Shown: positions 1-64,000 of the stretch, piece after piece
Position numbering within the stretch: position 1 is the stretch's first letter
Layout of the letters: each line of letters starts with the position of its first letter
From: a virus
IMG/VR virus record: IMGVR_UViG_3300027741_000001
Direction: 5' to 3' (one strand)
Length of the DNA stretch: 64,000 nt
Position numbers and translations under genes: made by a program
The notes under the pieces: generated by a model
Databases searched by the model: none
What the model was told of the DNA's origin: nothing
What the model saw: the letters and a program-made list of their open reading frames with translations, nothing else

Positions 1-1
1 C

Positions 2-3000
2 AGCTTCTTCAAAGCAACCAAAACCTGTGCCGGGAATAGAAAGTACCTGCTCAACAGGAATAATAGTTCCCATAAACATTCCGGCTCTTTCTTGCAACCT
101 ACTAGTAGCAAAGTTGAAAGCATCACCGTGAAGCCAGGCCCAAGCTGACATAGGTCTTTGCAATATTTCAGCATCTCCTATGCCATTATACTCAATACCG
201 GTATCTATTTTAAAAGCTTCTTCGTCTACTCCAGTACCTCTGTAAAGAGTTAAGTATTTTATTCCATAGTTTTTAAATCGATCCTGGGTAAGATCGTACA
301 TAGTTTTTAAGAAATCTTTAAGAACAGAACTGTGGATTCCATAGTAGTATTCTGCATTTTCTAAAATATCTTTTGTATACTGGGCGTTTTTACTTTGAAC
401 TTTCCATGGGGCCCACGAACCAGCAGGCATTTTAAATGTCTCAGCAGCAGCAATCTGTAAAGCGTGAGATAGCATATCACTACCATTAGATGTCTCTGCC
501 CACTGCGCAACAAGTATTGAAGCGGCTTTTTCTTTAAATGCCTCTATGTCTTCCGGATTGTCAAAGAAAATTGGTTTTTTATTTTCATTTGCATAGTAAT
601 CGTCAAAAAGAGTTTTATAGTCAATAGTTTTTTCATCGTAAGGGTTTCCGTACAGTTCTTCATCGTAAGGATCCATGAAATCTAGTACTTCTCTTAGAGT
701 TTCTATATGTAATCCTTCATATGGAGAGTGCTCAGAGTCATCAATAAATAATATAATAGAATTTCCATTTAAATTATCCGATTTACTATCTAAAGCTTTT
801 AGAGCCATCTTTTGACTATCTAGATAACTCAACCTAGATCTGACTACCTGACTGATAGATATGGCATGATCCAATGCTCCCAAAATATCTTTGGGAGAGG
901 ATAACATATTATTACCTATATTTTTAGCGGCAATCTCTTTTAATTGCTCAGAGGCTCCGCCCATATGTCCAATTGAGCTATCTATATCAAAAGCATCCGG
1001 ATCGTACCACGTAGCAATCTCATTAAGTCCAGTCTCTTCATTCTCAGCCATAAGCTCATTTAAAAGATCAGACTGTATTTTAAGTACGTCTGTAAATCCA
1101 GGTACATCCTTTGGATCCAAATTGATTCTAGGGTATAAAAGATCTTCGTCATTAAATAGGTGGTATGGATTTATAAGTGATCCATCCTTAACATTCTTGA
1201 AGTTTTCTAGACTTCCATCCTTATTTAGAACTACATCTCCGACTCCTCCGGATCTTTCCATTGTAGTTGGATTTTTAAAGTCCACAGTGCTAACGCCAAC
1301 TACAACAGGCACATACTCTCTTCCAGCTATACGTGCAGCTTCAACCCTATGATTTCCTTCTGCAATAAAAGCTCTTCCAGTAAGAGGGTTGTACCAAACT
1401 AGTACCGGCTCTAAGTAGCCAGTTCCGTCTTCGAGGTCATGGGCTATAGAAGATGTACTGCTCTCCATATCTGCAAGATTGCCTTTCATTGTGGCAAGCT
1501 TTTCAGTTCTAACATAACCCAGTGGATTACCGCCATTACCTATTCCATATATTTTTACACCTTTGCCAGTCCATTCAGTAAGGTCTAGGTCTGGGTCATT
1601 CTTGTCTCTATAGGAGTTATTTAGAGGAATTACTTCAAGATATTTATTAAGAATAGTAGGCTCTTCAACATTTTCTCTATTTTGATTAGGTCCATAGTCA
1701 ATTTCATCGCCATCAAGCTTAGGCTCTTCTACAGGAAGACCCTTCTCCTTAAGAAGATCAATCTGTAGTTGCTTAGATTCTAAAGAATCGTGTACGTCTG
1801 GTTTTCCAGCATCCACCGAGTTAGAAAAAGCTTTACCGTACATGGTAAGAGTGCTTGAGTGGTTAACAGGTTTACTGTAGTGCTTACGAGCTACATACAA
1901 CATTGCTGTTGCAAGACCGCGGCGTCTATATTCATCATTGGTAAGTACTAAACCAATTTTAGCAGCAGCATTAGGATCTTTTTTGTCATCATCATCTACT
2001 CTTAATGAAGCTATATGAAGAAATTTTCCACCAAATGTATCTACATTTTCCATACCCTCAGGTGTAAAGTTGGGTGCTAAGAATCTACCTTCAAGATCAT
2101 GTACGGTTACCAGTACACTTTTATCGCTACTGCTGTCAGTGTTTATGTCAGTAAGGATCATATATTTTCTACCGTACTTATCAATAAATTTATCTGTGTA
2201 ACGGACAAACCCAGTAAACTTTTTAGGTTTAGATTTACCTAGAGTAACTTGATCAGCGATGGTTTCCATATTTGTTTTAGAATCTGGGTTAGCTACAGTT
2301 GTGAATTTAGTGTACTCAAATCTCCTAGAAATTTTAGCTGCACGTATTTTTGAGTCATCTCCCGAAGCTATGGCATCTTCTACATTTTTATTTTCCCAGT
2401 CCATGATTTTTTGCTGTTTTGCATTAAATGGAGTGCCGTCGGGCAGCTGAGTGTAATCATAATTATAGATAGTATCTAGATCAAGAGTACGATCATTAGG
2501 ATCAAAAGGCTCAGGCGGATACTGGTTCTCACGGTTTTGAGAAGGTTGATTATTAGATAGAGTAACCTTTGATTCATCATTTCTATGAAGATCAGGGTTA
2601 GGGTCAACTGAAAGAGAGAATGCTCTACCAAAAGAGGTTAACATTTCTGAGTGCTGGACTTCTTTTCCAGAACGCTCTCTTGCTAAGTGAAGAGCTGCAG
2701 TAGCTAGACCTCTTCTTACATATCTATCTGAAGTGTAGACCATGCTAATTTTGTTATTAAAGACATCTAATGAAGACACAGGAGTTCTATCTTCTGAATT
2801 ATCTTGAAGATCTTGTAGGGAGTTTTTACTCTTATCGTAAAGCTTTACGTTTGACATGCCGAGGCCGTTTACTACCTTGGTAACTACCCAGTACTGTCTG
2901 CCGTACTTGTCAGTAAACTCATCAATATACTGAGTACTCTGCTTGTACTCTGGTGGTAGATCTGCATAAGGTTTACCGGCACCGCTGTAGTTCATTCTAG

Positions 3001-6000
3001 AAGTATTGTCATCTAGAAGTCCCACCTGATCTTTAATACTTTCAAGATTAGTGCCAGACTTTAAGTTTGGTTTAGCGGTGTATCCCTGATAGATACGTCT
3101 TCTTTCAGCAATACGCAGTTTTCTTTCAAAATCATCAGGTTCATTGTCAATCGCATCTTTAAGAATATCCATTTGTTGCTGTTGATAAACATTGAATGGG
3201 GTACCATCAGGCATTTGAGTATAATCGTAGTTGTAATACTTCTCTAAATCAATAGTGGGATCTGTAGGATCAAAAGGTTCTTTCTTGGCTTTGTTTCTCT
3301 TGAAAAATCCTTCACGGTTTTGAGATGGTGCATTGTCTTCCTGTAGTTTTATAGACTTCTCGTTATTGTGCAGATCAGGCTTACCAGGGTCAATGCTGTT
3401 AGAGAAAGCAAATCCCATGCTAGAAAGATTATCTGAGTGAATTACTGGAAGTCCTAATCTCTTTTCTAGAACAGCAACCAATGCTGTTGCTATGCCTCTT
3501 CTTTGGTATCTATCGGTAACCATTACACTTTGGATTTCAGACACAGATGGGTCTCTAAATATGTAGGAATCGAGTCCTCCGACATCATTAATTCCAGACA
3601 CAGGTTGATCTTTTCTTACATAATCTTCAGGTAGAGGCATACCTTCAAAGTTTTTTTGGTCGTAGGCTACTACAGTCTGACGTCCAGAGCTTTCGTCTAT
3701 GTTAGTAACTATGTAGTATTTTCTACCATATTTATCGGTAAACTTATCCACATATCTTGTGTAAGTTAGTCCACGAGCTTCATCAAAATACTTTACAGCT
3801 GGCTTATCGCTAAACTCTACCTGTTTAAGAATGCTATCTCTTGTAGTAGAAGAGCCTTTGGTAGGCTTAGCAATTATTTGCTGATATAAAGTTCTTCTAA
3901 AGTTTTTTAAATTCTTTACAGCAAAAGAGTTAGCATCTTCATCATTATTTTTAAGAATGTTTTCTAATCTTTTAGCTATTGCATCCATCTGCTGCTGCTG
4001 ATCACTATTAAAAGGAGTGCCATCAGGCATCTTGGTATAGTCATAGTTGTAATACTCATCTAAATCTGCTTTTTTATCTCTAGGATCAAAAGGCTCTGGA
4101 AGGTACTTAGACTCTTCTTCCTTAGGAGCAGACTCTATTTTTTCAAAGTGCTTGTCAGCAGCTGGCCATAGATTGCGTAGCATTTCTTCAGGCATACCTT
4201 GAGCAGTAGGCTTAGTCATAAAGTCTGAGAGCTGGTCTCTACTAGTGAACATTCTCAAGAAATCGTCAACGTTGGTAGAAAGATCCCAGCTGCTCTGTTT
4301 AATCCAATCTGCATTTTCATCGCTGTTATCGATGTTTATAGGTTTTTCAGCACGTTCTCTATTTTGAGAAGGCTTGCTTTGTTCTTGAATTACTGTCTGT
4401 CCGCTTACTGGATCGTTAGATACAATTTGATTTCTTTCGGCTTCTTCTTTAATTGCCGCTTCTAGATCGCTATTATCTCTATTTCCAGGATATGAGTGAT
4501 ATGAGAACAAAGCTTCTTTTATGTCCCCGCCTAAAACAACAACTTCACGTTCATCCATAGATCCAAACCCAGATCCAGAAAATGATATAACTTTATCGGC
4601 CGGAACTATTGTAGCCATAACTACTGCATTTTTACCTGGCGAGTTCATTGCAAAACTCTCTGCTTTATATCTATTAGTTGACCATGAAGATAGTGGCCTC
4701 TGCTGTACAGTGCCTGAAAATACTCCAGTAGACCCTAAATTATTATAAATTTCATTTAGTTCTGTAGAGTCAGATCCCCTATACACAATAAACCCATCAA
4801 TACCCTGATCCTTCAGCAGATCTTGAGTAGCGTTATACATTGCATGTAAGAACTGTGTATAAATAAGTCTGTGATCTTTAACTTCTTGATCAACCTGATC
4901 TTCATAGTGGTTATTTAAATCTATTAAATCTTTTACTTCATTAGGAACGGTTCCCTGCTCCCTATAGATATCTACATTGTATTGATTCATGCCTCTAACA
5001 AAGCTCCACTCGGATGTGGCTTTAGGGTCCATAGCAAATATATCTTTAGCTACTTTTTGCATAGCATGAGATTTTATGTTTTTATCATTAGAAGACAGTG
5101 CCCATGAGTGAATTAAATTAGAAATCATTATTTTCTTCAGATCATTTACATCTTCCTGATTAAAACTTGAATGTACTCTTAAAAACAATTGATCATTTAT
5201 AAACTTTATAATACTGTTTGAATCTGTATTGCCCATTTTTTCTAGAACAGAATTCATAAGTTCTTTATTTACAGTCAATATAGATATAGTTGACAGACTC
5301 TTAACTTCATTAACATTAGTGACTAAAAGTTCTGTATCTTCTTTTATATCGGATAGATCTGCATTAAAAGCGTTGTATATTGATGAAGATGCAGGGCCTG
5401 AAAGACGAGAAAAAAAGGCCTCTTTTGCTATACCGTTGTAGTTCATGTAATGCACATCCATGCGGCTAGATGCATTAAATAGTGGAGAATATCCACCGCT
5501 CATAGCAGCTTTAAGCAAATCATCAAATCTAGCATCTGGCATATACCTAAGAAGTCTTGCAGCTGCAACTTGCTTAAGCAGGATAGATTGAGAAAACTCA
5601 GACGTTGAGCTAAACAGATCGGATATAGAGTCGCTTGCGCTCAGATCGTCTATTTCGCCATTTCTTACAGCATCTTCTACAGCTGAAATATTTGTCTTTT
5701 GAGTAGCTGTAGTGATATTTCTTTCAGCACCCTCACGGTTTTGGTTAGGGTTAGACTTTTCTTTAGCTGATTGAACGTCACCTAGATCACGGATCTTGTC
5801 GTCATAAACGTTACGGATTTGCTCTAGGTCATTGCCACTTGTAGCGGAATCTTCGTAAAGTGAGTTTAGCTTCTTAAGCTCATTGTAAAGTTCTTTAGCT
5901 GCAGCTTTGTAGACGTTCTTGTCTGCACCAGGCTGGTTTCTAAAGTTTTCAATTGCATTTTCAAGATTGTTTTTAAAGGCACTTAGATCATTCTCTAGAT

Positions 6001-9000
6001 TTCCATTGTAAGAAGCATTTTCTATAGCTTCAGGAGCTACCGAAGTTTTAGGTAAAGCTTTACTTCTATTAGAAATAATATTTCTGATCTCATACTCATT
6101 TTGAGTGTGGAATACATTATCTAAGGAATATGACTCTTTAGAGTCGTTGATGTTTACAATTTCAGGATTTTTATTTCCATCAAGCCTGAGTTGATATCCC
6201 CACTCAATAAAGTCTGTTTTATCCCTAAAAGCTGTAGGATTAGGCTTTTTAAATACTTGTAGCGTTATCTTTTTAAGATTTCCATCACTATCAACAACAA
6301 CTAGATCATCTCCCTTGTTGATTATTTTACCGTCGGCACCCCTGTGTATAGGGTTAACCTCGGCACCATTACCTGAAGAGTAATTATCTATATATTTTTC
6401 AAAATTATCTAAATAATCTGTACTAGACATTATCTTTTTAAAAGCTATTTCTAGATCTACATAACGAATAAAGTCATCTATATCTTCAGGGTTTAAAATC
6501 TTTGCTAGCTGATTAACCTTATCGTTTGCATCTTTTTTAGCAGCATCAGGATCTTCAGTTCTTTTACTTCTGTGGATGAAATCATAGACTTTTTTAATAG
6601 CATTGAACAGTCTGTAACCGTCTTCACGAGAGATCTTGTCTGGAGTCTCTTCCGAGGTAGGCTCTTTTACAACTTCTGGCTTAGGCTCAACCGGTTTAGC
6701 CTTAATAGCTTTTTCAATATCTTTTTTGTCTTTAGGGCTAAAAGCATTGAGCTTAGTAAGCATATTGAAGTTATATGTAGTTTCTTTCCCGTTAGGACCT
6801 CTTACGGTTAGCTGAACAACTCTACCTAGAGTATCTTTCTTAACTACAACTCCAAGAGCATAACCATCTGGACCATAGATAGTCCACCCAACGTCTACTT
6901 TTTCTGCTAGATATTGCTTAGCTGTTTCCTTGGTTATTTGAGTTGGGCCAAGATCTTTAGGAGTTTCTACTGAAGTTACAGGAGTCGCGACAGGTTTTTC
7001 CGGCTTCTCTTCAACGGGCTCTTCTGGCTTTTCTTCAGCAGATTTAGCAGTTTCTGCCTCTGCCTTAGCTTTCTCATCCCACTTTCTCTGTACTTCAGCC
7101 ATCTTAGCTTCTTGAACTGGAGCAGTAGCGTCTTCATCCATTTTTGGATCAGTGCTGGTTGGCTTGAAAGCATCGTAGATCATTTTAGGGACGTCAATCA
7201 TGCCGCCTTTTTCATCTACGTAAAGGAAGTACTTAATAGGCCCCCAGATATTTTCTGATTGACCTTTGACAAAGTCGACGTCTTTAAGATTTTGACTCTT
7301 GCGCCTACCAATAGCAAATCTGCTGTAAAGTTCACGGTAGGTCATTACTTCGCCATTCCAGCGAACTTTTTTGTCTAGGTGGGCTTTAATTTTACCTAAT
7401 TGCATTGGAGATAGAGCATCAAAGTCTAGAACTCCGCCAGCGGTCTCAATAACATTTTTCTTAGGCTCTTCTGTAGGCTCAGCTGCTGGCTCTTCTACAA
7501 CTTCAGGCTCATTTACAACTTCTTCAACGTCAGACTCAGAGATGCCATCTTCTACTTCTATATCCCTAAAGAGGTTGTCAAAGTTGAAGTCTAGAGGATC
7601 GGTTGGTTTGCCGGCACCTTCCTTCATACCCTTATTAGTTAGTACATTGAGCTGCTTCATTGCATCGACAAGTTCAGCTATTCTCTTAGCAATAGCTTTT
7701 TTCTCATTTTCATCTGTTGAAGAACTTCTAGTGTTGTTTAAAATATCCTTATAATCGCTAAGTTTTTCATGCAACATTACAACAGGATACGGGCTAAGCT
7801 CTTGCTTCAAACGCTTAGCTTCGCGTTTCATGTTCTTGCCTCGTTTAGCGGCTAGATACTTTCTGTAAAGCTGGCCAACTTCAGTCCAAGCATCTATATT
7901 AGCCTGACGTTCTTCCTCGGTAAGTTCCTTAGGTTCTTCTTCTACCTTAGTTTCGGCTACAGGTTCAGTAGCAGGCTTAACGTTCTGGTTCTCGTCAGAG
8001 TAGCGAGCTAGGCCGGTTATTCCACCAAACTTAGCCAAAAACTCTTCATCATTAACAAAGACATTATCGTAATACCCGCCCTGTGCACGGTTAGGTTCTT
8101 TAATTTCAAAAACTCTATTTCCGTTTTCATCGGTCTTAACGGATACAACTTGTGCATAGAAGTTAGGACTAGTTTCTTCGCTTTTAGTTCCCTTCCATCT
8201 AGTAGTTGGAGGGAAGTGCCCACCATACATTAGGTAGTCGCCAGATTGAATTTGATCTAAAGATTCTAAAGGAATGTATTCGGATGTGTAAGGGTTGTTA
8301 TTTCCACCATTTTCAGCTATTGCATTAGCCACCATTTTTCTGGCTTCTTCTACAGCTTTTTTCCAAACTTCCGGATCATTAATATCTCCTGGAACCTCGG
8401 CATTTCTATAGTCAATAAGTCTACGTCTAGACATATCTTCTCGCCATTTGTTATTTAATAAGCTTATTCTCCAACCAGCAACTCTTCCCTTTTTGTTGTA
8501 GCTATTAGGCTCGATCGCTTCTTCGTAATAGATCTCTGCTCCATAGCGAAGTCCATCTTTTGCACGAACGTCGGGATAGTCTGCTTCGTGCTGGAATCCT
8601 TCTCCATTTATTACATATTTAGCGTAAGGTTCTCCCGCACCTGCGGGGAACATTTGAACATCATCCGGTAGAGGGAAGTTATGCTCGCCAGTTATTTCTT
8701 TTGATTCGGTTGTAGGAGTGGTTTCTTCTTCAACAGGCTGTTCTTTTTCATCCTCATCATTTAATTTAAAGAATTTAAAACCATACTTATTTTCTAGTTC
8801 TTTTTCATTATCAAGTCTTCTTTGAAGTTCTTCTTTAGCTAGATTTTCATCTTTATAAGCATCTATCATATCCCCAATGTGCGCTGCACTTCTTTCAGAT
8901 GACCCTAGCATAATTTCATATTCGCCCCAGTTAGTTTGCTTAACAAAGTATTTTCCAACTAGATCTTTAAACTCAGGATCCATATCACCCTCTAGACCAA

Positions 9001-12000
9001 CATCTAGAGTTACTTTTTCTATTTTTCCGCGATTAATTAGATATATAGTATCTCCACGCTTTGGCTTATGGCCATCAGCTGTAACACCTTCAGTAGCATC
9101 TCTACGTGCAGGATCTTTCCAAATCTGATATTGCTGAGCTAACCACTGCTTAGCTTTTGCTATAAGTTCAGGATCTTTATAGTACCCATAAAGATCTGCC
9201 CCTCTCCAATAACCGTCTTTGTCTTGGAATTTTACAGAGATGTGATCTCTAGGGTAGTCAGTACTTCCCCAGTATCTAATCTCTCCCCAGAATTCAGCAC
9301 CTTTCTTTGGAACTGCCATATTTCCGCTACCATTGCGAGGCCTAGCCATATTCCAACCAAGAGCAATTTGACCATACTTATCTTTTTCCCAGTCAGCTGC
9401 AACATCTTGTAGATCTACAAAACTGTCATCAATTTTTTCTGGCTCGTTGGCAGGAGTAGGTGCGGCAGCTGGAGCATTTATGTTTCTATATCTCTTAGCA
9501 AGTTCAACGTAAGATTGATTTATAAGATTCTCTAGAGCTGACTTGTCATTCTCATCGCCATCAACTTCAAAAGTTGCAACTACGTTACCCTTTGGATCTA
9601 GAATGGTGGCGGTCCACTTACCATCCTTGTTAGATATGACAGCTCCAAATGGAGGTTTTTTCAGCCGATCTATTTTTTCAGTTTTAGCTGCTTTCCATTT
9701 TCCAGTCTTAGGATCTTTTAGAGCTCTCCAAATGTAGTCATCTCCAACTTTTCTAAAGAAGTGCGGGAATGTGCCTGGAAGTTCACCGTTGTTATATTCT
9801 TCATTTCTTCTTGCAAGAGCTTTTGTAGCGAACTCAAATGCTTTTCTAAAAGTTTCTTCCTCGCTACGTTCTAATTCAAAATCTAATAATTCTGCAGGAC
9901 CGTAACCATCTCCATCGATGGTGCCGTCCCAGTTTCGCCACTGAATTTCTGTGTATTTTTGATCTAGAGATCCATCAGCTTTTCTTGTAAAAGTAATCTT
10001 TATACGAGCCCCTGGAGCGCTAAAGTCTTTGTTGTGCCAAATAACTACTGCTTTTTTACCAGCAGCAAATTTTGAAGGATCTTCGTAAGGTAATGCACCT
10101 TCTTCTCCTTCTTCGCCATCCTCTTCGCGGTTTTGAGAAGGCTTGTCGCGGTTGTCTTGCTCTTCGATCTCAAAGCCCTTTTCAATAAGCTTTTTCTCGT
10201 CGATTTCAGCAGGGAATTCTGGCTTAGGATGTACCATCGGCACATAGCCTTTTTCTGCATAGCCCTTAGGGTCAATCTTTCCCTTGCCGATAGGGTCTTC
10301 TCTTGTTACTTCTGGTTCTGGAGTTTCGGTAGATTCTTTTTTACCAAGGTTAGCGTCAATAATGTCTTGTACAGCTTTAACAACTTCATCCCAGTTTCCT
10401 CTTAGGCTACTTCCTTCACGTTTTTCGACATGCTTGATTTCACCAGGTTTTAGATTTTTATCTAAAAGGTCTAGAAGTTCTTCGTAATCAATACCTTCTT
10501 TTCTTCCATAACCATGCACATCCAGGTATGGAGCTAAGATATCTTTTATAAGACCTCCCACTACATCGGTTTTTTCACCTAGTGGGTCTACAGCTTCAAT
10601 TCTTTCTTTTAAAAGTTCTTTTATGCGATCAAGAGCATCGAGTTGTCTTTTCCTGTAACCTGGATCTAAGAATTCTTTTACTTCATCTAAAACTTGCTTT
10701 AATTTATCTGAATACATGCCTTCATGTACTGCTCCAAGGTTTTCTTTTAGATGCCTAATTAGTCCTTTATAATCTTTAATGTCTAGCTTTATAATTTCTT
10801 GTACAATTTCATACGCCTCTTGAGCGATTTGATCAGCCCTTTGCTTTGGATCCTGATTAGGATCAATTCTTTTGCCAAGGTTTATTGCTATCCTAAGGAC
10901 AGCTTCAATGATTGATTCATAAAGAAGTTTTCTTTCTGGACCGTATATTTCAGTAGTAGATTCAGCTGGGGTCTTGACTCCATTTAAGAAGTCTTTTGCA
11001 TGAGCAATTATGGAATACTGGTCACCGTTTCCAGGCAAAATCTTCTCATTTAAATACTCCGCTAATCTCTGATATTTAGATACAGGTACGCCTAAATTAT
11101 GAATTTCTTCAATAATTTCATCAACTTCAAGTCGTATTTTATCCTCAAGTTCAAGGTCAAAATCCTCCCAGCGGCCACTAGATTTATATAAAGCATTACG
11201 GATCGCGGCCCTCAATAAAATAATAAAAACTTCATCAAATGAATCGTTATTTCTGCGTCTACCTCCACCACCACCGCCGCCATTACCGCCACGTCCACCT
11301 CTACCGCCGCCGTTACCTTCTCCGCCTCTGTTGTTACCATTGCCACTACCCTCTCCACCCTGATTCTCATTTTCAGGTGTAGGTGCAGGAACGTTTGACT
11401 TAGAAGAAGTTAGTACTTTTTTGAAGGTTCCAACTGGAACAACTTCGTGCTTGACTTCACCGTCTTTGCCTACATAAACAACAACTCGGTCACTAGACTT
11501 TTTAACATCAGGAACGCCGATGCCATGCTCAAAAACGTTTACAACGTTAGCTGGGCCATCCGGACTTTCGTAAACCATTCCAGGTTTGAGATCTTCAGCC
11601 TTTACTGCATCTGCGTTAGAAGAATCAAGTTTTCCTGGCAAAGGATAAATAAAGTCTGGACCGTCGCCAGGTACAAAGTTAGCTCCTGCTTTAGTAACAT
11701 AAATTATTCCATTTTTGTGTACAACATACTCATCTAAACCTTTTGGAAATACATCTCCAGGTTTATAATCTTTACCTTCTACCCAGTAGTGCCAGTTCCC
11801 GTGTCTATCTTGACGTATTACTACAACTTTACCGTGAAGATTTCCATCCTTGTCATATACAATATCTCCAGGTTTGACATCTTCAGGCTTCTTTACATCT
11901 GGAGTTCTAGCTTTTCCGCCTCGTGGAGTAGTAGTTTTTTTACCTTTACCTTTTTCTTCTTTTTTAGGGGGGTTTACTCTTTCAGAGTTTGCAGTCCAAT

Positions 12001-14914
12001 GGATCGGTTCTCCGTGGATGTAAGGCTCAATTGCAACTTTCCAGAATTGGCCAATATTAGGTAGAATGCTATCCTCTCTATTGTGAAATGCAATAAGAGC
12101 TGCTGCAAATAATTCAGCCATTCTTTCATCAAATGCATTAGGATTTATTTTTGGATCTAAATCTGCATTTGGGGTAACTGCAAATCTCTTGAATGGTTTA
12201 GCATCTGTACCCCAGAACATCTTTTTAAGGTCTCCCCAAAGAGGAGAGTTAACCAGTTTTCCATGCTTTTCTCTATTCCAGAGGTGACCTAGCTCGTGAA
12301 AGAATACGTGCTGAAGTGCAGGAACAAATCCTCCAGGATTTTGACCGTAATATTCTTCTTGTCCCTGCTCATTTATTCCTTTGAAGAGTCTTCTTTTGTC
12401 AGCTTTATCCAGATTATGCAATTGATCCCAAAGAATCAAGTGCATAGTACCATCAGGTTCGGTGTGAGACTCCCCGGTTAAGCATCCAAGCTCGGGGTGG
12501 TCCTTATCAAAACCAATGACTTCACCCTCAGTAAAAGCTGGATCTCCTTGCTTAGCAATTTTAATTCTTACAGGGAGTTTAAATCCAAGCTTTCTTGCAG
12601 TATCTAGGTATCCTTTAAGTTCATCTAGAAGTTGACCATTTATGTCAGACTGCTTGTCAAATTCAATAGTAAATTCTCCATAGCGAAGTATGACTTTTTC
12701 ACCGATACCCTGTAAATTCTTATAAGTAGCAGCTGCAATAGCATATTCTTTTTCATTTATATCGGTTCTGCCTTCTGGATCTTTAAGACGTGTACCTTTA
12801 CGAGACTCTCTAAGAGCTTTCCAAAATAGTTTTACAAAATCGTCTAAGTTCCCAGCAGACTCGTACATATCTTTATACCAGGAAGGGTATCTCTCCCAAG
12901 AATCGATACGATCGTAGCCAACCGGAATATATTGCTTAGGCTTTTTTGTAAACTTTTTCTTTAAAAAGTACCCTCCAGCTTTAAGTTTAGCTAAAAATTC
13001 CAATTCTTTTTTGTTAGGTACGCCATTGCCCTCACCTAGCTCACCGCCACCGCCTCCACCACCGATTCTAAATTGGTTAGGAGTGTTGTTAGTTCTATCT
13101 TTATTGGTGTTTAGCCGAGCTAGAACCTCTGCAGCTTTACCTCTGGTAGTTGCTTCATTAACAGCTTTTTTAGCTTCGGCAGCAATCTCTTGATTTTCTG
13201 AGCCAGCAAGTTCATTGAGAGCATTTAGTTGGGCTTCAGTAACTGGATTATTTCCAGATATAGAGTTTTTAAACGCAGCCATACGTTCTTGGTAAAGCTT
13301 TTGCATTTCCGGAAAATTCAATAGACGCATATCTTGATTGTCTTCAGCAGCAGCTCTATCGACAATCTTTGAGACTAGGTTGAATGAATCTTCCGCATCT
13401 CCATCAGCTGAGTGCCAGTTAGCAGGTTCAAAACCTAAGAAGTTTGCAACTGGGCCAAGGCTGGAGCTGGCTCTTACTTCGCCAGTCTTGCGATCTGGAG
13501 CCTTAGGACCGTCAGTGCCTTTTTCTGGATCGTACTTAGGCAGAAGTGAGGCAAGATCTTTTGAGTCAACGGTTCCGGCAATGTTTAACTTGATACCTGA
13601 ATCATCAGCCATACGCTGTAAAATCTCTAGATCAAATGGAACGTTCTGTCCACCAAGAATAGCATTAGGACCTATAAACTCTAAGAACTGTTTAAGAGCT
13701 TCTTCAGGACTCATTTGCTCTTGAAGCCATTCTGGAGTTACAGCAGTGGTTACAGGCTTTCCGTTTTCATCTCTAACAATATTGCCATCCCCATCTACAA
13801 CATCTCTCTTTAAGTTATTTGCAGACCATTCGGAAAGTTTGCTTCCAGGATTGATGTAAACGTTAAAACGCTTTATAACTTTTCCATTCTTAACTTGAAC
13901 TGCTCCAAGTTGAATAGGATCATTTTTGATACCCTGGCCGTCATAATCAGAGATACCAGTAGTCTCAAAATCAAAGTATGTTATTACCTGAGATTTTAGA
14001 CGTTCTGCAACTTGCTTCCAGTTCTTTGCACCAGCAAGAATTTTTTGCAAAACTCCAGTGAAAGCACCGGGGGTAGGTAGGCGTGCACCATTAGCGTCCA
14101 TAGTTGCTGATTGTAGATCAATTCCCAAATCAGCAATTGAAGATCCTTCTCTATTTTGAGCAGGCGCAGCTTCAGGAGTAGGCTTAGCTTCATCTTTGCC
14201 GATCCATGCTTGAATAGGGTGGTCAGCGGGGACGTTCATAATTGCACGACGTCCATTTTGGAACTGAATAAATATTTGCTTAGTGCCGTCAGCTAAAGTC
14301 TTAACATTGGTAATTTTTCCATACTGATCAGAACCTTGATCGTAAACAATATTTCCAGCAGCTAGATCTTTACCAGTAAGCGCAGTTGCGGTTTTCTTAG
14401 CAGCTTCTTCCTTGTAGTTTTCTGGATCTGGAAGATCGGCTTCGGCATCTTTAAGATCTTGTGGAGTCGGATCTTCTATCTTAAGAGTGTCTTCATCTTG
14501 AATGCCACCGTCTCCAACTTCATACCCTTCAGTATTTTTCCCTAACTCAATTCCACGCTTTTTTAAATATTCAGGGTCTAGTGTTGCAAGTACTTCTTCA
14601 GCATTATTGTATTTAATGTATAGAACTTTGCCAGCAAAATTAGGATCGCTAGGGTCAACTAAAACTCTTGCAAATTTACCATCTGGAGTTGCACCAATAA
14701 ATTTACCAATAACGCGGGCAGTTCTACCTGCATCATTTCCTCTTTTTTTACCTAAACGAACTTTAGCTTTAATACCGCGACCCATTTCAACCCAGCGACC
14801 AAATTTGTCACGGAACTGAGTTAGAACCTCGGCACGGCGTTCGGCAGAGGTATACTCACCGTCTCCGTCTCCGAAGCCGTCAGCTACTATAGGTTTTAGG
14901 TAGTCAAAATCCAC
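2..14914 (-). CDS. Giant polyvalent (putative internal virion) protein 2, >4970 aa, 3' end beyond the window: DEDDh exonuclease, zincin protease, SH3-like repeats, 2x ART, 3x GNAT, ParB-like
   Basis: Not in the ORF track. GTG at 14914 overlaps the TAG of the upstream gene and gives MDFDYLKPIVADG...QFRDKFGRWVEMG. Motifs read manually in this one frame: YFDFETTG (~13955-13978), HELGH (~12284-12298), VYRG/SSWS/DERE (~4790-4544), YxRRG[IL]ATA x3 (~3500, ~2715, ~1915), EGNHR (~1346-1360), LYRG/SAWA/EEA (~247-2). Spot checks found no in-frame stop, and the track lists no long internal minus-strand ORF here. Confidence 0.9.
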   Translation of the reverse strand, partial: MDFDYLKPIVADGFGDGDGEYTSAERRAEVLTQFRDKFGRWVEMGRGIKAKVRLGKKRGNDAGRTARVIGKFIGATPDGKFARVLVDPSDPNFAGKVLYIKYNNAEEVLATLDPEYLKKRGIELGKNTEGYEVGDGGIQDEDTLKIEDPTPQDLKDAEADLPDPENYKEEAAKKTATALTGKDLAAGNIVYDQGSDQYGKITNVKTLADGTKQIFIQFQNGRRAIMNVPADHPIQAWIGKDEAKPTPEAAPAQNREGSSIADLGIDLQSATMDANGARLPTPGAFTGVLQKILAGAKNWKQVAERLKSQVITYFDFETTGISDYDGQGIKNDPIQLGAVQVKNGKVIKRFNVYINPGSKLSEWSANNLKRDVVDGDGNIVRDENGKPVTTAVTPEWLQEQMSPEEALKQFLEFIGPNAILGGQNVPFDLEILQRMADDSGIKLNIAGTVDSKDLASLLPKYDPEKGTDGPKAPDRKTGEVRASSSLGPVANFLGFEPANWHSADGDAEDSFNLVSKIVDRAAAEDNQDMRLLNFPEMQKLYQERMAAFKNSISGNNPVTEAQLNALNELAGSENQEIAAEAKKAVNEATTRGKAAEVLARLNTNKDRTNNTPNQFRIGGGGGGGELGEGNGVPNKKELEFLAKLKAGGYFLKKKFTKKPKQYIPVGYDRIDSWERYPSWYKDMYESAGNLDDFVKLFWKALRESRKGTRLKDPEGRTDINEKEYAIAAATYKNLQGIGEKVILRYGEFTIEFDKQSDINGQLLDELKGYLDTARKLGFKLPVRIKIAKQGDPAFTEGEVIGFDKDHPELGCLTGESHTEPDGTMHLILWDQLHNLDKADKRRLFKGINEQGQEEYYGQNPGGFVPALQHVFFHELGHLWNREKHGKLVNSPLWGDLKKMFWGTDAKPFKRFAVTPNADLDPKINPNAFDERMAELFAAALIAFHNREDSILPNIGQFWKVAIEPYIHGEPIHWTANSERVNPPKKEEKGKGKKTTTPRGGKARTPDVKKPEDVKPGDIVYDKDGNLHGKVVVIRQDRHGNWHYWVEGKDYKPGDVFPKGLDEYVVHKNGIIYVTKAGANFVPGDGPDFIYPLPGKLDSSNADAVKAEDLKPGMVYESPDGPANVVNVFEHGIGVPDVKKSSDRVVVYVGKDGEVKHEVVPVGTFKKVLTSSKSNVPAPTPENENQGGEGSGNGNNRGGEGNGGGRGGRGGNGGGGGGGRRRNNDSFDEVFIILLRAAIRNALYKSSGRWEDFDLELEDKIRLEVDEIIEEIHNLGVPVSKYQRLAEYLNEKILPGNGDQYSIIAHAKDFLNGVKTPAESTTEIYGPERKLLYESIIEAVLRIAINLGKRIDPNQDPKQRADQIAQEAYEIVQEIIKLDIKDYKGLIRHLKENLGAVHEGMYSDKLKQVLDEVKEFLDPGYRKRQLDALDRIKELLKERIEAVDPLGEKTDVVGGLIKDILAPYLDVHGYGRKEGIDYEELLDLLDKNLKPGEIKHVEKREGSSLRGNWDEVVKAVQDIIDANLGKKESTETPEPEVTREDPIGKGKIDPKGYAEKGYVPMVHPKPEFPAEIDEKKLIEKGFEIEEQDNRDKPSQNREEDGEEGEEGALPYEDPSKFAAGKKAVVIWHNKDFSAPGARIKITFTRKADGSLDQKYTEIQWRNWDGTIDGDGYGPAELLDFELERSEEETFRKAFEFATKALARRNEEYNNGELPGTFPHFFRKVGDDYIWRALKDPKTGKWKAAKTEKIDRLKKPPFGAVISNKDGKWTATILDPKGNVVATFEVDGDENDKSALENLINQSYVELAKRYRNINAPAAAPTPANEPEKIDDSFVDLQDVAADWEKDKYGQIALGWNMARPRNGSGNMAVPKKGAEFWGEIRYWGSTDYPRDHISVKFQDKDGYWRGADLYGYYKDPELIAKAKQWLAQQYQIWKDPARRDATEGVTADGHKPKRGDTIYLINRGKIEKVTLDVGLEGDMDPEFKDLVGKYFVKQTNWGEYEIMLGSSERSAAHIGDMIDAYKDENLAKEELQRRLDNEKELENKYGFKFFKLNDEDEKEQPVEEETTPTTESKEITGEHNFPLPDDVQMFPAGAGEPYAKYVINGEGFQHEADYPDVRAKDGLRYGAEIYYEEAIEPNSYNKKGRVAGWRISLLNNKWREDMSRRRLIDYRNAEVPGDINDPEVWKKAVEEARKMVANAIAENGGNNNPYTSEYIPLESLDQIQSGDYLMYGGHFPPTTRWKGTKSEETSPNFYAQVVSVKTDENGNRVFEIKEPNRAQGGYYDNVFVNDEEFLAKFGGITGLARYSDENQNVKPATEPVAETKVEEEPKELTEEERQANIDAWTEVGQLYRKYLAAKRGKNMKREAKRLKQELSPYPVVMLHEKLSDYKDILNNTRSSSTDENEKKAIAKRIAELVDAMKQLNVLTNKGMKEGAGKPTDPLDFNFDNLFRDIEVEDGISESDVEEVVNEPEVVEEPAAEPTEEPKKNVIETAGGVLDFDALSPMQLGKIKAHLDKKVRWNGEVMTYRELYSRFAIGRRKSQNLKDVDFVKGQSENIWGPIKYFLYVDEKGGMIDVPKMIYDAFKPTSTDPKMDEDATAPVQEAKMAEVQRKWDEKAKAEAETAKSAEEKPEEPVEEKPEKPVATPVTSVETPKDLGPTQITKETAKQYLAEKVDVGWTIYGPDGYALGVVVKKDTLGRVVQLTVRGPNGKETTYNFNMLTKLNAFSPKDKKDIEKAIKAKPVEPKPEVVKEPTSEETPDKISREDGYRLFNAIKKVYDFIHRSKRTEDPDAAKKDANDKVNQLAKILNPEDIDDFIRYVDLEIAFKKIMSSTDYLDNFEKYIDNYSSGNGAEVNPIHRGADGKIINKGDDLVVVDSDGNLKKITLQVFKKPNPTAFRDKTDFIEWGYQLRLDGNKNPEIVNINDSKESYSLDNVFHTQNEYEIRNIISNRSKALPKTSVAPEAIENASYNGNLENDLSAFKNNLENAIENFRNQPGADKNVYKAAAKELYNELKKLNSLYEDSATSGNDLEQIRNVYDDKIRDLGDVQSAKEKSNPNQNREGAERNITTATQKTNISAVEDAVRNGEIDDLSASDSISDLFSSTSEFSQSILLKQVAAARLLRYMPDARFDDLLKAAMSGGYSPLFNASSRMDVHYMNYNGIAKEAFFSRLSGPASSSIYNAFNADLSDIKEDTELLVTNVNEVKSLSTISILTVNKELMNSVLEKMGNTDSNSIIKFINDQLFLRVHSSFNQEDVNDLKKIMISNLIHSWALSSNDKNIKSHAMQKVAKDIFAMDPKATSEWSFVRGMNQYNVDIYREQGTVPNEVKDLIDLNNHYEDQVDQEVKDHRLIYTQFLHAMYNATQDLLKDQGIDGFIVYRGSDSTELNEIYNNLGSTGVFSGTVQQRPLSSWSTNRYKAESFAMNSPGKNAVVMATIVPADKVISFSGSGFGSMDEREVVVLGGDIKEALFSYHSYPGNRDNSDLEAAIKEEAERNQIVSNDPVSGQTVIQEQSKPSQNRERAEKPINIDNSDENADWIKQSSWDLSTNVDDFLRMFTSRDQLSDFMTKPTAQGMPEEMLRNLWPAADKHFEKIESAPKEEESKYLPEPFDPRDKKADLDEYYNYDYTKMPDGTPFNSDQQQQMDAIAKRLENILKNNDEDANSFAVKNLKNFRRTLYQQIIAKPTKGSSTTRDSILKQVEFSDKPAVKYFDEARGLTYTRYVDKFTDKYGRKYYIVTNIDESSGRQTVVAYDQKNFEGMPLPEDYVRKDQPVSGINDVGGLDSYIFRDPSVSEIQSVMVTDRYQRRGIATALVAVLEKRLGLPVIHSDNLSSMGFAFSNSIDPGKPDLHNNEKSIKLQEDNAPSQNREGFFKRNKAKKEPFDPTDPTIDLEKYYNYDYTQMPDGTPFNVYQQQQMDILKDAIDNEPDDFERKLRIAERRRIYQGYTAKPNLKSGTNLESIKDQVGLLDDNTSRMNYSGAGKPYADLPPEYKQSTQYIDEFTDKYGRQYWVVTKVVNGLGMSNVKLYDKSKNSLQDLQDNSEDRTPVSSLDVFNNKISMVYTSDRYVRRGLATAALHLARERSGKEVQHSEMLTSFGRAFSLSVDPNPDLHRNDESKVTLSNNQPSQNRENQYPPEPFDPNDRTLDLDTIYNYDYTQLPDGTPFNAKQQKIMDWENKNVEDAIASGDDSKIRAAKISRRFEYTKFTTVANPDSKTNMETIADQVTLGKSKPKKFTGFVRYTDKFIDKYGRKYMILTDINTDSSSDKSVLVTVHDLEGRFLAPNFTPEGMENVDTFGGKFLHIASLRVDDDDKKDPNAAAKIGLVLTNDEYRRRGLATAMLYVARKHYSKPVNHSSTLTMYGKAFSNSVDAGKPDVHDSLESKQLQIDLLKEKGLPVEEPKLDGDEIDYGPNQNRENVEEPTILNKYLEVIPLNNSYRDKNDPDLDLTEWTGKGVKIYGIGNGGNPLGYVRTEKLATMKGNLADMESSTSSIAHDLEDGTGYLEPVLVWYNPLTGRAFIAEGNHRVEAARIAGREYVPVVVGVSTVDFKNPTTMERSGGVGDVVLNKDGSLENFKNVKDGSLINPYHLFNDEDLLYPRINLDPKDVPGFTDVLKIQSDLLNELMAENEETGLNEIATWYDPDAFDIDSSIGHMGGASEQLKEIAAKNIGNNMLSSPKDILGALDHAISISQVVRSRLSYLDSQKMALKALDSKSDNLNGNSIILFIDDSEHSPYEGLHIETLREVLDFMDPYDEELYGNPYDEKTIDYKTLFDDYYANENKKPIFFDNPEDIEAFKEKAASILVAQWAETSNGSDMLSHALQIAAAETFKMPAGSWAPWKVQSKNAQYTKDILENAEYYYGIHSSVLKDFLKTMYDLTQDRFKNYGIKYLTLYRGTGVDEEAFKIDTGIEYNGIGDAEILQRPMSAWAWLHGDAFNFATSRLQERAGMFMGTIIPVEQVLSIPGTGFGCFEEA

Positions 14915-15117
14915 TATTCTCCGCCATCCTTAAGGATGTCTACCCCGATTAAACGTTGCAGCTCCTCATTGGCGGCTTTAGAGCCTTCTAAAGTTAGGTT
15001 TACTAGTTGCTCGATTGAAAGAGATGAGTATGGCACTTTTTTAACAACGTGCTCATCATTTCTATAAGACTCTACGGTAAGCATAGGCTCGGCCTTAGAC
15101 TTTTTATTTTCGTCCAT
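14914..15117 (-). CDS. Small hypothetical protein, translationally coupled to giant ORF 2
   Basis: ORF track; TAG/GTG overlap; AGGA upstream. Confidence 0.75.
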   Translation of the reverse strand: MDENKKSKAEPMLTVESYRNDEHVVKKVPYSSLSIEQLVNLTLEGSKAANEELQRLIGVDILKDGGE

Positions 15118-15134
15118 TTATATATCCTACGTAG

Positions 15135-15287
15135 TTATTCTGACGGAGTGTTTTTAGGAGTAGGCTCTGCTACATCCTCTTCACCACTATCATATAGGAA
15201 ATCTGGATCGGGGTTTGGGAAAGAGATAGCAGTCCAATACTCTTCATCTTCAGGAGTATAGTGATCAGGGTTTAAATAATTTTCCAT
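15135..15287 (-). CDS. 50-aa acidic hypothetical protein (MENYLNPDHY...)
   Basis: Manual translation; GAGGAG RBS and TGGTATACT -10-like element upstream. Confidence 0.65.
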   Translation of the reverse strand: MENYLNPDHYTPEDEEYWTAISFPNPDPDFLYDSGEEDVAEPTPKNTPSE

Positions 15288-15355
15288 GTAAATACTCCTC
15301 GAAATAGTTAATAAGTCTGTAAATAGTATACCAAAGTATCTGAATAAAGACTTAA

Positions 15356-18300
15356 TTAACCACCAAGAAGTGCTTTAAGTTGATTAAGAATATTGACTCT
15401 ATCCTCAGGATCAGCTAGACTAATGCTCCAGTTGTTTGCTTTTCTATCCCAGAAGAATGAGAATGGGATCTTCTTATCTTTAGGTACTAGTGAAACACTC
15501 TTGATTAGATCTTTAGCAGCCATAGTATCACCCATCAGGAAGATTCTATTACCTTCGATTCGATAGTTGACACCGCCTCCAAGACCTCCAGAAGATCCAT
15601 CTTCACCAGTTACTGGCTCAATTGGCATGGAGGTAGCTCCAGGCTGATTAGTTGGATCATACTCTTCATCTGGGTTATCTTCATAGTAGCCAGCTAGGAT
15701 GTAGTCAACTGCCTTGCTTGCCATAGAAGCGGCCTCAAACAAAGCGTTTGGCTCTGTTTCCAAGAATCTCTTCCAAGACTGAACATAAGCAGCCACGTTT
15801 TCAATACTGGTGTTGATCCCAAACATAGAAGCTAAAATAGCTGCTCCAATTTCTGCAATAAGTTCTTCACGAGCACGGACATCCTTGTGCTTACCGTAGT
15901 TATCTAGAAGATCTTTACGATCTAGACGCTGAGGGTCTCCAGTACTGTGGACCAGCTCGTGGAACAAAGTATCTAGGTGCTCTTCAGTGCTATTGAACTG
16001 TTCTCTTAGAGGCAAGCTGACTGTGTCCGTCTGAGGTGACCAGAAAGCTGAGTCTCCAGGGGCATATTGGATGTTAGGCCCGCCTGTGTAGGAAGCAAGG
16101 ATGATATCCTCTACCTCGTGCATAGGAGGTGGGTCTTTTCTAGGAAGTGGTGGAATAGTAATACCCTTAACCACATCTTCGTTATAGACAACATCAATGT
16201 CGAGTCTAGTCTTGGTTCTAGAACCATCATCCGGCTTCTGGTCACCAGTCTTTGGGTCAATGATAGTTTTGGTCTCATCTGGCTTTACAGTGTACTTACT
16301 CTTCACAACCTTGGTTATAAGCACGCCATCGTTTTCGTCTACGTAGCCACCAAGCTTAGCAATAGCGTTCTTTGTATACCAGCGAGTACCTTTGTAGCCT
16401 CTGAATTGGCTTAGAACTTCTAGAATAACTAGGTTTCCACCCTTGTAGTTCTTACCAGTAGCGCCTGATGTAGGTAGGTAAGATCCACCGCCAGTCCAAG
16501 GCTTCTTCCAAGGAATAATTCCCTTATCCATAGCCTCGGTAATTTGAGCCATAACCTGATCTACAGCATCTTTATTGCTCTTTATAGGTTTGCTATTTTC
16601 GCGGTTTTGAGAAGGACCGTTGTCTTCTAGGTCTTTCCAACCAAAAATTGCCTCGGAAGCTCCAAAGATTCCAGATTTATTTGCCACTTCAGAGACCTTC
16701 ACGAACTTGTCACCATTTTCGTCAGTGTAAAGTTCTACTCTCTTATTTGGCAAAGCTGATCTGAGTTGAGCCACGTACTCTTCCGGATCTAGTCCATTAG
16801 GAATAGGGTCAAGAACAGGAGTCTCGATCTCGGCTGTCATTCTTTCAGCAGCGTGAACTGCCTCTGTGAGTTCCTTTAGACCGCGTTCTCCGCCAGGATA
16901 TTGAGGATCTCTAGAGATAGGCTCAAGAGACATCTGGTAATCGTACTCAGCTTGAATAGCTTCGTCATAGGCTGCATTAATCTCTTCTTCAGACATTACT
17001 GGCTGCTCAGATGCAGATTTATTAGGAGTTGAATCTGAATCTGATTCAATAGCTTTTGCAACTATATCTAAGCTAGACTCTTTGACGTTTTCTGGATCTG
17101 ACTTAGCATCTATGCTATTATCCCCTTGGAAAATAGTAGTTCCGTTTTTACGAACTTGGATAGCATCATTAGAGATAGTAGCTTCATACTTGCCATCAGG
17201 AGAACTCCAAGTGTGCTTGTAGTCATTTCCTTCAGGTCCACCTAGATATTCGGTATTCCAGTTAGCAGTGTAGTCATACTTACTGTCAGGGTTGGTAGCA
17301 CCTTCACGGTTTTGAGACGGGCCTCCGATAACCTTTTTAGCCTGCTGGCCATTAACATATGATGCACCGCCACCGCCATCAATAGCTTCAAAGAATACGC
17401 TAACTTCATCGGAATCGTGACGACTTATCATCTTGATTCTCTTGTTTCCCTTAGCAGTAACTACAGTGTCACCCTTTTGTAGAGTATTAGGGTCTACTTC
17501 TACAATTTCAGGTCCTGAGCTTTCAGTATTCTGTGAAGTAGGTTGATCAGGGCTCTTATCAGACCTAGCTTCTAGCTGGCGTAGGTAATCCTTACGCTTT
17601 GACTTGAATTCTTCTATCTTACCATCTAGCCAATCCAACATTCCAGGATCTAATTCATCCATAGTTCTAGTTACAGCAACGTACATAAGGTTCAATGCTT
17701 CTGTAGTAAGAGATCTAGGCATATTGCCCTTCTCGATAGCGTCAGCATCTTTTTGTGGGTTAGGCTTGAACCATGTTCCTGAAAGTTTAACTTGTTTAGC
17801 TTCTAGTCCCTTGGCTCGGTGAGCAGTTAGAACTACGCTGTCGACATCTGCACCACTTAGAGCGTCTACAAGAGCGCTTAGTTGCTCAGATCCATTTCCT
17901 TGAACAGGAGTGGTCCAGTCCCAAGTCTTACCTGTATCCCATGTGTATCCCATTGAAGATAGAGTGTCAGAGTTATTCTTAGTTCCATTATTTGGATTCT
18001 TTAGCTCAGGTGTCCAAGGCTTTGCATCACCAGTATTGTAGAGACGGATAGCCCCATTTTCAATCTTGTAGCTAATGAAGTTTCCAAGATCTCCTTCGTC
18101 GCCCCAGTTGCCATCCGAAGGCTTTTTGAATCCTTGAATACCAATGATTCTTGCACCATCTACTGTCCGCTTTAGTTCAGCAAATACTGCCTTGCCATCG
18201 TTATCTCTTTCTTGCTCTTCTAGACGAGCTTGAGTCAGCTCCATAATGCCTAGCAATCTTCCTACTGCTGGATCAGAATCTTCTTGGTGAAGTTCAAGCA

Positions 18301-21300
18301 TTTGCTTCCAGCTGTCGTAGGAGTCTAAGTCCTCATGCGCATTTGATGGGCGATACTTAGGATTAGCACCAAAAAATAGCCACTTAGCTGTAGCCAAGAA
18401 ACTATTCATTTCAGCTTTAAATTCCCTAATAACACCAGCACGTTGACCTCTACCAACCATAGTCATAATTTCTAGTAGAGCATCAGCGTTGGTTGTGGTA
18501 AGAATCATGTCTGCATCTGTCATACTTCCAGGAGTTGCAAGACTTGAAGTCTTATTTGGATTTCCGACTAGACGTTCGTCATCCTCGTCCTTAATCTCCA
18601 AAACCTGGTTAGCAAAATCAGCAACATCCTGTCCGGCACGGAACATCATGGTTAGAGGTAGGGTTACCATTCTTCTAAACATATTTAGGCTGTTGACGGC
18701 TCCACGGAACTGATAGATAGATTGGTGAGGATCTCCAACAACAACAAGCTGTATGCCATTGTTGTGTAGAGTCTCTTGCTCATCCATAAGTCTAAAGAAT
18801 ACTCCGTTAACGTCCTGAGCCTCATCAATCAGAATAATGTCTGGGATTGCACCAAGACCGTGGGCGCTTTCTCCCTTAGAGTTAACTTCTTTTAGATTAG
18901 GGTGGCTAAGAGCAAAGTTCTTCATCATATCGTTGAAAGTTACAGGAATCTGACGAACGCTGTCATCGTGCGGCTCTAGTTTTTCTTTCCATATTTTCTG
19001 AGCTAGCTCTAGGAAGAATGGGGTATAAGCCTCAGGGCCTCCTATTTTTTCTCCAATTGCATCGTCGAAGTGTTTTCTTTCAATCATGTCATCTGCACTA
19101 ATAGTCCAGTTGTTTAGACCCTTAAGTGTAATTTTTACTGCTAAGAACTTAGAAATTCTTTTTCCATTACCTAGCTCTACTTCGTTTGGAATCTTGAAGT
19201 AATCAGCTATATCTAAAAAGCCATTGATCGGTCTATTTTTTGCATCCGACTGCTTCTTCATAGCAATAAACTTCTTAGAAAGTTTGCTATTTACAGGAGC
19301 TTTGAAAGATACAGAGTCCATAGTTCTAATTTCAGTATTTCCAGGGAACTTAAGTCTGTTCTCATCTGCAATAGCTTTGTTGAAAGCCATAGCAAGAATT
19401 CTCTTCTTAGGGAAGTAGTGAAGTATTGCCTTTGCAAGACCGATCAAGGTAGTAGTTTTACCTGTACCGGCTAGAGCCTTGATAACAACTGACCATCCAC
19501 GAATACCAGCTTCAATAGCGTCTTTCTGCTGATCGGTGTACTCTTTATCCAAGAATTCAATATCGTGTCTACCTGTAGCCAGCTCAGCCTTGTTCTTGGT
19601 ATCTTCAGGACGTTCTCTATTTTGAGATGGGGCATCGATAACATCTTGAGCTGCTTGCTCTAGTTTCTTAATAGCAGAGTTGATAGCACGCTTTTCTGCT
19701 GGACTACTAGTAGAGCTTAAAGCATCTTGCAAATTAGTCATAGCATATGAGAGCCGAGACAAAGTACTCTGCTGATTCACGCCTTCGCGAAGTTGACTAG
19801 GGCCACTCTTTTTGTGACGGTCAGGATATTTCTCATCTAGGTAAGCATTTAACTTATCTAGGTCATATCCAGTAGGGACTCGTAAGCCATCAACGTCTAG
19901 GTTGTTAGCAATGGCGTAGTCAAGTTCTAGACCGTCCATTTCCTTAACTAGATCACCGATTTCGTTAGAGTTGACATTTGGAAGCAACTTCCAGATCTCT
20001 TCTCTACGTTCCGCAGATACTATGTCTCTAGGATCCAATAGACGTCTTTCAACGCTCTTCAACTGCTTAGGGCTTGGTTTTCTGATCTTATTTAGTGGAT
20101 CATCAATAACGTTGCTTTCAGTAAGAGGTTGTTCACCATCGTCTGGCTTTGGAGGAAATAAGCTTGAGAAAGTAGGACGATCGTTTGTAGGAGTTCCTTC
20201 TGGAGATGTAGAGTTAAGAGCATTTCTTGCTTCTTGCTCTAGATCCTTAGGATCTGGTTCGTCTCCTCTAGCAGCTCTTTCAACAGCTCTATCAGCTATA
20301 AATTTTAAAGCACGTTCGACAAATGCTTCGTATCCTGGAATATACTTAGCAAGTTTTGCATCATAGTCATTATCTGAAGCATCGAGATCAAAGATATTGT
20401 CTTTAATCAAATCGGTTCCAGACTTAGCTCTCTTAAGCATCTGCCCTAGAAGTTTGACGTTAAGTTCTAGATCATTAGCTGCATTATGTAATGAATTACT
20501 AGGAATACCTTCGTATCTTCCTAAAGCTTCTAGAGCGGTAGAACCATGTATACCAAAGTCTCCTACCTTATATGGACCACCAAGGTTAGTTTTTTTGTTA
20601 AATACATTGTAAATGTGATCAGCTAGTCCAAGCGTGTCAATCATTCCAGCAGGAGAATATTCTGCTAGTCCAGCTTCTTTAAGAGTTCTATTTAGGACTT
20701 CTAAATCGTAATCAGCAACGTTGTGACCAGCTAAAACTGCGTCTGGTCCTAGAAATTCTAAAGCCTTAGCAATAACTTCACTCTTGGTTGGGAGACTTGC
20801 AATCCACTCAGGAGTTACTCGATTGCCTTTGTCATCCTTTATATTTGCCATAGACCATGAACTTAAAGGAGATCCAGGATTCATGTAGCTTATAAACTTA
20901 TCAACGATTTCTCCGTTTACAACTTTATATATAGCAATCTGAATTGGATCGTTTTTAACATGAGGCTGTAAAGGGTCAAAGATACCGGTAGTTTCAAAAT
21001 CAATAAAGTGTAGAACTTTATCTCTCAAAGCTTCAGTTACATCATCCCAGTTCTTTGCTCCAGCCATCCAGTCGCGAACAACGCCCCAGAAAGCCTTAGG
21101 TTTAACTCTTGCAGGAGGTCTAGGCTTATTTGGGTGGTTAGAGTAGTCAATGATTCCAGGAACTGGATCGGTGTCAACTGGGATCTCTGGAGATTCAACA
21201 GGATTTGGCTCAAATACCTCTGCTGATGTGCTGTGGTCTACTTCATCTTCTAGAGATGGGTCGTAATCATTTTCGAATGGACTATTGTGGTATCCATCTC

Positions 21301-24300
21301 TACCCATAACAGAGCCGACTTCAGCTGCAAGTTTTTCAAGAGTCTCTACGGTCTTAGGCTTTTTATTCTTAAGACGTCCGTAGGTGTGAGCATTATCTGA
21401 GTCAGTTAGACCCTTCTTAATAGTCTCTAGACGTTCCATAACCTTAGCAGGTTTGATTACGTACTTTCTACGTAGGTCAAGCATACGCTTAAGATCCCTG
21501 ATGTCGTCGACTGCTCCGTCGATGATTCTTCTACCATCGGCATTTACAAGATCTCTGTGATTAGCAACAAAAGCTGCTAAACGAGTCAGAGCGTAGCGAG
21601 ATCTACGAGCAGCATTCTTACGAGCTTGTCTATTAACATATTGCTTTACTTCTTCTTGATCTTTTTCTTCAGCAAGAATCTCTTTACGAGCTTCATCGGT
21701 TGGCTTGTAGTCTTCCCAGCCTTCAGGGGCATTAGGTCTGCCAATAAGATCCATCAGGTTTAGGTCATTAATAGACGCTCCGCCTTCAATGGCTTTCTTT
21801 ATTAGAATACTGTCGTGAGCATCTTCACGAGCTTTAAGTTCAGAGATGATTTGAGTACTTACCTCGTATACGTTCATCCTAGGAACGGCTTTGACAATTG
21901 CAGCAATTTCTCTGTCGCTTGCTAATCCCTTGTCAAAGATACGTTCGATGCTGGCAAGCATTCTGTCAGATGCACCGTCAAAATCTCTAGCAACTAGCCC
22001 GTACTTGTTCTTAGGCTTGTACTGCTCTTTGAATGGATGCTCCTTGAATGTGTAATACCATTCACGGATCTCGCGAGCATTCATGTCTTTGTAGTTGTCC
22101 ATAAACTCTTGGACTAAATCTTGAGGAATATCTCTATCCTCTAAGAATCTTTCAATACCAACAAGTTGGCCATCGCTAGGGCCCATAGCTTCTTGAGGAA
22201 CGTTGCTGCTAAGGTACTTAGGACTTTCAGTAGGCTGATCTGCTAGCCAGTAGTCAGGCTTACCGTTTACAGTGTTCTCGGCTGCTCTAAGTTTTTCTAA
22301 TTCAGCTATTTCTTCTGGAGTAGGTTCTGGAGCCTGAGGTGGTTTAAAAGGTAGACTATAAGCTTTTTCGTGAAGTTGATCGTACTCTGCCCTGGTTAGG
22401 GTGTTGTCATCGATCTTTTTTCTGATCTCTTCTGCTTCTTGTTTACTCCAGTTTTTGTTATCTAAAGCCCAATTTAGGAATGATTTTTGAAGCCATGAAG
22501 CCATGCCTTTTTCAGGTGAGGTAAGTTCACGGAAGTTCTTTTCAATATACGCTGCAAGATCATTTACTTCTTTTACAGTGTGCTCTTCAGGATTCTTTCT
22601 GATCGCTCTAACTTTATCCCAAAGCTCTGGCTCATCTTGAACGTATCTAGAGTTTAGGATTGCAACTAGACGACGGACCTGACCCTCGTTAGGAATGAAG
22701 TCATCATTAACTCTGTTTTGAGAAGGACCTAAATCTGTATTCTTTGCTTCTTTAGAATTTACATATTTTGTTAAAGCTGAGTGCAGTCTAGATACATAGT
22801 AGGTGTCATCGTTAAACTTGTTTGGCTCATCTTCGGATGCAACATGCATCTCGTAGTATATTTCTGCAACAGCTTTTCGAGTTTTTTCTGCACTTCTACC
22901 GTTAGTAATATCGAAATCTTTAAACTCCGAGTACAAACTGAATCTATGTAGATTATCTGGAAGTTTAAACCAGTCTCTAAGAGCTTGAGTAAGAACCTCA
23001 TTTTCATCTTCACCAGGATAGATAGGGTGTGTCTTTAGAGGACCCATGCGTTTATCTACAATTTGAACGCTTCTTAGGTTATCTCCAGAATCAACAATTC
23101 TGGCAGAAATATCAGATCTTGAACCCTGTCCAGCCCAAAAACCATTGTCATTAAACTTTGGAGTGGTAAAGTCTCCAGGATAAGTGTCCTGTAGGAACTG
23201 TGCAATGATTGCATCAGCTTTCTTGATCATGTCAGAACCTGGGCCGAAGTAATCGTACTGGAAACGTTCTGATGGGTCTAGCTTAGAATACATCTCTCTT
23301 TGGTAGTCCGGAACGTTGGCAATGTTAGGGTTAAACAGCGGGTCTAAAGCTTCTAGATATTTAATAGCATGGACCTGGTCTTCAACCTGCTCCCAGTTAA
23401 AGAATGGAACCTGAGTGTCCATAGTGAAGTCACTATTGCCGTCACGTTCGGTTAGGGTATACACACCGTCAGACATAATTGGTTGGAATGAAACGTCTCC
23501 AGTTCTTTGGTCATACACCAAAGCAACGTCTGATTGACCATATCCGTAAGTTACGCGGAATCTGCGATCTTTAGATAAGTATGTGTTGTCTCCAATTTTG
23601 TTCCAGCCTTCTGGCATGGAACCATCTGGATCATTTTCGTTTTTGCCAGTAGATTCTGGCTTAGGCTCTTCTTCTGGAGTTTCTCGGTTTTGACTAGGAA
23701 CAACTGCTTCTACAGCAGGTTTTTCTTCAGGAGTTAGATCCTGGTTATCTTTATCTCCGAAACGATCATCTTCATCTCCAGCAATCTTCTGTACGCCAGC
23801 CCAGTCTTGTGCAAAACCAATAGGGCTTTTATTTCCCTTAGCACGCTTTGAACCCCAAACAGTAATAACTGGCTTAGTCATGTCTAGGTTTTCAGTACCA
23901 TCGGTGCCTACTATTTCTAGGCTATCGCCATACGCTTCTTTAGCTTTTTCTACAAAACTTTCAGTAACTTTATTAGGCTTATTTACCACAGAAGCGGTGT
24001 AGCCATCAGCTGAATCGTAGACTGCGTCAGAGTGAAGTTCATTACCGGTAAAAGTTGAACTAGTCGGAGTATACGGACTCTTTACCCAGCCTTCTGGCAT
24101 ATCAGCAACAACAAGATCTTTAATATCAACAATGTCGTTATCATTTGGAACCGCTTTTCCAACTGGAAGATCTTTAACTGCTTCGGCAGGTAGAATAGCT
24201 GCAACGGCTTCAAAAGCTGACGCTGGAATTTTGTAAAGTCCATTTTTTAAACCCGGAATATCTGTAATTTCAAAGTCTATGTAGCCACCATTTTCAGAGT

Positions 24301-25054
24301 AACCTGCAACTTTACCTGTAACGCTTCTAACGTCTCCTTTAGGAAAACGTACGTTTACTTTTCCACCGCCACCCATTTCGATCCATCGACCCTTAGAGTC
24401 ACGGAGCTGACGCTTGGCACGAAGTGAACGCCAGAAGCTCGAGTTCTTACCTTTGAAAACATTCATTGCTGAGTGGTAAGCACTCTTTACTTTACTTAAG
24501 AGACCGGCTGTAAGAGGGCTAACAAGTACGTCAATTGGCAGACTTCCAGCTGGAAGAGCTAGTAGACGTGTGTATGCGTGTTGAAATTGTACGTCCATTG
24601 GGTGGGCACCGTAAACAGATGCAACTAGTGAACGAACTTCTTCATCTTCAATACGTGGATCTGCTGAGTACCAAGCACCACGTCGAGTACGAAACGTAAT
24701 TGGATCAAGTGACAACTCAGCTGTAGAACTTGGGTGGTATTCAGGTAGTAGATCGGTGTTACGGTCTTGACCGTTAGGACGTGGGCCTTCTGTAGCCAAA
24801 CTAAGGAAATGCGAAAGCTCACGAAGAACGTTGAAGTAACGTACGTCGGTAGTAAGATTTTCTGCTGCAGAAGCAGTGAGTGATCTCAATGCAACAGTTT
24901 CTAATTGCTGTTCGGTGACTCTACGAATCTCTTCAACTCGAGCATTCTGCTCTAGCGTGAAGTTAAAGATCAGCTCGGATACAGAGATATCCTCTGGCAT
25001 CTCGACTGATAGCTGGTCATCAAACTGCTTAATTAGATTAATTTTCTTACTCAC
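15356..25054 (-). CDS. Giant polyvalent protein 1 (3232 aa): DEDDh 3'-5' exonuclease, SF1 UvrD-like helicase, ArdC (ssDNA-binding N domain + zincin MPTase)
   Basis: DFETTG/GHNV..YD/LHNAAND; ALAGTGKTT, DEAQD, VGDPHQSIYQFRG, HRAKGLE, YVAVTR; IPWKKPW..Y.G.N, HELVHSTG, EELIAE; QLRDSKGRWIEMG near the N-terminus. Confidence 0.92.
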   Translation of the reverse strand: MSKKINLIKQFDDQLSVEMPEDISVSELIFNFTLEQNARVEEIRRVTEQQLETVALRSLTASAAENLTTDVRYFNVLRELSHFLSLATEGPRPNGQDRNTDLLPEYHPSSTAELSLDPITFRTRRGAWYSADPRIEDEEVRSLVASVYGAHPMDVQFQHAYTRLLALPAGSLPIDVLVSPLTAGLLSKVKSAYHSAMNVFKGKNSSFWRSLRAKRQLRDSKGRWIEMGGGGKVNVRFPKGDVRSVTGKVAGYSENGGYIDFEITDIPGLKNGLYKIPASAFEAVAAILPAEAVKDLPVGKAVPNDNDIVDIKDLVVADMPEGWVKSPYTPTSSTFTGNELHSDAVYDSADGYTASVVNKPNKVTESFVEKAKEAYGDSLEIVGTDGTENLDMTKPVITVWGSKRAKGNKSPIGFAQDWAGVQKIAGDEDDRFGDKDNQDLTPEEKPAVEAVVPSQNRETPEEEPKPESTGKNENDPDGSMPEGWNKIGDNTYLSKDRRFRVTYGYGQSDVALVYDQRTGDVSFQPIMSDGVYTLTERDGNSDFTMDTQVPFFNWEQVEDQVHAIKYLEALDPLFNPNIANVPDYQREMYSKLDPSERFQYDYFGPGSDMIKKADAIIAQFLQDTYPGDFTTPKFNDNGFWAGQGSRSDISARIVDSGDNLRSVQIVDKRMGPLKTHPIYPGEDENEVLTQALRDWFKLPDNLHRFSLYSEFKDFDITNGRSAEKTRKAVAEIYYEMHVASEDEPNKFNDDTYYVSRLHSALTKYVNSKEAKNTDLGPSQNRVNDDFIPNEGQVRRLVAILNSRYVQDEPELWDKVRAIRKNPEEHTVKEVNDLAAYIEKNFRELTSPEKGMASWLQKSFLNWALDNKNWSKQEAEEIRKKIDDNTLTRAEYDQLHEKAYSLPFKPPQAPEPTPEEIAELEKLRAAENTVNGKPDYWLADQPTESPKYLSSNVPQEAMGPSDGQLVGIERFLEDRDIPQDLVQEFMDNYKDMNAREIREWYYTFKEHPFKEQYKPKNKYGLVARDFDGASDRMLASIERIFDKGLASDREIAAIVKAVPRMNVYEVSTQIISELKAREDAHDSILIKKAIEGGASINDLNLMDLIGRPNAPEGWEDYKPTDEARKEILAEEKDQEEVKQYVNRQARKNAARRSRYALTRLAAFVANHRDLVNADGRRIIDGAVDDIRDLKRMLDLRRKYVIKPAKVMERLETIKKGLTDSDNAHTYGRLKNKKPKTVETLEKLAAEVGSVMGRDGYHNSPFENDYDPSLEDEVDHSTSAEVFEPNPVESPEIPVDTDPVPGIIDYSNHPNKPRPPARVKPKAFWGVVRDWMAGAKNWDDVTEALRDKVLHFIDFETTGIFDPLQPHVKNDPIQIAIYKVVNGEIVDKFISYMNPGSPLSSWSMANIKDDKGNRVTPEWIASLPTKSEVIAKALEFLGPDAVLAGHNVADYDLEVLNRTLKEAGLAEYSPAGMIDTLGLADHIYNVFNKKTNLGGPYKVGDFGIHGSTALEALGRYEGIPSNSLHNAANDLELNVKLLGQMLKRAKSGTDLIKDNIFDLDASDNDYDAKLAKYIPGYEAFVERALKFIADRAVERAARGDEPDPKDLEQEARNALNSTSPEGTPTNDRPTFSSLFPPKPDDGEQPLTESNVIDDPLNKIRKPSPKQLKSVERRLLDPRDIVSAERREEIWKLLPNVNSNEIGDLVKEMDGLELDYAIANNLDVDGLRVPTGYDLDKLNAYLDEKYPDRHKKSGPSQLREGVNQQSTLSRLSYAMTNLQDALSSTSSPAEKRAINSAIKKLEQAAQDVIDAPSQNRERPEDTKNKAELATGRHDIEFLDKEYTDQQKDAIEAGIRGWSVVIKALAGTGKTTTLIGLAKAILHYFPKKRILAMAFNKAIADENRLKFPGNTEIRTMDSVSFKAPVNSKLSKKFIAMKKQSDAKNRPINGFLDIADYFKIPNEVELGNGKRISKFLAVKITLKGLNNWTISADDMIERKHFDDAIGEKIGGPEAYTPFFLELAQKIWKEKLEPHDDSVRQIPVTFNDMMKNFALSHPNLKEVNSKGESAHGLGAIPDIILIDEAQDVNGVFFRLMDEQETLHNNGIQLVVVGDPHQSIYQFRGAVNSLNMFRRMVTLPLTMMFRAGQDVADFANQVLEIKDEDDERLVGNPNKTSSLATPGSMTDADMILTTTNADALLEIMTMVGRGQRAGVIREFKAEMNSFLATAKWLFFGANPKYRPSNAHEDLDSYDSWKQMLELHQEDSDPAVGRLLGIMELTQARLEEQERDNDGKAVFAELKRTVDGARIIGIQGFKKPSDGNWGDEGDLGNFISYKIENGAIRLYNTGDAKPWTPELKNPNNGTKNNSDTLSSMGYTWDTGKTWDWTTPVQGNGSEQLSALVDALSGADVDSVVLTAHRAKGLEAKQVKLSGTWFKPNPQKDADAIEKGNMPRSLTTEALNLMYVAVTRTMDELDPGMLDWLDGKIEEFKSKRKDYLRQLEARSDKSPDQPTSQNTESSGPEIVEVDPNTLQKGDTVVTAKGNKRIKMISRHDSDEVSVFFEAIDGGGGASYVNGQQAKKVIGGPSQNREGATNPDSKYDYTANWNTEYLGGPEGNDYKHTWSSPDGKYEATISNDAIQVRKNGTTIFQGDNSIDAKSDPENVKESSLDIVAKAIESDSDSTPNKSASEQPVMSEEEINAAYDEAIQAEYDYQMSLEPISRDPQYPGGERGLKELTEAVHAAERMTAEIETPVLDPIPNGLDPEEYVAQLRSALPNKRVELYTDENGDKFVKVSEVANKSGIFGASEAIFGWKDLEDNGPSQNRENSKPIKSNKDAVDQVMAQITEAMDKGIIPWKKPWTGGGSYLPTSGATGKNYKGGNLVILEVLSQFRGYKGTRWYTKNAIAKLGGYVDENDGVLITKVVKSKYTVKPDETKTIIDPKTGDQKPDDGSRTKTRLDIDVVYNEDVVKGITIPPLPRKDPPPMHEVEDIILASYTGGPNIQYAPGDSAFWSPQTDTVSLPLREQFNSTEEHLDTLFHELVHSTGDPQRLDRKDLLDNYGKHKDVRAREELIAEIGAAILASMFGINTSIENVAAYVQSWKRFLETEPNALFEAASMASKAVDYILAGYYEDNPDEEYDPTNQPGATSMPIEPVTGEDGSSGGLGGGVNYRIEGNRIFLMGDTMAAKDLIKSVSLVPKDKKIPFSFFWDRKANNWSISLADPEDRVNILNQLKALLGG

Positions 25055-25071
25055 CGGAAAAATCTTTCTTA

Positions 25072-26229
25072 CTACTTAGTTGGTAAAAGGTCTGCATCTT
25101 TGCTTTTATACAGATCGGTAACTAGCTTTACTGCACGATCGAAAGGAGGCTCAAACTCGTTGATTGCTCTCTTCCAGACAGCGCGTATTGCTGGAACTAC
25201 TTCATACCCTAAACCTGAATATTCAGCTAGAGAGTAAATTGCATCTTCTGGACTGCTGTAGTCCATTTCAGATTTAATAGAGATGGCAAGATCTCTACTG
25301 GCAGCAATAGATGCAGTCAGGCCTTGACTAGTGTCTACTGTGCTGCAAGGGTGGCTAGTAGGTAGCAAATCATTGTCCTGCGTATAACGCGCATTTGATG
25401 GACGCTTATTTTCTACCAGAGATAGGAATGCTTGTACTCTAGCTTCTGCCCAAGTAGATAGTTCGGTGTCTGGCTTACCGCTAGCGGTGAAGGCACGAAC
25501 ACCTCGTCTATATACTGCACGCAAAGTCGCGATTGAGACAAGATCATCTAAATCTTTTCCAGCATTGTGCTCTTTGGTCCAACGTGAAAGTTGTTTTTCA
25601 GTTTCATTTGAAAAGGTAACTTTTTTAGTTAGGTAAGCATTGTCATTCTTTGCAGCGGAAACGTAAACAGGAGTTGCAGGCTGATCTACCACATCTTGCG
25701 ATGCTGTTATAGGTAGGTCAGCCTCAGATTTTCCCAAGTCGCCCTGAGCTGTTGAATCAGCTCCAATGATTGTGCCTAGCTGCCATGCCCACTTGTTGTG
25801 CTGGTCATCGCGTTCAGCTAGGAAGTTTGCAATACCCTGCTCGTTAAGAGCATTGGCAATATCAAAAGCAGCTCTGATTACGCTGATAATGTAAGCATTT
25901 GCTTGGTAAAGAGATGCAGACATGTCAACTGGATCAGCTGAAACTGGAGTTGCTTGAATTCCTGTAAGAGATGCGTAGTCAGTTAGCAAGAATGGTGCAT
26001 CAAATCCTAGTTTGCGAATGTTTTCTGCAAAAGGGTCGATTGCACCGTCTGCATCTTCATAGATTTCTGCAAACTTGTCGTGGAACTGTGGAAAGTTGAT
26101 TCCACGTACGTTCCAGTGGTAGCCGTGTGATAGAAATTTGAAAGTTACTGTATCTGAGAGCAGAACAGCTAGCATCTGAGCAAGATCTTGCTTAGTAGCC
26201 GGGACTTCCTGAGTAATTGATAAATCCAT
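25072..26229 (-). CDS. dps: Dps/ferritin-like domain fused to a phage head-associated C-terminal domain
   Basis: HGYHWNVRG..F..FH.KF.E.Y...D..AE ferroxidase signature in aa 1-155; C-terminal LRAVYRRG...WAEARVQAFL...DNDLLP. Confidence 0.85.
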   Translation of the reverse strand: MDLSITQEVPATKQDLAQMLAVLLSDTVTFKFLSHGYHWNVRGINFPQFHDKFAEIYEDADGAIDPFAENIRKLGFDAPFLLTDYASLTGIQATPVSADPVDMSASLYQANAYIISVIRAAFDIANALNEQGIANFLAERDDQHNKWAWQLGTIIGADSTAQGDLGKSEADLPITASQDVVDQPATPVYVSAAKNDNAYLTKKVTFSNETEKQLSRWTKEHNAGKDLDDLVSIATLRAVYRRGVRAFTASGKPDTELSTWAEARVQAFLSLVENKRPSNARYTQDNDLLPTSHPCSTVDTSQGLTASIAASRDLAISIKSEMDYSSPEDAIYSLAEYSGLGYEVVPAIRAVWKRAINEFEPPFDRAVKLVTDLYKSKDADLLPTK

Positions 26230-26246
26230 TGGATTTTCTCCTTAGT

Positions 26247-28052
26247 TTATTGTTGAGGGGTTGTTGTTGGTTCGGCTAGCTGAATCGGTGGGGCCGCTTC
26301 TGCTGGTTGAGCCGCTTCAGGAGCGGCAGGGGCTGCTTCAGGTGCCCCTGTAGGGGCTTCTGCGCCCGGTTGGACGCCTTGAAGCATTTGAGAGACATCC
26401 TGAGGCATTGGAGCAACGCTGGAGGCCTGTTGAGCCTCTCTAGCCTTTGCCATCATCTCTGGTGCCACTGCCGAAAGCAAAGCTTCCGTCAATTCTGGTG
26501 TAATTACACCCTTTTCGACCAAAAGACGTAGTCCGAGCTCCGTTGGGCCAGGTGCATCTTGGTCGGTGAAGCCGTGTGCACGTCTCCATGTGTCGTAAGA
26601 CACTGCCATCTTGTCAAAACCAGAGTCAGCATCCAATGCACGGTCATTACGGGTCGCTACAGCACTTGGATCGTACCAAATTACTACTCTTTCAACGTCT
26701 GCAGGGTTATAGCCGTTGGCTAGAAGGTAAGGACGTAGGTAAACAACAGTAAAAGCGTCTGCCATAAGCAACATTAGAGGTTCAATGTGTGCTTTGTAAA
26801 GACTTTCGTCAATTTGTACCGCATTTGAGTACTTTACGTTGGCTAGACCGGTAACAATGTCCTTAGGGACGTCGATTCCCTGCAAAATACGCTCCAAAAC
26901 GCGGTCAGAACGCTCTGCAAGGGCTGGATCGAAGCTACGCTCGAACTTGAACTGCTTGATCTTGTCACCAAGGTCTGCTGGGCCACGAATAATTAGTGGA
27001 ACTACCGCGCTGGCTGAATCTTCATCGCGAATCGGGGTTGTCATCGCGTCAATTAGCTGATCCTCGAACTCATCTTGCAATTCTTCGGGGGTTGGATCAG
27101 AATAAAGACCGTCAGCGTCCTCGTAAGGGTAGTTTGGGTCAGGTGTAGAGGCTACAGATAGGCCATCCGGTAGATAGAGCGCACCAGCGTTCAGACGGGA
27201 ACGCGCCGTTGCACGGAATGTGCGGTTTAGAAGTAGCAATTCGGCACATAGATCAAGCATTCCCTTTAAACTGGAATCAGCTTCGTCAGAAAAACGTGGG
27301 TGAGCCCTCCAAATACGTCCAACGAACGCGTTTGGAGCAAGTTTGATAATATTTTTGTTGGTAGAAGACATTGGAGAGTTACCTTGATTGTAATCTCTAC
27401 GTCCAGCAATCAAATAATTGCCTTTTCCGTCAACGCTGAGCTCGTCTACAGATCGGATATCCCAGGACTCTGGAACGTTTGAGCCAACACGGGCAGGAGA
27501 CTGGACCAAATAGCATTCTCCGGTAACTGCAAGATTCAAAGCACAATCACGAAGAAGACCGGCCTGGCCTCCGTATGCTGAGTCTAAACGTGCAAGGGCA
27601 CGTTCTGCAGCGGAAGCTAGGTCTGCTGAAAGATTGTCTGCTAAACGTACAGGAACTGGAGCTTCAGCAGGGTCTTGAATAACAGCTGCATAAAGACGGA
27701 TACGAGAAACAACGCTAGAAACTAGGTTGAAAGCGTATTTGATCTCGCCAATTGCATCATAGTACTCCCAAGCGTCTGACTGCCAGCTAGAAGATGTTGA
27801 AGTTCTGCGACTACGGAAGCGTTCTGCTTCTCCACGGTCATTAAGTGGGACCTGAACTGCAGCTGCAGTAAGTGGACGTATAGAAGAGTATGGAGCTGAC
27901 TGAACAGGGGCATAGTTAGGGTTTAGAAAAACTGAGTTAGACGGGAGACCAGTTGGGTTGGTAGTTGCACGCTGGTTGGCAGAGGTTGCTCGAATGCCTG
28001 GACGTGACTGTTTAGGATTTTTATCATCCTGGTTACGGCTAAAGATGCCCAA
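26247..28052 (-). CDS. Portal protein (actinophage type)
   Basis: WQxxAWEYYDAIGE..Y...SRIRLY, WRAHP, RSRL..G motifs; 601 aa; downstream of terminase. Confidence 0.88.
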   Translation of the reverse strand: MGIFSRNQDDKNPKQSRPGIRATSANQRATTNPTGLPSNSVFLNPNYAPVQSAPYSSIRPLTAAAVQVPLNDRGEAERFRSRRTSTSSSWQSDAWEYYDAIGEIKYAFNLVSSVVSRIRLYAAVIQDPAEAPVPVRLADNLSADLASAAERALARLDSAYGGQAGLLRDCALNLAVTGECYLVQSPARVGSNVPESWDIRSVDELSVDGKGNYLIAGRRDYNQGNSPMSSTNKNIIKLAPNAFVGRIWRAHPRFSDEADSSLKGMLDLCAELLLLNRTFRATARSRLNAGALYLPDGLSVASTPDPNYPYEDADGLYSDPTPEELQDEFEDQLIDAMTTPIRDEDSASAVVPLIIRGPADLGDKIKQFKFERSFDPALAERSDRVLERILQGIDVPKDIVTGLANVKYSNAVQIDESLYKAHIEPLMLLMADAFTVVYLRPYLLANGYNPADVERVVIWYDPSAVATRNDRALDADSGFDKMAVSYDTWRRAHGFTDQDAPGPTELGLRLLVEKGVITPELTEALLSAVAPEMMAKAREAQQASSVAPMPQDVSQMLQGVQPGAEAPTGAPEAAPAAPEAAQPAEAAPPIQLAEPTTTPQQ

Positions 28053-28090
28053 AATTTTCTCCTGTCATTAAGAGCGGAACGTTGCTATGG

Positions 28091-28378
28091 TTAAGCACGT
28101 GCGGCCAAGATTCCGACAACTGCAGACAGGGCAAAAGGTAATGCTCCGATTAAAGTTATCGTTGGTACTATTGTATATGAAATTGTGATTAGTGATGCAA
28201 CCCAGACGCTTGTACACCAGTCGCAGGTAAAGAGGTAGCCTAGCCTTGTGGAAGGCGGAAATTTTTTCCAAATCCACTGTCTAGGAGCGTCAAAAATGAC
28301 GTCGGTAGTAACTAGCCGAGTAAATCTAAAAGTGGCAAGGGCAAGAATGATGAACGTTAGGTATGGGTCATTAAGCAA
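28091..28378 (-). CDS. DUF1360-like membrane protein
   Basis: LA.FR.TRL...D, CxWCxSVW and TM helices; usual position upstream of actinophage portals. Confidence 0.75.
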   Translation of the reverse strand: MLNDPYLTFIILALATFRFTRLVTTDVIFDAPRQWIWKKFPPSTRLGYLFTCDWCTSVWVASLITISYTIVPTITLIGALPFALSAVVGILAARA

Positions 28379-28739
28379 TTGGATCTCGATTCGAGGTTAG
28401 GGTTTTATATGGATTCCAAGAACGTAGACGTGATCCGCAACCGCAGTTAACGTCTTTCTTGTAGGCAAGCATTTTTCCAGATTCGGTGATTACGTATGAG
28501 TCTGTTTCTGGAGTTGCTGCCTTCTCAAAGAACGTATAACGTTCGTTGAAAACTATTTGCGGTCCTTCAGGAGCATCGGCTGCAATGGTGATGTTGGTGT
28601 CGGTAACAATAACTCGGGCAGTTTGAATGTAGTAGGTTCCGAGGTTGTTTGGGTGGGATATGAGTTGGTGAACGTCGGTAAAAACGTTCGGAGCGGCAAG
28701 GGCAACGTGAGCAGGGAAAACGTCGTGAAGTATTTGCAT
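28371..28739 (-). CDS. Hypothetical protein with C-terminal CGCGS motif
   Basis: ORF track; overlapping operon arrangement. Confidence 0.7.
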   Translation of the reverse strand: MQILHDVFPAHVALAAPNVFTDVHQLISHPNNLGTYYIQTARVIVTDTNITIAADAPEGPQIVFNERYTFFEKAATPETDSYVITESGKMLAYKKDVNCGCGSRLRSWNPYKTLTSNRDPIA

Positions 28740-28740
28740 A

Positions 28741-29247
28741 TTACAATCCTAGCTTAGAGATACGTTTTGAAATTGCACGGTGAGTAACTCCGGCTGCACG
28801 AGCAATATCGGCAATAGAGACGTCGATGGAACGTAGATCACGGATGATCTGATTCATAAGGGCGTTTGCGATTGCAGGTTTAGAGCCGCTTGGAGTACGG
28901 GATCGATACTGTTGGGCAACGGGAGCTAGGTTCTTGAGTTGCTCAGCTGTGATCGCAGGAACTCCGGGAGAAACGGGAGTTAGACGTTGGTAGCCGTTTT
29001 TAGGGGTCTTGTGATCGGGATTTGGAATGGGGACGTCGATCTGGTTGAACGTGTCGTTCTGGTCTACCCAAGCCTTGACAGTCGATCGACCTTTTGGAGG
29101 CGTGAAGGCATTCCCAATGGATGAGAGAGTCCATCCAGCGTGATAGAGCTGGTGCACTCTGGAAAGTAGTCGACGTCGGTCCAGTTTATTGAGGAGGTCG
29201 ACTTCGGATTGAGGGAGAGGGAGATCTCTTGCTAAACGTCTAGTCAT
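28741..29247 (-). CDS. Protein with two HTH-like DNA-binding segments
   Basis: GWTLSSIG...RSTVKAW and VSIADIARAAGVTHRAISKR. Confidence 0.7.
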   Translation of the reverse strand: MTRRLARDLPLPQSEVDLLNKLDRRRLLSRVHQLYHAGWTLSSIGNAFTPPKGRSTVKAWVDQNDTFNQIDVPIPNPDHKTPKNGYQRLTPVSPGVPAITAEQLKNLAPVAQQYRSRTPSGSKPAIANALMNQIIRDLRSIDVSIADIARAAGVTHRAISKRISKLGL

Positions 29248-29446
29248 GGATCTAGTGTATCATCTTTTCGTCCTAAGTTTACGTACTTTATTTAAAAATG
29301 ATACCTTTACTTTTTTTGACTTTGGCCTGCGATCTGGCAGTAGGTATATTTCGTCTTGTCCAAAATTGTTTCCAGCTTCGAACATCTGTTCGAAAAAAAG
29401 ATCTTTTTTCGTTATCAAGTTGTTATCTAAATTAGGGGGTTCTAAT

Positions 29447-29498
29447 TTGCTATCTACCTAAAAACTGATACTCTTTTATTAGTTAGGTAATTGCCTAA
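29447..29498 (+). promoter_or_regulatory. Early promoter + TAGTTAGGTAA..GCCTAA hairpin cassette
   Basis: TTGCTA...TACTCT, then the conserved hairpin and a GAAAGG RBS. Confidence 0.65.
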
Positions 29499-29524
29499 TG
29501 TCCAAAAAAATGAAAGGCTCCAAA

Positions 29525-29788
29525 ATGTTCTCTACTAAGTCTAAGAACTCAGTTTCACCTATCACCTGCTCAGTTGCTAACTGCCTAGACAACAGGTTCA
29601 TCTCTGGCTTGTGTTTCGCTCACCACTCAGGCAACCTAACCCCTGCCAACTCTCAGTTCAAGTGTGGATTGTCTGCCTGTGAGCGTTCTAAAGTGTCTGC
29701 TGAAGCGTTCTGTGACAGACACTTGGAGCAGGGTGTTCCTGCCTGCTTCGATTGCTGTTCTGGCGCTGTGCCTTGTGCCTGTGATTAG
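29525..29788 (+). CDS. Small Cys/His-rich (Zn-binding) protein
   Basis: Repeated Cx4C...CxxH units; start at 29525 follows GAAAGG. Confidence 0.75.
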   Translation: MFSTKSKNSVSPITCSVANCLDNRFISGLCFAHHSGNLTPANSQFKCGLSACERSKVSAEAFCDRHLEQGVPACFDCCSGAVPCACD

Positions 29789-29809
29789 GCAACAAGCCTA
29801 ACCCTGACT

Positions 29810-29840
29810 AAGCCCCCCTAGCAATAGGGGGGTTTAGTTT
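29810..29840 (+). terminator. Intrinsic terminator CCCCCCTAGCAATAGGGGGG (second copy at ~30446-30477)
   Basis: GC hairpin followed by T-rich tract; duplicated. Confidence 0.75.
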
Positions 29841-29841
29841 T

Positions 29842-30123
29842 GCCCTGTGCCTGTGAGCCTAAGCCTGTCTGCCTGTAAGCCTGTCCCTGTCCCTGTGAGC
29901 CTGTGAGCCTGTGAGCCTGTGAGCCTGTGCCTGTGCCTGTCCCTGTCCCTGTGAGCCTGTGAGCCTGTGAGCCTGTGAGCCTGTGAGCCTGTGAGCCTGT
30001 GAGCCTGTGAGCCTGTGCCTATCCGCATAAGCCCTAACCGCATAAGCCCTAGCCCTGTCTAGCCTGTGAGCCTGAGCCCTAGCCCTGTCTAAGCCTAAGC
30101 CTGAGCCTGAGCCTGAGCCTGTC
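29842..30123. repeat. Simple tandem repeat tract of (GAGCCTGT)n and variants
   Basis: 8 perfect copies at 29953-30016, 4 at 29897-29928, plus GCCTGT/GAGCCT/AGCCCT variants. Confidence 0.95.
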
Positions 30124-30186
30124 TAATTCGGCATTAGGTTCGGCAGTTTTGATCAAAAAGCTTTACCAAAAAGTTATCAAATAAAC

Positions 30187-30244
30187 TTGACATACTAACC
30201 GCATAAGACTAAGTTAGTAAGTAGTTAGGTAAGTTGCCTAACTA
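30187..30244 (+). promoter_or_regulatory. Early promoter + hairpin cassette
   Basis: TTGACA-17bp-TAAGTT, then TAGTTAGGTAAGTTGCCTAACTA. Confidence 0.8.
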
Positions 30245-30268
30245 TCCAAAAATGAAAGGCTCCAAAAA

Positions 30269-30433
30269 ATGAAGGCTCTACTAATTGTTGCTCTAACCCT
30301 AGTTCTCTCCATTGTAGTTGTAGCAATGCTACCTCTTGCCCCTGTTGCTCACCAAATTTTAGTTGCTATGCTAGGCGGTAATGCTCTTATGGCTCTAGGG
30401 TTTGCCTTGCTAGTAAATAGCGAAAATAGATAA
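30269..30433 (+). CDS. 54-aa two-helix membrane protein (MKALLIVAL...)
   Basis: Manual translation; GAAAGG RBS; flanked by promoter and terminator. Confidence 0.7.
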   Translation: MKALLIVALTLVLSIVVVAMLPLAPVAHQILVAMLGGNALMALGFALLVNSENR

Positions 30434-30477
30434 CTAAATAAAGATAGCCCCCCTAGCAATAGGGGGGTTATTTTTTT

Positions 30478-30570
30478 GCCTTGCCTAGCCTTGCCTTGCC
30501 TTGCCTTGCCTTGCTTTGCCTTGCCCCCTGTCCTAGCCTTGCCTAAGCCCTACCCCCTGCCTTGCCTTAG
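30478..30570. repeat. (GCCTT)n pentamer tract
   Basis: Directly visible. Confidence 0.9.
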
Positions 30571-30618
30571 TTGCTAAAACTAGAATTTAGGTTGTTATCT
30601 AAATGTTATGAAACACAC

Positions 30619-30685
30619 TTGACAGGCTCACCGCATTAGATTAGTCTGGACTTAGTTAGGTAAAGTGCCTAACTAAATAAATGAT
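30619..30685 (+). promoter_or_regulatory. Early promoter + hairpin cassette
   Basis: TTGACA-17bp-TAGTCT, then TAGTTAGGTAAAGTGCCTAACTA. Confidence 0.8.
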
Positions 30686-30697
30686 AAGGACTAAAAA

Positions 30698-30919
30698 ATG
30701 AGCAGAGAAGTTAGAACCTCAGTTGTAGTAGTAAGAAGATTACTAGCAGGGATAGTTATCACCCCTGCCATAGCAGGTGCCTATGTCTTAGGCTATGGGT
30801 TGCTAGTAGCCTATGGAGCAGGACAGTCATCAACTATGAATGAAATAATTAGCAACGGCTTGCTATTCGGTGGAATGTTTAGCCTAGTGTTTGCCTTAGC
30901 TCCAATACTAGACAAGTAA
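30698..30919 (+). CDS. Small membrane protein
   Basis: Two hydrophobic helices; AAGGA RBS. Confidence 0.75.
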   Translation: MSREVRTSVVVVRRLLAGIVITPAIAGAYVLGYGLLVAYGAGQSSTMNEIISNGLLFGGMFSLVFALAPILDK

Positions 30920-31045
30920 GCGTTAGGTTAGTCCCCTTGCTCTAATAGGCAGGGGGACTAATCTCTCCCCCAAAAGTCTAAGGTTTTACTTTCATTTATC
31001 CTTAGACACTAAGCCCCTTAGCCTTACTAGGCTAGGGGGTTTAGT

Positions 31046-32443
31046 TTATCTAAGCCTAAAGATTGATCGGCTACTCTTGCTGCCTACATCTATCTTTCGG
31101 CTGCCCATAGACTTAGCAGTTATCTTGCCCCCTGTAAAGCCTGAAGGTGGCTTGATAAGTAGAGCAGTCATAGCATGAACAAGAGCATCAACTCTGTCAG
31201 GGGACTTGCCCTCACCTGGAATCCAAGAATACATTTGACTCTCTAAGTCTGCCAAGAATCCAACATGGTGAACTCTGCCTTGCTCATAGGCAAGGGTAAC
31301 TGGCTCAGCTCTAAGAGCCTTACCGTATTTGCTATGAACCTCAAGGACTACAATGTTAGGGTCAATAGTGTGAATAGCATTCTTCACTAAGGCTCCACCT
31401 TGATTCACCTCAGCGACAACAGGGCAGCCCCACTTGCGAGCCATCTCAACGACCTTCTGTGCCCAAACTGTAGGTGAGCCTAATACGCTTGCATCCTCAA
31501 GTACCCAAGCTTGACGCTTATAAAGATCTCTTTCAGAACTAGAAGCGCATACAACGATACCGCATTCATCTCTAGGGTTTTCAGCAACGCTAGGGTCAAC
31601 TCCAATGATTCTTAGAGGAGTACCTAAAGGCATACCAGCTTGTCTACCTAAGTCGATAAGCTCTGATGTCCACAATGCTCCCTCAACGTCATCAAGCATC
31701 TCTCCATAGATTTCTTGCTGAGCTAAACGAGTACCCGCATAGACTCCTGTAATAGCATCAAGATAAGCACCGGATAGGTTACCTGAGTTGTCAAGAGTAG
31801 ATCCTTTAGTGATCACTACACGACCGGTCTTGCTCTCTTCAATTAGTTTATAGAGTAGAGGTACACGCTTAGGTGTAGTAGTTACTATGATCTTAGGCTG
31901 AGCTCCTAGACGAGTACCAACACGAAGGTTATCAAAAGCAGTCATACCTGCTGCATCAGGAGTCTGTCTCCAGGCAGCGATCTCATCACCCCAGGCATGA
32001 GTAAACTGAGGACCACGCAAAGAGTCAGGTTCATCAGCAGTAAAGCAGGTAGCCGTATTACCATTAGGCCAAGTAAGTCTTCTCTTAGAGGGTTCATACA
32101 AAGGTCTCTCGCTAGGTGGAGTGACATTCATAATGCCAGACTCACCTTCAACGATTACATCTCGCACGTCAGCTGCAGTACGAGCAACTAGAGCAAAGCG
32201 TCTTTGTCCTGTAGTTGTGTGCTTAGCTTCTTCACGAACCCACTCGGCTGCTGTCCTAGTCTTACCAGCACCACGACCGGCTATATAAGCCCAAATGTTC
32301 CAGTCACCTTCAGGTGCTTGCTGCTCTGGTCTACCCCAGACTGACCAGTCCCACATAAGTGAGTCTGCATCCATACCGGATAGTACTTTAGCCTGTTCTT
32401 CAGGGGGAAGCATTGCGATCTGCTCCATGATACTTTTAGCCAT
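31046..32443 (-). CDS. terL: Terminase large subunit
   Basis: Walker A AGRGAGKT, Walker B AWGDE, TTTP, nuclease motifs IIGVDPS and DRVDA. Confidence 0.95.
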   Translation of the reverse strand: MAKSIMEQIAMLPPEEQAKVLSGMDADSLMWDWSVWGRPEQQAPEGDWNIWAYIAGRGAGKTRTAAEWVREEAKHTTTGQRRFALVARTAADVRDVIVEGESGIMNVTPPSERPLYEPSKRRLTWPNGNTATCFTADEPDSLRGPQFTHAWGDEIAAWRQTPDAAGMTAFDNLRVGTRLGAQPKIIVTTTPKRVPLLYKLIEESKTGRVVITKGSTLDNSGNLSGAYLDAITGVYAGTRLAQQEIYGEMLDDVEGALWTSELIDLGRQAGMPLGTPLRIIGVDPSVAENPRDECGIVVCASSSERDLYKRQAWVLEDASVLGSPTVWAQKVVEMARKWGCPVVAEVNQGGALVKNAIHTIDPNIVVLEVHSKYGKALRAEPVTLAYEQGRVHHVGFLADLESQMYSWIPGEGKSPDRVDALVHAMTALLIKPPSGFTGGKITAKSMGSRKIDVGSKSSRSIFRLR

Positions 32444-32511
32444 TTAGTCTCCTACCTCCATGATAGTAGAAACGGCCCCGCATTAGCAGGACCGCCTCTG
32501 AAATGTATAGC

Positions 32512-33039
32512 TTAACCAAGCACAATACGAACGTTCGGGTCACCCTCGAACAGTGCAGTGAAAGTATCTGCATTCATAAGGCCATCGCCAACAATGTTGT
32601 TATTAGCCTGGAATACAGCCACTGCTTGCTTAGTAAGATCACCATAGTAACCGGCTTTAACTAGGCCATCTTGCAACAGCTCTAGCTCAATGAGCCTACG
32701 CTGAACGTGATAGACAGTTAGTGATCTACGGTTAGCATCATTCTTGTATACGCAAGAGGATAGCACCACGTCATCTACTACGCCTGTTCCAACTACAGCT
32801 GGGCCAGCAGGGGTAGGCAAGTAGTTCTCGATGTCTTCTCTAGTTACCGCAACTGGTGCAGCATACTTAGTATCCTCGACTACAGCTACAGGTTCAACTA
32901 CAGGTTCAACTACAGGTTCAACTGTAGGCTCAACCGCATCTTCTACTACTAGTTCTGCAACAATCTCTGGCTCTTCAACCACTGCTGCTACTTCTTCAAC
33001 TACGACTTCTTCAGCCGCATCTGTTTCTTTCTTTGCCAT
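32512..33039 (-). CDS. Acidic protein with C-terminal peptidoglycan-binding domain
   Basis: VQRRL...GYYGDLTKQAVAVFQ...DG. Confidence 0.7.
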   Translation of the reverse strand: MAKKETDAAEEVVVEEVAAVVEEPEIVAELVVEDAVEPTVEPVVEPVVEPVAVVEDTKYAAPVAVTREDIENYLPTPAGPAVVGTGVVDDVVLSSCVYKNDANRRSLTVYHVQRRLIELELLQDGLVKAGYYGDLTKQAVAVFQANNNIVGDGLMNADTFTALFEGDPNVRIVLG

Positions 33040-33068
33040 AAGGCCTCCTTTGTAAGATTAGATCTCTA

Positions 33069-33239
33069 TTATACCCGCTGAGCAAGCAGGGCCATCGAGA
33101 TCGAAGTTAGTCCAAATACAACGGGAAGTACTGGTGATCCAATACTTGCTACCGCAAGCACGATAGCGACTACTGCAAGCAGTACAGATATGACTGAGAC
33201 CCAAACAATATCTCTAAGTCTGATCAACCATCCTGGCAT
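33069..33239 (-). CDS. 56-aa membrane protein (MPGWLIRLRD...)
   Basis: Manual translation; TAA/ATG overlap with upstream gene. Confidence 0.6.
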   Translation of the reverse strand: MPGWLIRLRDIVWVSVISVLLAVVAIVLAVASIGSPVLPVVFGLTSISMALLAQRV

Positions 33240-33517
33240 TACTTGGCCGCCTTCTTCTTTTTAGGTGCTGCAACTATTGGACCGTATGAGTCTTCTAGCT
33301 TAGGTGCAACTACTCCAAGCAGAGGCTGTACCTTCTTGCCTTTCGGCTTCTTGTTACCGCAAGCGCAGTTGCCACCGCAAGCACACTTGGGTGTCTCGAT
33401 GACTATACTTACAGTTTTGGTCTTTTTGACCTGCTTACGACAAATAAAATTGTACAGTACAGCAGATACAAAGCCTACGGCTAGTGCCAGTAGAGCTAGG
33501 GTAATATATGTTTCCAT
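33239..33517 (-). CDS. Membrane-anchored protein with CACGGNCACG motif and basic tail
   Basis: Track ORF 33239-33550; start moved to ATG 33517, which follows GAGGAG. Confidence 0.65.
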   Translation of the reverse strand: METYITLALLALAVGFVSAVLYNFICRKQVKKTKTVSIVIETPKCACGGNCACGNKKPKGKKVQPLLGVVAPKLEDSYGPIVAAPKKKKAAK

Positions 33518-33518
33518 G

Positions 33519-33665
33519 TCACTCCTCGATATCAGATATAAAGCCGGCATTATCTACCGTCCTGTTAAGAACAAGACTAACAGCGGCTAATACGAGTAGG
33601 GTGATCGAACCCACTACGGCTACAACAATAGTTGCAACAATAGCTAATGCATATATGGGATCCAT
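33519..33665 (-). CDS. 48-aa membrane protein (MDPIYALAIV...)
   Basis: Manual translation; GAAAGGA RBS. Confidence 0.55.
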   Translation of the reverse strand: MDPIYALAIVATIVVAVVGSITLLVLAAVSLVLNRTVDNAGFISDIEE

Positions 33666-33778
33666 CAATCATCCTTTCGTATGTACTAATTCTATACTGT
33701 GTTCAAAAATGTGAGAAGGCCCCCAGCATTACACTGGAGGCCTTCTTTAGAATCTAAGCAGCTTGTAGCCGTTCCACC

Positions 33779-34354
33779 TTAAATTTTCTTCTGCTTAAGA
33801 ACACGAACGAAACGGATCTGACTTCCTTTGTAGTTAGTCAGTGGTTCAACAATAGTTGTACCTGATCCATAGTTAGCATTAATGATCTTATTGCCACCAA
33901 TATAAATAGCGGCATGATAGAAATTGGAGCTACCATTGTACGCAAATACAACGATATCTCCAACGTTAGGGATAGATACTCGGCTACCAAGATGACCTTG
34001 TTTATTAGCAGAGTGTGGAAGGGTTATACCGAACTGTCTATAAGTCCAGCGAACCATTCCGGAACAGTCCCATCCCCTGGTCGTATCGCCTGAGAAGACA
34101 TATGATGTTCTTCCTACGCGGGACTTCAGGTACTTCACAAGCAGAGACATTCGTGCATAGTTTCTAACCTCTTTCGAGCTAGATGCTTTTTGCATGAAAT
34201 GCAACTGCGAGCTAGTCAACGGATTTGTCTTTACAACAAATGTTGATGTTTCTGTTGGTTTCGCTACTTGATATTTGGATGCTATAGCTGCAGAAGCTGA
34301 GCATCCGGCAATGGTTAATACCACCGCTACTAGTAATGTTGCGAACTTTCTCAT
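33779..34354 (-). CDS. Secreted NlpC/P60 peptidoglycan endopeptidase
   Basis: Signal peptide; YVFSG..GWDCSG, HAAIYIG. Confidence 0.9.
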   Translation of the reverse strand: MRKFATLLVAVVLTIAGCSASAAIASKYQVAKPTETSTFVVKTNPLTSSQLHFMQKASSSKEVRNYARMSLLVKYLKSRVGRTSYVFSGDTTRGWDCSGMVRWTYRQFGITLPHSANKQGHLGSRVSIPNVGDIVVFAYNGSSNFYHAAIYIGGNKIINANYGSGTTIVEPLTNYKGSQIRFVRVLKQKKI

Positions 34355-34466
34355 TGGCGACCTACCTTTCCTGATTTTTGAGGTGAGTTAGTACTCGGTC
34401 GTTATTGTTGGGTTCTCCCATAACCGTTCATCTTTAAACGGTATTTTTAGATTGTAGCACTAAATG

Positions 34467-34685
34467 CTACTCTTCGGTGACAGTTCCAGACTCGGAGGCT
34501 ATCATCAGAAGCTTTACAAAATGTGTTACATCGGGATCCATGATCTCTTTCTGATGTAAAAAGTACTCATATTGAAGATCCAGGTTCTCTTCTACGGTTA
34601 GCTCTTTAGGATCAAGAGTTCCTTTTTTATATTCCTGGTAAGCGGTATCTAGTTTTTGACTCGGTATGTTCATGTGGGGCTCCAA
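34467..34685 (-). CDS. Hypothetical protein
   Basis: ORF track. Confidence 0.55.
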   Translation of the reverse strand: MEPHMNIPSQKLDTAYQEYKKGTLDPKELTVEENLDLQYEYFLHQKEIMDPDVTHFVKLLMIASESGTVTEE

Positions 34686-34795
34686 TCTTAGTATATTTTA
34701 CCTTACTCCAGGTAAAGGTAATCCCCCGGAGCGAACACGCACCAGGGGGATAACTCAGATTTATATAATCTACCGCATTAGACCAGGGTTAGTAC

Positions 34796-35017
34796 CTAAT
34801 CTTTCCTGGTAGAAATGATGGACCAGGCCAGGGTAATCAAAGATAAACCGGCAAATACCCAGCTGGTAACTTCCCACCTGGCGTACATAGCAAGGGTGTT
34901 GGCATTGTCATCAAATAAAATGTACTGATCTAAATAGAGCCTGGATATCTGCACTGAAAGAAGTCCAGCAATAGCTAGAAGTAAAGCAATAGAAATTCTT
35001 GTAAGAAACTTTTTCAT
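34796..35017 (-). CDS. Small membrane protein
   Basis: Two TM helices; GAAGG RBS. Confidence 0.65.
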   Translation of the reverse strand: MKKFLTRISIALLLAIAGLLSVQISRLYLDQYILFDDNANTLAMYARWEVTSWVFAGLSLITLAWSIISTRKD

Positions 35018-35209
35018 TTTGTACCTTCCGTATAAGTAGAGAAAGTTCTCTAACTAAATCTAAGCATATAATAATCTCCCAGGTCAGTCGGTATCTAAAT
35101 CCTGGTGTGTCTAGCTGTCCCTGGTTATTTATTTTAGATCCTGGCACCAGGTCGCACCTGGTAAAGATAAACCCCCGGTATCTCTACCAGGGGATTATCG
35201 GCAACCGGA

Positions 35210-35389
35210 TTACTCTAGTATTCCGGTATCCTGGTCGCTATGGTGGCAAGTCCAAGCCCAGTCGTTCCTGGTTATCTTGGTTCTGTCCCAGTGTTCGTTC
35301 TCATAACATCTACCGCAGATTTCACATTGAGTAAAAGTCTCTCCATTAGAAAGTCTTACTAGGGTTGATGTTGTCTGTAAGTAAAACAT
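35210..35389 (-). CDS. 59-aa early protein with CxxC (MFYLQTTSTL...)
   Basis: Manual translation downstream of a promoter cassette. Confidence 0.6.
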   Translation of the reverse strand: MFYLQTTSTLVRLSNGETFTQCEICGRCYENEHWDRTKITRNDWAWTCHHSDQDTGILE

Positions 35390-35478
35390 TTTTTCTCATT
35401 TCCGCTAGGTGATTTTTCCTAACTAATAAAACTTTACCAGTTCCAGCTGGGAATAGTCAAGTATGTAGCAAATAAAAA

Positions 35479-35506
35479 TAAGCAGTTTAGACACTTGCTC
35501 AGGTGT
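35479..35506 (-). ncRNA. 28-nt pseudoknot motif, copy 1 of 7-8 (others 37385-37412, 37676-37703, 38329-38356, 40566-40593, 43173-43200, 44279-44306, degenerate 44443-44471)
   Basis: NNAC-C-YRARY-AA-GUNN-NUAAA(CU/AG)-GYUYA with compensatory changes in both stems. Confidence 0.7.
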
Positions 35507-35512
35507 TTAGAA

Positions 35513-35707
35513 TTATTCGTGATCGTCATAATCAGGTTCAGGTGGCTCAAAGGTTATAGTGTTCTCGGCATCACACTCATCACAGATTACAATTTTTTCA
35601 CCATCTCCCCTAGAAACTGTTTGCTCGCTGTCCTCGTTCTCATACTCACACTTCTCACAAGTGAAAGATACTGATACTGATACTTCATCATCTCCGTATT
35701 CAAACAT
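35513..35707 (-). CDS. Small acidic Zn-ribbon protein (paralog of 38504-38716)
   Basis: VSVSFxCxKC...CxEC. Confidence 0.75.
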   Translation of the reverse strand: MFEYGDDEVSVSVSFTCEKCEYENEDSEQTVSRGDGEKIVICDECDAENTITFEPPEPDYDDHE

Positions 35708-35982
35708 TTTACATCTCCATTTTCCGTTAGGTCGTTTGCCTAACTAATCCAACTTTAGCATCTCCGTATAGAAATAGTCAAATAAATAAATAATTTTTTT
35801 GCGTGTTTCTATTTTCTAAATCTTTTCCTGATCCAAAAAGTTCCGTGAGTTCGGCAGAATACTTTGTGCCTACAAGGAACTAAAACTAATATTCCGTAAT
35901 CTTTTGGTTCTTGGATTAGTCCTAATGCGAACTGTTCCGCTTGTTCAGCGTCAGCTGGTTTCTCTATAAACATAACCCCCCC

Positions 35983-36180
35983 CTAATCTATCTTGGGATA
36001 GTAAGGGGTTGGGTCATAGCAACTCTCGCAATAACCAGTCTTGTCATTAGCCGTATAGCGTTCGGTATCTATCAGGGGATTAGTAGCCGTAATAAGTTCA
36101 TCACAACTAGGGCAAACTTCGTTAGTTGCTGATAGTCCAACAATTTTAGCAACCTTGTTGATGTCTAGAAAGTTTTCCAT
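35983..36180 (-). CDS. Small Zn-finger protein, similar to C-terminus of 40669-40950
   Basis: CPxC...NPLIDxERY...GYCxxCYDPTP; start at MENFL. Confidence 0.7.
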   Translation of the reverse strand: MENFLDINKVAKIVGLSATNEVCPSCDELITATNPLIDTERYTANDKTGYCESCYDPTPYYPKID

Positions 36181-36331
36181 TTTTCTCATTTCTGTTCGGC
36201 AACTTGCCTAACTAATAAAACTCTATCACCGCAAGTTTTATTCCGTCAAGTATCTAAGTATTTTATTTTGGCGTGTCTAGGTAAAACTAAACCCCTGCCT
36301 GAGCTTCGGCAAGGGTTCAGTTTCACGATCT

Positions 36332-36610
36332 CTATAAGGCTCGTAAGGCTTCTACAAGGCTAGGGTATTGTCCGTATTCACTAATAGTTTCTATGCCTGT
36401 ATCGGTGACTAGCCTGATAGTAAAAACCTTAGTGTCCTGCTGGTAGTTCCATTCGCTAGTTACAAACTTTAGACCCTGTTCAGTTTCTTTCAGGCTTGAC
36501 CAAAAAATAGTTGATTTGAAAAACTCCAGTGTTGATTTAGAAAACCACTCTTTATTATCGGCAACAATTTTTTGCCAAACTGGACTTGACTTGGTGACTT
36601 GTAGTTTCAT
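36332..36610 (-). CDS. Early hypothetical protein
   Basis: Own promoter cassette and terminator. Confidence 0.75.
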   Translation of the reverse strand: MKLQVTKSSPVWQKIVADNKEWFSKSTLEFFKSTIFWSSLKETEQGLKFVTSEWNYQQDTKVFTIRLVTDTGIETISEYGQYPSLVEALRAL

Positions 36611-36755
36611 TTTTCTACTTTCTTTATTTTGATTAGGCGATTACCTAACTACTAAAATCCTAGATCACTTATCGGCATTTAGTCAAGATTATTCTGGCGT
36701 GTCCAAAAATAAAAAACCCCTAGCCTTTCGGCTAAGGGCTTTCTACTCTCGGGGC

Positions 36756-37034
36756 TTAGTCCTGCTTAGTCAAGTCCAGAACTAACTCGGCAGACATATC
36801 GCCAGTCCAAACTATCTCAATGTCATCGTGACTGTCTATGTAATCTTGGTCAGGGTATCCAGTAAAATCGTGTCCAATAATCTCGTTATCTTCTCTAACC
36901 TGATCCATAGCATCATCTTCATCTTCGGCAAAAACAGTTCCCATTAGTTCAATGTTCCTGAGTTCGCAATCTCTGTCATAGCCGAAAGGGTAAATTTCAA
37001 TCCACCAATAAACTCGATATTCTTTCTTTTCCAT
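36756..37034 (-). CDS. Early acidic hypothetical protein
   Basis: Own promoter cassette and terminator. Confidence 0.75.
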   Translation of the reverse strand: MEKKEYRVYWWIEIYPFGYDRDCELRNIELMGTVFAEDEDDAMDQVREDNEIIGHDFTGYPDQDYIDSHDDIEIVWTGDMSAELVLDLTKQD

Positions 37035-37708
37035 TTTTTACTCCGTAACTGCTAGGCACTTCACCTAACTACTTCAACTTTATCAGTCCCGAATGGAAAT
37101 AAGCAAGCGTGTCGGTATTTATTTTTTGGATCTCTAGAAATCTCTCTAAGACTTCTTTACCCTGACCATACGCTTTAGTCTTAGGTTCAGCTCAAAGGGA
37201 ATTAGACCGGCAAGCATAGCCCTATAAAGTAAGTCATAGGTTCTAAACCTGTCTAGTCTGTCCAGCTCGGCAACTCGTTCTGGCGTGAATTTAGTTCTTC
37301 TCATTTTGCCTCCTTTGTAGTTAGTCATTACATAAATAATAACTTCTAATCGGCATAAAAAATTCCCGATCTCTAAAAAATAAATGAACCTTTTAGACAC
37401 TTGTTCAGGTGTGTTCGGCAGAGGGGAAATGAAAGAAACCCTCTCCCAAGTCTATTTACGCCTATTACGCTTTCTAATAAATCTAGGAAGCTCGGCAACT
37501 GCTAGTAGCAACGCTACAAACAATAGCAGAAATGCCAAAGTAAATCCAATCTCAAATGCTCGCTGATTATTGTCGGCTATAAATCCATAATAGATACCGC
37601 AACCAGCAGACCATAAACCTAATACTGCCAAAAATGTTTTCACAACTTCACCGCAACTTTCTATTAGTTTTTAGTTGAGCCTTTTTAGAACTTGCTCAGG
37701 TTCGGCAC

Positions 37709-37936
37709 TTACTTTACTTTCTCGCCAATTGCGATCAGTAATTCAGTTGGAGAAACTTCCAGCTCACGACATAGCACCGCCAAAGTATTTGACGGAATGT
37801 GTCGTTGATTATGAAAGTATCGGCTAAGGCTAGACTTCTGTAAGCCTGTTGCGATAGCGAATTGGTTTAGAGATTTGTATCCCTGTTGCTCGTAGCGAGC
37901 AATAAACCAAGTCCAAGTATCAACTTTTTTTCCCAT
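37709..37936 (-). CDS. XRE-family HTH protein
   Basis: SLNQFAIATGLQKSSLSRY...P...L..LC..L.VSP.EL. Confidence 0.8.
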   Translation of the reverse strand: MGKKVDTWTWFIARYEQQGYKSLNQFAIATGLQKSSLSRYFHNQRHIPSNTLAVLCRELEVSPTELLIAIGEKVK

Positions 37937-38503
37937 TTTTTCACCTCTTTTCGTCTTGATGTATTCAGTTTAGTTGCTGTTTGGAAACTTTGTCAAGTTT
38001 ATCCGCATTTTATTTTTTGGCGTTTCTACGATCTCTTGACTTGGTATCAAGCTTGTTCGCATACCAACTAAGTCGGTGTCCTGTATTCATTAGCACTCCG
38101 CTAATACTTCTAAGACTTCTAGCAATTTTATTTAGCATTATCTAATCTCTCTTTATCGGTGTTCCCCTGTAATACAGCATAGCGTTCTGCTCGCCACTCT
38201 TTACACTCTCGGCACTCTTGTTTATGTGTGTTCTCACCAATGTATTTTACTTCCGTAAGCTTGCCACAAGACCAGCAGGCGATCTTAGATTTTCTATCTT
38301 TCACTTTTGCCTTTCCAAAGATTTAGGTTGAGCCTTTTAGACACTTGCTCGGGTGTTGTTGCTAGTTAGTGCTGTTCACATCCACAGCAGTTATCGCAAG
38401 CGATAGGGTTGCTGTTTGCGCAAACACAGAATATATCCAGTTCTGTTTCGCATTTAGGGCAAAGTGCTATCTGTCCTGTTGTAGTTCTGATAAACTCGTC
38501 CAT

Positions 38504-38716
38504 TTAGTCATCACCAAAACTAACGCTGTTGTTCTCGCCACACTCGGCACACTCAACATCAACATCTCCCGACCTGCCACCAACTACAACTTCTACGCTG
38601 TCGTTCTCAACTTCACACTTGCCACACTCAAAGCTGACGCTAATCTCTCGTTCATTATCCCAAGGGGTAGCAGTTCTCCAACCATCATAACCGCCACCAA
38701 TGTCGTATCCACTCAT
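38504..38716 (-). CDS. Small acidic Zn-ribbon protein
   Basis: CGKC...CAEC; paralog of 35513-35707. Confidence 0.75.
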   Translation of the reverse strand: MSGYDIGGGYDGWRTATPWDNEREISVSFECGKCEVENDSVEVVVGGRSGDVDVECAECGENNSVSFGDD

Positions 38717-38896
38717 TTTTATCTCCGTATCTGTTAGGCGATTTACCTAACTACTCCAAGATTACTATCTCCGTATAGAAATAGTCAAGTATTTAGATTA
38801 TTTATTTTTCGGTGTGTCGCAAGTTTCACCAGATCGTCTTTTTTCGGGCAAAGCTAAACCCCCTAACCATTTAGGCTAAGGGGTTCGGCTTACTTC

Positions 38897-39370
38897 CTAG
38901 ATACTCATAACTCCGTATGTTCCAATAACTAGGGATAGAACAATGGCGTAAGGTCCTAGTGGAACGCTAGTTCCAGCCTTAGCCTTACGAATAACCACCC
39001 GATAGAGCGTTGCGACAATGCCAGCAATAAGGCTTACAGCAACCAATACCACCGGCAACCACCAGACAAACCAGCCGATTACTAGGGAACTACCAAAGAA
39101 TAACTTGATGTCCCCCATACCTAATAAGTCATAGTAGTTAGCAAACATACCAGCAATACCGATACCAAACGCAACTGCCAAAGCTAATCCTAATCTCCAC
39201 CACTCTCCACCAGCGAAACTAGCAACTAAGTCGGCAACCAAACTCATAACGATAAATGGCAGGATAATCTTGTTCGGTAGTCGGTGTTCTCTAATGTCTA
39301 TGACGATTAGGGGAATAGCAACGATAGCCAGATAAACCAATGGCATTACAGCGATAAGTGTTGTGTTCAT
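38897..39370 (-). CDS. Prepilin peptidase (A24)-like membrane aspartic protease
   Basis: IDIREHRLPN, GMGDIKL, VPLGPY. Confidence 0.85.
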   Translation of the reverse strand: MNTTLIAVMPLVYLAIVAIPLIVIDIREHRLPNKIILPFIVMSLVADLVASFAGGEWWRLGLALAVAFGIGIAGMFANYYDLLGMGDIKLFFGSSLVIGWFVWWLPVVLVAVSLIAGIVATLYRVVIRKAKAGTSVPLGPYAIVLSLVIGTYGVMSI

Positions 39371-39456
39371 TTGAGTTCCTTACTCTCATTTAGGTTAGGC
39401 GATTACCTAACTACTCTCAACTTTACTAAACCTGTTCGGGAATAGTCAAGTTATTT

Positions 39457-39741
39457 TTAGGCGTGTTTTACTAAATAAACAATGGCAATGTATTCATCAG
39501 CATAGGTCGCAACATTATCGGTAAATGTCCAGTTGCGAGCTTTATCTATGTCTAACCACGAAAGTTTGCCGGTGCTATCTTTTAGGGCAACGCTGTTAGT
39601 TTGTAGTTTCCCTATCGTTCTGACCTGATCTAGAAACTTATGAGGTTTTTCCTCACCTGTCTTTATGTCTAGGTATTTGATAATCGTTAGGGTTGTATCA
39701 GGCTTGGCTAATACTCTTTTGAACTCGGCAAGTGTTTTCAT
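39457..39741 (-). CDS. Hypothetical protein
   Basis: ORF track; AGGAG RBS. Confidence 0.7.
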   Translation of the reverse strand: MKTLAEFKRVLAKPDTTLTIIKYLDIKTGEEKPHKFLDQVRTIGKLQTNSVALKDSTGKLSWLDIDKARNWTFTDNVATYADEYIAIVYLVKHA

Positions 39742-39783
39742 TAGTTCTCCTTTTTTAGTTGTGTTCTAACTTTACCAGCTTGG

Positions 39784-40032
39784 CTAGTCTAAGCCAAACT
39801 CTTTTCTAAACTTAACAATGTCTAATCTAGTTTCGGTAATCATCTCACCTAGTTCATTAGACTTTATTGTCGCCTGTTCTAGCTGTGATAATAGCCTGTC
39901 TAGAAACGCTAAGTCTTTATTCGGTGTTGTCTTTACCTGCTCGGTAATACCTTCCAATAGAGATAATAACCCTGCTCGTCTAGATTTTAGATCTAGTAAT
40001 CTCTGTTGTAGTTGTTCTAGTTGCTCGTTCAT
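39784..40032 (-). CDS. Coiled-coil hypothetical protein
   Basis: ORF track. Confidence 0.65.
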   Translation of the reverse strand: MNEQLEQLQQRLLDLKSRRAGLLSLLEGITEQVKTTPNKDLAFLDRLLSQLEQATIKSNELGEMITETRLDIVKFRKEFGLD

Positions 40033-40099
40033 TTTTATTTTCCCTTGTTAGTGATAAAGGTGATAACCCTTTTGGATTACCACCTTTATCGGTGTAGTT

Positions 40100-40456
40100 C
40101 TAACTTACCTTATCGGCATACGCTAACGCAAACTGCTCGGCAGTATAAGTTTCTCCGTCATACTGAACTGAACCTGTATCGGCATTTACAACAACGACAG
40201 GATTATCGTCAAAGGTGTCGCTAGGCTCTGCCTTTATTGCTCTAATGCCGAAACTCAACTCTCCGTTGTAGTTTCCTAACTTTGCGTATTCATAGAATAG
40301 CTGTGCTGTTAGATAAGACGGGTCGCCTATTCTGCCCGTTCTGTCCAATACATTACCAACTGCCTTAGCGTTGTCTGTGCCTGACCAATGCCCATAAAGT
40401 TCTATGGCTGTATCAAACTGCTCGCTTGTGATGTGGATAGTTGCTCTATCGCCCAT
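40100..40456 (-). CDS. Phage hypothetical protein (MGDRA...LYGHWSG type)
   Basis: ORF track; AGGAG RBS; own promoter. Confidence 0.75.
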   Translation of the reverse strand: MGDRATIHITSEQFDTAIELYGHWSGTDNAKAVGNVLDRTGRIGDPSYLTAQLFYEYAKLGNYNGELSFGIRAIKAEPSDTFDDNPVVVVNADTGSVQYDGETYTAEQFALAYADKVS

Positions 40457-40668
40457 TTTTGTTTCTCCTTTTTCGGTGGTTTATTTTTTTTGGTGCTAAC
40501 TAATCTAACCACAACTACCTAAGATTAGTCAAGCTTATTTTCCGGTATGTTCCCTAAATAAAAAATAAGCCTTTTATACACTTGCTTAGGTGTGGAGCAA
40601 GGGAGAAATGAGAGAAACCCTTGCTCGTTGGCAGTAGTGTTAGGGGGGACTAACTGCCAAGCTTGTTT

Positions 40669-40950
40669 TTAGTCTGGTGTCGGGTCATAGCAATTATCGC
40701 AATAACCGATTTTGTCGCTTACAGCATAGCGTTCAGCGTCAATGAGTGGATTATTCTCGTCTATCTGTGCCTTACACAACGGACATCTCTCAACAACTTC
40801 ATTATTGTTGATAAGCATTTCTAGATCGTGTAAAGCTTGTTCGGCACTAATCTCCTTGGAGTAGTAGTCGTTGTAAATAGCCTTTACTGCTTTCTGCTCA
40901 ACTTCGTTCATTTCCATTTTCTGCTCCTTGTTTTTCGGTGGTAGTTCCAC
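40669..40950 (-). CDS. Hypothetical protein with C-terminal Zn finger
   Basis: CPLC...CDNC. Confidence 0.65.
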   Translation of the reverse strand: MELPPKNKEQKMEMNEVEQKAVKAIYNDYYSKEISAEQALHDLEMLINNNEVVERCPLCKAQIDENNPLIDAERYAVSDKIGYCDNCYDPTPD

Positions 40951-41552
40951 TTTACTCGGCTTGATTACTTTTTGTCAAGTTTTCTTTTAGATTAGAAATC
41001 TTGTCTGCTGTCCAAGGGCTATGATTACACTCGCAATGTGGTTTTACCCACTCCCTAGCAATACCGGCAGGGTCGTTGAAACAAGTATCATCTATGTCAT
41101 CTTGGAAACAACGGAGCATAAAGTCGGTGGTCTTTCCACACACTCCACAGCAATACTCAATAACTTCAAGCTTGTGTCCTATGTGGTTGCTTAGGTAGTC
41201 ATTGAAATAGAAACTTTTTGGATCACTAAAATCGCCTTTCGGCTTTCCCTGTTCGGTCATTTTTTCTTTGCTTTCTTGATAGTTAGTTTTACTTCTACGC
41301 TGTAAAAGCGTTCTACAACTTCCCTTGCTGTTTCCCAATAGCCTAAGTCTATGGCGGTTTCTCGGTGAGTTCTAACTAACTCGTCTGCTAGGCGTTCTAG
41401 TAGTTCATCATTGGTTAGGTGTTTTACATACTTGGTCATTTTTCTACTTTCATTTTCGGTGGTATCTCTACCTTACCACTTTTCTCGGTAAAAAGTAAAT
41501 CCCCTAATCCAAACTCTCGGTTCGGTTTATTAGGGGATCGCTTTTTTAGTTC

Positions 41553-41855
41553 TTAGACAAGCTTTATGTATTCGTATTCGGTTGTTCTTAGGCACTCGTC
41601 AAACGCAACAGGGAACTTCTCTTTCATCAAGGCACGATCAAAACTTGTGTTCTTTCCTGCCTGTAAAACATACGAACCCTGTCCAGCAACAACTCCACGC
41701 TTGGCACCATTTAGAGCCTGTGCCAAGATTTCGGTAGCCTGTGCCTTTTGTGTTTCTAGTTCTGCCATTTGGAGCTTGATAGTTTTTAGCAGGGCATAAG
41801 CTTCTTTTGCTTTTTTGCTTGTGATTTTTACTTCTTGTGGTTCTTGATTTTCCAT
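41553..41855 (-). CDS. Hypothetical phage protein
   Basis: ORF track; own TTGACT promoter. Confidence 0.7.
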   Translation of the reverse strand: MENQEPQEVKITSKKAKEAYALLKTIKLQMAELETQKAQATEILAQALNGAKRGVVAGQGSYVLQAGKNTSFDRALMKEKFPVAFDECLRTTEYEYIKLV

Positions 41856-41969
41856 TTATTTACTTCCTTAGTTCTGTGCCGATTTCGGCTATTGGAACTT
41901 CCAATACTTCTAACTTAGTCTTTTCTCTAATCTAAGTCAAGTTTATTTTCATTTATTTTTTCGGTGTGT

Positions 41970-42239
41970 CTAACTATTTTCTAAATAGCTTTGATACTGC
42001 TCTGTTCTTTCTATTACCCTGATCAGTTTTTTATTGTTGGTTAGGGTAGCAAAATCCATTAGACACTCGGCTCGGTTGTAATACTTTTTTGTTTTTATCC
42101 AAGCTCCGTTTAGTGTTCGGTAAGTCAGGCTTGCTCTAATCTCTGCTCCATACTCGGCAGAATAAGTAAGCTCTAACTTTGTCTTAGCGTTCTCTATTTT
42201 CCAGATCGCTATTCTTGATAGTTCGTAATCAACTTTCAC
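41970..42239 (-). CDS. Hypothetical protein
   Basis: GTGA overlap with upstream gene. Confidence 0.6.
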   Translation of the reverse strand: MKVDYELSRIAIWKIENAKTKLELTYSAEYGAEIRASLTYRTLNGAWIKTKKYYNRAECLMDFATLTNNKKLIRVIERTEQYQSYLENS

Positions 42240-42619
42240 TTGGTTTCCCCTTTTTTCATCTCGGCTTTTTCTAGTCTAGTAGCCGATACTAAAACCTGAA
42301 TTTTGTTTCCGTCTGCCAAGCTTAGTCCTAAGCAGTTTCCGTTAGTATCAGTTCCACCTGTAAGGATTACATTACCAACGATTATGTCCGTAGCTCCAAA
42401 ATAATAATTCCAAATAGCAGTTGCTCTGTGGTTGTAAGGTAGTCCGTCTAGTTTGCCTTCCTCGTTTGTCCACATAGTCATAGTTGGCGATAATCTAACG
42501 ATCTCTAAATAACCGCCAACGACTTCCTTGATAACTTCGTATTCGGTTTCGGCAGTAAAGCTCACAACTTCTAGTTCCCCTGCTGTCTTGATAATTAGGG
42601 CTTGCTTTTGATTTTCCAT
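42236..42619 (-). CDS. DUF3846-like protein
   Basis: VGGYLE...NEEGKL.GLP.N.RAT...D.IVG. Confidence 0.8.
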   Translation of the reverse strand: MENQKQALIIKTAGELEVVSFTAETEYEVIKEVVGGYLEIVRLSPTMTMWTNEEGKLDGLPYNHRATAIWNYYFGATDIIVGNVILTGGTDTNGNCLGLSLADGNKIQVLVSATRLEKAEMKKGETK

Positions 42620-42733
42620 TTTTTTCCTTTTTGTCGGGATAGTTCCATTGTTCCAAATAGGTATCGGTAAGTCAAGTATTTCGGCAAAAAAAAATTCGCC
42701 AAGTTTTTAGCCTGACGAATTCTTTTCGGTTGC

Positions 42734-43141
42734 CTAATCTCTGGTCAAATCCTCAATAGTGTCGGCTGGTGGCTCTGTGTGGCTACTAGGTTTCGCTGTT
42801 CTGCTGAAAGTGCTGTTGCCATAGGTCAAGTCGTGTCCAATTGTTTCTGCTTCTATCTCAACGCTTGTTCCTGCTCGTTCGCCATTGTCCCAATCACGAA
42901 CACGCAACTTACCTGAAACGATTACACGATCGCCTTTGCTAACACTTGTAGCAACATTTACCGCTAATGTTCTAAACGCAGTAATGGTGAACCAATTTGT
43001 GTCGCTATCAACCCAACGATTTTGTGTTCTATCCCAACGCCTGATACTACTTGCTAGACGGAAACTTGTAATCTCTAATCCGTCTTGCGTTACTATGTGG
43101 CGTGGTGTTGTTGCTACTAGCCCTGTTGTTATGTATTCCAT
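42734..43141 (-). CDS. ssb: Single-stranded DNA-binding protein (actinobacterial type)
   Basis: SFRLAS..RRWD...W.D.DTNWF...LA.N...S.SKGDRVIV.G.L...EIEA..IGHDL. Confidence 0.9.
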   Translation of the reverse strand: MEYITTGLVATTPRHIVTQDGLEITSFRLASSIRRWDRTQNRWVDSDTNWFTITAFRTLAVNVATSVSKGDRVIVSGKLRVRDWDNGERAGTSVEIEAETIGHDLTYGNSTFSRTAKPSSHTEPPADTIEDLTRD

Positions 43142-43237
43142 TTTATTCCTTTGTTATCGGTGGTTTTTTTGGTAAGCAGTTTAGATACTTGCTTAGGTAT
43201 TTAGGCGTTTGCCTATGGTCTTAGTTTAGTGGTTTCA

Positions 43238-43756
43238 CTAACAAATCTCAAATCCACCACTATCGGTTAGAAACTCGGCAAACTCTTTTATGTCATCAAG
43301 CTCCAAATCGTAGTTAGTTTCCCAACTATCTTTCTTGCCCTCGCCATTACAACCATTACACCAACCCTTTTCTCTACCTAAGAGAATAGCCAAATCCGGT
43401 GCTAATTCACGATCAGACATTTTGTTCTCAACGCCAACCTTGTCGGTTCTAATACCTGTGCCTTGACACCACTCGCAATTTTCTCTTGGCAAAAGTGATA
43501 AGTGTATGTTTCTTGCTTTTACATAAGTGCTTGCTGTTCCGTCAGACAAATCTTTTACAAGCAAGCGAGCAAGCTCCACGCTGTCGTTAGCGTCAAGTCC
43601 ATCACCATCGTTAGTGTGTCCGTTCTTTACCTTGCCAGCAAGGTCTGTGTGTCGGTCTAGGCAGTAGTCCCATAGTGGTCGCCAGCCCCATACATTTCTA
43701 CGGAAGTAAGTTCCCTTTTCGCTTTTTGGATTTTTTCCATAAACATCCATACCCAT
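43238..43756 (-). CDS. Phage protein with CxxCxGxG Zn-finger insert
   Basis: MGMDVYG..YFRRNVWGW; CEWCQGTG, CNGCNGEG. Confidence 0.75.
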   Translation of the reverse strand: MGMDVYGKNPKSEKGTYFRRNVWGWRPLWDYCLDRHTDLAGKVKNGHTNDGDGLDANDSVELARLLVKDLSDGTASTYVKARNIHLSLLPRENCEWCQGTGIRTDKVGVENKMSDRELAPDLAILLGREKGWCNGCNGEGKKDSWETNYDLELDDIKEFAEFLTDSGGFEIC

Positions 43757-43953
43757 TTTTGATTTCCTTTCAGTCGGGTTATGTTTCCAAATTACCAGCT
43801 AATCAGATACAAGTCAAGTTTCTTTACAAAACTTTTCGTGGATTTTCCAAAACAAGTTATCAACTCCACGCCACCACCAGAAGTAATACCACCGATTAGC
43901 GTGAGCATACATTTTACAAACTAGGGGTCTGCCCTTACAGATTTCGCAGTTGA

Positions 43954-44253
43954 TCACTTATCAAGCTTTATCTTGTAGTGGTTCGGCACTAGGTCATTTA
44001 GGTCAAACATAAACTCTAAGCTGTCGTATTGGTCTAGGTTCTCGTCAAGCCACTCCTCAAAATCCGGTGTGTATTTGATGTTGGTGATTAGCCAATAGCC
44101 CTCGTCAATTTCCATTTGACACCATTGTTCAGTTCCTCGCCACTCAAACCAAATCTGTCTGCCAGCGTTTTCTAGCCAAGCTCCCTCAACTTTTGTAATG
44201 ACTACATCAGGGATAAAGTTGTTGTCCTCGTTGGCGTATAGATCGTATTTCAT
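43954..44253 (-). CDS. Hypothetical protein
   Basis: ORF track; AAGGA RBS. Confidence 0.7.
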   Translation of the reverse strand: MKYDLYANEDNNFIPDVVITKVEGAWLENAGRQIWFEWRGTEQWCQMEIDEGYWLITNIKYTPDFEEWLDENLDQYDSLEFMFDLNDLVPNHYKIKLDK

Positions 44254-44604
44254 AGATTTCCTTTTCTAAGAAGTTAGGTGAGCAGTTTATCAACTTACTC
44301 AGGTTTAGCATTTTTTTCTTTTAGGGAGAGAGAATAAAATACAAAAAAAGAAAACCGGATAGTTATTACCATCAACTCCAATAGGGCTACAATTTTTAGG
44401 TCTGGAAGTCAAGACCCTTAGTTTTTTCTCTTGCTAAGGAACAAGCGTAGTTTAGCGACATACATTGGTCGGATTTCACTAGGTTTTCAGGGTAGTAATC
44501 CCCATACCACCAACACTTGTTCCTGAACGGACACCTCTGGTTCTCCACCTAAAACTAAGACTTCTAGGTTTAGGTTTCGGTATGCCTAGCAAAAGTTTAT
44601 TTAG

Positions 44605-45030
44605 TTATTCCTCATAAGGATTATAGTCCTGTTCGGGCGATAACTCAAATCTAAAACTAGCTCCGTATTCATCGTGGCTTGATCGGGTAATTACCATTTC
44701 CTTTTCAGGCGTAATCTCAACCCTTAGCGTGTAATCGCCATTTATGGCAAGAGCTTTTAGTAAGTCCTTAGCAGGAACTTCTGTCCAACCACTCGTGTTG
44801 TCCCAATTCATTTTCTCGCCAACAACTCTGATGATCGTGTCCTCGTCCCAACCCTTACTGTTCAGGTATGGCATTAGAAACTCGTCTGTGAAGTATTGCT
44901 TATCGTCCTCAAAACAACCGAAACACTCGTCACTCCAAGTCATTTCGCCTGTTGTTTCGTCCTCAACCTCGCAAGAGCAAGTGTTAGACATTTTCATTTC
45001 TGTTGCCTGTGGTTCAGTTTCTTTATCCAT
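44605..45030 (-). CDS. Acidic hypothetical protein
   Basis: ORF track; GAAAGGA RBS. Confidence 0.7.
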   Translation of the reverse strand: MDKETEPQATEMKMSNTCSCEVEDETTGEMTWSDECFGCFEDDKQYFTDEFLMPYLNSKGWDEDTIIRVVGEKMNWDNTSGWTEVPAKDLLKALAINGDYTLRVEITPEKEMVITRSSHDEYGASFRFELSPEQDYNPYEE

Positions 45031-45061
45031 TTTGATTTCCTTTCAGTTGGATAAGTTCAGT

Positions 45062-45346
45062 TTATAGACTTACAAGCTGTTCGTCAAGTTCTATCGGCAA
45101 GTAGTTTGGAACTCCACCACACATAACCATACCGATTTTGATTACCAGATCACTAGGCTCAATAGCCAAACATTGAGCAACCTCTATCAGCATTTCACTA
45201 CTGACTTCTTTGCGAGCTTTTTCTATTTCCCATAGGTAAGTAAGCGAGATACGCCCTGATCCTCTATTTACTGTTTGGCGTAGCGTGAGCTGTTTGTCTT
45301 GCCGGTATTCAGCGATTATGTGTCCTAGTGCTTGTCTAAATAGCAT
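45062..45346 (-). CDS. ClgR-like XRE transcription regulator
   Basis: LFR..LG....R....TLR...ISL.YL.E.E..RKE.SSE.L resembles actinobacterial ClgR. Confidence 0.75.
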   Translation of the reverse strand: MLFRQALGHIIAEYRQDKQLTLRQTVNRGSGRISLTYLWEIEKARKEVSSEMLIEVAQCLAIEPSDLVIKIGMVMCGGVPNYLPIELDEQLVSL

Positions 45347-45535
45347 TTCATTTTCCTATTCGTTTAGTGGTTTATTCAGCCTATACCCCTGTGTCAAGTT
45401 TTGTCAAGTTTTAGAGAGGGACTAGGTAAGAAAAAGAACCACCAAAAATTTACCTAGTCCCTGAACGGATAGTTAGAGAGGCATAGCGTCTATCCGTTAT
45501 CGGTGAGAGAAAGCATAAACTCACCGAAGTTTGTT

Positions 45536-46423
45536 TTATTCTAGCGTAGGAACTTCACTATTCAGGGTCGGGTATTGTCTAACTCCCTGATCGTCAAGAA
45601 CCCAAGCTGTCGTTTCATCAAGAACTTCCATTTGCTCGTCAGGGTCGTTCCCCTGTTCCATAGCAAGCTCGTAAGCGTTCTCTGCTGTGTTAGTTCTTAC
45701 TCGGTAAGACTTCTGAATAACAACAATGAACTCTTGTTCATCTCTCGGACAGTCCTTATACCACTCGTCCTCGTCGCTGTCGTTGGCACACCTACAACTG
45801 TCCTCTTGGTCGCTATCGACATAGTCCTTGTGGCTTTGTGGTATGTCCCACTCTTTGTCGATACCATAACTTCCACCTGATCCTGAAAACTCTGCTCCCC
45901 AGCCTTGTTCCTCGGTTGAGTGTAAGTGGAAATGTAGTTCGGGGTGTTGCTGAACCATAGCCCTAAATACAGGTTCAGGGATAGACCAAGCAGTAGAAAA
46001 AGTGTAGCTCAAACTTCTAGTGAGATCGTCTATCTCGTCAAGTTCGGGTGAAACACACTCATCACTAGCGTCCCACTTAGTTCCCCAGTTGCTACTGTTC
46101 CAGCTATACCAGTCATCAGAAGTTTCCTTACTCTCGCCAGTAAAACCTACTCCCTCAACAAAACCAGTAGTTCCGAAATAATCGCCCAGGCTATCTGTCG
46201 GTGGTGCTATGAAGTTCCAAAAAGACATAGGACTTTCATCTGACATTACAGTCAAAATCTTTCGGTCTTTGTCCTCTACCTTAGTAGTAGTTTTGTCCTC
46301 GTTGCGTATCCAGCTTTCAGATAGCCAGCGAGTTTCGTGTTGTTGGCTTGCCTTAGTAGCAAACTTTTTCAGTTCAGCAGGTTCGCCTGAAACAGTTAGA
46401 GAGTTATAGACCCAGTTAGGCAT
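45536..46423 (-). CDS. DUF1281/YubB ferredoxin-like domain protein
   Basis: MPNWVYN.L, WYSW...NWGTKW, F.TAWS.P. Confidence 0.75.
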   Translation of the reverse strand: MPNWVYNSLTVSGEPAELKKFATKASQQHETRWLSESWIRNEDKTTTKVEDKDRKILTVMSDESPMSFWNFIAPPTDSLGDYFGTTGFVEGVGFTGESKETSDDWYSWNSSNWGTKWDASDECVSPELDEIDDLTRSLSYTFSTAWSIPEPVFRAMVQQHPELHFHLHSTEEQGWGAEFSGSGGSYGIDKEWDIPQSHKDYVDSDQEDSCRCANDSDEDEWYKDCPRDEQEFIVVIQKSYRVRTNTAENAYELAMEQGNDPDEQMEVLDETTAWVLDDQGVRQYPTLNSEVPTLE

Positions 46424-46749
46424 TACTTACCCCATTTCTTTCTCTTACTAGCAGGGTGTCGCATTTGAGAAATCATTTTTGTAATGACTTCGTGGTGTTC
46501 CATTTCGCAAGTGATAACTATGTCGTTTAGTTCCTGATCACCTAACTTTTCAGCTAGAAGTTTCATAGGCTCAAATGCTCTGTAAATAGCAGGGTTAGGC
46601 ATTTCAGCCTGAACTAATGCTGATGAAATCGCACAAAAAATTTGGATAGCAGTCGCAGCTACATCTTGTGGTTCGTTGATTTCATTTTGGATAACAGACA
46701 ATAAGCTCTCGTCCTCGTTATTGTGATCGTGTGTCGGGTTATCGCACAT
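46423..46749 (-). CDS. Hypothetical protein
   Basis: ORF track; own promoter. Confidence 0.7.
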   Translation of the reverse strand: MCDNPTHDHNNEDESLLSVIQNEINEPQDVAATAIQIFCAISSALVQAEMPNPAIYRAFEPMKLLAEKLGDQELNDIVITCEMEHHEVITKMISQMRHPASKRKKWGK

Positions 46750-46888
46750 TTGGCAGTTCCTTTCATTTCTCGGTTGTAGTTCTAATTTACTTTGCTTTAT
46801 ACAACTTTGTCAAGTTCCTTTTTTATTTTTTTATTCCGAACAAGTCAAGAGAAAGGAAATGAAAACTTGACCTGCTCGGAACTTTATG

Positions 46889-48733
46889 CTATCGCCCTAT
46901 TCGCATACCTGCTTTGGTAAGAGCCTCTGCCCCTGCCTTACCAACAATTTCAGCAACTTCGGTAATCGCACCCTTGACTTTTACAAGCTGTGTGTCCGAA
47001 CCCTCAATAACAGCACTAGCATAAACACCCTGATCGTAAGTTATCCATAGGACACCCACCCCTGCTTGCTTACATCTTTGTAGCCAAGACTTACACGCTT
47101 TGATTTCCTCGTTGGTGTAGCAAGCGTCAGAAACGATTACTAGCAACCTCGCACTTGTTCCACCAAGTAAATCAAGTTGTCCGTTTAGTGCCTGAAATCC
47201 TAAGTCAAACTTTTCAGTTCCGTCTGGTGCTGTATAGACATTTACATCTTCCAAGTGTTGTCCTACACGCAAGGTTGGAAACACGCCTGAACCGAAATAG
47301 ACCATAGCAGTCTTAGCCTGAACACGCCTACCTGCCTCACTCAAAATCCAAGCTGTGCTTGCCATAGGTTTCATAGCAGAACCCATAGAACCTGAAACAT
47401 CTACCATAATCCCAATAGACAAGTTAGGTGTTTCGGTGTGCTTGCGAGTTTTGTGTCGCCAAGTTTCCACCTGCGACATAATGCCCTTAGACCTAAGAGC
47501 CTCACGCTGAACCATAGCCCTAGAACGCAACCTGCCCTGTGGCATAACCGAGTTGATTTTAGTTTCAGTTCTGTTTCTGTATTTAGCTTTCATAAACAAC
47601 TTAGCAATTAGAACAGCACTTGCTCTTTCAGCAGAAGTAGGCTTGCGAGTTTCCTCTAAGCGAGAACCTGAACCACCCGAACCAATAGTTTCTTTCTCAC
47701 CAAATACACGCTGACCAACTGCCTTGTGCTTGTTCTTTTCCTCTGTGGCGTTGCTCTTGCTCTTGGCTTTTTCTTTTGAGTGTTCGCCCTCTTGCTGATC
47801 GGCTAATTTGTCGTTAGCAGTCATTTCAGCGTTTTCTTTGGCGTTCTCAACTTCTTTCAGCATTTCCTCAATGGTCTTACTGCGACCCTTGCTTTTGCCC
47901 TCGCCCTCACCCTCGCCCTCACTTTCGCCCTCGCCCTCACCACTAGGGAACTCGCAACCACCTTGCGTATCGTCCTCGCCCTTTTCTTTGGCTCGTTCAG
48001 ATACAAGTCTGTCCCACTCAATAGCAAGAGGGTAAAGGTCAGTAGCGTTGTGGTGATTATCGTGAGCTTGTGCTTTTAGCCATAGTTCTCTCAACTTCTC
48101 AATAAAGTCAATGCCTAGTTTTGTTTCTAACATTTCAGCAATACCCTCAACATCACTTCTGTAAAGAATACCGGCATCTATTCTTGCCAAGACTAATCCT
48201 GCCAAGTGAGCCAATGCCCTAGTTTCAGACATTAGGGAAAGCGTATCAACATCACACTCGGCTAACACGATCTCTAAGGCACAAGAGGTTAGAAAATAAC
48301 GATTAGTTGGAATAGCCATAGCACCAAATCCCTCAATGCGACTTTCCTCTAACAAGTGGAGAGCTTTGTTTTGTCTAGGGGTCAAGTCCTTAGAACTTTG
48401 TTCCAATGACCAACGAGAGAACTTAGCGTGGCAAGCCTCGTGGTAGATAGCACCGATAGCCTTTGGAAACTCATACTGATTATTTTTGTCTGCCAAGTTA
48501 GGAATAAAACTTGGTGGAATAGTCCCAAAAGCAATTTCCGTATTTACTTCTATCTCTGACGAAATAGGGTTGTATAGAGCAGGAACGGGTGCGTTTAGTT
48601 TTGTTCCAACATAAGCGATCAAGTCAGTTCTGCCTGACCAAGTATTAGCAAGTTCGCCAATAGTTTTTCCAATAGGTAGCCACTCTTTCGGTGTAGCCTT
48701 TACACCATTTGAGTTAGTTCCGAAGTGCGACAT
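46889..48733 (-). CDS. CobT-like protein: HExxH metallopeptidase-like domain + vWA (MIDAS)
   Basis: YHEACH, LEESRIE, DVSGSM, VSD. Confidence 0.85.
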   Translation of the reverse strand: MSHFGTNSNGVKATPKEWLPIGKTIGELANTWSGRTDLIAYVGTKLNAPVPALYNPISSEIEVNTEIAFGTIPPSFIPNLADKNNQYEFPKAIGAIYHEACHAKFSRWSLEQSSKDLTPRQNKALHLLEESRIEGFGAMAIPTNRYFLTSCALEIVLAECDVDTLSLMSETRALAHLAGLVLARIDAGILYRSDVEGIAEMLETKLGIDFIEKLRELWLKAQAHDNHHNATDLYPLAIEWDRLVSERAKEKGEDDTQGGCEFPSGEGEGESEGEGEGEGKSKGRSKTIEEMLKEVENAKENAEMTANDKLADQQEGEHSKEKAKSKSNATEEKNKHKAVGQRVFGEKETIGSGGSGSRLEETRKPTSAERASAVLIAKLFMKAKYRNRTETKINSVMPQGRLRSRAMVQREALRSKGIMSQVETWRHKTRKHTETPNLSIGIMVDVSGSMGSAMKPMASTAWILSEAGRRVQAKTAMVYFGSGVFPTLRVGQHLEDVNVYTAPDGTEKFDLGFQALNGQLDLLGGTSARLLVIVSDACYTNEEIKACKSWLQRCKQAGVGVLWITYDQGVYASAVIEGSDTQLVKVKGAITEVAEIVGKAGAEALTKAGMRIGR

Positions 48734-48860
48734 AAGATTTCCTTTCAGTTGTCGTATCTTGATTTTATAGAGTTGATCTTGTTTTTGTCAAGTTTTGATT
48801 TGAGGGTAGGTAGCCAACTATAACTACCTACCCTCGCCAAAAAGCTAGGGGACACAATGC

Positions 48861-49898
48861 CTAGATTTTGGCAGTCTTTACTTCCTCGCCATAAACCCTA
48901 GACAGAACTTCGGCAACGATAGGTCTATCCAATTCGGGTGCTGACGAGATTAGGTTGCTAACAGCCCACTTAGTTCCGAACACCTTTTCCAAATCCCTAA
49001 ACGCAAGTAGTTCTCGCATTTGAGGACACCAAGAAACTTCGCCAGACATAAACTTCTTAGCTAGATTTTGACTTGCTGTTGTGATAATGGCAGGGACACC
49101 CAACTTCTTAGCAAGAACCCAGTCAGTAGTGATTTCCACTTGTGCTGTAAATCGTGAGAGCAACGCCTCTGATAGAACAACACCGACAGCATTAGGGTTA
49201 GTAGCCCCGACAACATAAAATCCGTCTTTGGCTTTGATAGTGCCTCTTTCGGGATTTTGAGTAATTGGCAATTCTCGTCTGCCGTCCATTAGACCATAGA
49301 CAACTGATAGAACTTTCGGGTCAATAAGTCCGATCTCGTCAATAAATAAGACCTCACCTCGTTCAGCAGACTTGACTAATGCCCCGTCTATCCAGTCAAA
49401 AGAGCCACTAGGAGTTTGGACATAGCCACCTACCAAGTCAGAAACTTCGGTATCGCCAGAACCTAGAATTGTGTGAAGTTCCTCACCAAAAGTAGCCTCA
49501 ACGAGAGCAGTTTTTCCTGTTCCCGGACTGCCATAAAATAGTGCGAATTGGTTGATAGAACGGAGTTGTTTTAGAACAGCAGTATCTTTGTGTTCGCCCC
49601 AATTACGAGTGTAGTAAAGCTCACCATTAGGTCTTGCTAGTGCCTCGTCAGCAGATAGAGTTTCAGCCACTTTTTCTTTTACTTTCTTTTTAGTTGTTTC
49701 AGCAGACCCACGCATAGTAAGCCCACCAGATTTGGATAGGTTGTTTTTCATAGTTGTTGCGAAGTCAGCATTTACAGCTTGCGAGCCGACAGCGATCAGT
49801 AATTCAGGCAACTTAGAGGATAGACCCTCTAAATCGTTTATCCTTGTTAGTGCTGTTGTTTCTTGTTCGGATAATGTAGCACTTATGTTTATAGTCAT
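48861..49898 (-). CDS. MoxR/CobS/CbbQ-like AAA+ ATPase
   Basis: GSPGTGKT, FIDE, ATNP, ALLSRF; adjacent vWA partner. Confidence 0.9.
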   Translation of the reverse strand: MTINISATLSEQETTALTRINDLEGLSSKLPELLIAVGSQAVNADFATTMKNNLSKSGGLTMRGSAETTKKKVKEKVAETLSADEALARPNGELYYTRNWGEHKDTAVLKQLRSINQFALFYGSPGTGKTALVEATFGEELHTILGSGDTEVSDLVGGYVQTPSGSFDWIDGALVKSAERGEVLFIDEIGLIDPKVLSVVYGLMDGRRELPITQNPERGTIKAKDGFYVVGATNPNAVGVVLSEALLSRFTAQVEITTDWVLAKKLGVPAIITTASQNLAKKFMSGEVSWCPQMRELLAFRDLEKVFGTKWAVSNLISSAPELDRPIVAEVLSRVYGEEVKTAKI

Positions 49899-49930
49899 TT
49901 GTTTTGTGTCCTTTCGGGGTTGTAATAAGA

Positions 49931-50458
49931 CTATACAGCAGGGGTAGGGGTTAGGTCAAATAATTCGTCAGGAAATCCGAGAGCTTTACGAGAACGCATA
50001 ATTCTACGAATAAGAGCATTAGGAGTGTTCCAGTCCCTAGTGTCCTCTAAGTCCTCTTGTGAGAACTCAATGACAATAGGTTCTTTGTAAAGTTCCCATT
50101 TCTGATCAACGAGGCTATGGAAAGTTCTGTCCATAAATACAAGACCACCGACAGCATACTTCTTTGCTAAATCGTGATCTAGCGTTTCAGCAGAACCACC
50201 ATTAGCAGTTCTAGTTTCTTTTCTCTCATTTACAACTTTCCACTCTTGCGAGTAAGCTCGCCAAGGTCTGCGAGGTGAGTATGCCGATACTTGCCTACGC
50301 CAGATAGTAGAGGGAACATAAATAGGGGTAGTGCTGTCGTTCTTATCTACCGACATACTTTCAGGCGTGTAGATAACTTGTAGTGTGTGTCCGTCTTTGC
50401 GAAACTCTGTGTATAGGGCATAACCTACCGAGATGTTTGCTTTGTTTGTTTCAGCCAT
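49931..50458 (-). CDS. Hypothetical protein
   Basis: ORF track; own TTGACA promoter. Confidence 0.75.
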   Translation of the reverse strand: MAETNKANISVGYALYTEFRKDGHTLQVIYTPESMSVDKNDSTTPIYVPSTIWRRQVSAYSPRRPWRAYSQEWKVVNERKETRTANGGSAETLDHDLAKKYAVGGLVFMDRTFHSLVDQKWELYKEPIVIEFSQEDLEDTRDWNTPNALIRRIMRSRKALGFPDELFDLTPTPAV

Positions 50459-50545
50459 TTTTTGTGTCCTTTCAGGGTTGATTTCGGCTTACTTAGAAAG
50501 TCTAAGTCTTTTGTTAGAAGTTTGTCAAGTTTCTATAAAAGTTTT

Positions 50546-51061
50546 TTAGAAGTGGAAATCCACTAAAACTAGGAACTGATTTTCAGGGTTAGCGTCTATA
50601 CGCTTACGGAACTCCGACAAGTTGGTATCCCACATTTCCAGATCGTAAATAGCACTATCAGATACCCACTCACCATTTAGAAGTTCAGATAGTTTCTTAG
50701 CGTAATAGAGAGGCATACTTTCAGGAACAGACCAGTCTGCCTCGTGGTCGTAGTTGTGGCTGAACAAGATGTCCTGCTTGCCCTCGTTATAGAGCTTTTG
50801 TCTGTAATTGTCTATGTCTGCGTATCTGTGTTTTAGATAGATAGCAATAGCTTTTTCAGCAGTTTCAGGATCATCTGAATACCGGAGTGTGTCAAGCTCG
50901 GCTTTTTCGCCAAATACATTTTCACTTTCCCAGCGACCAGCGAAAGATACCTCTGAATTAGATGAAACTTCGTTCCAGTCAGACCACTTTGGTTCTCCGT
51001 CGCTGAACTTGTCGGCTACTATTCCTCTTGCCTGTTCGTGAGTGTCTGCCACAACTAGCAT
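50546..51061 (-). CDS. Phage hypothetical protein (C-terminal VDFHF)
   Basis: ORF track; true start may lie a few codons upstream. Confidence 0.75.
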   Translation of the reverse strand: MLVVADTHEQARGIVADKFSDGEPKWSDWNEVSSNSEVSFAGRWESENVFGEKAELDTLRYSDDPETAEKAIAIYLKHRYADIDNYRQKLYNEGKQDILFSHNYDHEADWSVPESMPLYYAKKLSELLNGEWVSDSAIYDLEMWDTNLSEFRKRIDANPENQFLVLVDFHF

Positions 51062-51358
51062 TATTTGTGAAGTGTGAATTTTAGTGTCCTTCCGTCTTTG
51101 TAGTTCTATTGTATAACTTTTATTTCTATTCCGTCAAGCTGTGGAGTGTATTTCCTTGATCCTCTAAGTATTGTCTCAGACTGACCCCTGCTGACCACCC
51201 CCTAGATGTCGGTTCAATAAAAACTATGTCGTTGGCAAATCCATTTTTGCCCCAACGCCACTCACCATTTATGTATTGTAGCTGTCCAGCATAGATGTAT
51301 CCGTTTAGTAGGTCTAGGTCTAGGATTAGTTGCGCTCTTTTTATTCCTGTTATAGCCA

Positions 51359-51574
51359 TTAGCCCCACCACTCGGCTAACGGATTATGAGTTCTCAATGC
51401 CTCTAAATACATCTCGTCGGTTTCAGGTGAAATGTAAAGTTGTATCTCTACCGGAAAAGTTGGTTTTCCTTGTATAAGCATTTGCCATTTACCATTTACA
51501 AATCCGTATTCCCTATGACGAATTCTGTATTCCAGTTCTATCTCGGTTTCTTTTCTTATGGTTGGTCGCATCAT
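51359..51574 (-). CDS. Small protein, paralog of the upstream neighbour (xGFVNGKW)
   Basis: GFVNGKW shared with the ORF ending at 51576; INGEW in the ORF ending at 51126. Confidence 0.65.
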   Translation of the reverse strand: MMRPTIRKETEIELEYRIRHREYGFVNGKWQMLIQGKPTFPVEIQLYISPETDEMYLEALRTHNPLAEWWG

Positions 51575-53574
51575 TTTAGAAATCTTCCGATAGAGGTCGG
51601 CAGTGCTTGTCTAGCCAATTTCTATAACGCACTTCATCAGCAGGATCCTCAACGATAGTAATTTCTATCCCAAAAAGAGGTCTGCGCTTGTGTATGTAGT
51701 GCCACTTACCATTTACAAATCCAAAGTTTGCTACGAGTGTGTGATACTCCAAGCTAGACGGTGTTTCATTTCTATTTCTTATATCCATACCTAAATGGTA
51801 CAGGTTATATAAAAGAAAATCAAGCCACAAAGCCGGGTGAAAGAACCGGTGAAACGCAACCGTCGCACAGCAGGAACTCAATGTCCTCGTCGCTGTCGTC
51901 GGTTGATAAAACGATCACGCAAGGATAGAAACCGTTAGGTGTATAGGCGATCGGTTCGTCGCAGTTTTCGCAGACCTCGAATACGCCGAACGTAGTTAGC
52001 CCAAACTCCTCGGCTTGGACAGCGTCGTGTTCGTTGTTCATAACGTGTAGCTCTATGTGTTGCATTTGGTCTCCGTTTCAGGTCTAATGCCATTTTACGG
52101 GACGTTCTTAATAGGTGATTTGGCTACTCCCAGTGTTCGAGACACTGCCTTTGTTCTTCCTCACTTTCGAAGATACGGATTACGTGAATACAAGGGTCTC
52201 CACCCTCGTCAAACTCGTTCTGTTCGGTTGCAGTCATAGGTGTTCCGTCGTGTGTGTTGCACACAACTTGTGGAATAATCCAGCCTTGTTTCTTTCCATA
52301 GTCCAGCCACTCGGCTAGGTCGGAGTTGCGTTCAGGGTCTTTTATAAAATCAGTCATAGCTTTACTTTACTTTCTCTAAACAGACAGTGCAAATTTTTTC
52401 TAGACAAAAACCCTCGTTGTCGGTGTTGCACTCATAGTTGCACTCAAGGCTTGATTTATGTAGATATCTTTTGAATTGATGTAGGCAGTCCAAGTCTCTG
52501 GTCAAGTCAAACTTGAACCCCATTGAACTTGCTCTAATGATGTCGGGAGTATTCATATGTATATCGTATCGGTTTAATTGAAAAAGTCAAGAAGAATTTT
52601 TGCCATCGGCTGTGGAGCTAACTTCTGATGAGTTTCGTTGGAAGTTTGAGGATGCGAAAGCTTCCAGGCGGCGGGAACTTCAAATGAGGTTCGTTGGAAG
52701 TTTTTGCCTGGAAAGCTACTTTCAGATTTATTCCCGGTTTGGCAAAAAAAAATCCCCGCTGTTTAGGCGGGGAATTTTTAGTCGAGTTCTGTCATATACC
52801 AATGTCGAAAAGCTATTGCTGTTCTTCTGTCTGCAGACGTCCATCGGTTTCTTATCCACTCGTCGTCAAACAACTCTGATGGTTTGTGAGGTTGTCTGAC
52901 TCTAGTGTTTGCGTCTTTTAGATAGTCAATGCAATAGTATGGCGATTTGTGTTGGAATGCTATCCACTCGCCCAAATGTTCAATGATGAAATATTGGCAT
53001 GTGTCGCAAACTTTTAGTTCCCACTGTTTGTCATTGCCTATACGCATTAGTTTTCCTCTTTGAAAATCCAATTGTTTTCAAAATCATGTCTGACATTTTC
53101 GTGGTCTTCGGCGCAACTAATGCACCACCACTCTCTATATCCGTTAGACACATAATCAACGCATTCGCTGGCTAGTCCGTCTCCACACCCCTCGCAAGTG
53201 AAGCAGTTTGACCCGTTCATACAGTCAGAACATTGATAATACTGTTTGTCTCCGGTTATAAACATTGAGGCTGCCCCGATGTTGGAGATTAGTTCGGGAC
53301 AGGAGTAGCATTGCTTACTCATCGTAGTAGCCTTCCTCGTCAGCCTCTTCGTCGAGGTCTTGACAACAACTCATACACAATCCGTGTTCGAGCATTTCTT
53401 CTGGGGTTTCAGTAGAGCAGTCTCTGCATGTGTTCTCGCAGTTTGTGCAGGCGGTTAGCTCGCCTAGTTCAGTAAAGATCATAGACGTCGGTTGCCATAT
53501 CAGGCACCTCGTGCATTTTAGATTTTCTTCCATATAAGTAAGTTATCACCTTATATAAAAGAATGCAAGTTTAT

Positions 53575-54357
53575 TTATGGAATTACTGTAAAAAAGTTTC
53601 CGGTCTCTAAAGCGAGACGTTCGAGGCTTGGAAAGTCTGGAATGCCGGTTACGCTGCTTCCGATGTATCCGATTCTTCGTTGGAAGTTTGCGAAGGCTGC
53701 AGTCGTTTTGTGGTCCCACTCTCCTCGCTTAGCTCCGCGCAAACCAACGGTCATACCGAGTGCAAGTTGGATAGTTGTTACGTACGGGTGCTTGAGTCCT
53801 GGAATGATGACTGAACTTTTAACGAACGGCTTCGTTGGAAGTTTACCTGGGTCCGGATCGCTCCTCTCCTCCTGCTTCGAAAATGTTCGTGAGAAGTTTG
53901 GCCGCGCGAAGGCAAGCACGTCGTAAACATATCGGTTTCGTCTGTAGACGCCATCATTGGCCTGGCTGCCTTTTGGAGTTCCGTTGGAGGTTTGAGCTTC
54001 GATCGTCTGAAACATCCCGTGCTTTAAAAAGTGCTCGACGTCAGTGACGATTCCTACGTGAGGCATACCCAGATCTCCTCCGTTGGAAAAGCTGAAGAAG
54101 ACAATGTCGCCTGTTTTTGGTCGAACGTGCGTCATCCCTCGTTGGAAGTAGTAGCTCAGAGCTGCAGCTGTGTGCACATGGGATGGCAAGTTCAAACGAA
54201 CGGTTCGTGCGATCACGTCGATGAAGCTGCCGTTCCAATCCTTGTCTGGGTACCCAACCAGTTCTCCGTACGTTGAACCTTTGTTCATACGTGCTTGATA
54301 CCCAACGTGGTTACCAGCTTCCCTAAGGAATGCTTCGCGGTTCGCTCTCGTCATCAA
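53575..54357 (-). CDS. CHAP-like cell-wall hydrolase with peptidoglycan-binding domain
   Basis: GDIVFF..HVGIV..TIE; C-terminal IQLAL...T..AFANFQRRIG; usual catalytic WC appears as WN. Confidence 0.75.
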   Translation of the reverse strand: MMTRANREAFLREAGNHVGYQARMNKGSTYGELVGYPDKDWNGSFIDVIARTVRLNLPSHVHTAAALSYYFQRGMTHVRPKTGDIVFFSFSNGGDLGMPHVGIVTDVEHFLKHGMFQTIEAQTSNGTPKGSQANDGVYRRNRYVYDVLAFARPNFSRTFSKQEERSDPDPGKLPTKPFVKSSVIIPGLKHPYVTTIQLALGMTVGLRGAKRGEWDHKTTAAFANFQRRIGYIGSSVTGIPDFPSLERLALETGNFFTVIP

Positions 54358-54529
54358 TCTCTCCGGTCGTTAGAAGTTTCTCCAGGGCCTGCAGCAGCAA
54401 AGCTGCTTCGTTGGCTCTGGCTGTAAGTCTTATATGTTCTAGTCTAGTGGACGCCTGGTTAACGTCTGCAGCAAGCTGGGATGCGAGTTCACGTGCGTTC
54501 GTTAGAAGTTGCGGATCCGAGCTATGCAT
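54323..54529 (-). CDS. Small helical hypothetical protein
   Basis: ORF track. Confidence 0.6.
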   Translation of the reverse strand: MHSSDPQLLTNARELASQLAADVNQASTRLEHIRLTARANEAALLLQALEKLLTTGEIDDESEPRSIP

Positions 54530-54534
54530 GTCGG

Positions 54535-55560
54535 TTAGTCCTCCTGGATTTCTGCGTCGATGACGTCTTCGTTGGAAGTTGTAGATCCGGCAGCGGGTGC
54601 AGCTGCAGCTTCCTGGTTCGGATCAACTTCGTTGGAAGTTACCAGGATGCCTGCCTCACTGAGCTTAGACGCAGCTTCAATTGCGTTCGTTGCAAGTCGG
54701 TTCAGACGTTCAGCAATGATGCTTGCGGCCGGACGAACATCTAATGAGATGTTGGTATCAATTTCCATTCCTCCACGTACTCCGGCTCGGTCAAGAATTT
54801 CGGTGGCGGCTTTAAGCTTTACCGGTTCACTCTCAGCGAACTCCATCATTTGTTCTAGAACGTCGACGGCGTAAGGAGCTGCCTGGAATAACTTCTGACG
54901 AGCTCGTTCGATGTCATCGCCTGGACGATGCTTCACTGACCTGAGGTGGATGCGGCAAAGTCCGTCATCTTGTAGACGTCCTGAAGACCAGAGCTGGCAG
55001 CGGATCCCATCATCCTTTACGTTGGAACATCTCGTTGGAAGTGCGGCCGGCTTTCTCTTTCCAGACGTAGGCGGGCTGGATTGTTCTTTTATATAAGCAC
55101 GGGTTGCGCCGATGACCCAAGGTGGGCAGATGTAGTCGGAAGCTTCTTCAGCGATGAGATCGAGGCCCGTTAGATAATCTGAGTTTTTGTTCGTTGGATC
55201 TGACAGGATGGGTTTCTTTTCAGCAAGAGAGAGGATACGTTTCTCGGTTGCCATTTCTGATGAGATAGCTTGGATCAATCCCGTTGGAACTCCGTTGGAT
55301 GCGTAGACCGGTATCCAGTTGAACTTCGCACGACGTAGGAGTTGTCGGTTTTCAAACGTATCTTCGCAGACGCCGCGGTCGCTCTCTTCAATGCCGAGGA
55401 GTGAAAGGTCTGGACGTAGGTTTAAAGGTTCATTGATTTCTATAATAGGAGCTTCGAGCTCTGGAGTTTCGAAAGGATCTGAAGGGATGGCCTTAACTTC
55501 CAATGGACGTTCATTAGAAGTTGAGGATCCGGATCCTAGATCCGAGCTATCGTCTGTCAT
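54535..55560 (-). CDS. Putative terminase small subunit-like protein
   Basis: C..DG.RC...LCRIH Zn motif, then ARQKL..AAP.AV..L...VKLKAATEILDRAG helical motif seen in TerS-like proteins. Confidence 0.55.
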   Translation of the reverse strand: MTDDSSDLGSGSSTSNERPLEVKAIPSDPFETPELEAPIIEINEPLNLRPDLSLLGIEESDRGVCEDTFENRQLLRRAKFNWIPVYASNGVPTGLIQAISSEMATEKRILSLAEKKPILSDPTNKNSDYLTGLDLIAEEASDYICPPWVIGATRAYIKEQSSPPTSGKRKPAALPTRCSNVKDDGIRCQLWSSGRLQDDGLCRIHLRSVKHRPGDDIERARQKLFQAAPYAVDVLEQMMEFAESEPVKLKAATEILDRAGVRGGMEIDTNISLDVRPAASIIAERLNRLATNAIEAASKLSEAGILVTSNEVDPNQEAAAAPAAGSTTSNEDVIDAEIQED

Positions 55561-55852
55561 ATGTTCCTTCGTTCGAAGTTTGGATCGGATGGAGTCAACC
55601 GGGGAGAGGCTCGTGACTCCACCCGACCTCTTTTGCGTTTGTTTTTGTAAACGCTAGTAAGGGGAGCCTCTTCCGCAACCTCTTTTATATAAGGTTGATA
55701 GTTCTCATTATGGGGGTAGTTTGAAAAGTTTTTTAGGCGTGAGGTGTGAGAACGCTACTCTTTCTGGTTTAGAAACAAAAAAATCCCCCCGAAACCATAA
55801 GGCTTGTAGGGGGGACTAAGTAAAGTTTTGAAGTTTTACTTTTTAAAATAAA

Positions 55853-56323
55853 CTACTTGGCAAATTTGCCTCTGCTGTCTTTTTTCTGTACCAAGGCTCT
55901 TTCACGAAGTTTTTGGTTTCTTTCTTCGTTTTTGTAGAAAGGCTCACGATATGAAAGCTCGGCCACTTCATCTCTGTGAACTAAATAGTATTTATCATTA
56001 CCTAGAACATAATACTTTTGTAGTCGTCCTTGATTGATGTGGTAATTTAATGCTCTTCGATTTAGGTAAAGCATTTCAGCAGCTTCATCCAAAGTAACCA
56101 AATCAGGGTGAACTTCTAAAACACGGTCTAGCCATTTAGACGCTAGCCGAGCTTCATTGAGATCGACCAGAAAGTTCCAACCATTTGGGTTTTGATATCT
56201 TTTTAGTCTGCCTTTTTTAATCCAGTAGTGAACCATACCGACAGTAACGTAAAGAGCTTTACCTGCTTCTTTTGCAGTTACCAACTCTACTTCTTTTTCT
56301 TGCAATTGCATATCTCCCAGCAT
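55853..56323 (-). CDS. Tandem excisionase/MerR-like HTH protein
   Basis: Two VTxxEA...L....I.xG.L repeats. Confidence 0.75.
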   Translation of the reverse strand: MLGDMQLQEKEVELVTAKEAGKALYVTVGMVHYWIKKGRLKRYQNPNGWNFLVDLNEARLASKWLDRVLEVHPDLVTLDEAAEMLYLNRRALNYHINQGRLQKYYVLGNDKYYLVHRDEVAELSYREPFYKNEERNQKLRERALVQKKDSRGKFAK

Positions 56324-56493
56324 TCTTGAGTTTTTTCTAGCCTAGCATTTCTGTCTGACAAAACTCTAATTCTGCGTTGTTCTTTTAAATCATCATCTAG
56401 TCCCCAAATAGTAGGGGGCCAAGTTTTAGGAGGTTCAGGTGGATCGATTATAAACCTTCCAACAGAATTTCTAAGCGGTTCACTAATGCTCAT
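56287..56493 (-). CDS. Small protein, tandem paralog of 56490-56771
   Basis: Shared R.SVGRFI and EKTQECW..CNCK. Confidence 0.65.
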   Translation of the reverse strand: MSISEPLRNSVGRFIIDPPEPPKTWPPTIWGLDDDLKEQRRIRVLSDRNARLEKTQECWEICNCKKKK

Positions 56494-56771
56494 TGGGTTC
56501 CTTTACTTTTTTCCTTGCAATTGCATTCTCCCCAACATTCTTGAGTTTTCTCCAATTCGGCGTTTCTCTCTAATAAATTTTGTATTTTATATCGTTCTCT
56601 TAAGGAATCGTTATGTTGAAAAATTACATCTAATGTTTCATCATCCATGCTTAAGGTGTAAGGCAGCGGTAGTCCTAATTCTGGGTCGGAAGGATATATA
56701 AACCTTCCAACAGAATCTCTAATCGGTTCACCATTTGCTTTTTTCAAAGGTTCATTGTTCTTTGGATTCAT
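56490..56771 (-). CDS. Small protein, tandem paralog of 56287-56493
   Basis: Shared R.SVGRFI and EKTQECW..CNCK. Confidence 0.65.
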   Translation of the reverse strand: MNPKNNEPLKKANGEPIRDSVGRFIYPSDPELGLPLPYTLSMDDETLDVIFQHNDSLRERYKIQNLLERNAELEKTQECWGECNCKEKSKGTQ

Positions 56772-56905
56772 CTACTTCTTCTTCTTCTTCTTCTTTCTTG
56801 CTGGGATGACATTTGGTGCAATCACAATACCAAATCTTGTCGTAATATTTAATTTCTGTTTTGCAGTTTTCGTGATGACCCGTGGCACAAAAACCGCACA
56901 TTGGT

Positions 56906-57388
56906 CTACTCGGGTTCTTCGCCCTCATTAAAATCCTCTGGTGTCGGGGGTTCTGGATATTCTTCTAGGTAGGATACAAATGCTTCGTAAAGCATATCCG
57001 GAGTTAATTCTGGAGTATCTTCGTCAATTTCTTCTTCGTACTCTTCCATAGCTGTTCGTTCGAACTCTAGATCATCTTCAAACTCTTTCTCTTCTCTAGA
57101 AAGTTCATTGTAGTAGTCATCTTCTTCGGCTTGACGATTTGACTCTTCTTGACTTTTTTCCATCCACTGATCAATAACTTTAATTAGCTCGCCCATTGTT
57201 AAATATTTTATAACCCCATTCCAATCTTCAGAGTTGCGTAAAGCTAGTCTAAGCAAGTCCACTGACATTTTCAATCGTTGCATATCAGCTGGCATACTTA
57301 ACACTCTCAAAACTTTAAGTCCGGGGAGTTCGTGCATTGGCATAACTTCCAATTCGATATCGGAAATCTCTAAAACTATATATTCCAT
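56906..57388 (-). CDS. Acidic hypothetical protein
   Basis: ORF track; TAA/ATG overlap. Confidence 0.7.
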   Translation of the reverse strand: MEYIVLEISDIELEVMPMHELPGLKVLRVLSMPADMQRLKMSVDLLRLALRNSEDWNGVIKYLTMGELIKVIDQWMEKSQEESNRQAEEDDYYNELSREEKEFEDDLEFERTAMEEYEEEIDEDTPELTPDMLYEAFVSYLEEYPEPPTPEDFNEGEEPE

Positions 57389-57873
57389 TACAGACCTTTC
57401 GAAACAAGAGGGGTGATTTTAAGTTTTGGATCATTGGAGAAGGTTATACCCCAACCCTCGCATTGAGGGCAGTCTTCCGTATTCACCCTATGAACTATTC
57501 CGGTGCCTGTGCATTTAGGGCAAGTGATAAGTATCTCACCATTTAGATTTTCATATTCATAAACGCTTTCCAGCTCTATATCAGAAATCTCTAATTCAAC
57601 TATTTTTTCCATAATTTTCTGGATAACTTCATTGGCATTGAACTCGCTAATGGTATTCATGTATTGCTCAATCCAGACTTTAACAATTGTGCCTTTGGCA
57701 CTAATTGAATAAGTTGCTCTGCCAGTAACATCTTCTCTAACGCCGATGCTTTTGTAGATTACATCTCGAGCGATCTGAACTGCTTCATCTAGGTATTTAA
57801 CTTCTAAGTATTGACCTTGCTTTGTGTATCTGAACTCGGCGTAGGTCTGAACTATTGGTCTATCTATTGTCAT
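57388..57873 (-). CDS. Protein with DnaJ-type CxxCxGxG Zn finger
   Basis: CPKCTGTG, CPQCEGWG. Confidence 0.7.
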   Translation of the reverse strand: MTIDRPIVQTYAEFRYTKQGQYLEVKYLDEAVQIARDVIYKSIGVREDVTGRATYSISAKGTIVKVWIEQYMNTISEFNANEVIQKIMEKIVELEISDIELESVYEYENLNGEILITCPKCTGTGIVHRVNTEDCPQCEGWGITFSNDPKLKITPLVSKGL

Positions 57874-57897
57874 TATGTATTTATCCTATCGGTTATC

Positions 57898-58347
57898 TTA
57901 TCGGCAGTCAACACAAAGAAATGCGTTGTACCCGTGTTTACCATTTTGAGAGATCGCTACTGGACTAATTGGCTTTTCCACATCACATCTATCGCATTTA
58001 GGATCAATCAGCCACTTAATCTCTACTCCAAGAGATTTTGCCTTAGACATAGATTTACTCAAAGCGTGTGAAGTTCCTGATCCATTAGTTTTTCTCAAAA
58101 ACAGTCTTGTATCAGATACTTCCAAAACTAGACGAATCTGCTTACAATCGCAAGCCATCCTGGTTGGGTTACAAGCTACAACATCAGCATAAGTTGAATG
58201 TCTTGTATTTGGGTGTCCGCAGATACAGATCCGTCCATCACGTTCTCTAGTTCGAATAACTTCTTCTTCTGCAACTTGTAAAGCTTCTTCTTCCGAGAAA
58301 TCGAAAAAGCTCATTGCATCCTTATTTTCTTCCAATTTTATCTCCAA
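57898..58347 (-). CDS. Cys-rich Zn-binding protein
   Basis: CICGH, CDC, CDRC, CVDC. Confidence 0.7.
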   Translation of the reverse strand: MEIKLEENKDAMSFFDFSEEEALQVAEEEVIRTRERDGRICICGHPNTRHSTYADVVACNPTRMACDCKQIRLVLEVSDTRLFLRKTNGSGTSHALSKSMSKAKSLGVEIKWLIDPKCDRCDVEKPISPVAISQNGKHGYNAFLCVDCR

Positions 58348-58651
58348 TCGATAATTAAAAATGATACCTTACGAAACAACTATAACACAACTAAAAACCC
58401 ATTTATTGGTTTATTTCAACCTTTTTTTACTACGCGTATAGAGAAAAAATTCCGCATTAAGGGAAAATATAGTTGCAATAAACCATAAAGTGTATATTGG
58501 ATTAGTTATACTATCAACTTTTTTACAAAAACTTTTGTTTTTTCCGATAGTATCTCTACCATAGATACTATTCACTTTTTGCAATAACTTTTCAAAATAT
58601 CTGATAGTATCTTTTATAGTTGTACACAAGATCCCTCGAAAGGACCCCCCG

Positions 58652-59062
58652 ATGAGTTGTCGTGAAACACCAGATTTTGACGAATCCGAGGTCCTTATGT
58701 ACAAAAAATTACACAAAAAAGCTTCTGGAAACCCTTGGATATTCTCCACGTTTAAGGGTGACGAATATCCTCCAGACATCATTCTTTCGATAGTTTTAAG
58801 TGCGGCAGCTTGGCCGGTAATGATCTGGTATTGGACAAAATCATATCTTTGGCCTATTTTCTCAATTCTTCTATCTACGGCACTTTTGGCAATTTGCTTC
58901 AATTTAGGCTCTTTCTATCTTTATGTCTTAATTGGCTATTTCAGCGCATTATTCGGAATTACAAGCTGGCTCCTAATTGGCTTTGCTCACGGAACTACCC
59001 CAAAACACAGAGAAATGACCATAAAAGAGTGGTCAGACCATATTACTAAAGATTTAGATTAA
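58652..59062 (+). CDS. Membrane protein
   Basis: Three hydrophobic segments. Confidence 0.6.
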   Translation: MSCRETPDFDESEVLMYKKLHKKASGNPWIFSTFKGDEYPPDIILSIVLSAAAWPVMIWYWTKSYLWPIFSILLSTALLAICFNLGSFYLYVLIGYFSALFGITSWLLIGFAHGTTPKHREMTIKEWSDHITKDLD

Positions 59063-59132
59063 AAGGTCATAAACCCGATTCTGCGGTAAAATAGATTCGG
59101 GAGAGATACACCTCTATAGAGAGATATCTCAT

Positions 59133-62018
59133 ATGAAACGCAACAAATCAAAAAAAGTGCCACAAATCATTATTGTGACACTTCTTTCGGGATTACCGAT
59201 CTGCTATGCAGAATCAGCTTTAGCTACTTCTTCTTTCGGTTTATTAGAACAGAAGCAATCGAGCTCACAACAATCAGTGAAACCCAACCAACTACTAAAC
59301 CAACCCAAAAACTATCTAAATTCACGGTTACAATCATCTCTAACTCCTTCAGTTGAGGATCTTAATACTCTAAAGTCTACACTAGCTGACTACAACACGC
59401 AACTTGACACACTAATCAGCAAACAGCCTACAAACGACTCCCCAGAACTTCAAACAGCCATTAAAAAAGCTCAAACAGCTATCCAGACTCTAAAAACTGA
59501 CGTTTCTGACCTTGAATTGGCCTTAACTACCTATAACAATGCCAAAACTGCTCTTACCTATGCTCTAAAAGCACAAACTCTTGCGGACAAAGACGCACAG
59601 GATAAGAGAAAGATCCTCAGCTCATCGCAAACTTCCCACGAAGCCACGAAACAACAATTAGAAGTTCAGAAGACCGCCGTAGCTCAAGCTCAAACTCAAG
59701 CCACAGAAGCAGATGCAAGTGCGCTCCAGGCACAGGAACTTCTAATGAAGACGACGGAAGCACTGACGCAGCAGAAAGCCATCACAGCTCAGGCACTACA
59801 AACTTTAAACGAACGTCAAACTGACGCCATCGCAGCATCGTCAACATATACCCAAGCACAACAAACACTTACAAATGCAGAAGAACAGAAAGCACAAGCA
59901 GAAAGAAATCTTTCAGCTGCAACTTCCAACAAAGCACAAGCACAGAAAAACTTAGCTGCAGCTACCGTCCAACTTCAAACGAAGCAATCAGAAGTTAACT
60001 CATCCAGGGAGATCTACAATTCCGCCGTTGCCCACTACAACCAAACTTTAGATGAGTACAACCAAGCTTATGACTGGTATCTATATACACAACAGAACGT
60101 CAACTTAACACGCACTAATCTTCAAGCAGGACAACAAAACCTAGACCAAGCACAGTGGAACTATGACAATAACCTCATCCCAGATCCAACGTGGACACCA
60201 GCAACTTACCAACAAGAGCACACCAGGCAAGTTCCAACGACCACTCTTGTTCCAGTAACAACTACCACCCTTACTGGTGGACTAACCGCTGATTCATTCA
60301 ACAGGCAGAATTACTCATCCCGCCCTCCTCTTCCAACTTCTAACGAAACTCCTATTGCAACTCTTAACGTTCCAAATATTAACTACCAATGGGGCGGAGG
60401 TAGTGTTCTAAACTCAGGTAGGTATGACCGAGTCCTCGTTCGCTTCACCGGCCAGCTCTCGGCCCCGGTCACCGGCGACTACCAGTTCTACGCCCCCGCG
60501 GACGACGGCGTCATGCTCTACCTCAACGGTCAGCTTCTGGTCAACGACTGGCGCGACAAGGGCGGCGGCGGGTCCACCTCGGTCCCCGTCCACCTCGAGG
60601 CCGACACCCCCCAACAGCTGACCCTCTACTTCTACGAGAACGGCGGCGGGGCAAACGTCTGGCTTTACTACGCAACTCCAACCACAGGCTTCCAGATTGT
60701 TCCAGCAGCCTACTTAGGCACAACTGCTACCACTACAACCACCTACGTCGAACAAACCACATACATCACCGAAACCTATTACACAACTGAAGTAATTCCT
60801 AACCAAATAGCCCCACTTATTCACGACCCCGCTCTACTTCCTGACCTAAAGAACGCACAGATCTACTACGACGCAACTGTTCTATCAAACCAGCAAGCAG
60901 AAGAAGACTGGCAGTTAGCACAAGCAGATCAACAACAAGCAGCTCAGAACTCTACAACTGCTTACAACCAAGTTATAGATACTGCCACCACTCTGAACGC
61001 CCTTTCTTCAGATCTGGACGTCGAACAAAACGCATTCAACCAAGCCCAGGCAACTTCTAACGAAGCAGATTCAAATTTCCAGAAAGCACAAAGCGTGCGA
61101 TTAGAATCCCAGCAAAATTTGGCATCAGCTGAACAAACTGCAAACGAAGCAACCCAGTATTTAGCTGGATCTAATGCACAATTACAGGCAGCTCAACTTG
61201 CTTATAACATAGAAGAACAAAAAAACCAAGAGACTAAAACTTCCAACGAACAAGCAAAGACATCATTGGAAGCAGCATCCTCAGCTCAATCTCAAGCCCA
61301 AGCAAATCTAGAAACACAAACAAGCTTGCTAAGCTCTGCAACTTCTAACGAAGCTCAAGCTCAAGTTGACGCAGATCTAGCTGCAGCAAACTCAACCCAA
61401 GCTGACACCACATCAAACGAAGCATCAAGTACAGCACAGCAAGCTCAGATCACCACCGACAACTCATCAACCTCATTCCAGTCTTCATTGGAAGTTGCCC
61501 AGGCTACCATTCTCACAATCCCAAACCTCATCAAAGAAGCCACCGACATCTTCAGCACACCACAGGGCTCAGCAGATATTCCAACAAATCTAGATGCAAG
61601 CAACTTACAGGACATTGATTTAGCTCAAATTGACCCAACAGAACTTAGCCCAGAACAAGCCACACTACTTGTAGCAGCTGCTCTAGAAACCTTCAATACA
61701 GCCACAGAAGGCTCTCCAGAGTACAATCAAGCCCTAGACGCCCTTTACCTAGCTGCACAGCAAGATGACATTGTTGTTGACGAGTCCCTAGCCAATATCC
61801 CGGGTGTTGGACAGGCTGCAGTAGCCATTGCTAACGTTTTGAACTTAGTTGGCAACGTTGGAGCCGATATTTCACCTAAAGCCCGTAAAAAAGCTCAAAA
61901 CCTTGTTGTAACCACCCTTGTTGTTGGACAAATTGCCCAAGCAGCAGCTCTAGCTACCGCCAGTTCAGGCGGTTCATCTAACAAAACAAACAGAATAAAC
62001 AGGAAGACAGGAAAGTAA
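59133..62018 (+). CDS. Secreted coiled-coil protein with central PA14 domain
   Basis: Signal-like N-terminus, Q/A-rich heptads, INYQWGGG...VRFTG...ADDG..L...YENGGGA. Confidence 0.85.
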   Translation: MKRNKSKKVPQIIIVTLLSGLPICYAESALATSSFGLLEQKQSSSQQSVKPNQLLNQPKNYLNSRLQSSLTPSVEDLNTLKSTLADYNTQLDTLISKQPTNDSPELQTAIKKAQTAIQTLKTDVSDLELALTTYNNAKTALTYALKAQTLADKDAQDKRKILSSSQTSHEATKQQLEVQKTAVAQAQTQATEADASALQAQELLMKTTEALTQQKAITAQALQTLNERQTDAIAASSTYTQAQQTLTNAEEQKAQAERNLSAATSNKAQAQKNLAAATVQLQTKQSEVNSSREIYNSAVAHYNQTLDEYNQAYDWYLYTQQNVNLTRTNLQAGQQNLDQAQWNYDNNLIPDPTWTPATYQQEHTRQVPTTTLVPVTTTTLTGGLTADSFNRQNYSSRPPLPTSNETPIATLNVPNINYQWGGGSVLNSGRYDRVLVRFTGQLSAPVTGDYQFYAPADDGVMLYLNGQLLVNDWRDKGGGGSTSVPVHLEADTPQQLTLYFYENGGGANVWLYYATPTTGFQIVPAAYLGTTATTTTTYVEQTTYITETYYTTEVIPNQIAPLIHDPALLPDLKNAQIYYDATVLSNQQAEEDWQLAQADQQQAAQNSTTAYNQVIDTATTLNALSSDLDVEQNAFNQAQATSNEADSNFQKAQSVRLESQQNLASAEQTANEATQYLAGSNAQLQAAQLAYNIEEQKNQETKTSNEQAKTSLEAASSAQSQAQANLETQTSLLSSATSNEAQAQVDADLAAANSTQADTTSNEASSTAQQAQITTDNSSTSFQSSLEVAQATILTIPNLIKEATDIFSTPQGSADIPTNLDASNLQDIDLAQIDPTELSPEQATLLVAAALETFNTATEGSPEYNQALDALYLAAQQDDIVVDESLANIPGVGQAAVAIANVLNLVGNVGADISPKARKKAQNLVVTTLVVGQIAQAAALATASSGGSSNKTNRINRKTGK
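59630..61352 (+). repeat. Dispersed 13-bp word AACTTCYAACGAA, right arm (about 10 copies on the plus strand)
   Basis: Exact at 60335, 61052, 61238, 61340; near-matches at 59630, 59737, 59801, 59921, 59971, 60229. Confidence 0.75.
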
Positions 62019-62218
62019 TGAAAAAACTAGGAAAGTTCCTATCAGACCTACTAAAAGACCTACTTGACCAAGCTTGGACCCTACTAGGTTTAGCTTTAGG
62101 TTGGGTACTTCTAGAAGGCTCAGCAAGAGATATCGTAGGAAAACTAATTGGAGTCACACTTCTAATCTGGGTACTCACATTCCCTATTAGACGTGAAAAA
62201 GACGAGGATGACGAGTAA
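62018..62218 (+). CDS. Small two-TM protein (holin-like)
   Basis: Two TM helices and a charged C-terminus; upstream of the M23 gene. Confidence 0.55.
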   Translation: MKKLGKFLSDLLKDLLDQAWTLLGLALGWVLLEGSARDIVGKLIGVTLLIWVLTFPIRREKDEDDE

Positions 62219-62418
62219 TGTTTGCTTATTTAAAGCACTACTACTTTATAAAACACAAAGATGTCTCTCTGCTTGCATTAGAAGCTTGGAGAGAGTACAT
62301 CAAAGGTAAACCACGTATCTACAATATGGATATTTGTCACAATTTTCAAAAAGGGTTTATTAACACTTACCGTCACAATTATGCTAAGGCTCAACTAGCC
62401 TTAAATAAAGCGTTGTAA
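62218..62418 (+). CDS. Hypothetical protein
   Basis: TAA/ATG overlap. Confidence 0.55.
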   Translation: MFAYLKHYYFIKHKDVSLLALEAWREYIKGKPRIYNMDICHNFQKGFINTYRHNYAKAQLALNKAL

Positions 62419-62459
62419 AATTAACTGTAACACCCAATCACTATTAAGGAGACAAAATT

Positions 62460-62993
62460 ATGGCCGTTGAAGTGACATACTTCGAACCATTTGATCCAAA
62501 GCTTCGCGGAGACGAGCTTGGAAACTTAGCACCATATCGTAACGGACGTCCACATCGTGGACAGGACTGGCATCCAAAGGAGAAGAGCCCAATCAAGGCT
62601 ATCTGCGATGGCACAGTTGGTCTTGTTGCTTGGACCGATGTACTAGGACACATCCTTGTTCACTCTTCAGCAGATGGCAAGCACTGGGTTCTATACGCAC
62701 ACCTCGCAGTAGCACCTACCCTAAAGAAGGGTGACAAAGTTGTTGGCGGTCAAACCGTTCTAGGTCTAGTTGGTGGCGGTAAGAACACACCAAGCGGATC
62801 CGCAAGTACCGGGGCCCACCTTCACATGACTGTTGCCACAATGGGAAAGAACTTTGCAGGAGTTGAAGCACACTTGCTTCCATTCGAGCGTCTAGTTGAC
62901 CCACTAAAGCTTTTCACAGCAGCTCCTAAGAAGTCTGTTGCAGCAAAGGTTGTATCCGCCGTCAAGAAGGTAGTTCCTACCAAGAAGGCGTAA
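62460..62993 (+). CDS. M23 metallo-endopeptidase (endolysin-like)
   Basis: HRGQD, YAHL, STGAHLH. Confidence 0.9.
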   Translation: MAVEVTYFEPFDPKLRGDELGNLAPYRNGRPHRGQDWHPKEKSPIKAICDGTVGLVAWTDVLGHILVHSSADGKHWVLYAHLAVAPTLKKGDKVVGGQTVLGLVGGGKNTPSGSASTGAHLHMTVATMGKNFAGVEAHLLPFERLVDPLKLFTAAPKKSVAAKVVSAVKKVVPTKKA

Positions 62994-63050
62994 TAAGCTA
63001 GCCCGGAGATAAAGGTGTAATTAAAACACGTAATAAACCTGACCGGTAGA

Positions 63051-63088
63051 AAGAAGCCCCCACCTGACGAGGATGGGGGTTTTCTTTT
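63051..63088. terminator. Bidirectional terminator between convergent genes
   Basis: GC hairpin with A-rich and T-rich flanks. Confidence 0.6.
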
Positions 63089-63282
63089 ACTTCTTTTTTA
63101 ATTTACTAATTAATTTTCTTATTGGCCACAGAAGAATCCAAAAGCATTTAAATATTGTATGTAGTACCCAAATAAATAAAACTAACGAAGTTAACATAAA
63201 TAAAGTTAGTGGGAACTGACTTCTTTTAGGAAGTTTAGATCTTGTTTTTACAGTAGCTCTATAGCTAAACGGTTGATTCCTA

Positions 63283-63768
63283 CTATTTCTCGGCATGAGT
63301 CACCCAGTAGTAATTACAACCCTCACAACAGGGTTTATTATCTGGATCACTTACAGAATCAAAGAACTGAAAGTAGTACACAGGATCTTTCTTATAAAGA
63401 TTTGCCTTGTGTGTAGCCAAAACTCTATGGCTTTTATCAGAGTCATGGAACCAGTTAGGTAGTCCATTACCCCAATTATCATAATTTGCTAAGAACAAAT
63501 TCTTGATATTGATTACGTTATTTATAGTTTTTATGCCACGTTTGTCAGCTTCTTTAACGCAACACATAATGTAAGCCAACAATGATTTTTCGTGCCCACG
63601 CCACATCTTTACTGCAGGGTGATTACGCCATCCGGCTTTAGGGTCGTCACTCGATAGAACTTTAAGAATCTGATAACCCTCTAGAATCTGCTTGTTCAAT
63701 CGCTTATTGTCTAGCACTTGCGCGGACTGATCAAAGTCCTTATATGGTAGAAATGTTTGCATACTCAA
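63283..63768 (-). CDS. MSMEG_6728-like / pyrimidine-dimer DNA glycosylase-fold protein
   Basis: MQTFLPY..F..SA..LD.KRL.KQ.LE..Q...W.NHPAVKMWRG...H..NL..KD. Confidence 0.85.
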   Translation of the reverse strand: MSMQTFLPYKDFDQSAQVLDNKRLNKQILEGYQILKVLSSDDPKAGWRNHPAVKMWRGHEKSLLAYIMCCVKEADKRGIKTINNVINIKNLFLANYDNWGNGLPNWFHDSDKSHRVLATHKANLYKKDPVYYFQFFDSVSDPDNKPCCEGCNYYWVTHAEK

Positions 63769-63807
63769 ACCATACTGACGTTTAGCATATCTGTCAAGAT
63801 ATATTTA

Positions 63808-63999
63808 CTATTTTCTGCCTAATTTAATTACATTACTGTAAGTGACATATCCAAAAGGATCTATTACAATTGATCCCTCAGGGTAGCCATCAGCATACCT
63901 TTCATGGGCAGTAGCAACAAAATAGACTCCAACCCCTTCAATTTCAGTGACATGCTTATGAGGGTAATCAATTAGATTAGATACTAAAATAGCCGGACT
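63808..63999 (-). CDS. C-terminal fragment, possibly of a nucleotide-sugar (UDP-glucose-type) dehydrogenase
   Basis: Manual translation SPAIL...ATAH...PEGSIVIDPFG; 5' part lies outside the window. Confidence 0.4.
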   Translation of the reverse strand, partial: SPAILVSNLIDYPHKHVTEIEGVGVYFVATAHERYADGYPEGSIVIDPFGYVTYSNVIKLGRK

Positions 64000-64000
64000 T

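Follow-up and report, generated by a model that had tools for sequence, protein, structure and literature searches.

In picornaviruses and potyviruses, the 3C and NIa (TEV) proteases, respectively, recognize a long peptide at each junction of a polyprotein of which the protease is itself a part, with protease and sites co-evolving. MARTX toxins are giant effector chains released by an internal cysteine protease that cuts unstructured inter-domain linkers. In phage T4, the prohead protease gp21 cleaves at L/I-x-E. The corresponding SPN3US gp245 and phiKZ gp175 proteases recognize an A-x-E consensus and cut ejection proteins (PMC10052503). Polyvalent proteins, as described by Iyer, Burroughs, Anand, de Souza and Aravind (2017; PMC5512222), are phage or plasmid polypeptides that each contain from 2 to at least 15 unrelated conflict or effector domains. 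Autoproteolytic processing of such proteins by embedded zincins was already proposed in that paper, in which no processing-site motif is given and the word 'linker' is absent. Nor does the paper contain P[SNA]QNRE, the junction motif considered here, in agreement with an earlier, sequence-only reading of this DNA, whose author was aware of no description of the motif.

Two giant polyvalent proteins are encoded in the head-gene block

The stretch of DNA analyzed here, termed the window, comprises 64,000 nt of a 113,694-bp (113.7-kb) contig from a lake-water actinobacterial phage. Unless otherwise indicated, positions are those of the window, and all features given with window coordinates lie on the minus strand. 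Giant polyvalent protein 1 (ORF1; 3232 aa) is encoded at 15356..25054. Residues 1-4971 of giant polyvalent protein 2 (ORF2) are encoded at 2..14914, where the gene leaves the window; in the whole contig, the full protein is 6018 aa long (genome positions 28871-46927). Both genes are found in the head-gene block, between the portal gene (26247..28052), which forms the upstream border of the cargo block, and the prohead-protease gene. The latter is the next gene downstream of the giants and encodes a 1506-aa protein containing the prohead-protease domain (phrog_18402, phrog_3244 and a weak match to Pfam S78), found in all relatives. Next to these genes lies that for a ferritin-like protein, which belongs to a classic type of encapsulin cargo.

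Searches of Pfam, PHROGs or PDB sequences assigned DEDDh, UvrD-like helicase, ArdC-N and MPTase domains to ORF1, and DEDDh and GNAT-like units (weak matches) to ORF2, which also has HExxH modules. The helicase unit (phrog_1967 match) spans ORF1 residues 1827-2483 (17606..19576). The ArdC-like unit (15725..16573), matching residues 7-284 of PDB ArdC 6i89 (E 2.7e-26), consists of ArdC-N (residues 2828-2935; PF08401, E 4.6e-16) and the hallmark MPTase-PolyVal zincin bearing HELVH (residues 2994-3110; PF18818, E 4e-28). In ORF2, the residues of a HELGH zincin signature occupy positions 873-877 (12284..12298). ORF1 begins with a conserved N-terminal module (residues 1-438; 23741..25054) comprising a helical and a beta-rich domain, possibly the head-anchoring part of the protein. 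ORF1 residues 202-358 are homologous to ORF2 residues 19-203.

Given the presence of unrelated effector domains together with the MPTase/ArdC-N hallmark, the giants qualify as polyvalent proteins as defined by Iyer et al. (2017), as the sequence-only reading had held. Its DEDDh, helicase, ArdC-N and MPTase labels were likewise upheld, as were, by weak matches, its GNAT labels, whereas the ART and ParB labels drew no support from Pfam when single segments were searched at E values up to 0.5. A CPD-type domain was also not found in the giants by Pfam.

A short peptide recurs in both giants and nowhere else in the genome

The sequence-only reading had listed 12 copies of P[SNA]QNR[EV] in the window, all of which were recovered in frame, on the minus strand and exactly where listed. 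With two further ORF2 copies beyond the window (starting at residues 5039 and 5425), the total reaches 14, as compared to the ~0.009 occurrences of P[SNA]QNR expected from composition. The tripeptide QNR itself would be expected ~0.87 times, and all QNR tripeptides of the two giants fall within the motif. PSQNR was seen 11 times, with the maximal recurrence of any 5-mer in 500 shuffles being 4. The expectation that a whole-genome scan would find the motif only in such proteins was borne out: a six-frame search of all 113,694 bp for P.QNR revealed no ORF beyond the two giants, the sole other match lying inside a 57-codon stop-to-stop frame.

The codons used differ between copies, with arginine encoded by CGA, AGA, CGT, CGC or AGG, serine by TCT, AGT, TCA or AGC, and proline by CCT, CCA or CCG. 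For glutamine, the 14 copies of this phage all use CAA, whereas a near-identical relative uses CAA in eight copies and CAG in four, with CAA-to-CAG changes being found at orthologous motif sites. Because synonymous codons vary in this manner, selection acts on the peptide and not on the DNA, as previously claimed.

The motif is found at flexible joints between modules

In ORF1, the first copy (PSQNRE, residues 453-458; 23681..23698) follows the conserved N-terminal module, with AF2 pLDDT values below 50 for residues 439-470. The second (PSQNRV, residues 777-782; 22709..22726) is aligned with a GPSPKEE of the relative termed G1. Next come a variant recognized from the sequence (PSQLRE, residues 1752-1757; 19784..19801) and a PSQNRE (residues 1809-1814; 19613..19630) 13 residues after which the helicase match starts. 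A second variant (PTSQNTE, residues 2505-2511; 17522..17542) falls in a model stretch (21-40) of pLDDT below 50, as does the PSQNRE past the end of the helicase (residues 2579-2584; 17303..17320; model residues 100-105 within 81-110). Both variants had been given in the sequence-only reading. The final copy (PSQNRE, residues 2814-2819; 16598..16615; model residues 335-340) stands immediately ahead of the ArdC unit, partly within a model stretch (312-338) of pLDDT below 50, with a mean pLDDT of 44 for model residues 331-340.

In ORF2, PAQNRE (residues 251-256; 14147..14164) separates the N-terminal module from the DEDDh exonuclease. PSQNRE is found at residues 1592-1597 (10124..10141), and a module swap in relatives breaks right after PNQNRE at residues 3056-3061 (5732..5749). 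PSQNRE at residues 3863-3868 (3311..3328) lies between GNAT-like repeats. The other copies in the window are PSQNRE at residues 3515-3520 (4355..4372), PSQNRE at residues 4124-4129 (2528..2545) and PNQNRE at residues 4409-4414 (1673..1690).

Overall, pLDDT was below 50 at or beside four of the four modelled motif sites and at PTSQNTE, as compared to 75-98 in the adjoining modules, and motif flanks had a lower hydrophobic fraction than background in each of the six lineages examined (p values from <0.0002 to 0.011). The motif copies are, as modelled, in hydrophilic, flexible joints between folded modules, in line with the border and linker positions previously claimed for them.

The motif divides the giants into about 16 modules of 235-1464 aa, namely six pieces of ORF1 and 10 of ORF2, several of which correspond to complete enzymes, i.e., the DEDDh exonuclease, the UvrD-like helicase, the ArdC unit and the GNAT-like units. 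Residues 7-284 of 6i89 align to ORF1 residues 2828-3119, and free-standing ArdC homologues (~300 aa) begin 2-6 residues past E2819, the last residue of a PSQNRE copy. At the other end of ORF1, the natural C-terminus aligns exactly at the GGGGPSPKQE of G1, which precedes an extra G1 module. In the relatives P0153 and P0157, module replacements break directly at the motif.

Sister phages have switched the motif in a concerted manner

Five relatives sharing the same gene order each present a motif of their own that is restricted to their giants. These include GPSPKxE (6 + 13 copies), G[FY]xQxxG (18 + 5 and 24 copies) and EDLG (9 + 4 copies); further classes seen in relatives are ID[KR]MAP, LPxGY and IMDPP. 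The motif of a given lineage was absent from its portal, its ~385-aa protein (itself not found in G4), its protease protein and its capsid protein. In many related giants, no motif was detectable.

Conservation within the QNR clade is 98% for the motif, versus 83% for its flanks. PSQNRE and GPSPKxE fall in common alignment columns at five of six sites in giant 1 and at about nine sites in giant 2, four of these switched sites being located in a 1229-aa block over which this phage and L105 (phage G006) are 74% identical. In L105, 20 of 20 sites read GPSPKEE, yet nearly every module is nearer that of this phage than that of G1 (87% versus 71% for ArdC/MPTase); only the terminal zincin (41% versus 34%) and one other module are G1-like. 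Another relative, L107, carries both GPSQKEE and GPSPKEE, a mixture that looks like an intermediate between motif types. A junction code that is specific to each lineage emerges, with the motif as one of its alleles. It is this concerted switch at orthologous junctions that is newly reported here.

The terminal module of ORF2 is a candidate peptidase

The last module of ORF2 (residues 5431-6018; beyond the window edge, at locus L001:4-1767) contains HEVWH, followed 12 residues on by EH in gluzincin-like fashion. Searches of Pfam and of PDB sequences gave no match for this module, which is considered a candidate peptidase by virtue of its conserved HExxH...EH residues. Terminal zincins are present only in GPS-type lineages and share 85-97% identity among QNR-type phages and 36-40% between types, as compared to 80-95% for the capsid and protease proteins. 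Zincin type follows motif type in six lineages, few of which are independent, and fails to do so in P0156, where eight GPSPKEE sites and one PSQNRE are combined with a QNR-type terminal zincin. In P0156, which may be a recombinant or an assembly chimera, a strict matching of one zincin to one motif does not hold. Moreover, no HExxH was found in the last ~2000 aa of giant 2 in the ID[KR]MAP, LPxGY and IMDPP lineages, even though these bear motifs, and the many related giants without a motif imply that a dedicated cutter is not universal.

The sequence-only reading had offered the embedded zincins or the prohead protease as candidate cutters. Neither the ArdC-type MPTase (HELVH) nor the prohead protease co-varies with motif type in the relatives. 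Another embedded zincin, the C-terminal HEVWH module of ORF2, mostly tracks the motif, with P0156 contradicting.

Discussion

With a probability of roughly 40%, (G)-P-[SNA]-Q-N-R-E is recognized by a fast-evolving phage protease that is encoded within the giants, which would thus be polyproteins. Accepting this, the heptapeptide would act as the junction signal between modules. The giants would be synthesized as two chains, each of which would probably enter the head via a common N-terminal module; we infer packaging into the virion, and delivery from it, from the position of the genes between those for the portal and the prohead protease and capsid. A site-specific, phage-encoded protease, for which the terminal ORF2 module is the leading candidate, would then cut the chains into separate enzymes at the motif, perhaps after the final Glu, and would co-evolve with its sites. 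More tentatively, a family of freshwater actinobacterial phages may employ private, fast-switching protease-and-site codes to dismantle megadalton cargo polyproteins, with each junction peptide being read by a matching terminal zincin. If true, this would represent a dsDNA-phage counterpart of 3C/NIa-type polyprotein processing and a natural source of orthogonal metalloproteases with long recognition sites. In mixed infections, switching might prevent cross-processing; alternatively, it might allow escape from host countermeasures that target the site.

It is also conceivable, albeit unlikely, that the motif is left uncut and is instead a repeated docking peptide that binds a giant-encoded module, a chaperone or the capsid interior so as to load, order or unfold the chains. 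A short, linear motif in disordered, hydrophilic linkers and limited to proteins of the head-gene block would fit such a role, lineage-specific switching would suit any co-evolving binding partner, and the nearby ferritin-like protein is of a type that encapsulins carry. However, docking does not readily account for one copy at nearly every module border, as opposed to a terminal cluster, or for motif-bounded pieces that match natural protein ends, and in L105, the possible receptors (capsid, portal and protease protein) do not follow motif type.

Cleavage at the motif by the prohead (capsid maturation) protease of the adjacent 1506-aa protein is less probable still. The domain is encoded in the next gene and present in all relatives, and Glu, the P1 residue of T4/phiKZ-type enzymes, is the last residue of both the QNR and the PKE motif. 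Enzymes of this kind are established as processing ejection proteins (PMC10052503). Nonetheless, the canonical substrates are without the motif in six of six lineages, both the protease protein and the capsid protein, whose N-terminal scaffold-like region is conserved, and motif occurrence is patchy across lineages, every one of which has the protease. Moreover, the protease proteins of QNR and PKE phages share 82-86% identity, with the catalytic domain being 89-93% identical (G0 versus G1), and the L105 version is nearer that of this phage (86%, versus 81% to that of G1) despite the other motif type.

A host factor that cuts or binds the motif after delivery, such that the enzymes are released only in the cell, is highly improbable. 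Activation after injection was discussed by Iyer et al. (PMC5512222), and lineage specificity could reflect host differences, but phages with 86-93% identical structural proteins, and so probably similar hosts, differ in motif, and at least seven motif classes within a single family of phages are difficult to match to host proteases. Equally improbable is a favoured flexible linker that moves with recombining modules and has no specific reader, since although the breaks of module swaps and mosaic blocks fall at the motif or close to it and P0156 mixes two types, the 18 nt lack DNA-level conservation and are of insufficient length for homologous recombination, and such a seam would neither hold 6-7 residues at 98% while the flanks drift nor undergo concerted replacement at ~20 orthologous junctions within conserved blocks.

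As for known systems, a docking role would resemble that of encapsulin cargo-loading peptides or the T4 capsid-targeting sequence. Shell-peptide co-variation of the encapsulin kind was not seen, as this phage and L105, though differing in motif, have capsid proteins that are 88% identical. In T4, phiKZ and SPN3US, packaged proteins are cleaved at a short consensus whose last residue is Glu, and N-terminal propeptides act as targeting parts. There, however, a single three-residue rule applies to capsid, portal, protease and cargo and mostly serves to remove N-terminal propeptides, whereas here, a motif of 6-7 residues is found at internal junctions, is missing from the capsid protein and the protease protein and varies among close relatives. 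The giants are improbable substrates of this kind, given the six lineages in which capsid and protease lack the motif and the L105 specificity that does not follow the protease. MARTX toxins are secreted, not capsid-carried, and are cut in a single-Leu context, as opposed to at a heptapeptide.

With RNA-virus polyproteins, the giants share a conserved peptide at junctions between functional units. Unlike the 3C and NIa systems, the present one belongs to a dsDNA tailed phage and would rely on a zincin and not on a protease of the chymotrypsin fold. Finally, as in the polyvalent proteins of Iyer et al. (2017), many conflict enzymes (ArdC-N, MPTase zincin, helicase, DEDDh and GNAT) are combined in giant chains encoded beside head-morphogenesis genes. 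Unlike in that description, the hallmark MPTase does not track the motif, and the junctions of the giants are marked by a defined heptapeptide that changes in concert between lineages.

Organization of the head gene block

The window corresponds to positions 32014-96013 of a phage contig 113,694 bp long. The portal protein encoded here shares 72% identity with its counterpart in the lake-metagenome Actinomycetia phage DSL-LC01 and is more remotely related to those of Microbacterium, Arthrobacter and Gordonia phages. The head block, encoded on the minus strand, comprises, in order, genes for the large terminase (window 31046-32443), the portal (window 26247-28052), a ferritin-like/DUF5824 protein of 385 residues (window 25072-26229; PF00210, E 1e-14), the giant proteins ORF1 (3232 aa) and ORF2 (6018 aa in the full contig, 4971 aa inside the window), a 1506-aa protein containing a prohead-protease domain at residues 770-1190 (locus L003:8561-13081) and the 682-aa major capsid protein (L003:6369-8417). 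Together, ORF1 and ORF2 occupy 27.7 kb, a quarter of the genome. In the capsid protein, a conserved helical N-terminal region is followed by an acidic, Pro/Glu-rich low-complexity stretch (roughly 120-150 residues in this phage and differing in length among lineages) and then by an HK97-type body.

Portal and protease-domain queries against IMG/VR yielded 160 loci, and the whole head block was rebuilt for five relatives (G1-G5). All five share one gene order, in which the portal is followed by giants 1 and 2, a protease protein of about 1500 residues and the capsid protein. Giants 1 and 2 are fused in G3, where no motif was found at the fusion point using the strict pattern. A protein of similar size (about 385 residues) follows the portal in four of the five relatives, G4 being the one in which none was found. 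Encapsulins classically carry ferritin-like proteins as cargo, and the 385-residue protein may be another packaged protein; no junction motif is present in its sequence.

The recurrent peptide is restricted to the giants and maintained at the protein level

Reading of the sequence alone had placed 12 copies of P[SNA]QNR[EV], together with the variants PSQLRE (ORF1 residue 1752) and PTSQNTE (ORF1 residue 2505), in the window, and every one of these was recovered. Two further copies lie in that part of ORF2 outside the window, bringing the total to 14. Every QNR tripeptide in ORF1 and ORF2 falls inside the motif, P[SNA]QNR is expected about 0.009 times in the two proteins, and PSQNR occurs 11 times, against at most 4 recurrences of any 5-mer in 500 shuffles. 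When the whole genome was scanned, P.QNR appeared in no ORF besides the two giants.

Codons vary among the copies, as previously claimed, ruling out a DNA-level repeat or recombination site, and the mean pairwise nucleotide identity of the copies (0.77) is that expected for a shared peptide. Because CAA and CAG, encoding Gln, differ at orthologous motif sites of near-identical phages, it is the peptide and not the DNA that is under purifying selection. A constraint behind the invariant CAA codon of this phage (14 of 14 copies, p about 5e-4) was not upheld, given that the close relative G5 uses CAA eight times and CAG four times. Across the six giants of the QNR clade, i.e., the PSQNRE-bearing phages, whose terminal modules are 74-97% identical, the motif is 98% conserved and its flanks 83%.

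Motif copies lie in linkers at module borders

The position of the motif relative to enzyme modules was next considered. Residues 7-284 of the ArdC structure 6i89 align to ORF1 2828-3119, and approximately 100 free-standing ArdC homologues of roughly 300 residues start 2-6 residues past E2819, the last residue of a motif copy. Similarly, the helicase match (ORF1 1827-2483) is flanked by copies at 1809 and 2579, while the copy at ORF2 251 precedes the DEDDh domain. In an AlphaFold2 model of ORF1 2480-3232 (87-row alignment, mean pLDDT 76.7), pLDDT drops below 50 at or next to two motifs and the PTSQNTE variant, the modules on either side scoring 75-98. In a model of ORF1 1-470 (37 rows), the first copy falls in a disordered stretch (439-470) past a two-domain N-terminal module. 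The flanks of the motif are, moreover, significantly less hydrophobic than background. The proposal that the motif lies in linkers is thus borne out by both low-confidence stretches and flank composition.

Two module replacements in the QNR clade have breakpoints exactly at the motif, and the C-terminus of ORF1 coincides exactly with a junction in G1, beyond which G1 contains one more module. A PDB sequence search with ORF2 returned zero matches, and when proteins of 567-1805 residues were searched with ORF2 3450-4480, a single homologue emerged.

These replacements are in the close relatives P0153 and P0157, where an unrelated module takes the place of the one lying between two junctions of ORF2 (residues 3056-3520; window 4355-5749), with the sequence shifting right after ...QNRE and right before the next ...SQNRE. 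ORF1 and ORF2 are separated by a 441-nt gap (window 14915-15355) containing no long ORF. In giant 1 of G1, the sequence runs on beyond the corresponding position into an additional junction and a HEYGH zincin module, so that the gap may be what is left of a module since lost.

Both giants begin with a related module

ORF1 202-358 is homologous to ORF2 19-203, such that both giants begin with a related module ahead of the first junction. No other part of giant 1 is as well conserved in the family (30-40% identity), which fits an anchoring or loading role. No Pfam match was obtained for this module, nor did Foldseek comparison of its fold with the PDB return anything at E 0.001 or better. In nearly all lineages, the module contains [IV]G[FY]AQ[DE]W, here IGFAQDW (ORF1 411-417; window 23804-23824, minus strand), similar to the GFxQ peptide found at the junctions of G2 and G3, two sister lineages. 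This element may be an ancestral recognition element or a coincidence.

Junction peptides switch in concert between lineages

Each rebuilt relative presents a recurrent peptide of its own, restricted to the giants, namely PxQNRE in G5, GPSPK[EQK]E in G1 (6+13 copies), G[FY]xQxxG in G2 (18+5 copies) and G3 (24 copies), and [DE]EDLG in G4 (9+4 copies). Elsewhere, GFxQGER and GFxQxAG were found in database giants, ID[KR]MAP in L022, P0008 and L111, LPxGY in L114 (9 copies) and IMDPP in L171 and L174. In many lineages, no motif was detectable; DSL-LC01 and Microbacterium phage Pumpernickel, both with giant ORFs after the portal, lack QNRE or any strong recurrent motif. Recurrences of the 'RDADG' type (DSL-LC01, L065) look like pieces of beta-rich domains rather than linkers and were excluded from the counts. 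The expectation that relatives would carry the motif only in cargo proteins held as far as its confinement to giants is concerned, although other relatives carry a different peptide and many show none.

PSQNRE and GPSPKxE share the frame G-P-S-x-x-x-E, which defines the GPS type. When ORF1 is aligned with giant 1 of G1 (62% identity), the two peptides coincide in column at five of six sites; in giant 2 they do so at about nine sites. A 1229-residue block of ORF2 is 74% identical to its counterpart at L105, a locus of another phage contig, with the four junctions within being PSQNRE here and GPSPKEE there; indeed, all 20 junctions of the L105 phage are GPSPKEE. Relics are seen in this phage, such as ESAPKEE at the position of a GPSPKEE of G1, while L107 contains a mixture of GPSQKEE and GPSPKEE that looks like an intermediate between motif types.

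Candidate readers of the junction peptide

Since motif type changes between phages with capsid and protease proteins 86-93% identical, a conserved structural protein is unlikely to act as the reader. The L105 phage was the most informative case here. Its N-terminal modules and helicase are nearer to this PSQNRE phage than to G1, as are its ArdC/MPTase unit (87% vs 71%) and protease protein (86% vs 81%); only two parts resemble G1 more closely, the terminal zincin of giant 2 (41% vs 34%) and one further module. The terminal zincin (ORF2 5431-6018, outside the window) carries an invariant HExxH with an equally invariant EH pair 12 residues further on (HE[VIF][WA]H...EH). It is confined to GPS-type lineages, with identity of 85-97% within the QNR type and 36-40% between types. 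In a feature search of the ESM Atlas, the leads for this module (DdrB-like, ATLF, LPD5) stayed below threshold at 0.82 and were set aside. Given this distribution and the L105 pattern, the terminal zincin is the leading candidate cutter, with the MPTase and the prohead protease being disfavoured. Of the cutters named in the sequence-only reading, the embedded zincins thus survive in altered form, as the MPTase does not track motif type and another zincin would take its place. Cleavage of the motif by a giant-encoded protease is tentatively assigned a probability of about 0.4, and a polyprotein reading of the giants is plausible.

Some observations count against the terminal zincin as reader. 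P0156, a 3404-aa giant (L186:4127-14341), combines eight GPSPKEE copies with one PSQNRE directly ahead of a QNR-type terminal zincin; its upstream context is unusual, with small minus-strand genes in place of giant 1, and it reflects either natural recombination or a chimeric assembly. In the other motif classes, no zincin is visible in the last 2000 or so residues of giant 2. That the motif instead serves as a docking peptide and remains uncut is the next most probable reading, albeit an unlikely one.

Cleavage by the prohead protease, also proposed earlier, is doubtful. The L105 mismatch argues against it, and the absence of the motif from the conserved N-terminal region of the capsid protein and from the protease protein in any lineage examined is a further point against this enzyme. 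Many relatives have a protease protein with 4-5 L-x-A-S-A-like strings (e.g., LEASASEAV and LRASAPSGD), and VDASAS lies past the acidic linker of the capsid protein. Assemblin enzymes cut A|S, and these strings could be the true prohead-protease consensus or merely part of the fold. Action of a host factor on the motif and a motif that is but a passive seam between modules are each highly improbable.

Significance and comparison with known systems

At stake is whether giant multi-enzyme virion proteins are used intact by phages or cleaved, and what would do the cutting. Polyvalent proteins were defined by Iyer et al. 2017 (PMC5512222), who proposed processing by embedded MPTase zincins before packaging, after packaging or after injection, giving no site motif. 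That prediction now becomes concretely testable: the peptide is defined, and cutting at it would give about 16 products whose ends can be predicted. Phages with PSQNRE and with GPSPKEE, having structural proteins 86-93% identical, form natural specificity-swap pairs, and both peptides can be assayed against the candidate cutters, four zincins and one prohead protease. Besides the terminal module, the zincins comprise the ArdC/MPTase unit (ORF1 2820-3232) and the HELGH and HEIAH modules of ORF2. Were the sites cut, the family would be a source of several orthogonal long-site proteases and would provide a rule for annotating single effector enzymes inside ORFs of 3000-6800 residues, many of which this phage family has in lake metagenomes.

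In a literature search of limited coverage, prohead-protease consensus sites were the only junction motifs found to have been described for polyvalent or cargo proteins. The T4 prohead protease cuts after a three-residue consensus ending in Glu. Those of phiKZ and SPN3US likewise cut capsid, portal and ejection proteins after such a consensus (PMC10052503). In these three phages, a single cleavage rule applies to all substrates, whereas the junction peptide considered here is 6-7 residues long, is found in the giants only and switches by lineage. Nearest in working logic are the RNA-virus polyproteins with their 3C/NIa-type proteases.

Follow-up and report, generated by a model that had tools for sequence, protein, structure and literature searches.

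Results

Two giant genes lie between the portal and capsid genes

The window analysed here comprises 64,000 nucleotides of the virus record IMGVR_UViG_3300027741_000001 (G000:C1:32014-96013 of the 113.7-kb record) and belongs to a freshwater actinophage of roughly 135 kb. Its most conspicuous features are two very large minus-strand genes, hereafter giant A and giant B (Table 1). An ORF listing with open ends and translation of 2..14914 gave for giant A a single open frame of 4971 aa with a GTG start and zero stops before the window edge. In the whole virus record the frame runs on to a stop at genome position 28871, yielding a protein of 6018 aa and 676 kDa, so that segments A9 and A10 and the tail end of A8 fall outside the window. 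The GTG start at 14914 overlaps the TAG of the upstream 67-aa ORF by one nucleotide, its first G (TAGTG), and a GGAG lies about 7 nt upstream. The same frame is uninterrupted in eight independent assemblies (this one and seven others), where it measures 5729-6848 aa, which rules out an assembly artefact or a run of several genes, and substitution rates follow the order third > first > second codon position in all ten segments. Giant A is therefore a genuine gene, encoding 6018 residues in an uncultured lake actinophage.

An earlier note, made from the letters alone, had proposed a single minus-strand frame of more than 4970 codons that starts at GTG 14914 and leaves the window, to be refuted by in-frame stops; none occurs in the reverse complement of 2-14914 or in its extension beyond the window, and the proposal was borne out. 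The note also called the gene hidden. It is indeed missing from the ORF list, because that list omits frames that run off the window by default, but this is an artefact of the listing and not a property of the gene, as JGI gene calls already include such giants under the name "DNA polymerase III epsilon subunit-like".

The gene order around the giants is TerL .. portal - ferritin-like - B - A - 124 aa - protease protein - major capsid protein, and the same synteny was found in the cultured phages DSL-LC01 and Pumpernickel and in the metagenomic loci L021-L023 and L025. The ferritin/Dps-like protein directly upstream of the giants occupies the same position in L022, L023 and L025, and one or two small ORFs likewise separate the paired giants in L021, L022 and L025. 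Downstream, the 1506-aa protein matched the PHROG head maturation protease profile (E 8e-56) and, weakly, Pfam Peptidase_S78 (E 0.0097, below the gathering score); its protease core, at about aa 771-1180, is strongly conserved and contains His and Ser residues that do not vary.

Table 1. Features of the giant-gene locus. Positions are those of the window unless given as genome positions, which lie outside it.
Feature	Position	Strand	Extent	Remarks
Giant A, part in window	1..14914	-	residues 1-4971 of 6018	gene end at window -3142
A1	14147..14914	-	aa 1-256, 28 kDa	family-defining module; ends at first linker, AQNRE
A2	10124..14146	-	aa 257-1597, 149 kDa	DEDDh 3'-5' exonuclease, Gly-rich spacers, HELGH
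A3	5732..10123	-	aa 1598-3061, 166 kDa	no homolog outside close clade; coding-like substitutions
A4	4355..5731	-	aa 3062-3520, 51 kDa	helical domain and ART-like domain (YRG..RPxSxW..GxGFG..ExE)
A5, A6, A7	1673..4354	-	aa 3521-4414	three tandem paralogous GNAT acetyltransferase cassettes
A8, part in window	1..1672	-	aa 4415-4971 of 4415-5044, 70 kDa	
A9	genome 30638-31795			
A10	genome 28874-30637			
Two small ORFs between the giants	14914..15287	-	67 aa at 14914-15117; 50 aa at 15135-15287	
Giant B	15356..25054	-	3232 aa, 361 kDa	six segments; Pfam domains
Ferritin/Dps-like + DUF5824 protein	25072..26229	-	385 aa	Pfam Ferritin E 1e-14, DUF5824 E 3e-7
Portal protein	26247..28052	-	601 aa	PHROG 776 E 1e-100; marks the head-assembly module
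Protein with S78-type prohead protease core	genome 23660-28180		1506 aa	downstream of giants
Major capsid protein	genome 21468-23516		682 aa	downstream of giants

Domain content of the segments

Both giants are punctuated by the motif P-[SNA]-Q-N-R-E, so that about 16 enzyme modules in the two proteins are strung through one conserved six-residue linker. A1 consists of a conserved QxRDxxGRWxEMG stretch followed by two SH3-like small beta-barrels (AF2 model, pLDDT 71), of which the first is Tudor/SH3-like (Z ~6) and the second resembles domain I of EF-P/eIF5A (Z 9.2, rmsd 1.2 A over 60 aa). The N-terminus of A2 is a DEDDh exonuclease (Pfam RNase_T, E 5e-11; PHROG 192, E 9e-18; NCBIfam DEDD/PolC exonuclease), which in the sister lineage G003 is set apart by an extra linker as a 363-aa cassette; beyond this exonuclease, NCBIfam searches of the segments added nothing. 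A3 gave no significant Pfam, PHROG or NCBIfam match and a blank Atlas search, and phmmer found it in close relatives only. The acetyltransferase cassettes A5, A6 and A7 each terminate in PSQNRE or PNQNRE and share 37-40% identity pairwise (E 1e-45 to 7e-52), with a Pfam Acetyltransf_1 match at E 2.6e-7 when giant A was searched as a whole protein; G003 has four such cassettes. A8 combines a ParB/sulfiredoxin-like domain, a helical domain and a second ART-like domain. Its N-terminal part matched a PHROG ParB-like profile (E 4e-4) and carries a conserved GNHRVEAAR motif, the homologous giants P0009 and P0010 have a precomputed Pfam ParBc match, and Foldseek aligned a low-confidence model (pLDDT 56) with Spo0J, ParB and Srx at probability 0.66-0.80 and E >0.1. 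Zincin-like motifs occur in A2 (HELGH, near aa 873, its HExxH conserved in G001-G003) and in A9 and A10 (HEIAH and HEVWH), with one weak M78 match (E 0.0017). Single-sequence PDB searches of A4, A8 and A9+A10 returned no identities.

The assignment of A4 and A8, which are 31% identical, as ART-like rests on motifs. YRG .. RPxSxW .. ExE is invariant in an alignment of nine cassettes that are 23-58% identical to the first, and the Arg, Ser-x-Ser and Glu-x-Glu motifs stand in the canonical R-S-E order and spacing of ADP-ribosyltransferases, a spacing that resembles the classical ART units of P0147. When these units were compared with the cassettes by hhalign (P 0.013), STS and ExE aligned in register, and an Atlas search with the ART-like part listed DRAT at 0.90, rank 27. 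Pfam gave no ART family match on A4 or A8, the nine-sequence cassette profile matched nothing in a PDB profile search, T4 Alt gave no significant hhalign alignment (probability 0.2), and Foldseek found nothing for the ART-like part of A8, where AF2 pLDDT is ~50. P0147 carries four Pfam ADPrib_exo_Tox units but failed as a bridge to the ART fold because its two regions homologous to the cassettes are not recognised by Pfam; a length-matched homolog search for the domain found one protein only.

In giant B, B1 comprises an N-terminal extension and the SH3-like module, B3 a DEDDh exonuclease plus a stretch without assigned domain, B4 a UvrD-type helicase and B6 ArdC-N (ArdcN, E 3e-17) with MPTase-PolyVal (E 4e-29); B2 and the acidic B5 have no assigned domain. 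Pfam thus recognises RNase_T, UvrD-helicase, ArdcN and MPTase-PolyVal in this protein, whose linkers are four PSQNRE and one PSQNRV. The motifs that the earlier note quoted as common to the two giants (Q[FL]RDxxGRW[VI]EMG, DFETTGI, KNDPIQ and NPGS.LS.WS) are all present in both translations. The paralogy it deduced from them applies to exactly two modules by BLASTP, namely the DEDDh exonuclease (A282-521 against B1319-1543, 36% identity, E 5e-37) and the tandem SH3-like module (A19-203 against B202-358, 26% identity, E 4e-7), but not elsewhere, and the shared module is N-terminal in giant A only, lying at residues ~200-360 of the 3232-aa protein.

Segments are exchanged at linkers

Comparison with related giants revealed cassettes that are duplicated, added or replaced, with breakpoints exactly at linkers. 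The clearest case is A4, which is hypervariable, with 36% identity to its counterpart in G001 compared with at least 95% in the flanking segments and breakpoints at the linkers; this cassette has been exchanged. Profile searches placed 310 cluster representatives, most of them 2000-5400 aa long, in a family headed by the SH3-like module; their payloads differ widely. These data support the view that QNRE-delimited segments behave as exchangeable cargo cassettes. The earlier suggestion of an expandable delivery scaffold with differing payloads is a fair one as regards the scaffold, because cassettes exchange at linkers and the shared module heads a family with diverse payloads; delivery itself is a prediction from gene position and domain content only.

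The linker peptide is rewritten in concert between lineages

QNRE occurs 13 times in the six frames of the 113.7-kb record, against 0.72 expected, and every copy lies in the two giants. A strict back-translated pattern of the linker gave 10, 9 and 11 matches in G000, G001 and G002, always inside giants, and zero in controls. In the sister lineage G003, GPSPKEE stands at every equivalent joint (19 sites), flanking among others a 31-aa mini-segment, and more distant lineages of the family carry DEM[AS]D (seven copies), QEMA[TS] (seven) or GFxQGxR (twelve), in giants only. At least five spaced motif copies were detected in 14 of 116 giants, a count that shuffled sequences, with at most four, never reach. 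Most family members, including all cultured ones (among them the Microbacterium phages Pumpernickel, Cece, Big4, A3Wally and Zooman), have no detectable punctuation, and QNRE-type punctuation is absent from DSL-LC01 and Pumpernickel. Linker flanks are polar and poor in hydrophobic residues (P ~0.01), and segment ends fall below pLDDT 50 in both AF2 models (A1 and A8).

Could the linkers be by-products of DNA events such as gene conversion or microhomology-mediated shuffling, with no reader at the protein level? Exchange breakpoints coincide with them and a similar 18-nt word recurs at several sites, as such an origin would have it. However, sites differ synonymously, with Ser encoded by TCN or AGY and Arg by CGN or AGR, differences that conversion would erase, and the sister lineage has switched all sites in both genes to another peptide. 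We rejected a DNA repeat or gene conversion on these synonymous differences, and DNA by-products in general seem highly improbable to us. The pattern points instead to selection on the peptide rather than on the DNA, with the linker rewritten in concert in each lineage.

The motif, strict or relaxed, was absent from the capsid, protease, portal and other structural proteins (0 in 11,219 aa), and likewise from the other structural proteins of G001-G003 and L021-L023, so that the hallmark of a prohead protease site is missing.

Discussion

The explanation that we favour, and consider rather probable, is that the giants are polyvalent, capsid-packaged cargo polyproteins that would be cut at their linkers by a phage protease. 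Packaging and delivery are suggested by the position of the genes in the head module and by domain content. The giants would be made late, together with the head genes, and the conserved N-terminal SH3-like module probably carries them into the prohead. Cutting is probably the work of a protease of the phage itself, which would attack the exposed P-[SNA]-Q-N-R-E linkers, possibly behind the Glu, and so free about 16 separate proteins. From giant A these would be an adaptor, a DEDDh exonuclease, the 166-kDa block, two ART-like proteins, three GNATs, a ParB-like protein and two zincin-like proteins, and from giant B a UvrD-type helicase, the ArdC-N/MPTase, a second DEDDh exonuclease and further segments, all of which would enter the host with the DNA, weaken its defences and bring the cell under phage control. 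Since all cassettes end in the same linker, they lend themselves to in-frame duplication, exchange and addition. A bolder extension, plausible although we do not lean towards it, is a lineage-programmable cleavage code, in which each lineage would have its own 5-7-residue peptide read by a co-evolving, dedicated and highly specific protease, with the joints serving as in-frame exchange points.

As to the enzyme, one candidate within the favoured explanation is the S78-type prohead protease of the 1506-aa neighbour, which would act in the prohead much as gp21 of T4 processes Alt and the internal proteins. It is the sole protease found in every head operon of the family, and in both giants the first linker follows at once on the non-enzymatic SH3-like module, the putative targeting module. 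The linker also ends in Glu, after which giant-phage and T4-type prohead proteases cut, the latter removing targeting propeptides (PMC10052503). Against this candidate stand the absence of even the relaxed motif from the capsid, protease and portal proteins, the weakness of its Pfam S78 match and the conservation of its core: QNRE and PKEE genomes share 91% identity there, and the DEMAD and GFxQG lineages are still at 74-77%, values hard to square with radically different site specificities. On balance this assignment is possible but doubtful.

The cutters may instead be the zincin-like peptidases embedded in the giants (MPTase-PolyVal in B6, and A2, A9 and A10), working in the capsid or after injection, a mechanism proposed by Iyer et al. 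for polyvalent proteins (PMC5512222). Four HExxH sites, against ~0.1 expected, are all invariant in divergent relatives, and the parts that bear them change quickly enough to keep pace with the motif. What makes this unlikely is that no peptidase cassette common to all punctuated lineages was found and that complete QEMA-class giants (2960 and 2975 aa) have 6 and 4 linkers and no HExxH; A2, A9 and A10 are, moreover, zincin-like by motif, apart from the weak M78 match. Comparison of protease divergence with motif class across lineages singled out no protease.

Concerted rewriting and selection on the peptide require a specific reader, which need not be a protease. The linker could be a short linear motif recognised by some partner that evolves along with it, for instance a packaging chaperone, the portal or the inner face of the capsid. 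The giants would then act as beads on a string and stay uncut, as does the 3500-aa protein packaged by N4, and the absence of the motif from the classical protease substrates would fit. On the other hand, the motif sits strictly at cassette borders and flanks a 31-aa mini-segment in G003, disparate enzymes tethered in a 676-kDa chain would have to pass the tail, and the Burro precedent (see below) suggests processing; we regard uncut giants as quite improbable.

Several known systems come close to the giants. Polyvalent proteins (PMC5512222) are giant multidomain proteins encoded with portal and terminase head genes that combine ArdC-N with MPTase, ART beside GNAT, DdrB-type ParB, SF1 helicases and nucleases; in that proposal they travel in the capsid, enter the host along with the DNA and are freed by peptidases. 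The giants likewise join disparate activities (RNase_T, GNATs, ParB-like, zincin-like, UvrD, ArdcN, MPTase) in a portal-terminase context, with the hub pair MPTase + ArdC-N in B6. PMC5512222 describes 2-15 domains and no cleavage motif, and the word "linker" is absent from it, whereas the present gene pairs hold about 16-19 cassettes over up to 6848 + 3351 aa, with a 6-7-residue linker code, concerted rewriting, an SH3-like head module and exchange at linkers. T4 (Alt and IPI-III, with gp21), phiKZ and SPN3US (gp175 and gp245) also have N-terminally targeted head cargo, including an ADP-ribosyltransferase, that is cut after Glu and ejected with the DNA. That cargo is encoded in separate small genes, and its 3-residue motif (L/I-x-E or A-x-E) recurs in capsid, portal and protease, whereas in the giants the cargo is concatenated, the 6-7-residue motif is confined to it among head proteins, and the protease gene in the same module is HK97/S78-like rather than T4-like. 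P1 Dar proteins (DarB, DdrB) and the N4 virion RNA polymerase are very large head-packaged antirestriction or takeover proteins as well, DdrB (ParB plus MPTase) being processed before packaging and the N4 enzyme being packaged uncut, but they are single-purpose or few-domain proteins without a repeated linker or cassette series.

Eukaryotic viral polyproteins (picornavirus 3C, potyvirus NIa, ASFV pp220/pS273R) have a site at each domain border and one co-evolving protease. The giants share with them a conserved multi-residue site at domain borders and differ in bacterial host, dsDNA genome and products, which would probably act as injected effectors and not in replication or as structural components. 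This analogy has already been drawn for polyvalent proteins (PMC5512222). A further parallel is found in the Microbacterium EK and Burro phages, actinophages in which a giant gene lies beside the portal gene and diverges between relatives; its product of >4,400 aa is virion-associated, with a band of ~250 kDa, and "likely processed" (Jacobs-Sera et al. 2020, PMC7302621). These are podoviruses for which no linker motif was reported (PMC7302621), and tblastn with residues 1-3000 of giant A as query retrieved neither an EK phage nor Burro from our phage collection. The giants described here are 1.4-1.5 times longer and, at 6018-6848 aa, surpass what has been cited as the actinophage maximum, proteins of >4,400 aa (PMC7302621).

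Release of polyvalent proteins by peptidases was predicted in 2017 without known cut sites, and candidate joints can now be read. The polyprotein hypothesis is directly testable because the sequence itself displays these joints, which change together from one lineage to the next. The joints also delimit about 16 products, candidates for effectors injected early by phages that infect the most abundant bacteria of fresh water, and they point to a very specific protease-site pair, possibly useful as a tool. Should the cleavage code be true, the giants would be natural plug-and-play carriers for injected anti-defence enzymes. From an evolutionary point of view, the exchange of cassettes at linkers illustrates how a phage can enlarge and reshuffle in frame what is probably its injected arsenal.

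Giant A is one uninterrupted gene

When open ends are allowed in the ORF listing, window 2..14914 (-) reads as a single frame of 4971 aa that starts at GTG 14914, contains no stop in translation, and leaves the window, as the earlier note had claimed. The window spans bases 32014-96013 of a 113,694-bp IMG/VR virus record, in which the frame extends another 3.1 kb and ends with a stop at genome 28871; the full protein has 6018 aa and 676 kDa. The frame had been called hidden because frames running off the window are unlisted by default; the concealment was thus an artifact of the listing, but the gene is real, and its relatives have already been gene-called under the JGI name "DNA polymerase III epsilon subunit-like protein." Its GTG shares a G with the TAG stop of the upstream 67-aa ORF (TAGTG) and GGAG lies ~7 nt upstream; a start translationally coupled to that ORF is therefore plausible. 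In three related IMG/VR genomes, two of them complete (135 and 137.5 kb, with terminal repeats), the gene is likewise uninterrupted (6251, ~5978, and ~6845 aa), and eight giants of 5729-6848 aa come from independent assemblies in a collection of 5.8 billion proteins. Substitutions relative to the related genomes G001 and G002 rank codon position 3 > 1 > 2 in all ten segments, including A3 (1464 aa, without a known domain), with one exception, A9 versus G001, where differences are few and position 2 slightly exceeds position 1. The window and genome sequences differ once in 64,000 bases (TC versus CA at window 58846-58847).

A linker peptide punctuates both giants and differs between lineages

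QNRE occurs 13 times in the six-frame translation of the whole record, against 0.72 expected there and 0.07 expected from the composition of the giants; all copies lie inside giant A and its 3232-aa neighbor, giant B, always as P-[SNA]-Q-N-R-E, and giant B also carries one PSQNRV. A strict back-translated linker pattern has 10, 9, and 11 matches in the present genome (G000), G001, and G002, all within the two giants, and the reversed pattern has none in these genomes. Because synonymous codons differ between sites (Pro CCT/CCA/CCG, Ser TCN or AGY, Arg CGN or AGR) while the peptide is conserved, selection acts on the peptide, and a DNA repeat is rejected. The linker flanks are depleted in hydrophobic residues (fraction 0.21-0.23 versus 0.29, P ~0.01), and segment ends are of low confidence in both AF2 models.

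G003 represents a sister lineage with 72% identity across the first segment. The corresponding joints in its two giants all carry G-P-S-P-K-E-E, at 19 sites, with no QNR. More distant members of the family, defined by a Q[FL]RDxxGRW[VI]EMG module, have other codes in giants only, namely DEM[AS]D (seven copies, directly preceding the same "EPFDP" GNAT cassettes), QEMA[TS] (seven), and GFxQGxR (12). An unbiased scan found at least five spaced copies of a word in 14 of 116 family giants (shuffles, at most four), and punctuation is absent from most of the 116 and from the cultured phages examined (DSL-LC01 and Pumpernickel). The switching of all sites in two genes, together with their retention as peptide, implies one specific reader that co-evolves with the linker.

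Segments behave as exchangeable cassettes

Cuts at the linkers give ten segments in giant A (A1-A10) and six in giant B (B1-B6). Three GNAT paralogs lie in tandem as A5, A6, and A7 (37-40% identity), and A4 and A8 have a common C-terminal domain (31% identity). In G003 the GNAT cassettes number four, and a further ART-like cassette and a solo 179-aa ParB-like cassette are present; an extra linker there sets the DEDDh domain apart as a 363-aa unit, and a 31-residue mini-segment is either a lost-cassette remnant or a released peptide. G000 and G001 are 97-100% identical through NPNQNRE at the A3/A4 joint, after which identity falls at once to 13% and is regained at most ~10 residues past SQNRE at the A4/A5 joint; this fall and recovery at the flanking linkers indicates that one cassette, A4, has been exchanged with breakpoints at linkers.

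The earlier note took the giants for paralogs, and this holds for exactly two modules, the DEDDh exonuclease (A282-521 versus B1319-1543, 36% identity, E 5e-37) and the Q[FL]RDxxGRW[VI]EMG module (A19-203 versus B202-358, 26% identity, E 4e-7), the latter being N-terminal in A, as stated, but preceded by ~200 residues in B. Assignments are firm for the DEDDh exonucleases (A2 and B3), a UvrD-type helicase (B4), ArdC-N plus MPTase-PolyVal (B6), and GNAT (A5-A7), and moderate for the ParB/Srx-like domain of A8, supported by a PHROG match (E 4e-4), by Pfam ParBc hits in close homologs, and by weak Foldseek matches. Also moderate are the zincin-like candidates, three HExxH sites in A2, A9, and A10 besides the B6 MPTase, which are invariant even at 48-55% local identity (~0.1 expected by chance). 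That such embedded zincins cut the linkers would match a 2017 proposal of peptidase release (PMC5512222), and the parts bearing them evolve fast, but we consider it unlikely, as no zincin cassette is common to all punctuated lineages and complete QEMA-class giants contain no HExxH.

ART-like domains in A4 and A8 are proposed at motif level only, from YRG..RPxSxW..ExE, invariant in nine cassettes; no significant match emerged from Pfam, a PDB profile search, T4 Alt, or a bridge via the family protein P0147, whereas a single hhalign comparison with classical ART units gave P 0.013 with STS and ExE in register, and an atlas search listed DRAT at 0.90. Among the units of P0147, four are classical Pfam ADPrib_exo_Tox/ART and two of the divergent A4/A8 type; two small ORFs and then a giant of >3699 aa lie 3' of it. 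The first 344 residues of the stretch preceding the B3 DEDDh domain match ten other family giants (phmmer). The domain searches yielded no assignment for A3, B2, B5, or the parts of A2 and B3 other than the exonuclease.

Coordinates of features in the window and in related loci
Feature	Location	Strand	Remarks
Ferritin/Dps-like + DUF5824 protein	window 25072-26229	-	directly between portal gene and giants
~530-aa stretch before B3 DEDDh	window 19613-22708, giant B aa ~783-1318	-	repeated helical units
Two small ORFs, 50 and 67 aa	window 14914-15287	-	between giants; second meets giant A at TAGTG
1506-aa protease-bearing protein	L006:3660-8180 = genome 23660-28180	-	
Major capsid protein	L006:1468-3516 = genome 21468-23516	-	
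31-residue mini-segment	L017:14511-14603	+	G003, between two GPSPKEE-type linkers
P0147, 2322-aa family member	L025:6001-12969	+	six YRG..ExE units in a row

The shared module is a predicted binding fold

A profile search with the shared module retrieved 310 representative clusters (135 at E <= 1e-10), overwhelmingly proteins of 2000-5400 aa with the module at the very N-terminus or at ~residues 180-410 and with widely varying payloads (PIF1, primase, multiple ARTs, ArdC-MPTase pairs). Its AF2 model (29-sequence alignment, pLDDT 71) has two small beta-barrels, the first Tudor/SH3-like (Z ~6) and the second close to EF-P/eIF5A domain I (Z 9.2, rmsd 1.2 A over 60 aa), so that the module is modeled as a binding fold rather than an enzyme. 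The first linker follows it directly in both giants and, by analogy with the targeting parts of T4 (PMC10052503), the module would serve in capsid targeting or as an adaptor and be lost at the first cut.

Gene order and candidate readers of the linker

The minus-strand order is large terminase, portal (PHROG E 1e-100), ferritin/Dps-like + DUF5824 protein, giant B, two small ORFs, giant A, a 124-aa ORF, a 1506-aa protein with a head-maturation-protease core (PHROG E 8e-56; Pfam S78 weak, E 0.0097), and the major capsid protein. The ferritin/Dps-like protein, possibly a DNA-binding or iron-handling component of the head interior, keeps its place in the more distant loci L022, L023, and L025 (690, 371, and 181 aa), and one or two small ORFs likewise separate paired giants in L021, L022, and L025. 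The capsid protein is closest to that of Actinomycetia phage DSL-LC01 (64% identity) and next to those of 186-195-kb Microbacterium and Arthrobacter phages; in these cultured phages, the slot of the giants holds a 3289-aa and a 2235-aa "hypothetical protein." The capsid protein of the present phage has an N-terminal extension of ~230 aa, in which a coiled-coil-like part precedes a strongly acidic tract rich in Pro, Glu, and Val; this extension looks like a delta-domain or scaffold part, and G003 has it in nearly identical form. A G+C content of ~40% is consistent with freshwater actinobacteria (discussed in 10.1101/670067). About 170 positions within residues 780-1130 of the 1506-aa protein are invariant even between lineages with little in common in their giants, and this extraordinarily conserved region is 67-77% identical to Pumpernickel, DSL-LC01, L021, and L023; the 770 residues on its N-terminal side and the 330 on its C-terminal side vary far more.

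Of the proteases, this prohead enzyme alone is encoded in every operon, and the QNRE and PKEE linkers share their final Glu with the sites of T4-type prohead proteases (PMC10052503). It is nevertheless a doubtful linker cutter, since the linker, even relaxed, occurs 0 times in 11,219 aa of capsid, protease, portal, and other structural proteins against 13-16 times in 9,250 aa of giants, and the protease core keeps 91% identity from the QNRE to the PKEE genomes and 74-77% against the DEMAD and GFxQG lineages. A non-proteolytic reader, with the linker serving, for example, as a docking motif, is less probable than either peptidase.

Comparison with known systems

On domain syntax and context, the giants belong to the polyvalent proteins of Iyer et al. 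2017, who predicted peptidase release and likened such proteins to RNA-virus polyproteins (PMC5512222); that work names no motif for the cut sites and never uses the word "linker," whereas giants A and B carry an explicit linker code. Microbacterium EK/Burro phages have a virion-associated, "likely processed" protein of >4,400 aa, called the largest in actinophages (PMC7302621); giant A-type proteins are larger, and tblastn with the first 3000 aa of giant A against a phage collection detected no relatedness to it. Against the literature searched, four features appear to be new: an explicit linker code, the concerted change of that code from lineage to lineage, cassette exchange at joints, and a conserved SH3-like module at the protein head. 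The earlier interpretation as an expandable delivery scaffold is partly supported, in that segments are duplicated, added, and exchanged as cassettes, whereas delivery is conjectural. Giants A and B are probably a punctuated, expandable polyvalent cargo polyprotein pair, with putative packaging and cleavage.

Follow-up and report, generated by a model that had tools for sequence, protein, structure and literature searches.

Coremin, or xrRNA-C, is an Xrn1-resistant RNA of numerous RNA viruses, beny- and cucumoviruses among them (Dilweg et al. 2019, PMC6546385; 2023, PMC10520033). Its first hairpin, hp1, has 3-5 bp and closes its loop with a C-G pair, where U-A is tolerated and G-C abolishes function, and the loop follows the consensus YGAD (4 nt) or YGNNAD (6 nt), with loops of 4-8 nt being functional (Dilweg et al., PMC6546385/PMC10520033). 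The spacer GUUAAACUAC is conserved, A16-A20 being essential (Dilweg et al., PMC6546385/PMC10520033), and a second hairpin, hp2, of at least 4 bp is needed directly after the spacer for Xrn1 resistance (Dilweg et al., PMC6546385/PMC10520033/PMC10321173). Both Xrn1 and scanning ribosomes are halted by coremin, which in vitro also induces -1 frameshifting. The block by a flaviviral xrRNA extends to bacterial RNase J1, so such blocks are not enzyme-specific. Two further comparisons are offered by xrRNA-WCC, represented by Sanxia picorna-like virus 5 and the hits of a screen (Dilweg et al. 2023, PMC10321173), and by the -1 frameshift pseudoknots of BWYV and PLRV (Su et al. 1999, as cited in PMC10321173).

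The 28-nt motif described here is carried by a freshwater actinophage, in a window of 64,000 nt (the whole stretch of DNA that was analysed). The minus strand is the coding strand for all genes within 35-45 kb, and on this transcribed strand seven clean copies and one degenerate copy, each of 28 nt, were located between 35479 and 44471, where the first-pass annotation had placed them. In each copy, positions 1-4 and 13-16 form stem 1, with C4-G13 as its closing pair, C5-U6 make up loop 1, positions 7-10 and 24-27 form stem 2, A11-A12 is the junction, and a 7-nt loop, N-U-A-A-A-C-U, spans stem 1. The copies are given below in this order of segments, with the E values of a covariance model that was built from copies from other genomes together with these eight.

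35479..35506, minus strand: PK1, ACAC-CU-GAGC-AA-GUGU-CUAAACU-GCUU(A), E 8.9e-11; 6 nt past the stop of gene 35513-35707, then UUUUUAUUU and a promoter at 35460-35431
37385..37412, minus strand: PK2, ACAC-CU-GAAC-AA-GUGU-CUAAAAG-GUUC(A), E 1.8e-6; hairpin 37444-37420 on the 5' side, UUUAUUUUUU on the 3' side
37676..37703, minus strand: PK3, GAAC-CU-GAGC-AA-GUUC-UAAAAAG-GCUC(A), E 1.0e-6; 5 nt past the stop of the HTH regulator gene 37709-37936, with GTG at 37643 coming 32 nt later
38329..38356, minus strand: PK4, ACAC-CC-GAGC-AA-GUGU-CUAAAAG-GCUC(A), E 9.1e-8; 9 nt past the stop of gene 38366-38503, with GTG at 38304 coming 24 nt later
40566..40593, minus strand: PK5, ACAC-CU-AAGC-AA-GUGU-AUAAAAG-GCUU(A), E 2.5e-8; preceded by gene 40669-40926 and two hairpins, followed by UUUUUUAUUU and a CUUGACU promoter box
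43173..43200, minus strand: PK6, AUAC-CU-AAGC-AA-GUAU-CUAAACU-GCUU(A), E 2.5e-9; gene 43238-43756 upstream, SSB gene 42734-43141 downstream, with the SSB ATG 31 nt away
44279..44306, minus strand: PK7, AAAC-CU-GAGU-AA-GUUG-AUAAACU-GCUC(A), E 2.7e-8; in a leader, with ATG at 44253, 25 nt downstream
44444..44471, minus strand: PK8, degenerate, CGAC-CA-AUGU-AU-GUCG-CUAAACU-ACGC(U), E 8e-4; 133 nt past gene 44605-45030, with a promoter-like TTGACT just downstream

The annotated variants of stem 1 (ACAC/GUGU, GAAC/GUUC, AUAC/GUAU, AAC/GUU and CGAC/GUCG) and of stem 2 (UGAGC/GCUCA, UGAAC/GUUCA, UAAGC/GCUUA and UGAGU/GCUCA) were all recovered, and C5, A11A12 and UAAA were likewise constant across the window copies, the sole exception being AU at positions 11-12 of PK8. 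Stem 1 of PK7 has 3 bp, and U in place of C10 gives a U-G pair; PK8 retains the whole of stem 1 and keeps three of the four pairs of stem 2, plus a possible A11-U23 pair. The annotation was also right that some copies precede U tracts and others an RBS: U tracts lie 3' of PK1, PK2 and PK5, and a ribosome-binding region and start codon are found 24-32 nt beyond PK3, PK4, PK6 and PK7. Run on the 113.7 kb genome, the covariance model gave E values of 9e-11 to 2e-6 for the seven clean copies and of 8e-4 for the degenerate one; its single further match was weak (E 0.002) and lay outside the window. The transcripts that carry the copies are presumably early, judging from the repeated TTGACT-N18-TAAAGT promoters and the content of small genes, SSB and HTH.

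The assignment to an H-type pseudoknot is solid, because all eight pairs of both stems covary and mutual information ranks them first. Among 120 distinct copies, changes on both sides were seen at 8/8 pairs, which bears out the annotated view that compensatory changes indicate an RNA structure. Paired cells amounted to 96.4% against 78.6% in shuffles, and the covariation score was 0.496 against 0.169, a value reached by 0/500 shuffles, while sliding the partner columns by 1-3 lowered pairing to 25-50%. The top column pairs by mutual information were the proposed pairs 2-15, 3-14, 8-26, 7-27 and 1-16, and the positions left unconstrained by the scan pattern (2, 7, 15 and 27) covary near-perfectly in 122 pattern hits. 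Stem 2 had been annotated with five pairs; the four of 7-10 with 24-27 stand, but the fifth, U6-A28, does not, being U-A in only 100 of the 188 copies of the wider family. Nested folding is weak (-2 to -7 kcal/mol, z mostly above -2), and plain hairpin stability therefore fails to account for conservation of the motif. Additionally, position 12 covaries with pair 3-14, which suggests a base triple.

Much of the coremin consensus recurs within this knot. The pair at 4-13 is C-G in 116, G-C in 3 and U-A in 1 of the 120 copies, in agreement with the closing pair of coremin, and the Y, A and D of the coremin loop correspond to C5 (120/120), A11 (120/120) and a last nucleotide that is A, U or G (119/120); the second loop nucleotide, however, is U in 113/120 phage copies and not G. 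In the phage motif the loop invariably has 8 nt, four of them paired (225 hits versus 28 in shuffles), with other lengths at background. As for AAACU, which mutagenesis proved essential in coremin, A19-A21 are invariant and C22 and U23 occur together in 105/120 copies, and in phage and viral motifs alike 3 nt separate it from the 3-bp stem core. The A-C that follows AAACU in coremin becomes G-C in the phage motif, where it opens stem 2, and PK8 holds the full AAACUAC, its CUAAACUAC being the coremin spacer from position U14 on. Unlike in coremin, the inner four loop nucleotides pair with the sequence after AAACU, which makes the phage motif a true H-type pseudoknot, and four extra Watson-Crick pairs are present instead of hp2: a hairpin of at least 4 bp starts at positions 28-31 in 45/149 copies, versus 43.6 +/- 5.3 in shuffles. 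Both motifs commonly lie a few nucleotides past the last stop codon, are multi-copy and have no dedicated protein, but the carriers here are DNA phages of bacterial hosts. We infer that it may be a Watson-Crick-extended version of the coremin/xrRNA-C fold, with a shared three-dimensional fold.

The likeness to xrRNA-WCC lies in a stem 2 that is canonical and antiparallel and joins the hp1 loop to the spacer (GAG/CUC in nature, GAGC/GCUC in the phage), in a loop 1 of 1-2 nt, and in long-loop adenosines that have been proposed to dock in the minor groove of stem 1. The stem 2 of xrRNA-WCC, however, has 3 bp (loop nucleotides 6-8 with spacer nucleotides 18-20) and uses the C-U of AAACU, the loop is 4 nt with G as loop 1, and hp2 is still needed for Xrn1 resistance, whereas the phage stem 2 covaries, has 4 bp, lies one step further 3', after C-U, and comes with an extra A-A junction.

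With the luteoviral frameshift pseudoknots the motif shares a size of ~28 nt, the H-type topology, a short loop 1 in which a C is conserved, a 7-nt loop rich in A that crosses stem 1, and the distance, 5-7 nt being their spacer from the A-site codon. BWYV pseudoknots do not stall Xrn1. Given these matches in size, topology and spacer, and the frameshifting driven by coremin, the motif could be a recoding signal that stimulates read-through or frameshifting at the upstream gene end. We regard this as highly improbable, since the phage motif is intergenic, without a slippery site or an extended frame: no slippery heptamer was found 5' of the window copies, where stops precede the knot instead (tandem in-frame UAA-UUC-UAA in the case of PK1). 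Also, loop 3 contains a conserved UAA, ribosome-binding sites and start codons downstream are independent, the frame relation shifts with a spacer of 5, 6 or 7 nt, and U tracts, promoters or tRNAs come after many copies.

At least 116 IMG/VR contigs carry the motif according to an exact pattern scan, and single contigs have as many as 9 copies; the scan also gave 27 loci in bacterial genomes from many phyla. Cultured phages with the motif span four host phyla (Arthrobacter, Clostridium, Roseobacter/Lentibacter and crAss-like phages) and include the 40-kb roseophage SIO1. The copies have 188 different flanks, in which no conservation was seen, and 80 clusters of genes upstream and 35 downstream; the neighbourhoods are enriched for DNA and nucleotide metabolism, with replication and nucleotide-metabolism genes of many kinds. 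Because carriers, flanks and upstream genes are so diverse, no dedicated partner for the motif is evident. Zero copies were found in the sister phage DSL-LC01, whose terminase large subunit is 77% identical, and the motif is thus dispensable. The same copies recur in a close relative and are absent from a more distant one, small accessory genes lie next to copies, and the motif is spread over unrelated phages, which would suit a DNA-level element, namely a folded single-strand recombination or priming site marking exchangeable gene cassettes. Such an element seems very doubtful, as the orientation is always that of transcription, G-U outnumbers A-C by 21:7 (3:1) in copies with exactly one non-Watson-Crick pair, the consensus agrees with that of an RNA motif already characterised in RNA viruses, and no associated recombinase was seen.

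The annotation could not assign the motif to a known family, and this holds for the Rfam 15 catalogue, in which no hit was obtained at the gathering threshold or at E<=10. The preQ1-I riboswitch aptamer (RF00522) resembles it in being a tiny pseudoknot of the H type whose 3' loop is rich in A, and in occurring before both terminators and ribosome-binding sites, but the phage motif has no RF00522 match (E<=10) and no queuosine or preQ1 gene context, differs in stem and loop lengths, and is multi-copy and linked to upstream stop codons. More generally, the phage motif might bind a protein or small molecule, serving as an operator of translation, a site of antitermination or a tiny aptamer of the preQ1-I or SAM-II type. 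Unpaired nucleotides that never vary and a pseudoknot shared by many phyla fit the profile of sophisticated RNAs (Weinberg et al.), U-tract and RBS-adjacent contexts both occur as in riboswitch expression platforms, and the possible base triple at position 12 and the enriched gene neighbourhoods point the same way. Nevertheless, we think a binding site rather unlikely. The flanking genes are diverse and copies numerous on single contigs, the motif is positioned by the upstream stop and not by the downstream RBS, no Rfam riboswitch matches, no shared phage protein is apparent among SIO1, Amigo, phiCT19406B, crAss cr7_1 and the window phage, and the conserved nucleotides are those required by the ligand-free coremin fold.

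The motif is intergenic and oriented with the genes, only 12/178 copies lying inside a same-strand open frame of at least 100 codons, versus 72% of random 28-mers on either strand. In 74/123 cases the motif starts 5-7 nt beyond the stop codon upstream, and distances below 5 nt hardly ever occur, in contrast to a variable downstream context; 5-7 nt is the spacing at which a structure abuts the mRNA entry of the ribosome, as in -1 frameshift spacers. The first-pass annotation had grouped the copies by what they precede, but the wider set ties the motif to the upstream stop codon instead. A U tract directly follows 32/149 copies (3/8 in the window). PK1, PK2 and PK5 fill the slot where neighbouring transcription units of the phage carry ordinary GC hairpin terminators; an intrinsic terminator is a GC-rich hairpin with a U tract right behind it, and a terminator scan called none of the motif copies. 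Several copies are 1-6 nt 5' of a tRNA, tRNA adjacency being found in 5/178 copies. Some copies sit within tRNA arrays, with 1-6 nt spacers, as though in a tRNA slot.

Phage hammerhead and twister ribozymes are similarly intergenic, co-oriented and multi-copy. By analogy with these ribozymes in phage replication modules, and given the copies in tRNA arrays, the motif could be an RNA processing site, either a new, very small self-cleaving motif or a guide for a universal endonuclease such as RNase P at gene boundaries. This appears quite improbable: 28 nt is far under the size of every known self-cleaving class, no conserved flank could hold a cleavage site, tRNA adjacency is rare, and 16 multi-copy loci compared with Rfam yielded only tRNAs and one DUF805b match, none overlapping the motif, and no ribozyme family.

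The tie to the upstream gene end suits a 3'-end function at least as well as a roadblock. As a 3'-end element of the upstream cistron, the knot would block 3'-5' exonucleases (PNPase, RNase II/R) after termination or downstream cleavage, would serve with a U tract as an intrinsic terminator hairpin, and would protect the preceding gene, not the RNA downstream. The tight stop spacing, the terminator slot of PK1, PK2 and PK5 before a U tract and the next promoter, and the U tracts elsewhere all agree with this, and RNase P cleavage at tRNAs 1-6 nt downstream would leave the knot at a 3' end. We still consider it unlikely: most copies have no U tract, an ordinary GC hairpin would suffice without 10 invariant nucleotides across phyla, no coremin-type RNA is known to resist 3'-5' enzymes, and stem 2, toward the 3' end, has just 4 bp.

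Among the roles listed by the annotation, an exonuclease block appears the best supported, because the motif matches the mutation-defined consensus of the coremin Xrn1-resistant RNA (PMC6546385, PMC10520033, PMC10321173). RNase J (TIGR00649) was not found in the motif-carrying Chryseobacterium and Capnocytophaga genomes, and the target can therefore not be a 5'-3' exonuclease in every case. Moreover, with a U tract after about one-fifth of the copies and a promoter after others, little downstream RNA is left to protect. Our preferred reading, which we hold with about even confidence, is that the motif acts on its own in polycistronic phage mRNA, as a mechanical roadblock or boundary element, since it resembles a plant-virus element that halts RNA-degrading enzymes and ribosomes. 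Both this activity and the enzyme that is blocked are inferred. Each copy would be transcribed within the polycistronic early mRNA, fold unaided into a compact H-type pseudoknot and, needing no protein, resist unwinding by RNA-tracking enzymes, for which the candidates are RNase J as a 5'-3' exonuclease in hosts that possess it, scanning endonucleases, and ribosomes. Phages would site the knot as near the preceding stop codon as a terminating ribosome allows, and there it would keep the decay and the translation of adjacent cistrons apart; where a U tract follows, it would also be the terminal structure of the transcript. Whatever its role, the motif of the window is not peculiar to one phage, as unrelated phage contigs with this knot number well over a hundred.

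The short RNA repeat described in the first-pass annotation as a covarying H-type pseudoknot is confirmed as such, since all eight of its pairs show two-sided changes among 120 distinct copies (stem 1, positions 1-4 with 13-16; stem 2, positions 7-10 with 24-27). Among the pattern hits, position 2, which was unconstrained, pairs with position 15 as G-C, C-G or A-U, and positions 7 and 27 pair as G-C, A-U or U-A, nearly without exception. Copies in the same loci that were not selected by the pattern vary at every pair, with UUUC/GAAA, CGCC/GGCG, UGUG/CACA and CGUC/GACG in stem 1 and GGGU/ACCC, GGCC/GGCC and GAAC/GUUC in stem 2. In the alignment of the 120 distinct copies 96.4% of cells are paired, a percentage that is raised by the filter of at least 7/8 pairs applied to copies beyond the pattern hits, whereas the compensatory counts are not. 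None of 500 shuffles and no slid register approached the observed pairing, and the proposed pairs rank top in mutual information. Copies with a single non-Watson-Crick pair have G-U rather than A-C at 21:7, an excess that fits folding of the transcribed strand. Nested folding yields only -2 to -7 kcal/mol. A competing nested hairpin, in which stem 2 of CU variants would be extended by G13-C22 and U14-A21, was rejected because A21 is invariant, yet position 14 changes with position 3.

Position 12 tracks pair 3-14 (A12 with A3-U14 in 94 copies, U12 with U3-A14 in 13, about 13 exceptions; mutual information 0.33), which suggests a base triple; the window copies have A12 with A3-U14 throughout, except for the degenerate copy, which has U12. 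The fifth stem-2 pair originally proposed, U6-A28, is not conserved in the wider set. An extra A11-U23 pair would be plausible by analogy with A7-U19 of coremin, the Xrn1-stalling RNA of plant viruses, but both columns vary too little for covariation to bear on it.

The genome holding the window is that of a 113.7-kb phage with 41% GC, and DSL-LC01, a phage of freshwater Actinomycetia, has a large terminase 77% identical to the one encoded here. Every gene between 35 and 45 kb is small and on the minus strand (including SSB, an HTH regulator and a RecE-like fragment), and these genes form short transcription units, each starting with a promoter-like TTGACT-N18-TAAAGT site. The seven 28-nt copies (PK1-PK7) and the degenerate eighth (PK8) lie on the gene strand at exactly the coordinates first assigned, and the listed stem variants and conserved loop nucleotides were correct on recheck. 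A covariance model run over the 113.7-kb genome recovers the seven copies at E ≤2e-6 and the eighth at 8e-4; the sole further match is weak (E 0.002) and lies outside the window.

Knot copies in the window (35479-44471, minus strand)
PK1, PK3 and PK4, minus strand: start 6, 5 and 9 nt after upstream stops, respectively
PK2, PK5 and PK6, minus strand: preceded by one or two hairpins
PK7, minus strand: in a leader
PK8, minus strand: end of a long 3' region

The hairpins immediately 5' of PK2 and PK5 (37420-37444 and 40595-40660, minus strand) share a near-identical 13-nt loop, UUUCU(U/C)UCAUUUC, on differing stems, and the same hairpin-plus-knot module is present in a relative, L080. Two further repeats accompany the early genes. 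Seven copies of a leader hairpin, varying in the loop and at some stem positions, lie between the promoter-like sites and the early-gene RBSs, and a conserved GACAC(G/A)CC box with an A-rich stretch is found 15-30 nt 5' of most early promoters, right after the preceding terminator; the box is possibly an UP-like element or else a site for a regulator. The phage also encodes giant polyvalent proteins. ArdC-N, MPTase-PolyVal, UvrD-helicase and DEDD exonuclease domains are carried by two giant ORFs, which are virion cargo of the polyvalent-protein-like kind and bear no relation to the knot.

Other features of the window
39394-39412, 38733-38752, 37051-37070, 36632-36650, 36194-36213, 35726-35745, 35404-35424, minus strand: leader hairpin AGUUAGG-loop-CCUAAC
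41963-41969, 39460-39466, 38811-38817, 36696-36702, 36270-36276, 35800-35806, 35104-35110, minus strand: GACAC(G/A)CC box
2-14914, minus strand: giant ORF, >4,971 aa
15356-25054, minus strand: giant ORF, 3,232 aa

An exact-pattern scan of IMG/VR, with positions 7, 15, 17, 22 and 23 left free, placed the motif in at least 116 contigs. The identical pattern occurs at 27 loci in bacterial genomes, with carriers including Chryseobacterium, Capnocytophaga, Alistipes, Clostridium tetani, Eubacterium, Ruminococcus, a Nostoc plasmid, Patescibacteria and Omnitrophica, and these copies presumably sit in prophages. Cultured carriers include the Arthrobacter phage Amigo group, roseophage SIO1 and Lentibacter phages, Clostridium phages phiCT19406B and phiCTC2B, and the crAss-like phages cr7_1 and cr124_1. 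In Amigo the knot separates the SSB gene from a tRNA-Gly, and in SIO1 it follows the RNR gene. None of 5,426 E. coli genomes had a copy, the sister phage DSL-LC01 has none in a 41-kb locus or in its whole record, and the 10-kb region had no megablast match among cultured phages. Many contigs carry multiple co-oriented copies, with a maximum of nine within 6 kb, and conservation stops sharply at motif positions 1 and 28. A length variant with a 9-nt loop (three copies), AGC-AGAAUGCGA-GCU-GCUAAACUU-CUCGCU, has a loop GCGA able to pair with a downstream UCGC; the family may therefore include length variants that a 28-nt scan misses.

The first-pass annotation could not assign the repeat to a known family, and in Rfam neither the window at the gathering threshold nor the region at E ≤10 gave a match at any copy. 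Sixteen multi-copy loci matched tRNAs and one DUF805b only, and no report of the phage motif was found in the literature searched. The family is large and widespread, and has no Rfam entry. Readings of the knot as a riboswitch, operator, ribozyme, recoding signal or DNA-level element are less likely. A boxA-like reading (GCUC plus a U-rich flank) was discarded because the flank is not conserved, and anti-SD mimicry by CACCU because the common GACCU variant does not fit.

The knot is intergenic and avoids coding sequence: a same-strand open frame of at least 100 codons holds 12 of 178 copies, compared with 72% for random 28-mers on either strand. In 123 cases an upstream ORF of 50 codons or more ends close by, and the spacer from its stop codon, mostly UAA, to position 1 is 5 nt in 32 of them, 6 nt in 29 and 7 nt in 13, and almost never less than 5 nt. 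This tie to the upstream gene end keeps a 3'-end role for the knot in play as the main rival explanation, as do the copies that precede U tracts (32/149). An SD-like sequence lies within 25 nt downstream in 38/149 copies, and some copies are followed by a promoter-like -10 box or by a tRNA at 1-6 nt. In the window, PK1, PK2 and PK5 occupy slots where other transcription units have ordinary terminators.

Neighboring genes are diverse, the majority coming from replication and nucleotide-metabolism modules (RNR, glutaredoxin, SSB, primase-helicase, nuclease, DUF932). DUF932 (phrog_1221) is the commonest single family ending just 5' of the knot, with 13 cases that fall into two clusters. Another recurrent arrangement, as in relatives of roseophage SIO1, pairs a class II RNR gene with a glutaredoxin gene behind it. 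In several unrelated phages the knot lies within or heads a tRNA array, 1-6 nt 5' of a tRNA and 1-4 nt after the previous one, where processing would free an RNA of about 30 nt. Adjacency to tRNAs was rejected as a general rule, as it holds for just 5 of 178 copies.

Example loci
L124:3093-4193, L031:1766-2905, L018:5319-6248: IMG/VR loci, DUF932 and RNR-glutaredoxin examples
L023:256-764, L033:9126-9473, L006:7859-7968, L038:5912-6017, L146:2501-2610 (the last in Arthrobacter phage Amigo): knot at tRNA arrays

The closest parallel is coremin, which is carried by RNA viruses of plants, fungi and invertebrates, stalls both Xrn1 and scanning ribosomes, and also causes -1 frameshifting. It is numbered G2-U3-C4 [C5-G6-A7-A8] G9-A10-C11, followed by G12-U13-U14-A15-A16-A17-C18-U19-A20-C21 and the hairpin hp2 (Dilweg 2019, PMC6546385). 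Coremin needs a C-G loop-closing pair, and the phage motif has C4-G13 in 116/120 copies; its first loop nucleotide is Y, its penultimate A and its last D (not C), corresponding to an invariant C5, an invariant A11 and A, U or G at position 12 in 119/120. AAACU is essential in coremin and the preceding U-U replaceable; in the phages N17 is variable, A19-A21 are invariant and C22-U23 is present in 105/120. In both, 3 nt separate the 3-bp stem core from AAACU. Coremin functions with loops of 4-8 nt (PMC10520033), and the phage loop is fixed at 8 nt. A natural Watson-Crick type of coremin has a GAG/CUC stem 2 formed by loop-spacer pairing (PMC10321173). On sequence, the phage motif resembles a coremin whose loop has gained four Watson-Crick pairs (GAGC/GCUC), inserted after the Y and ahead of the A-D. 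Unlike coremin, it lacks hp2 and has U as second loop nucleotide, which makes it a variant rather than a member. Hairpins of the hp2 type are not enriched downstream of the phage copies, and classical coremin with 4-7 nt loops is no more frequent than background in the phage loci.

We infer the function of the knot from this match, which is detailed and purely comparative. A self-contained fold that is unusually hard to unwind would act as a roadblock. Such a fold would account for the conservation of 28 nt in phages of unrelated hosts without an obvious common partner protein, for the avoidance of coding sequence, and for the minimum stop distance of about 5 nt, the point at which termination would require the ribosome to melt the knot. 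Bacterial RNase J1 is also blocked by a flaviviral xrRNA, indicating that such blocks are mechanical and not enzyme-specific. In hosts belonging to the Actinobacteria, Firmicutes and alpha-proteobacteria, RNase J would be a plausible enzyme for the knot to stop. A search of two Bacteroidota genomes that carry the motif did not find RNase J, and C. tetani was scored only in part; as a universal target the enzyme was rejected, so ribosomes, scanning RNase E/G and 3'-5' exonucleases have to be considered.

To our knowledge, structured RNAs that physically halt processive enzymes are known solely from eukaryotic RNA viruses. The 28-nt knot with its coremin core could be the first class of exonuclease- and ribosome-resistant RNA in bacterial viruses, a universal, protein-free cistron insulator in DNA phages of at least four to five bacterial phyla, a proposal that we regard as tentative and somewhat short of an even chance. 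If it is true, one tiny RNA fold has been reused, or invented repeatedly, across virus realms. A structure of the 28-nt Watson-Crick version could show what the coremin fold, as yet unsolved, looks like, and the knot could serve as a compact insulator or stabilizer in synthetic operons. A bacterial-virus counterpart would connect the RNA structures of phages and eukaryotic viruses, and would raise the testable question of how phages control, without proteins, both the decay and the translation of their polycistronic messages.
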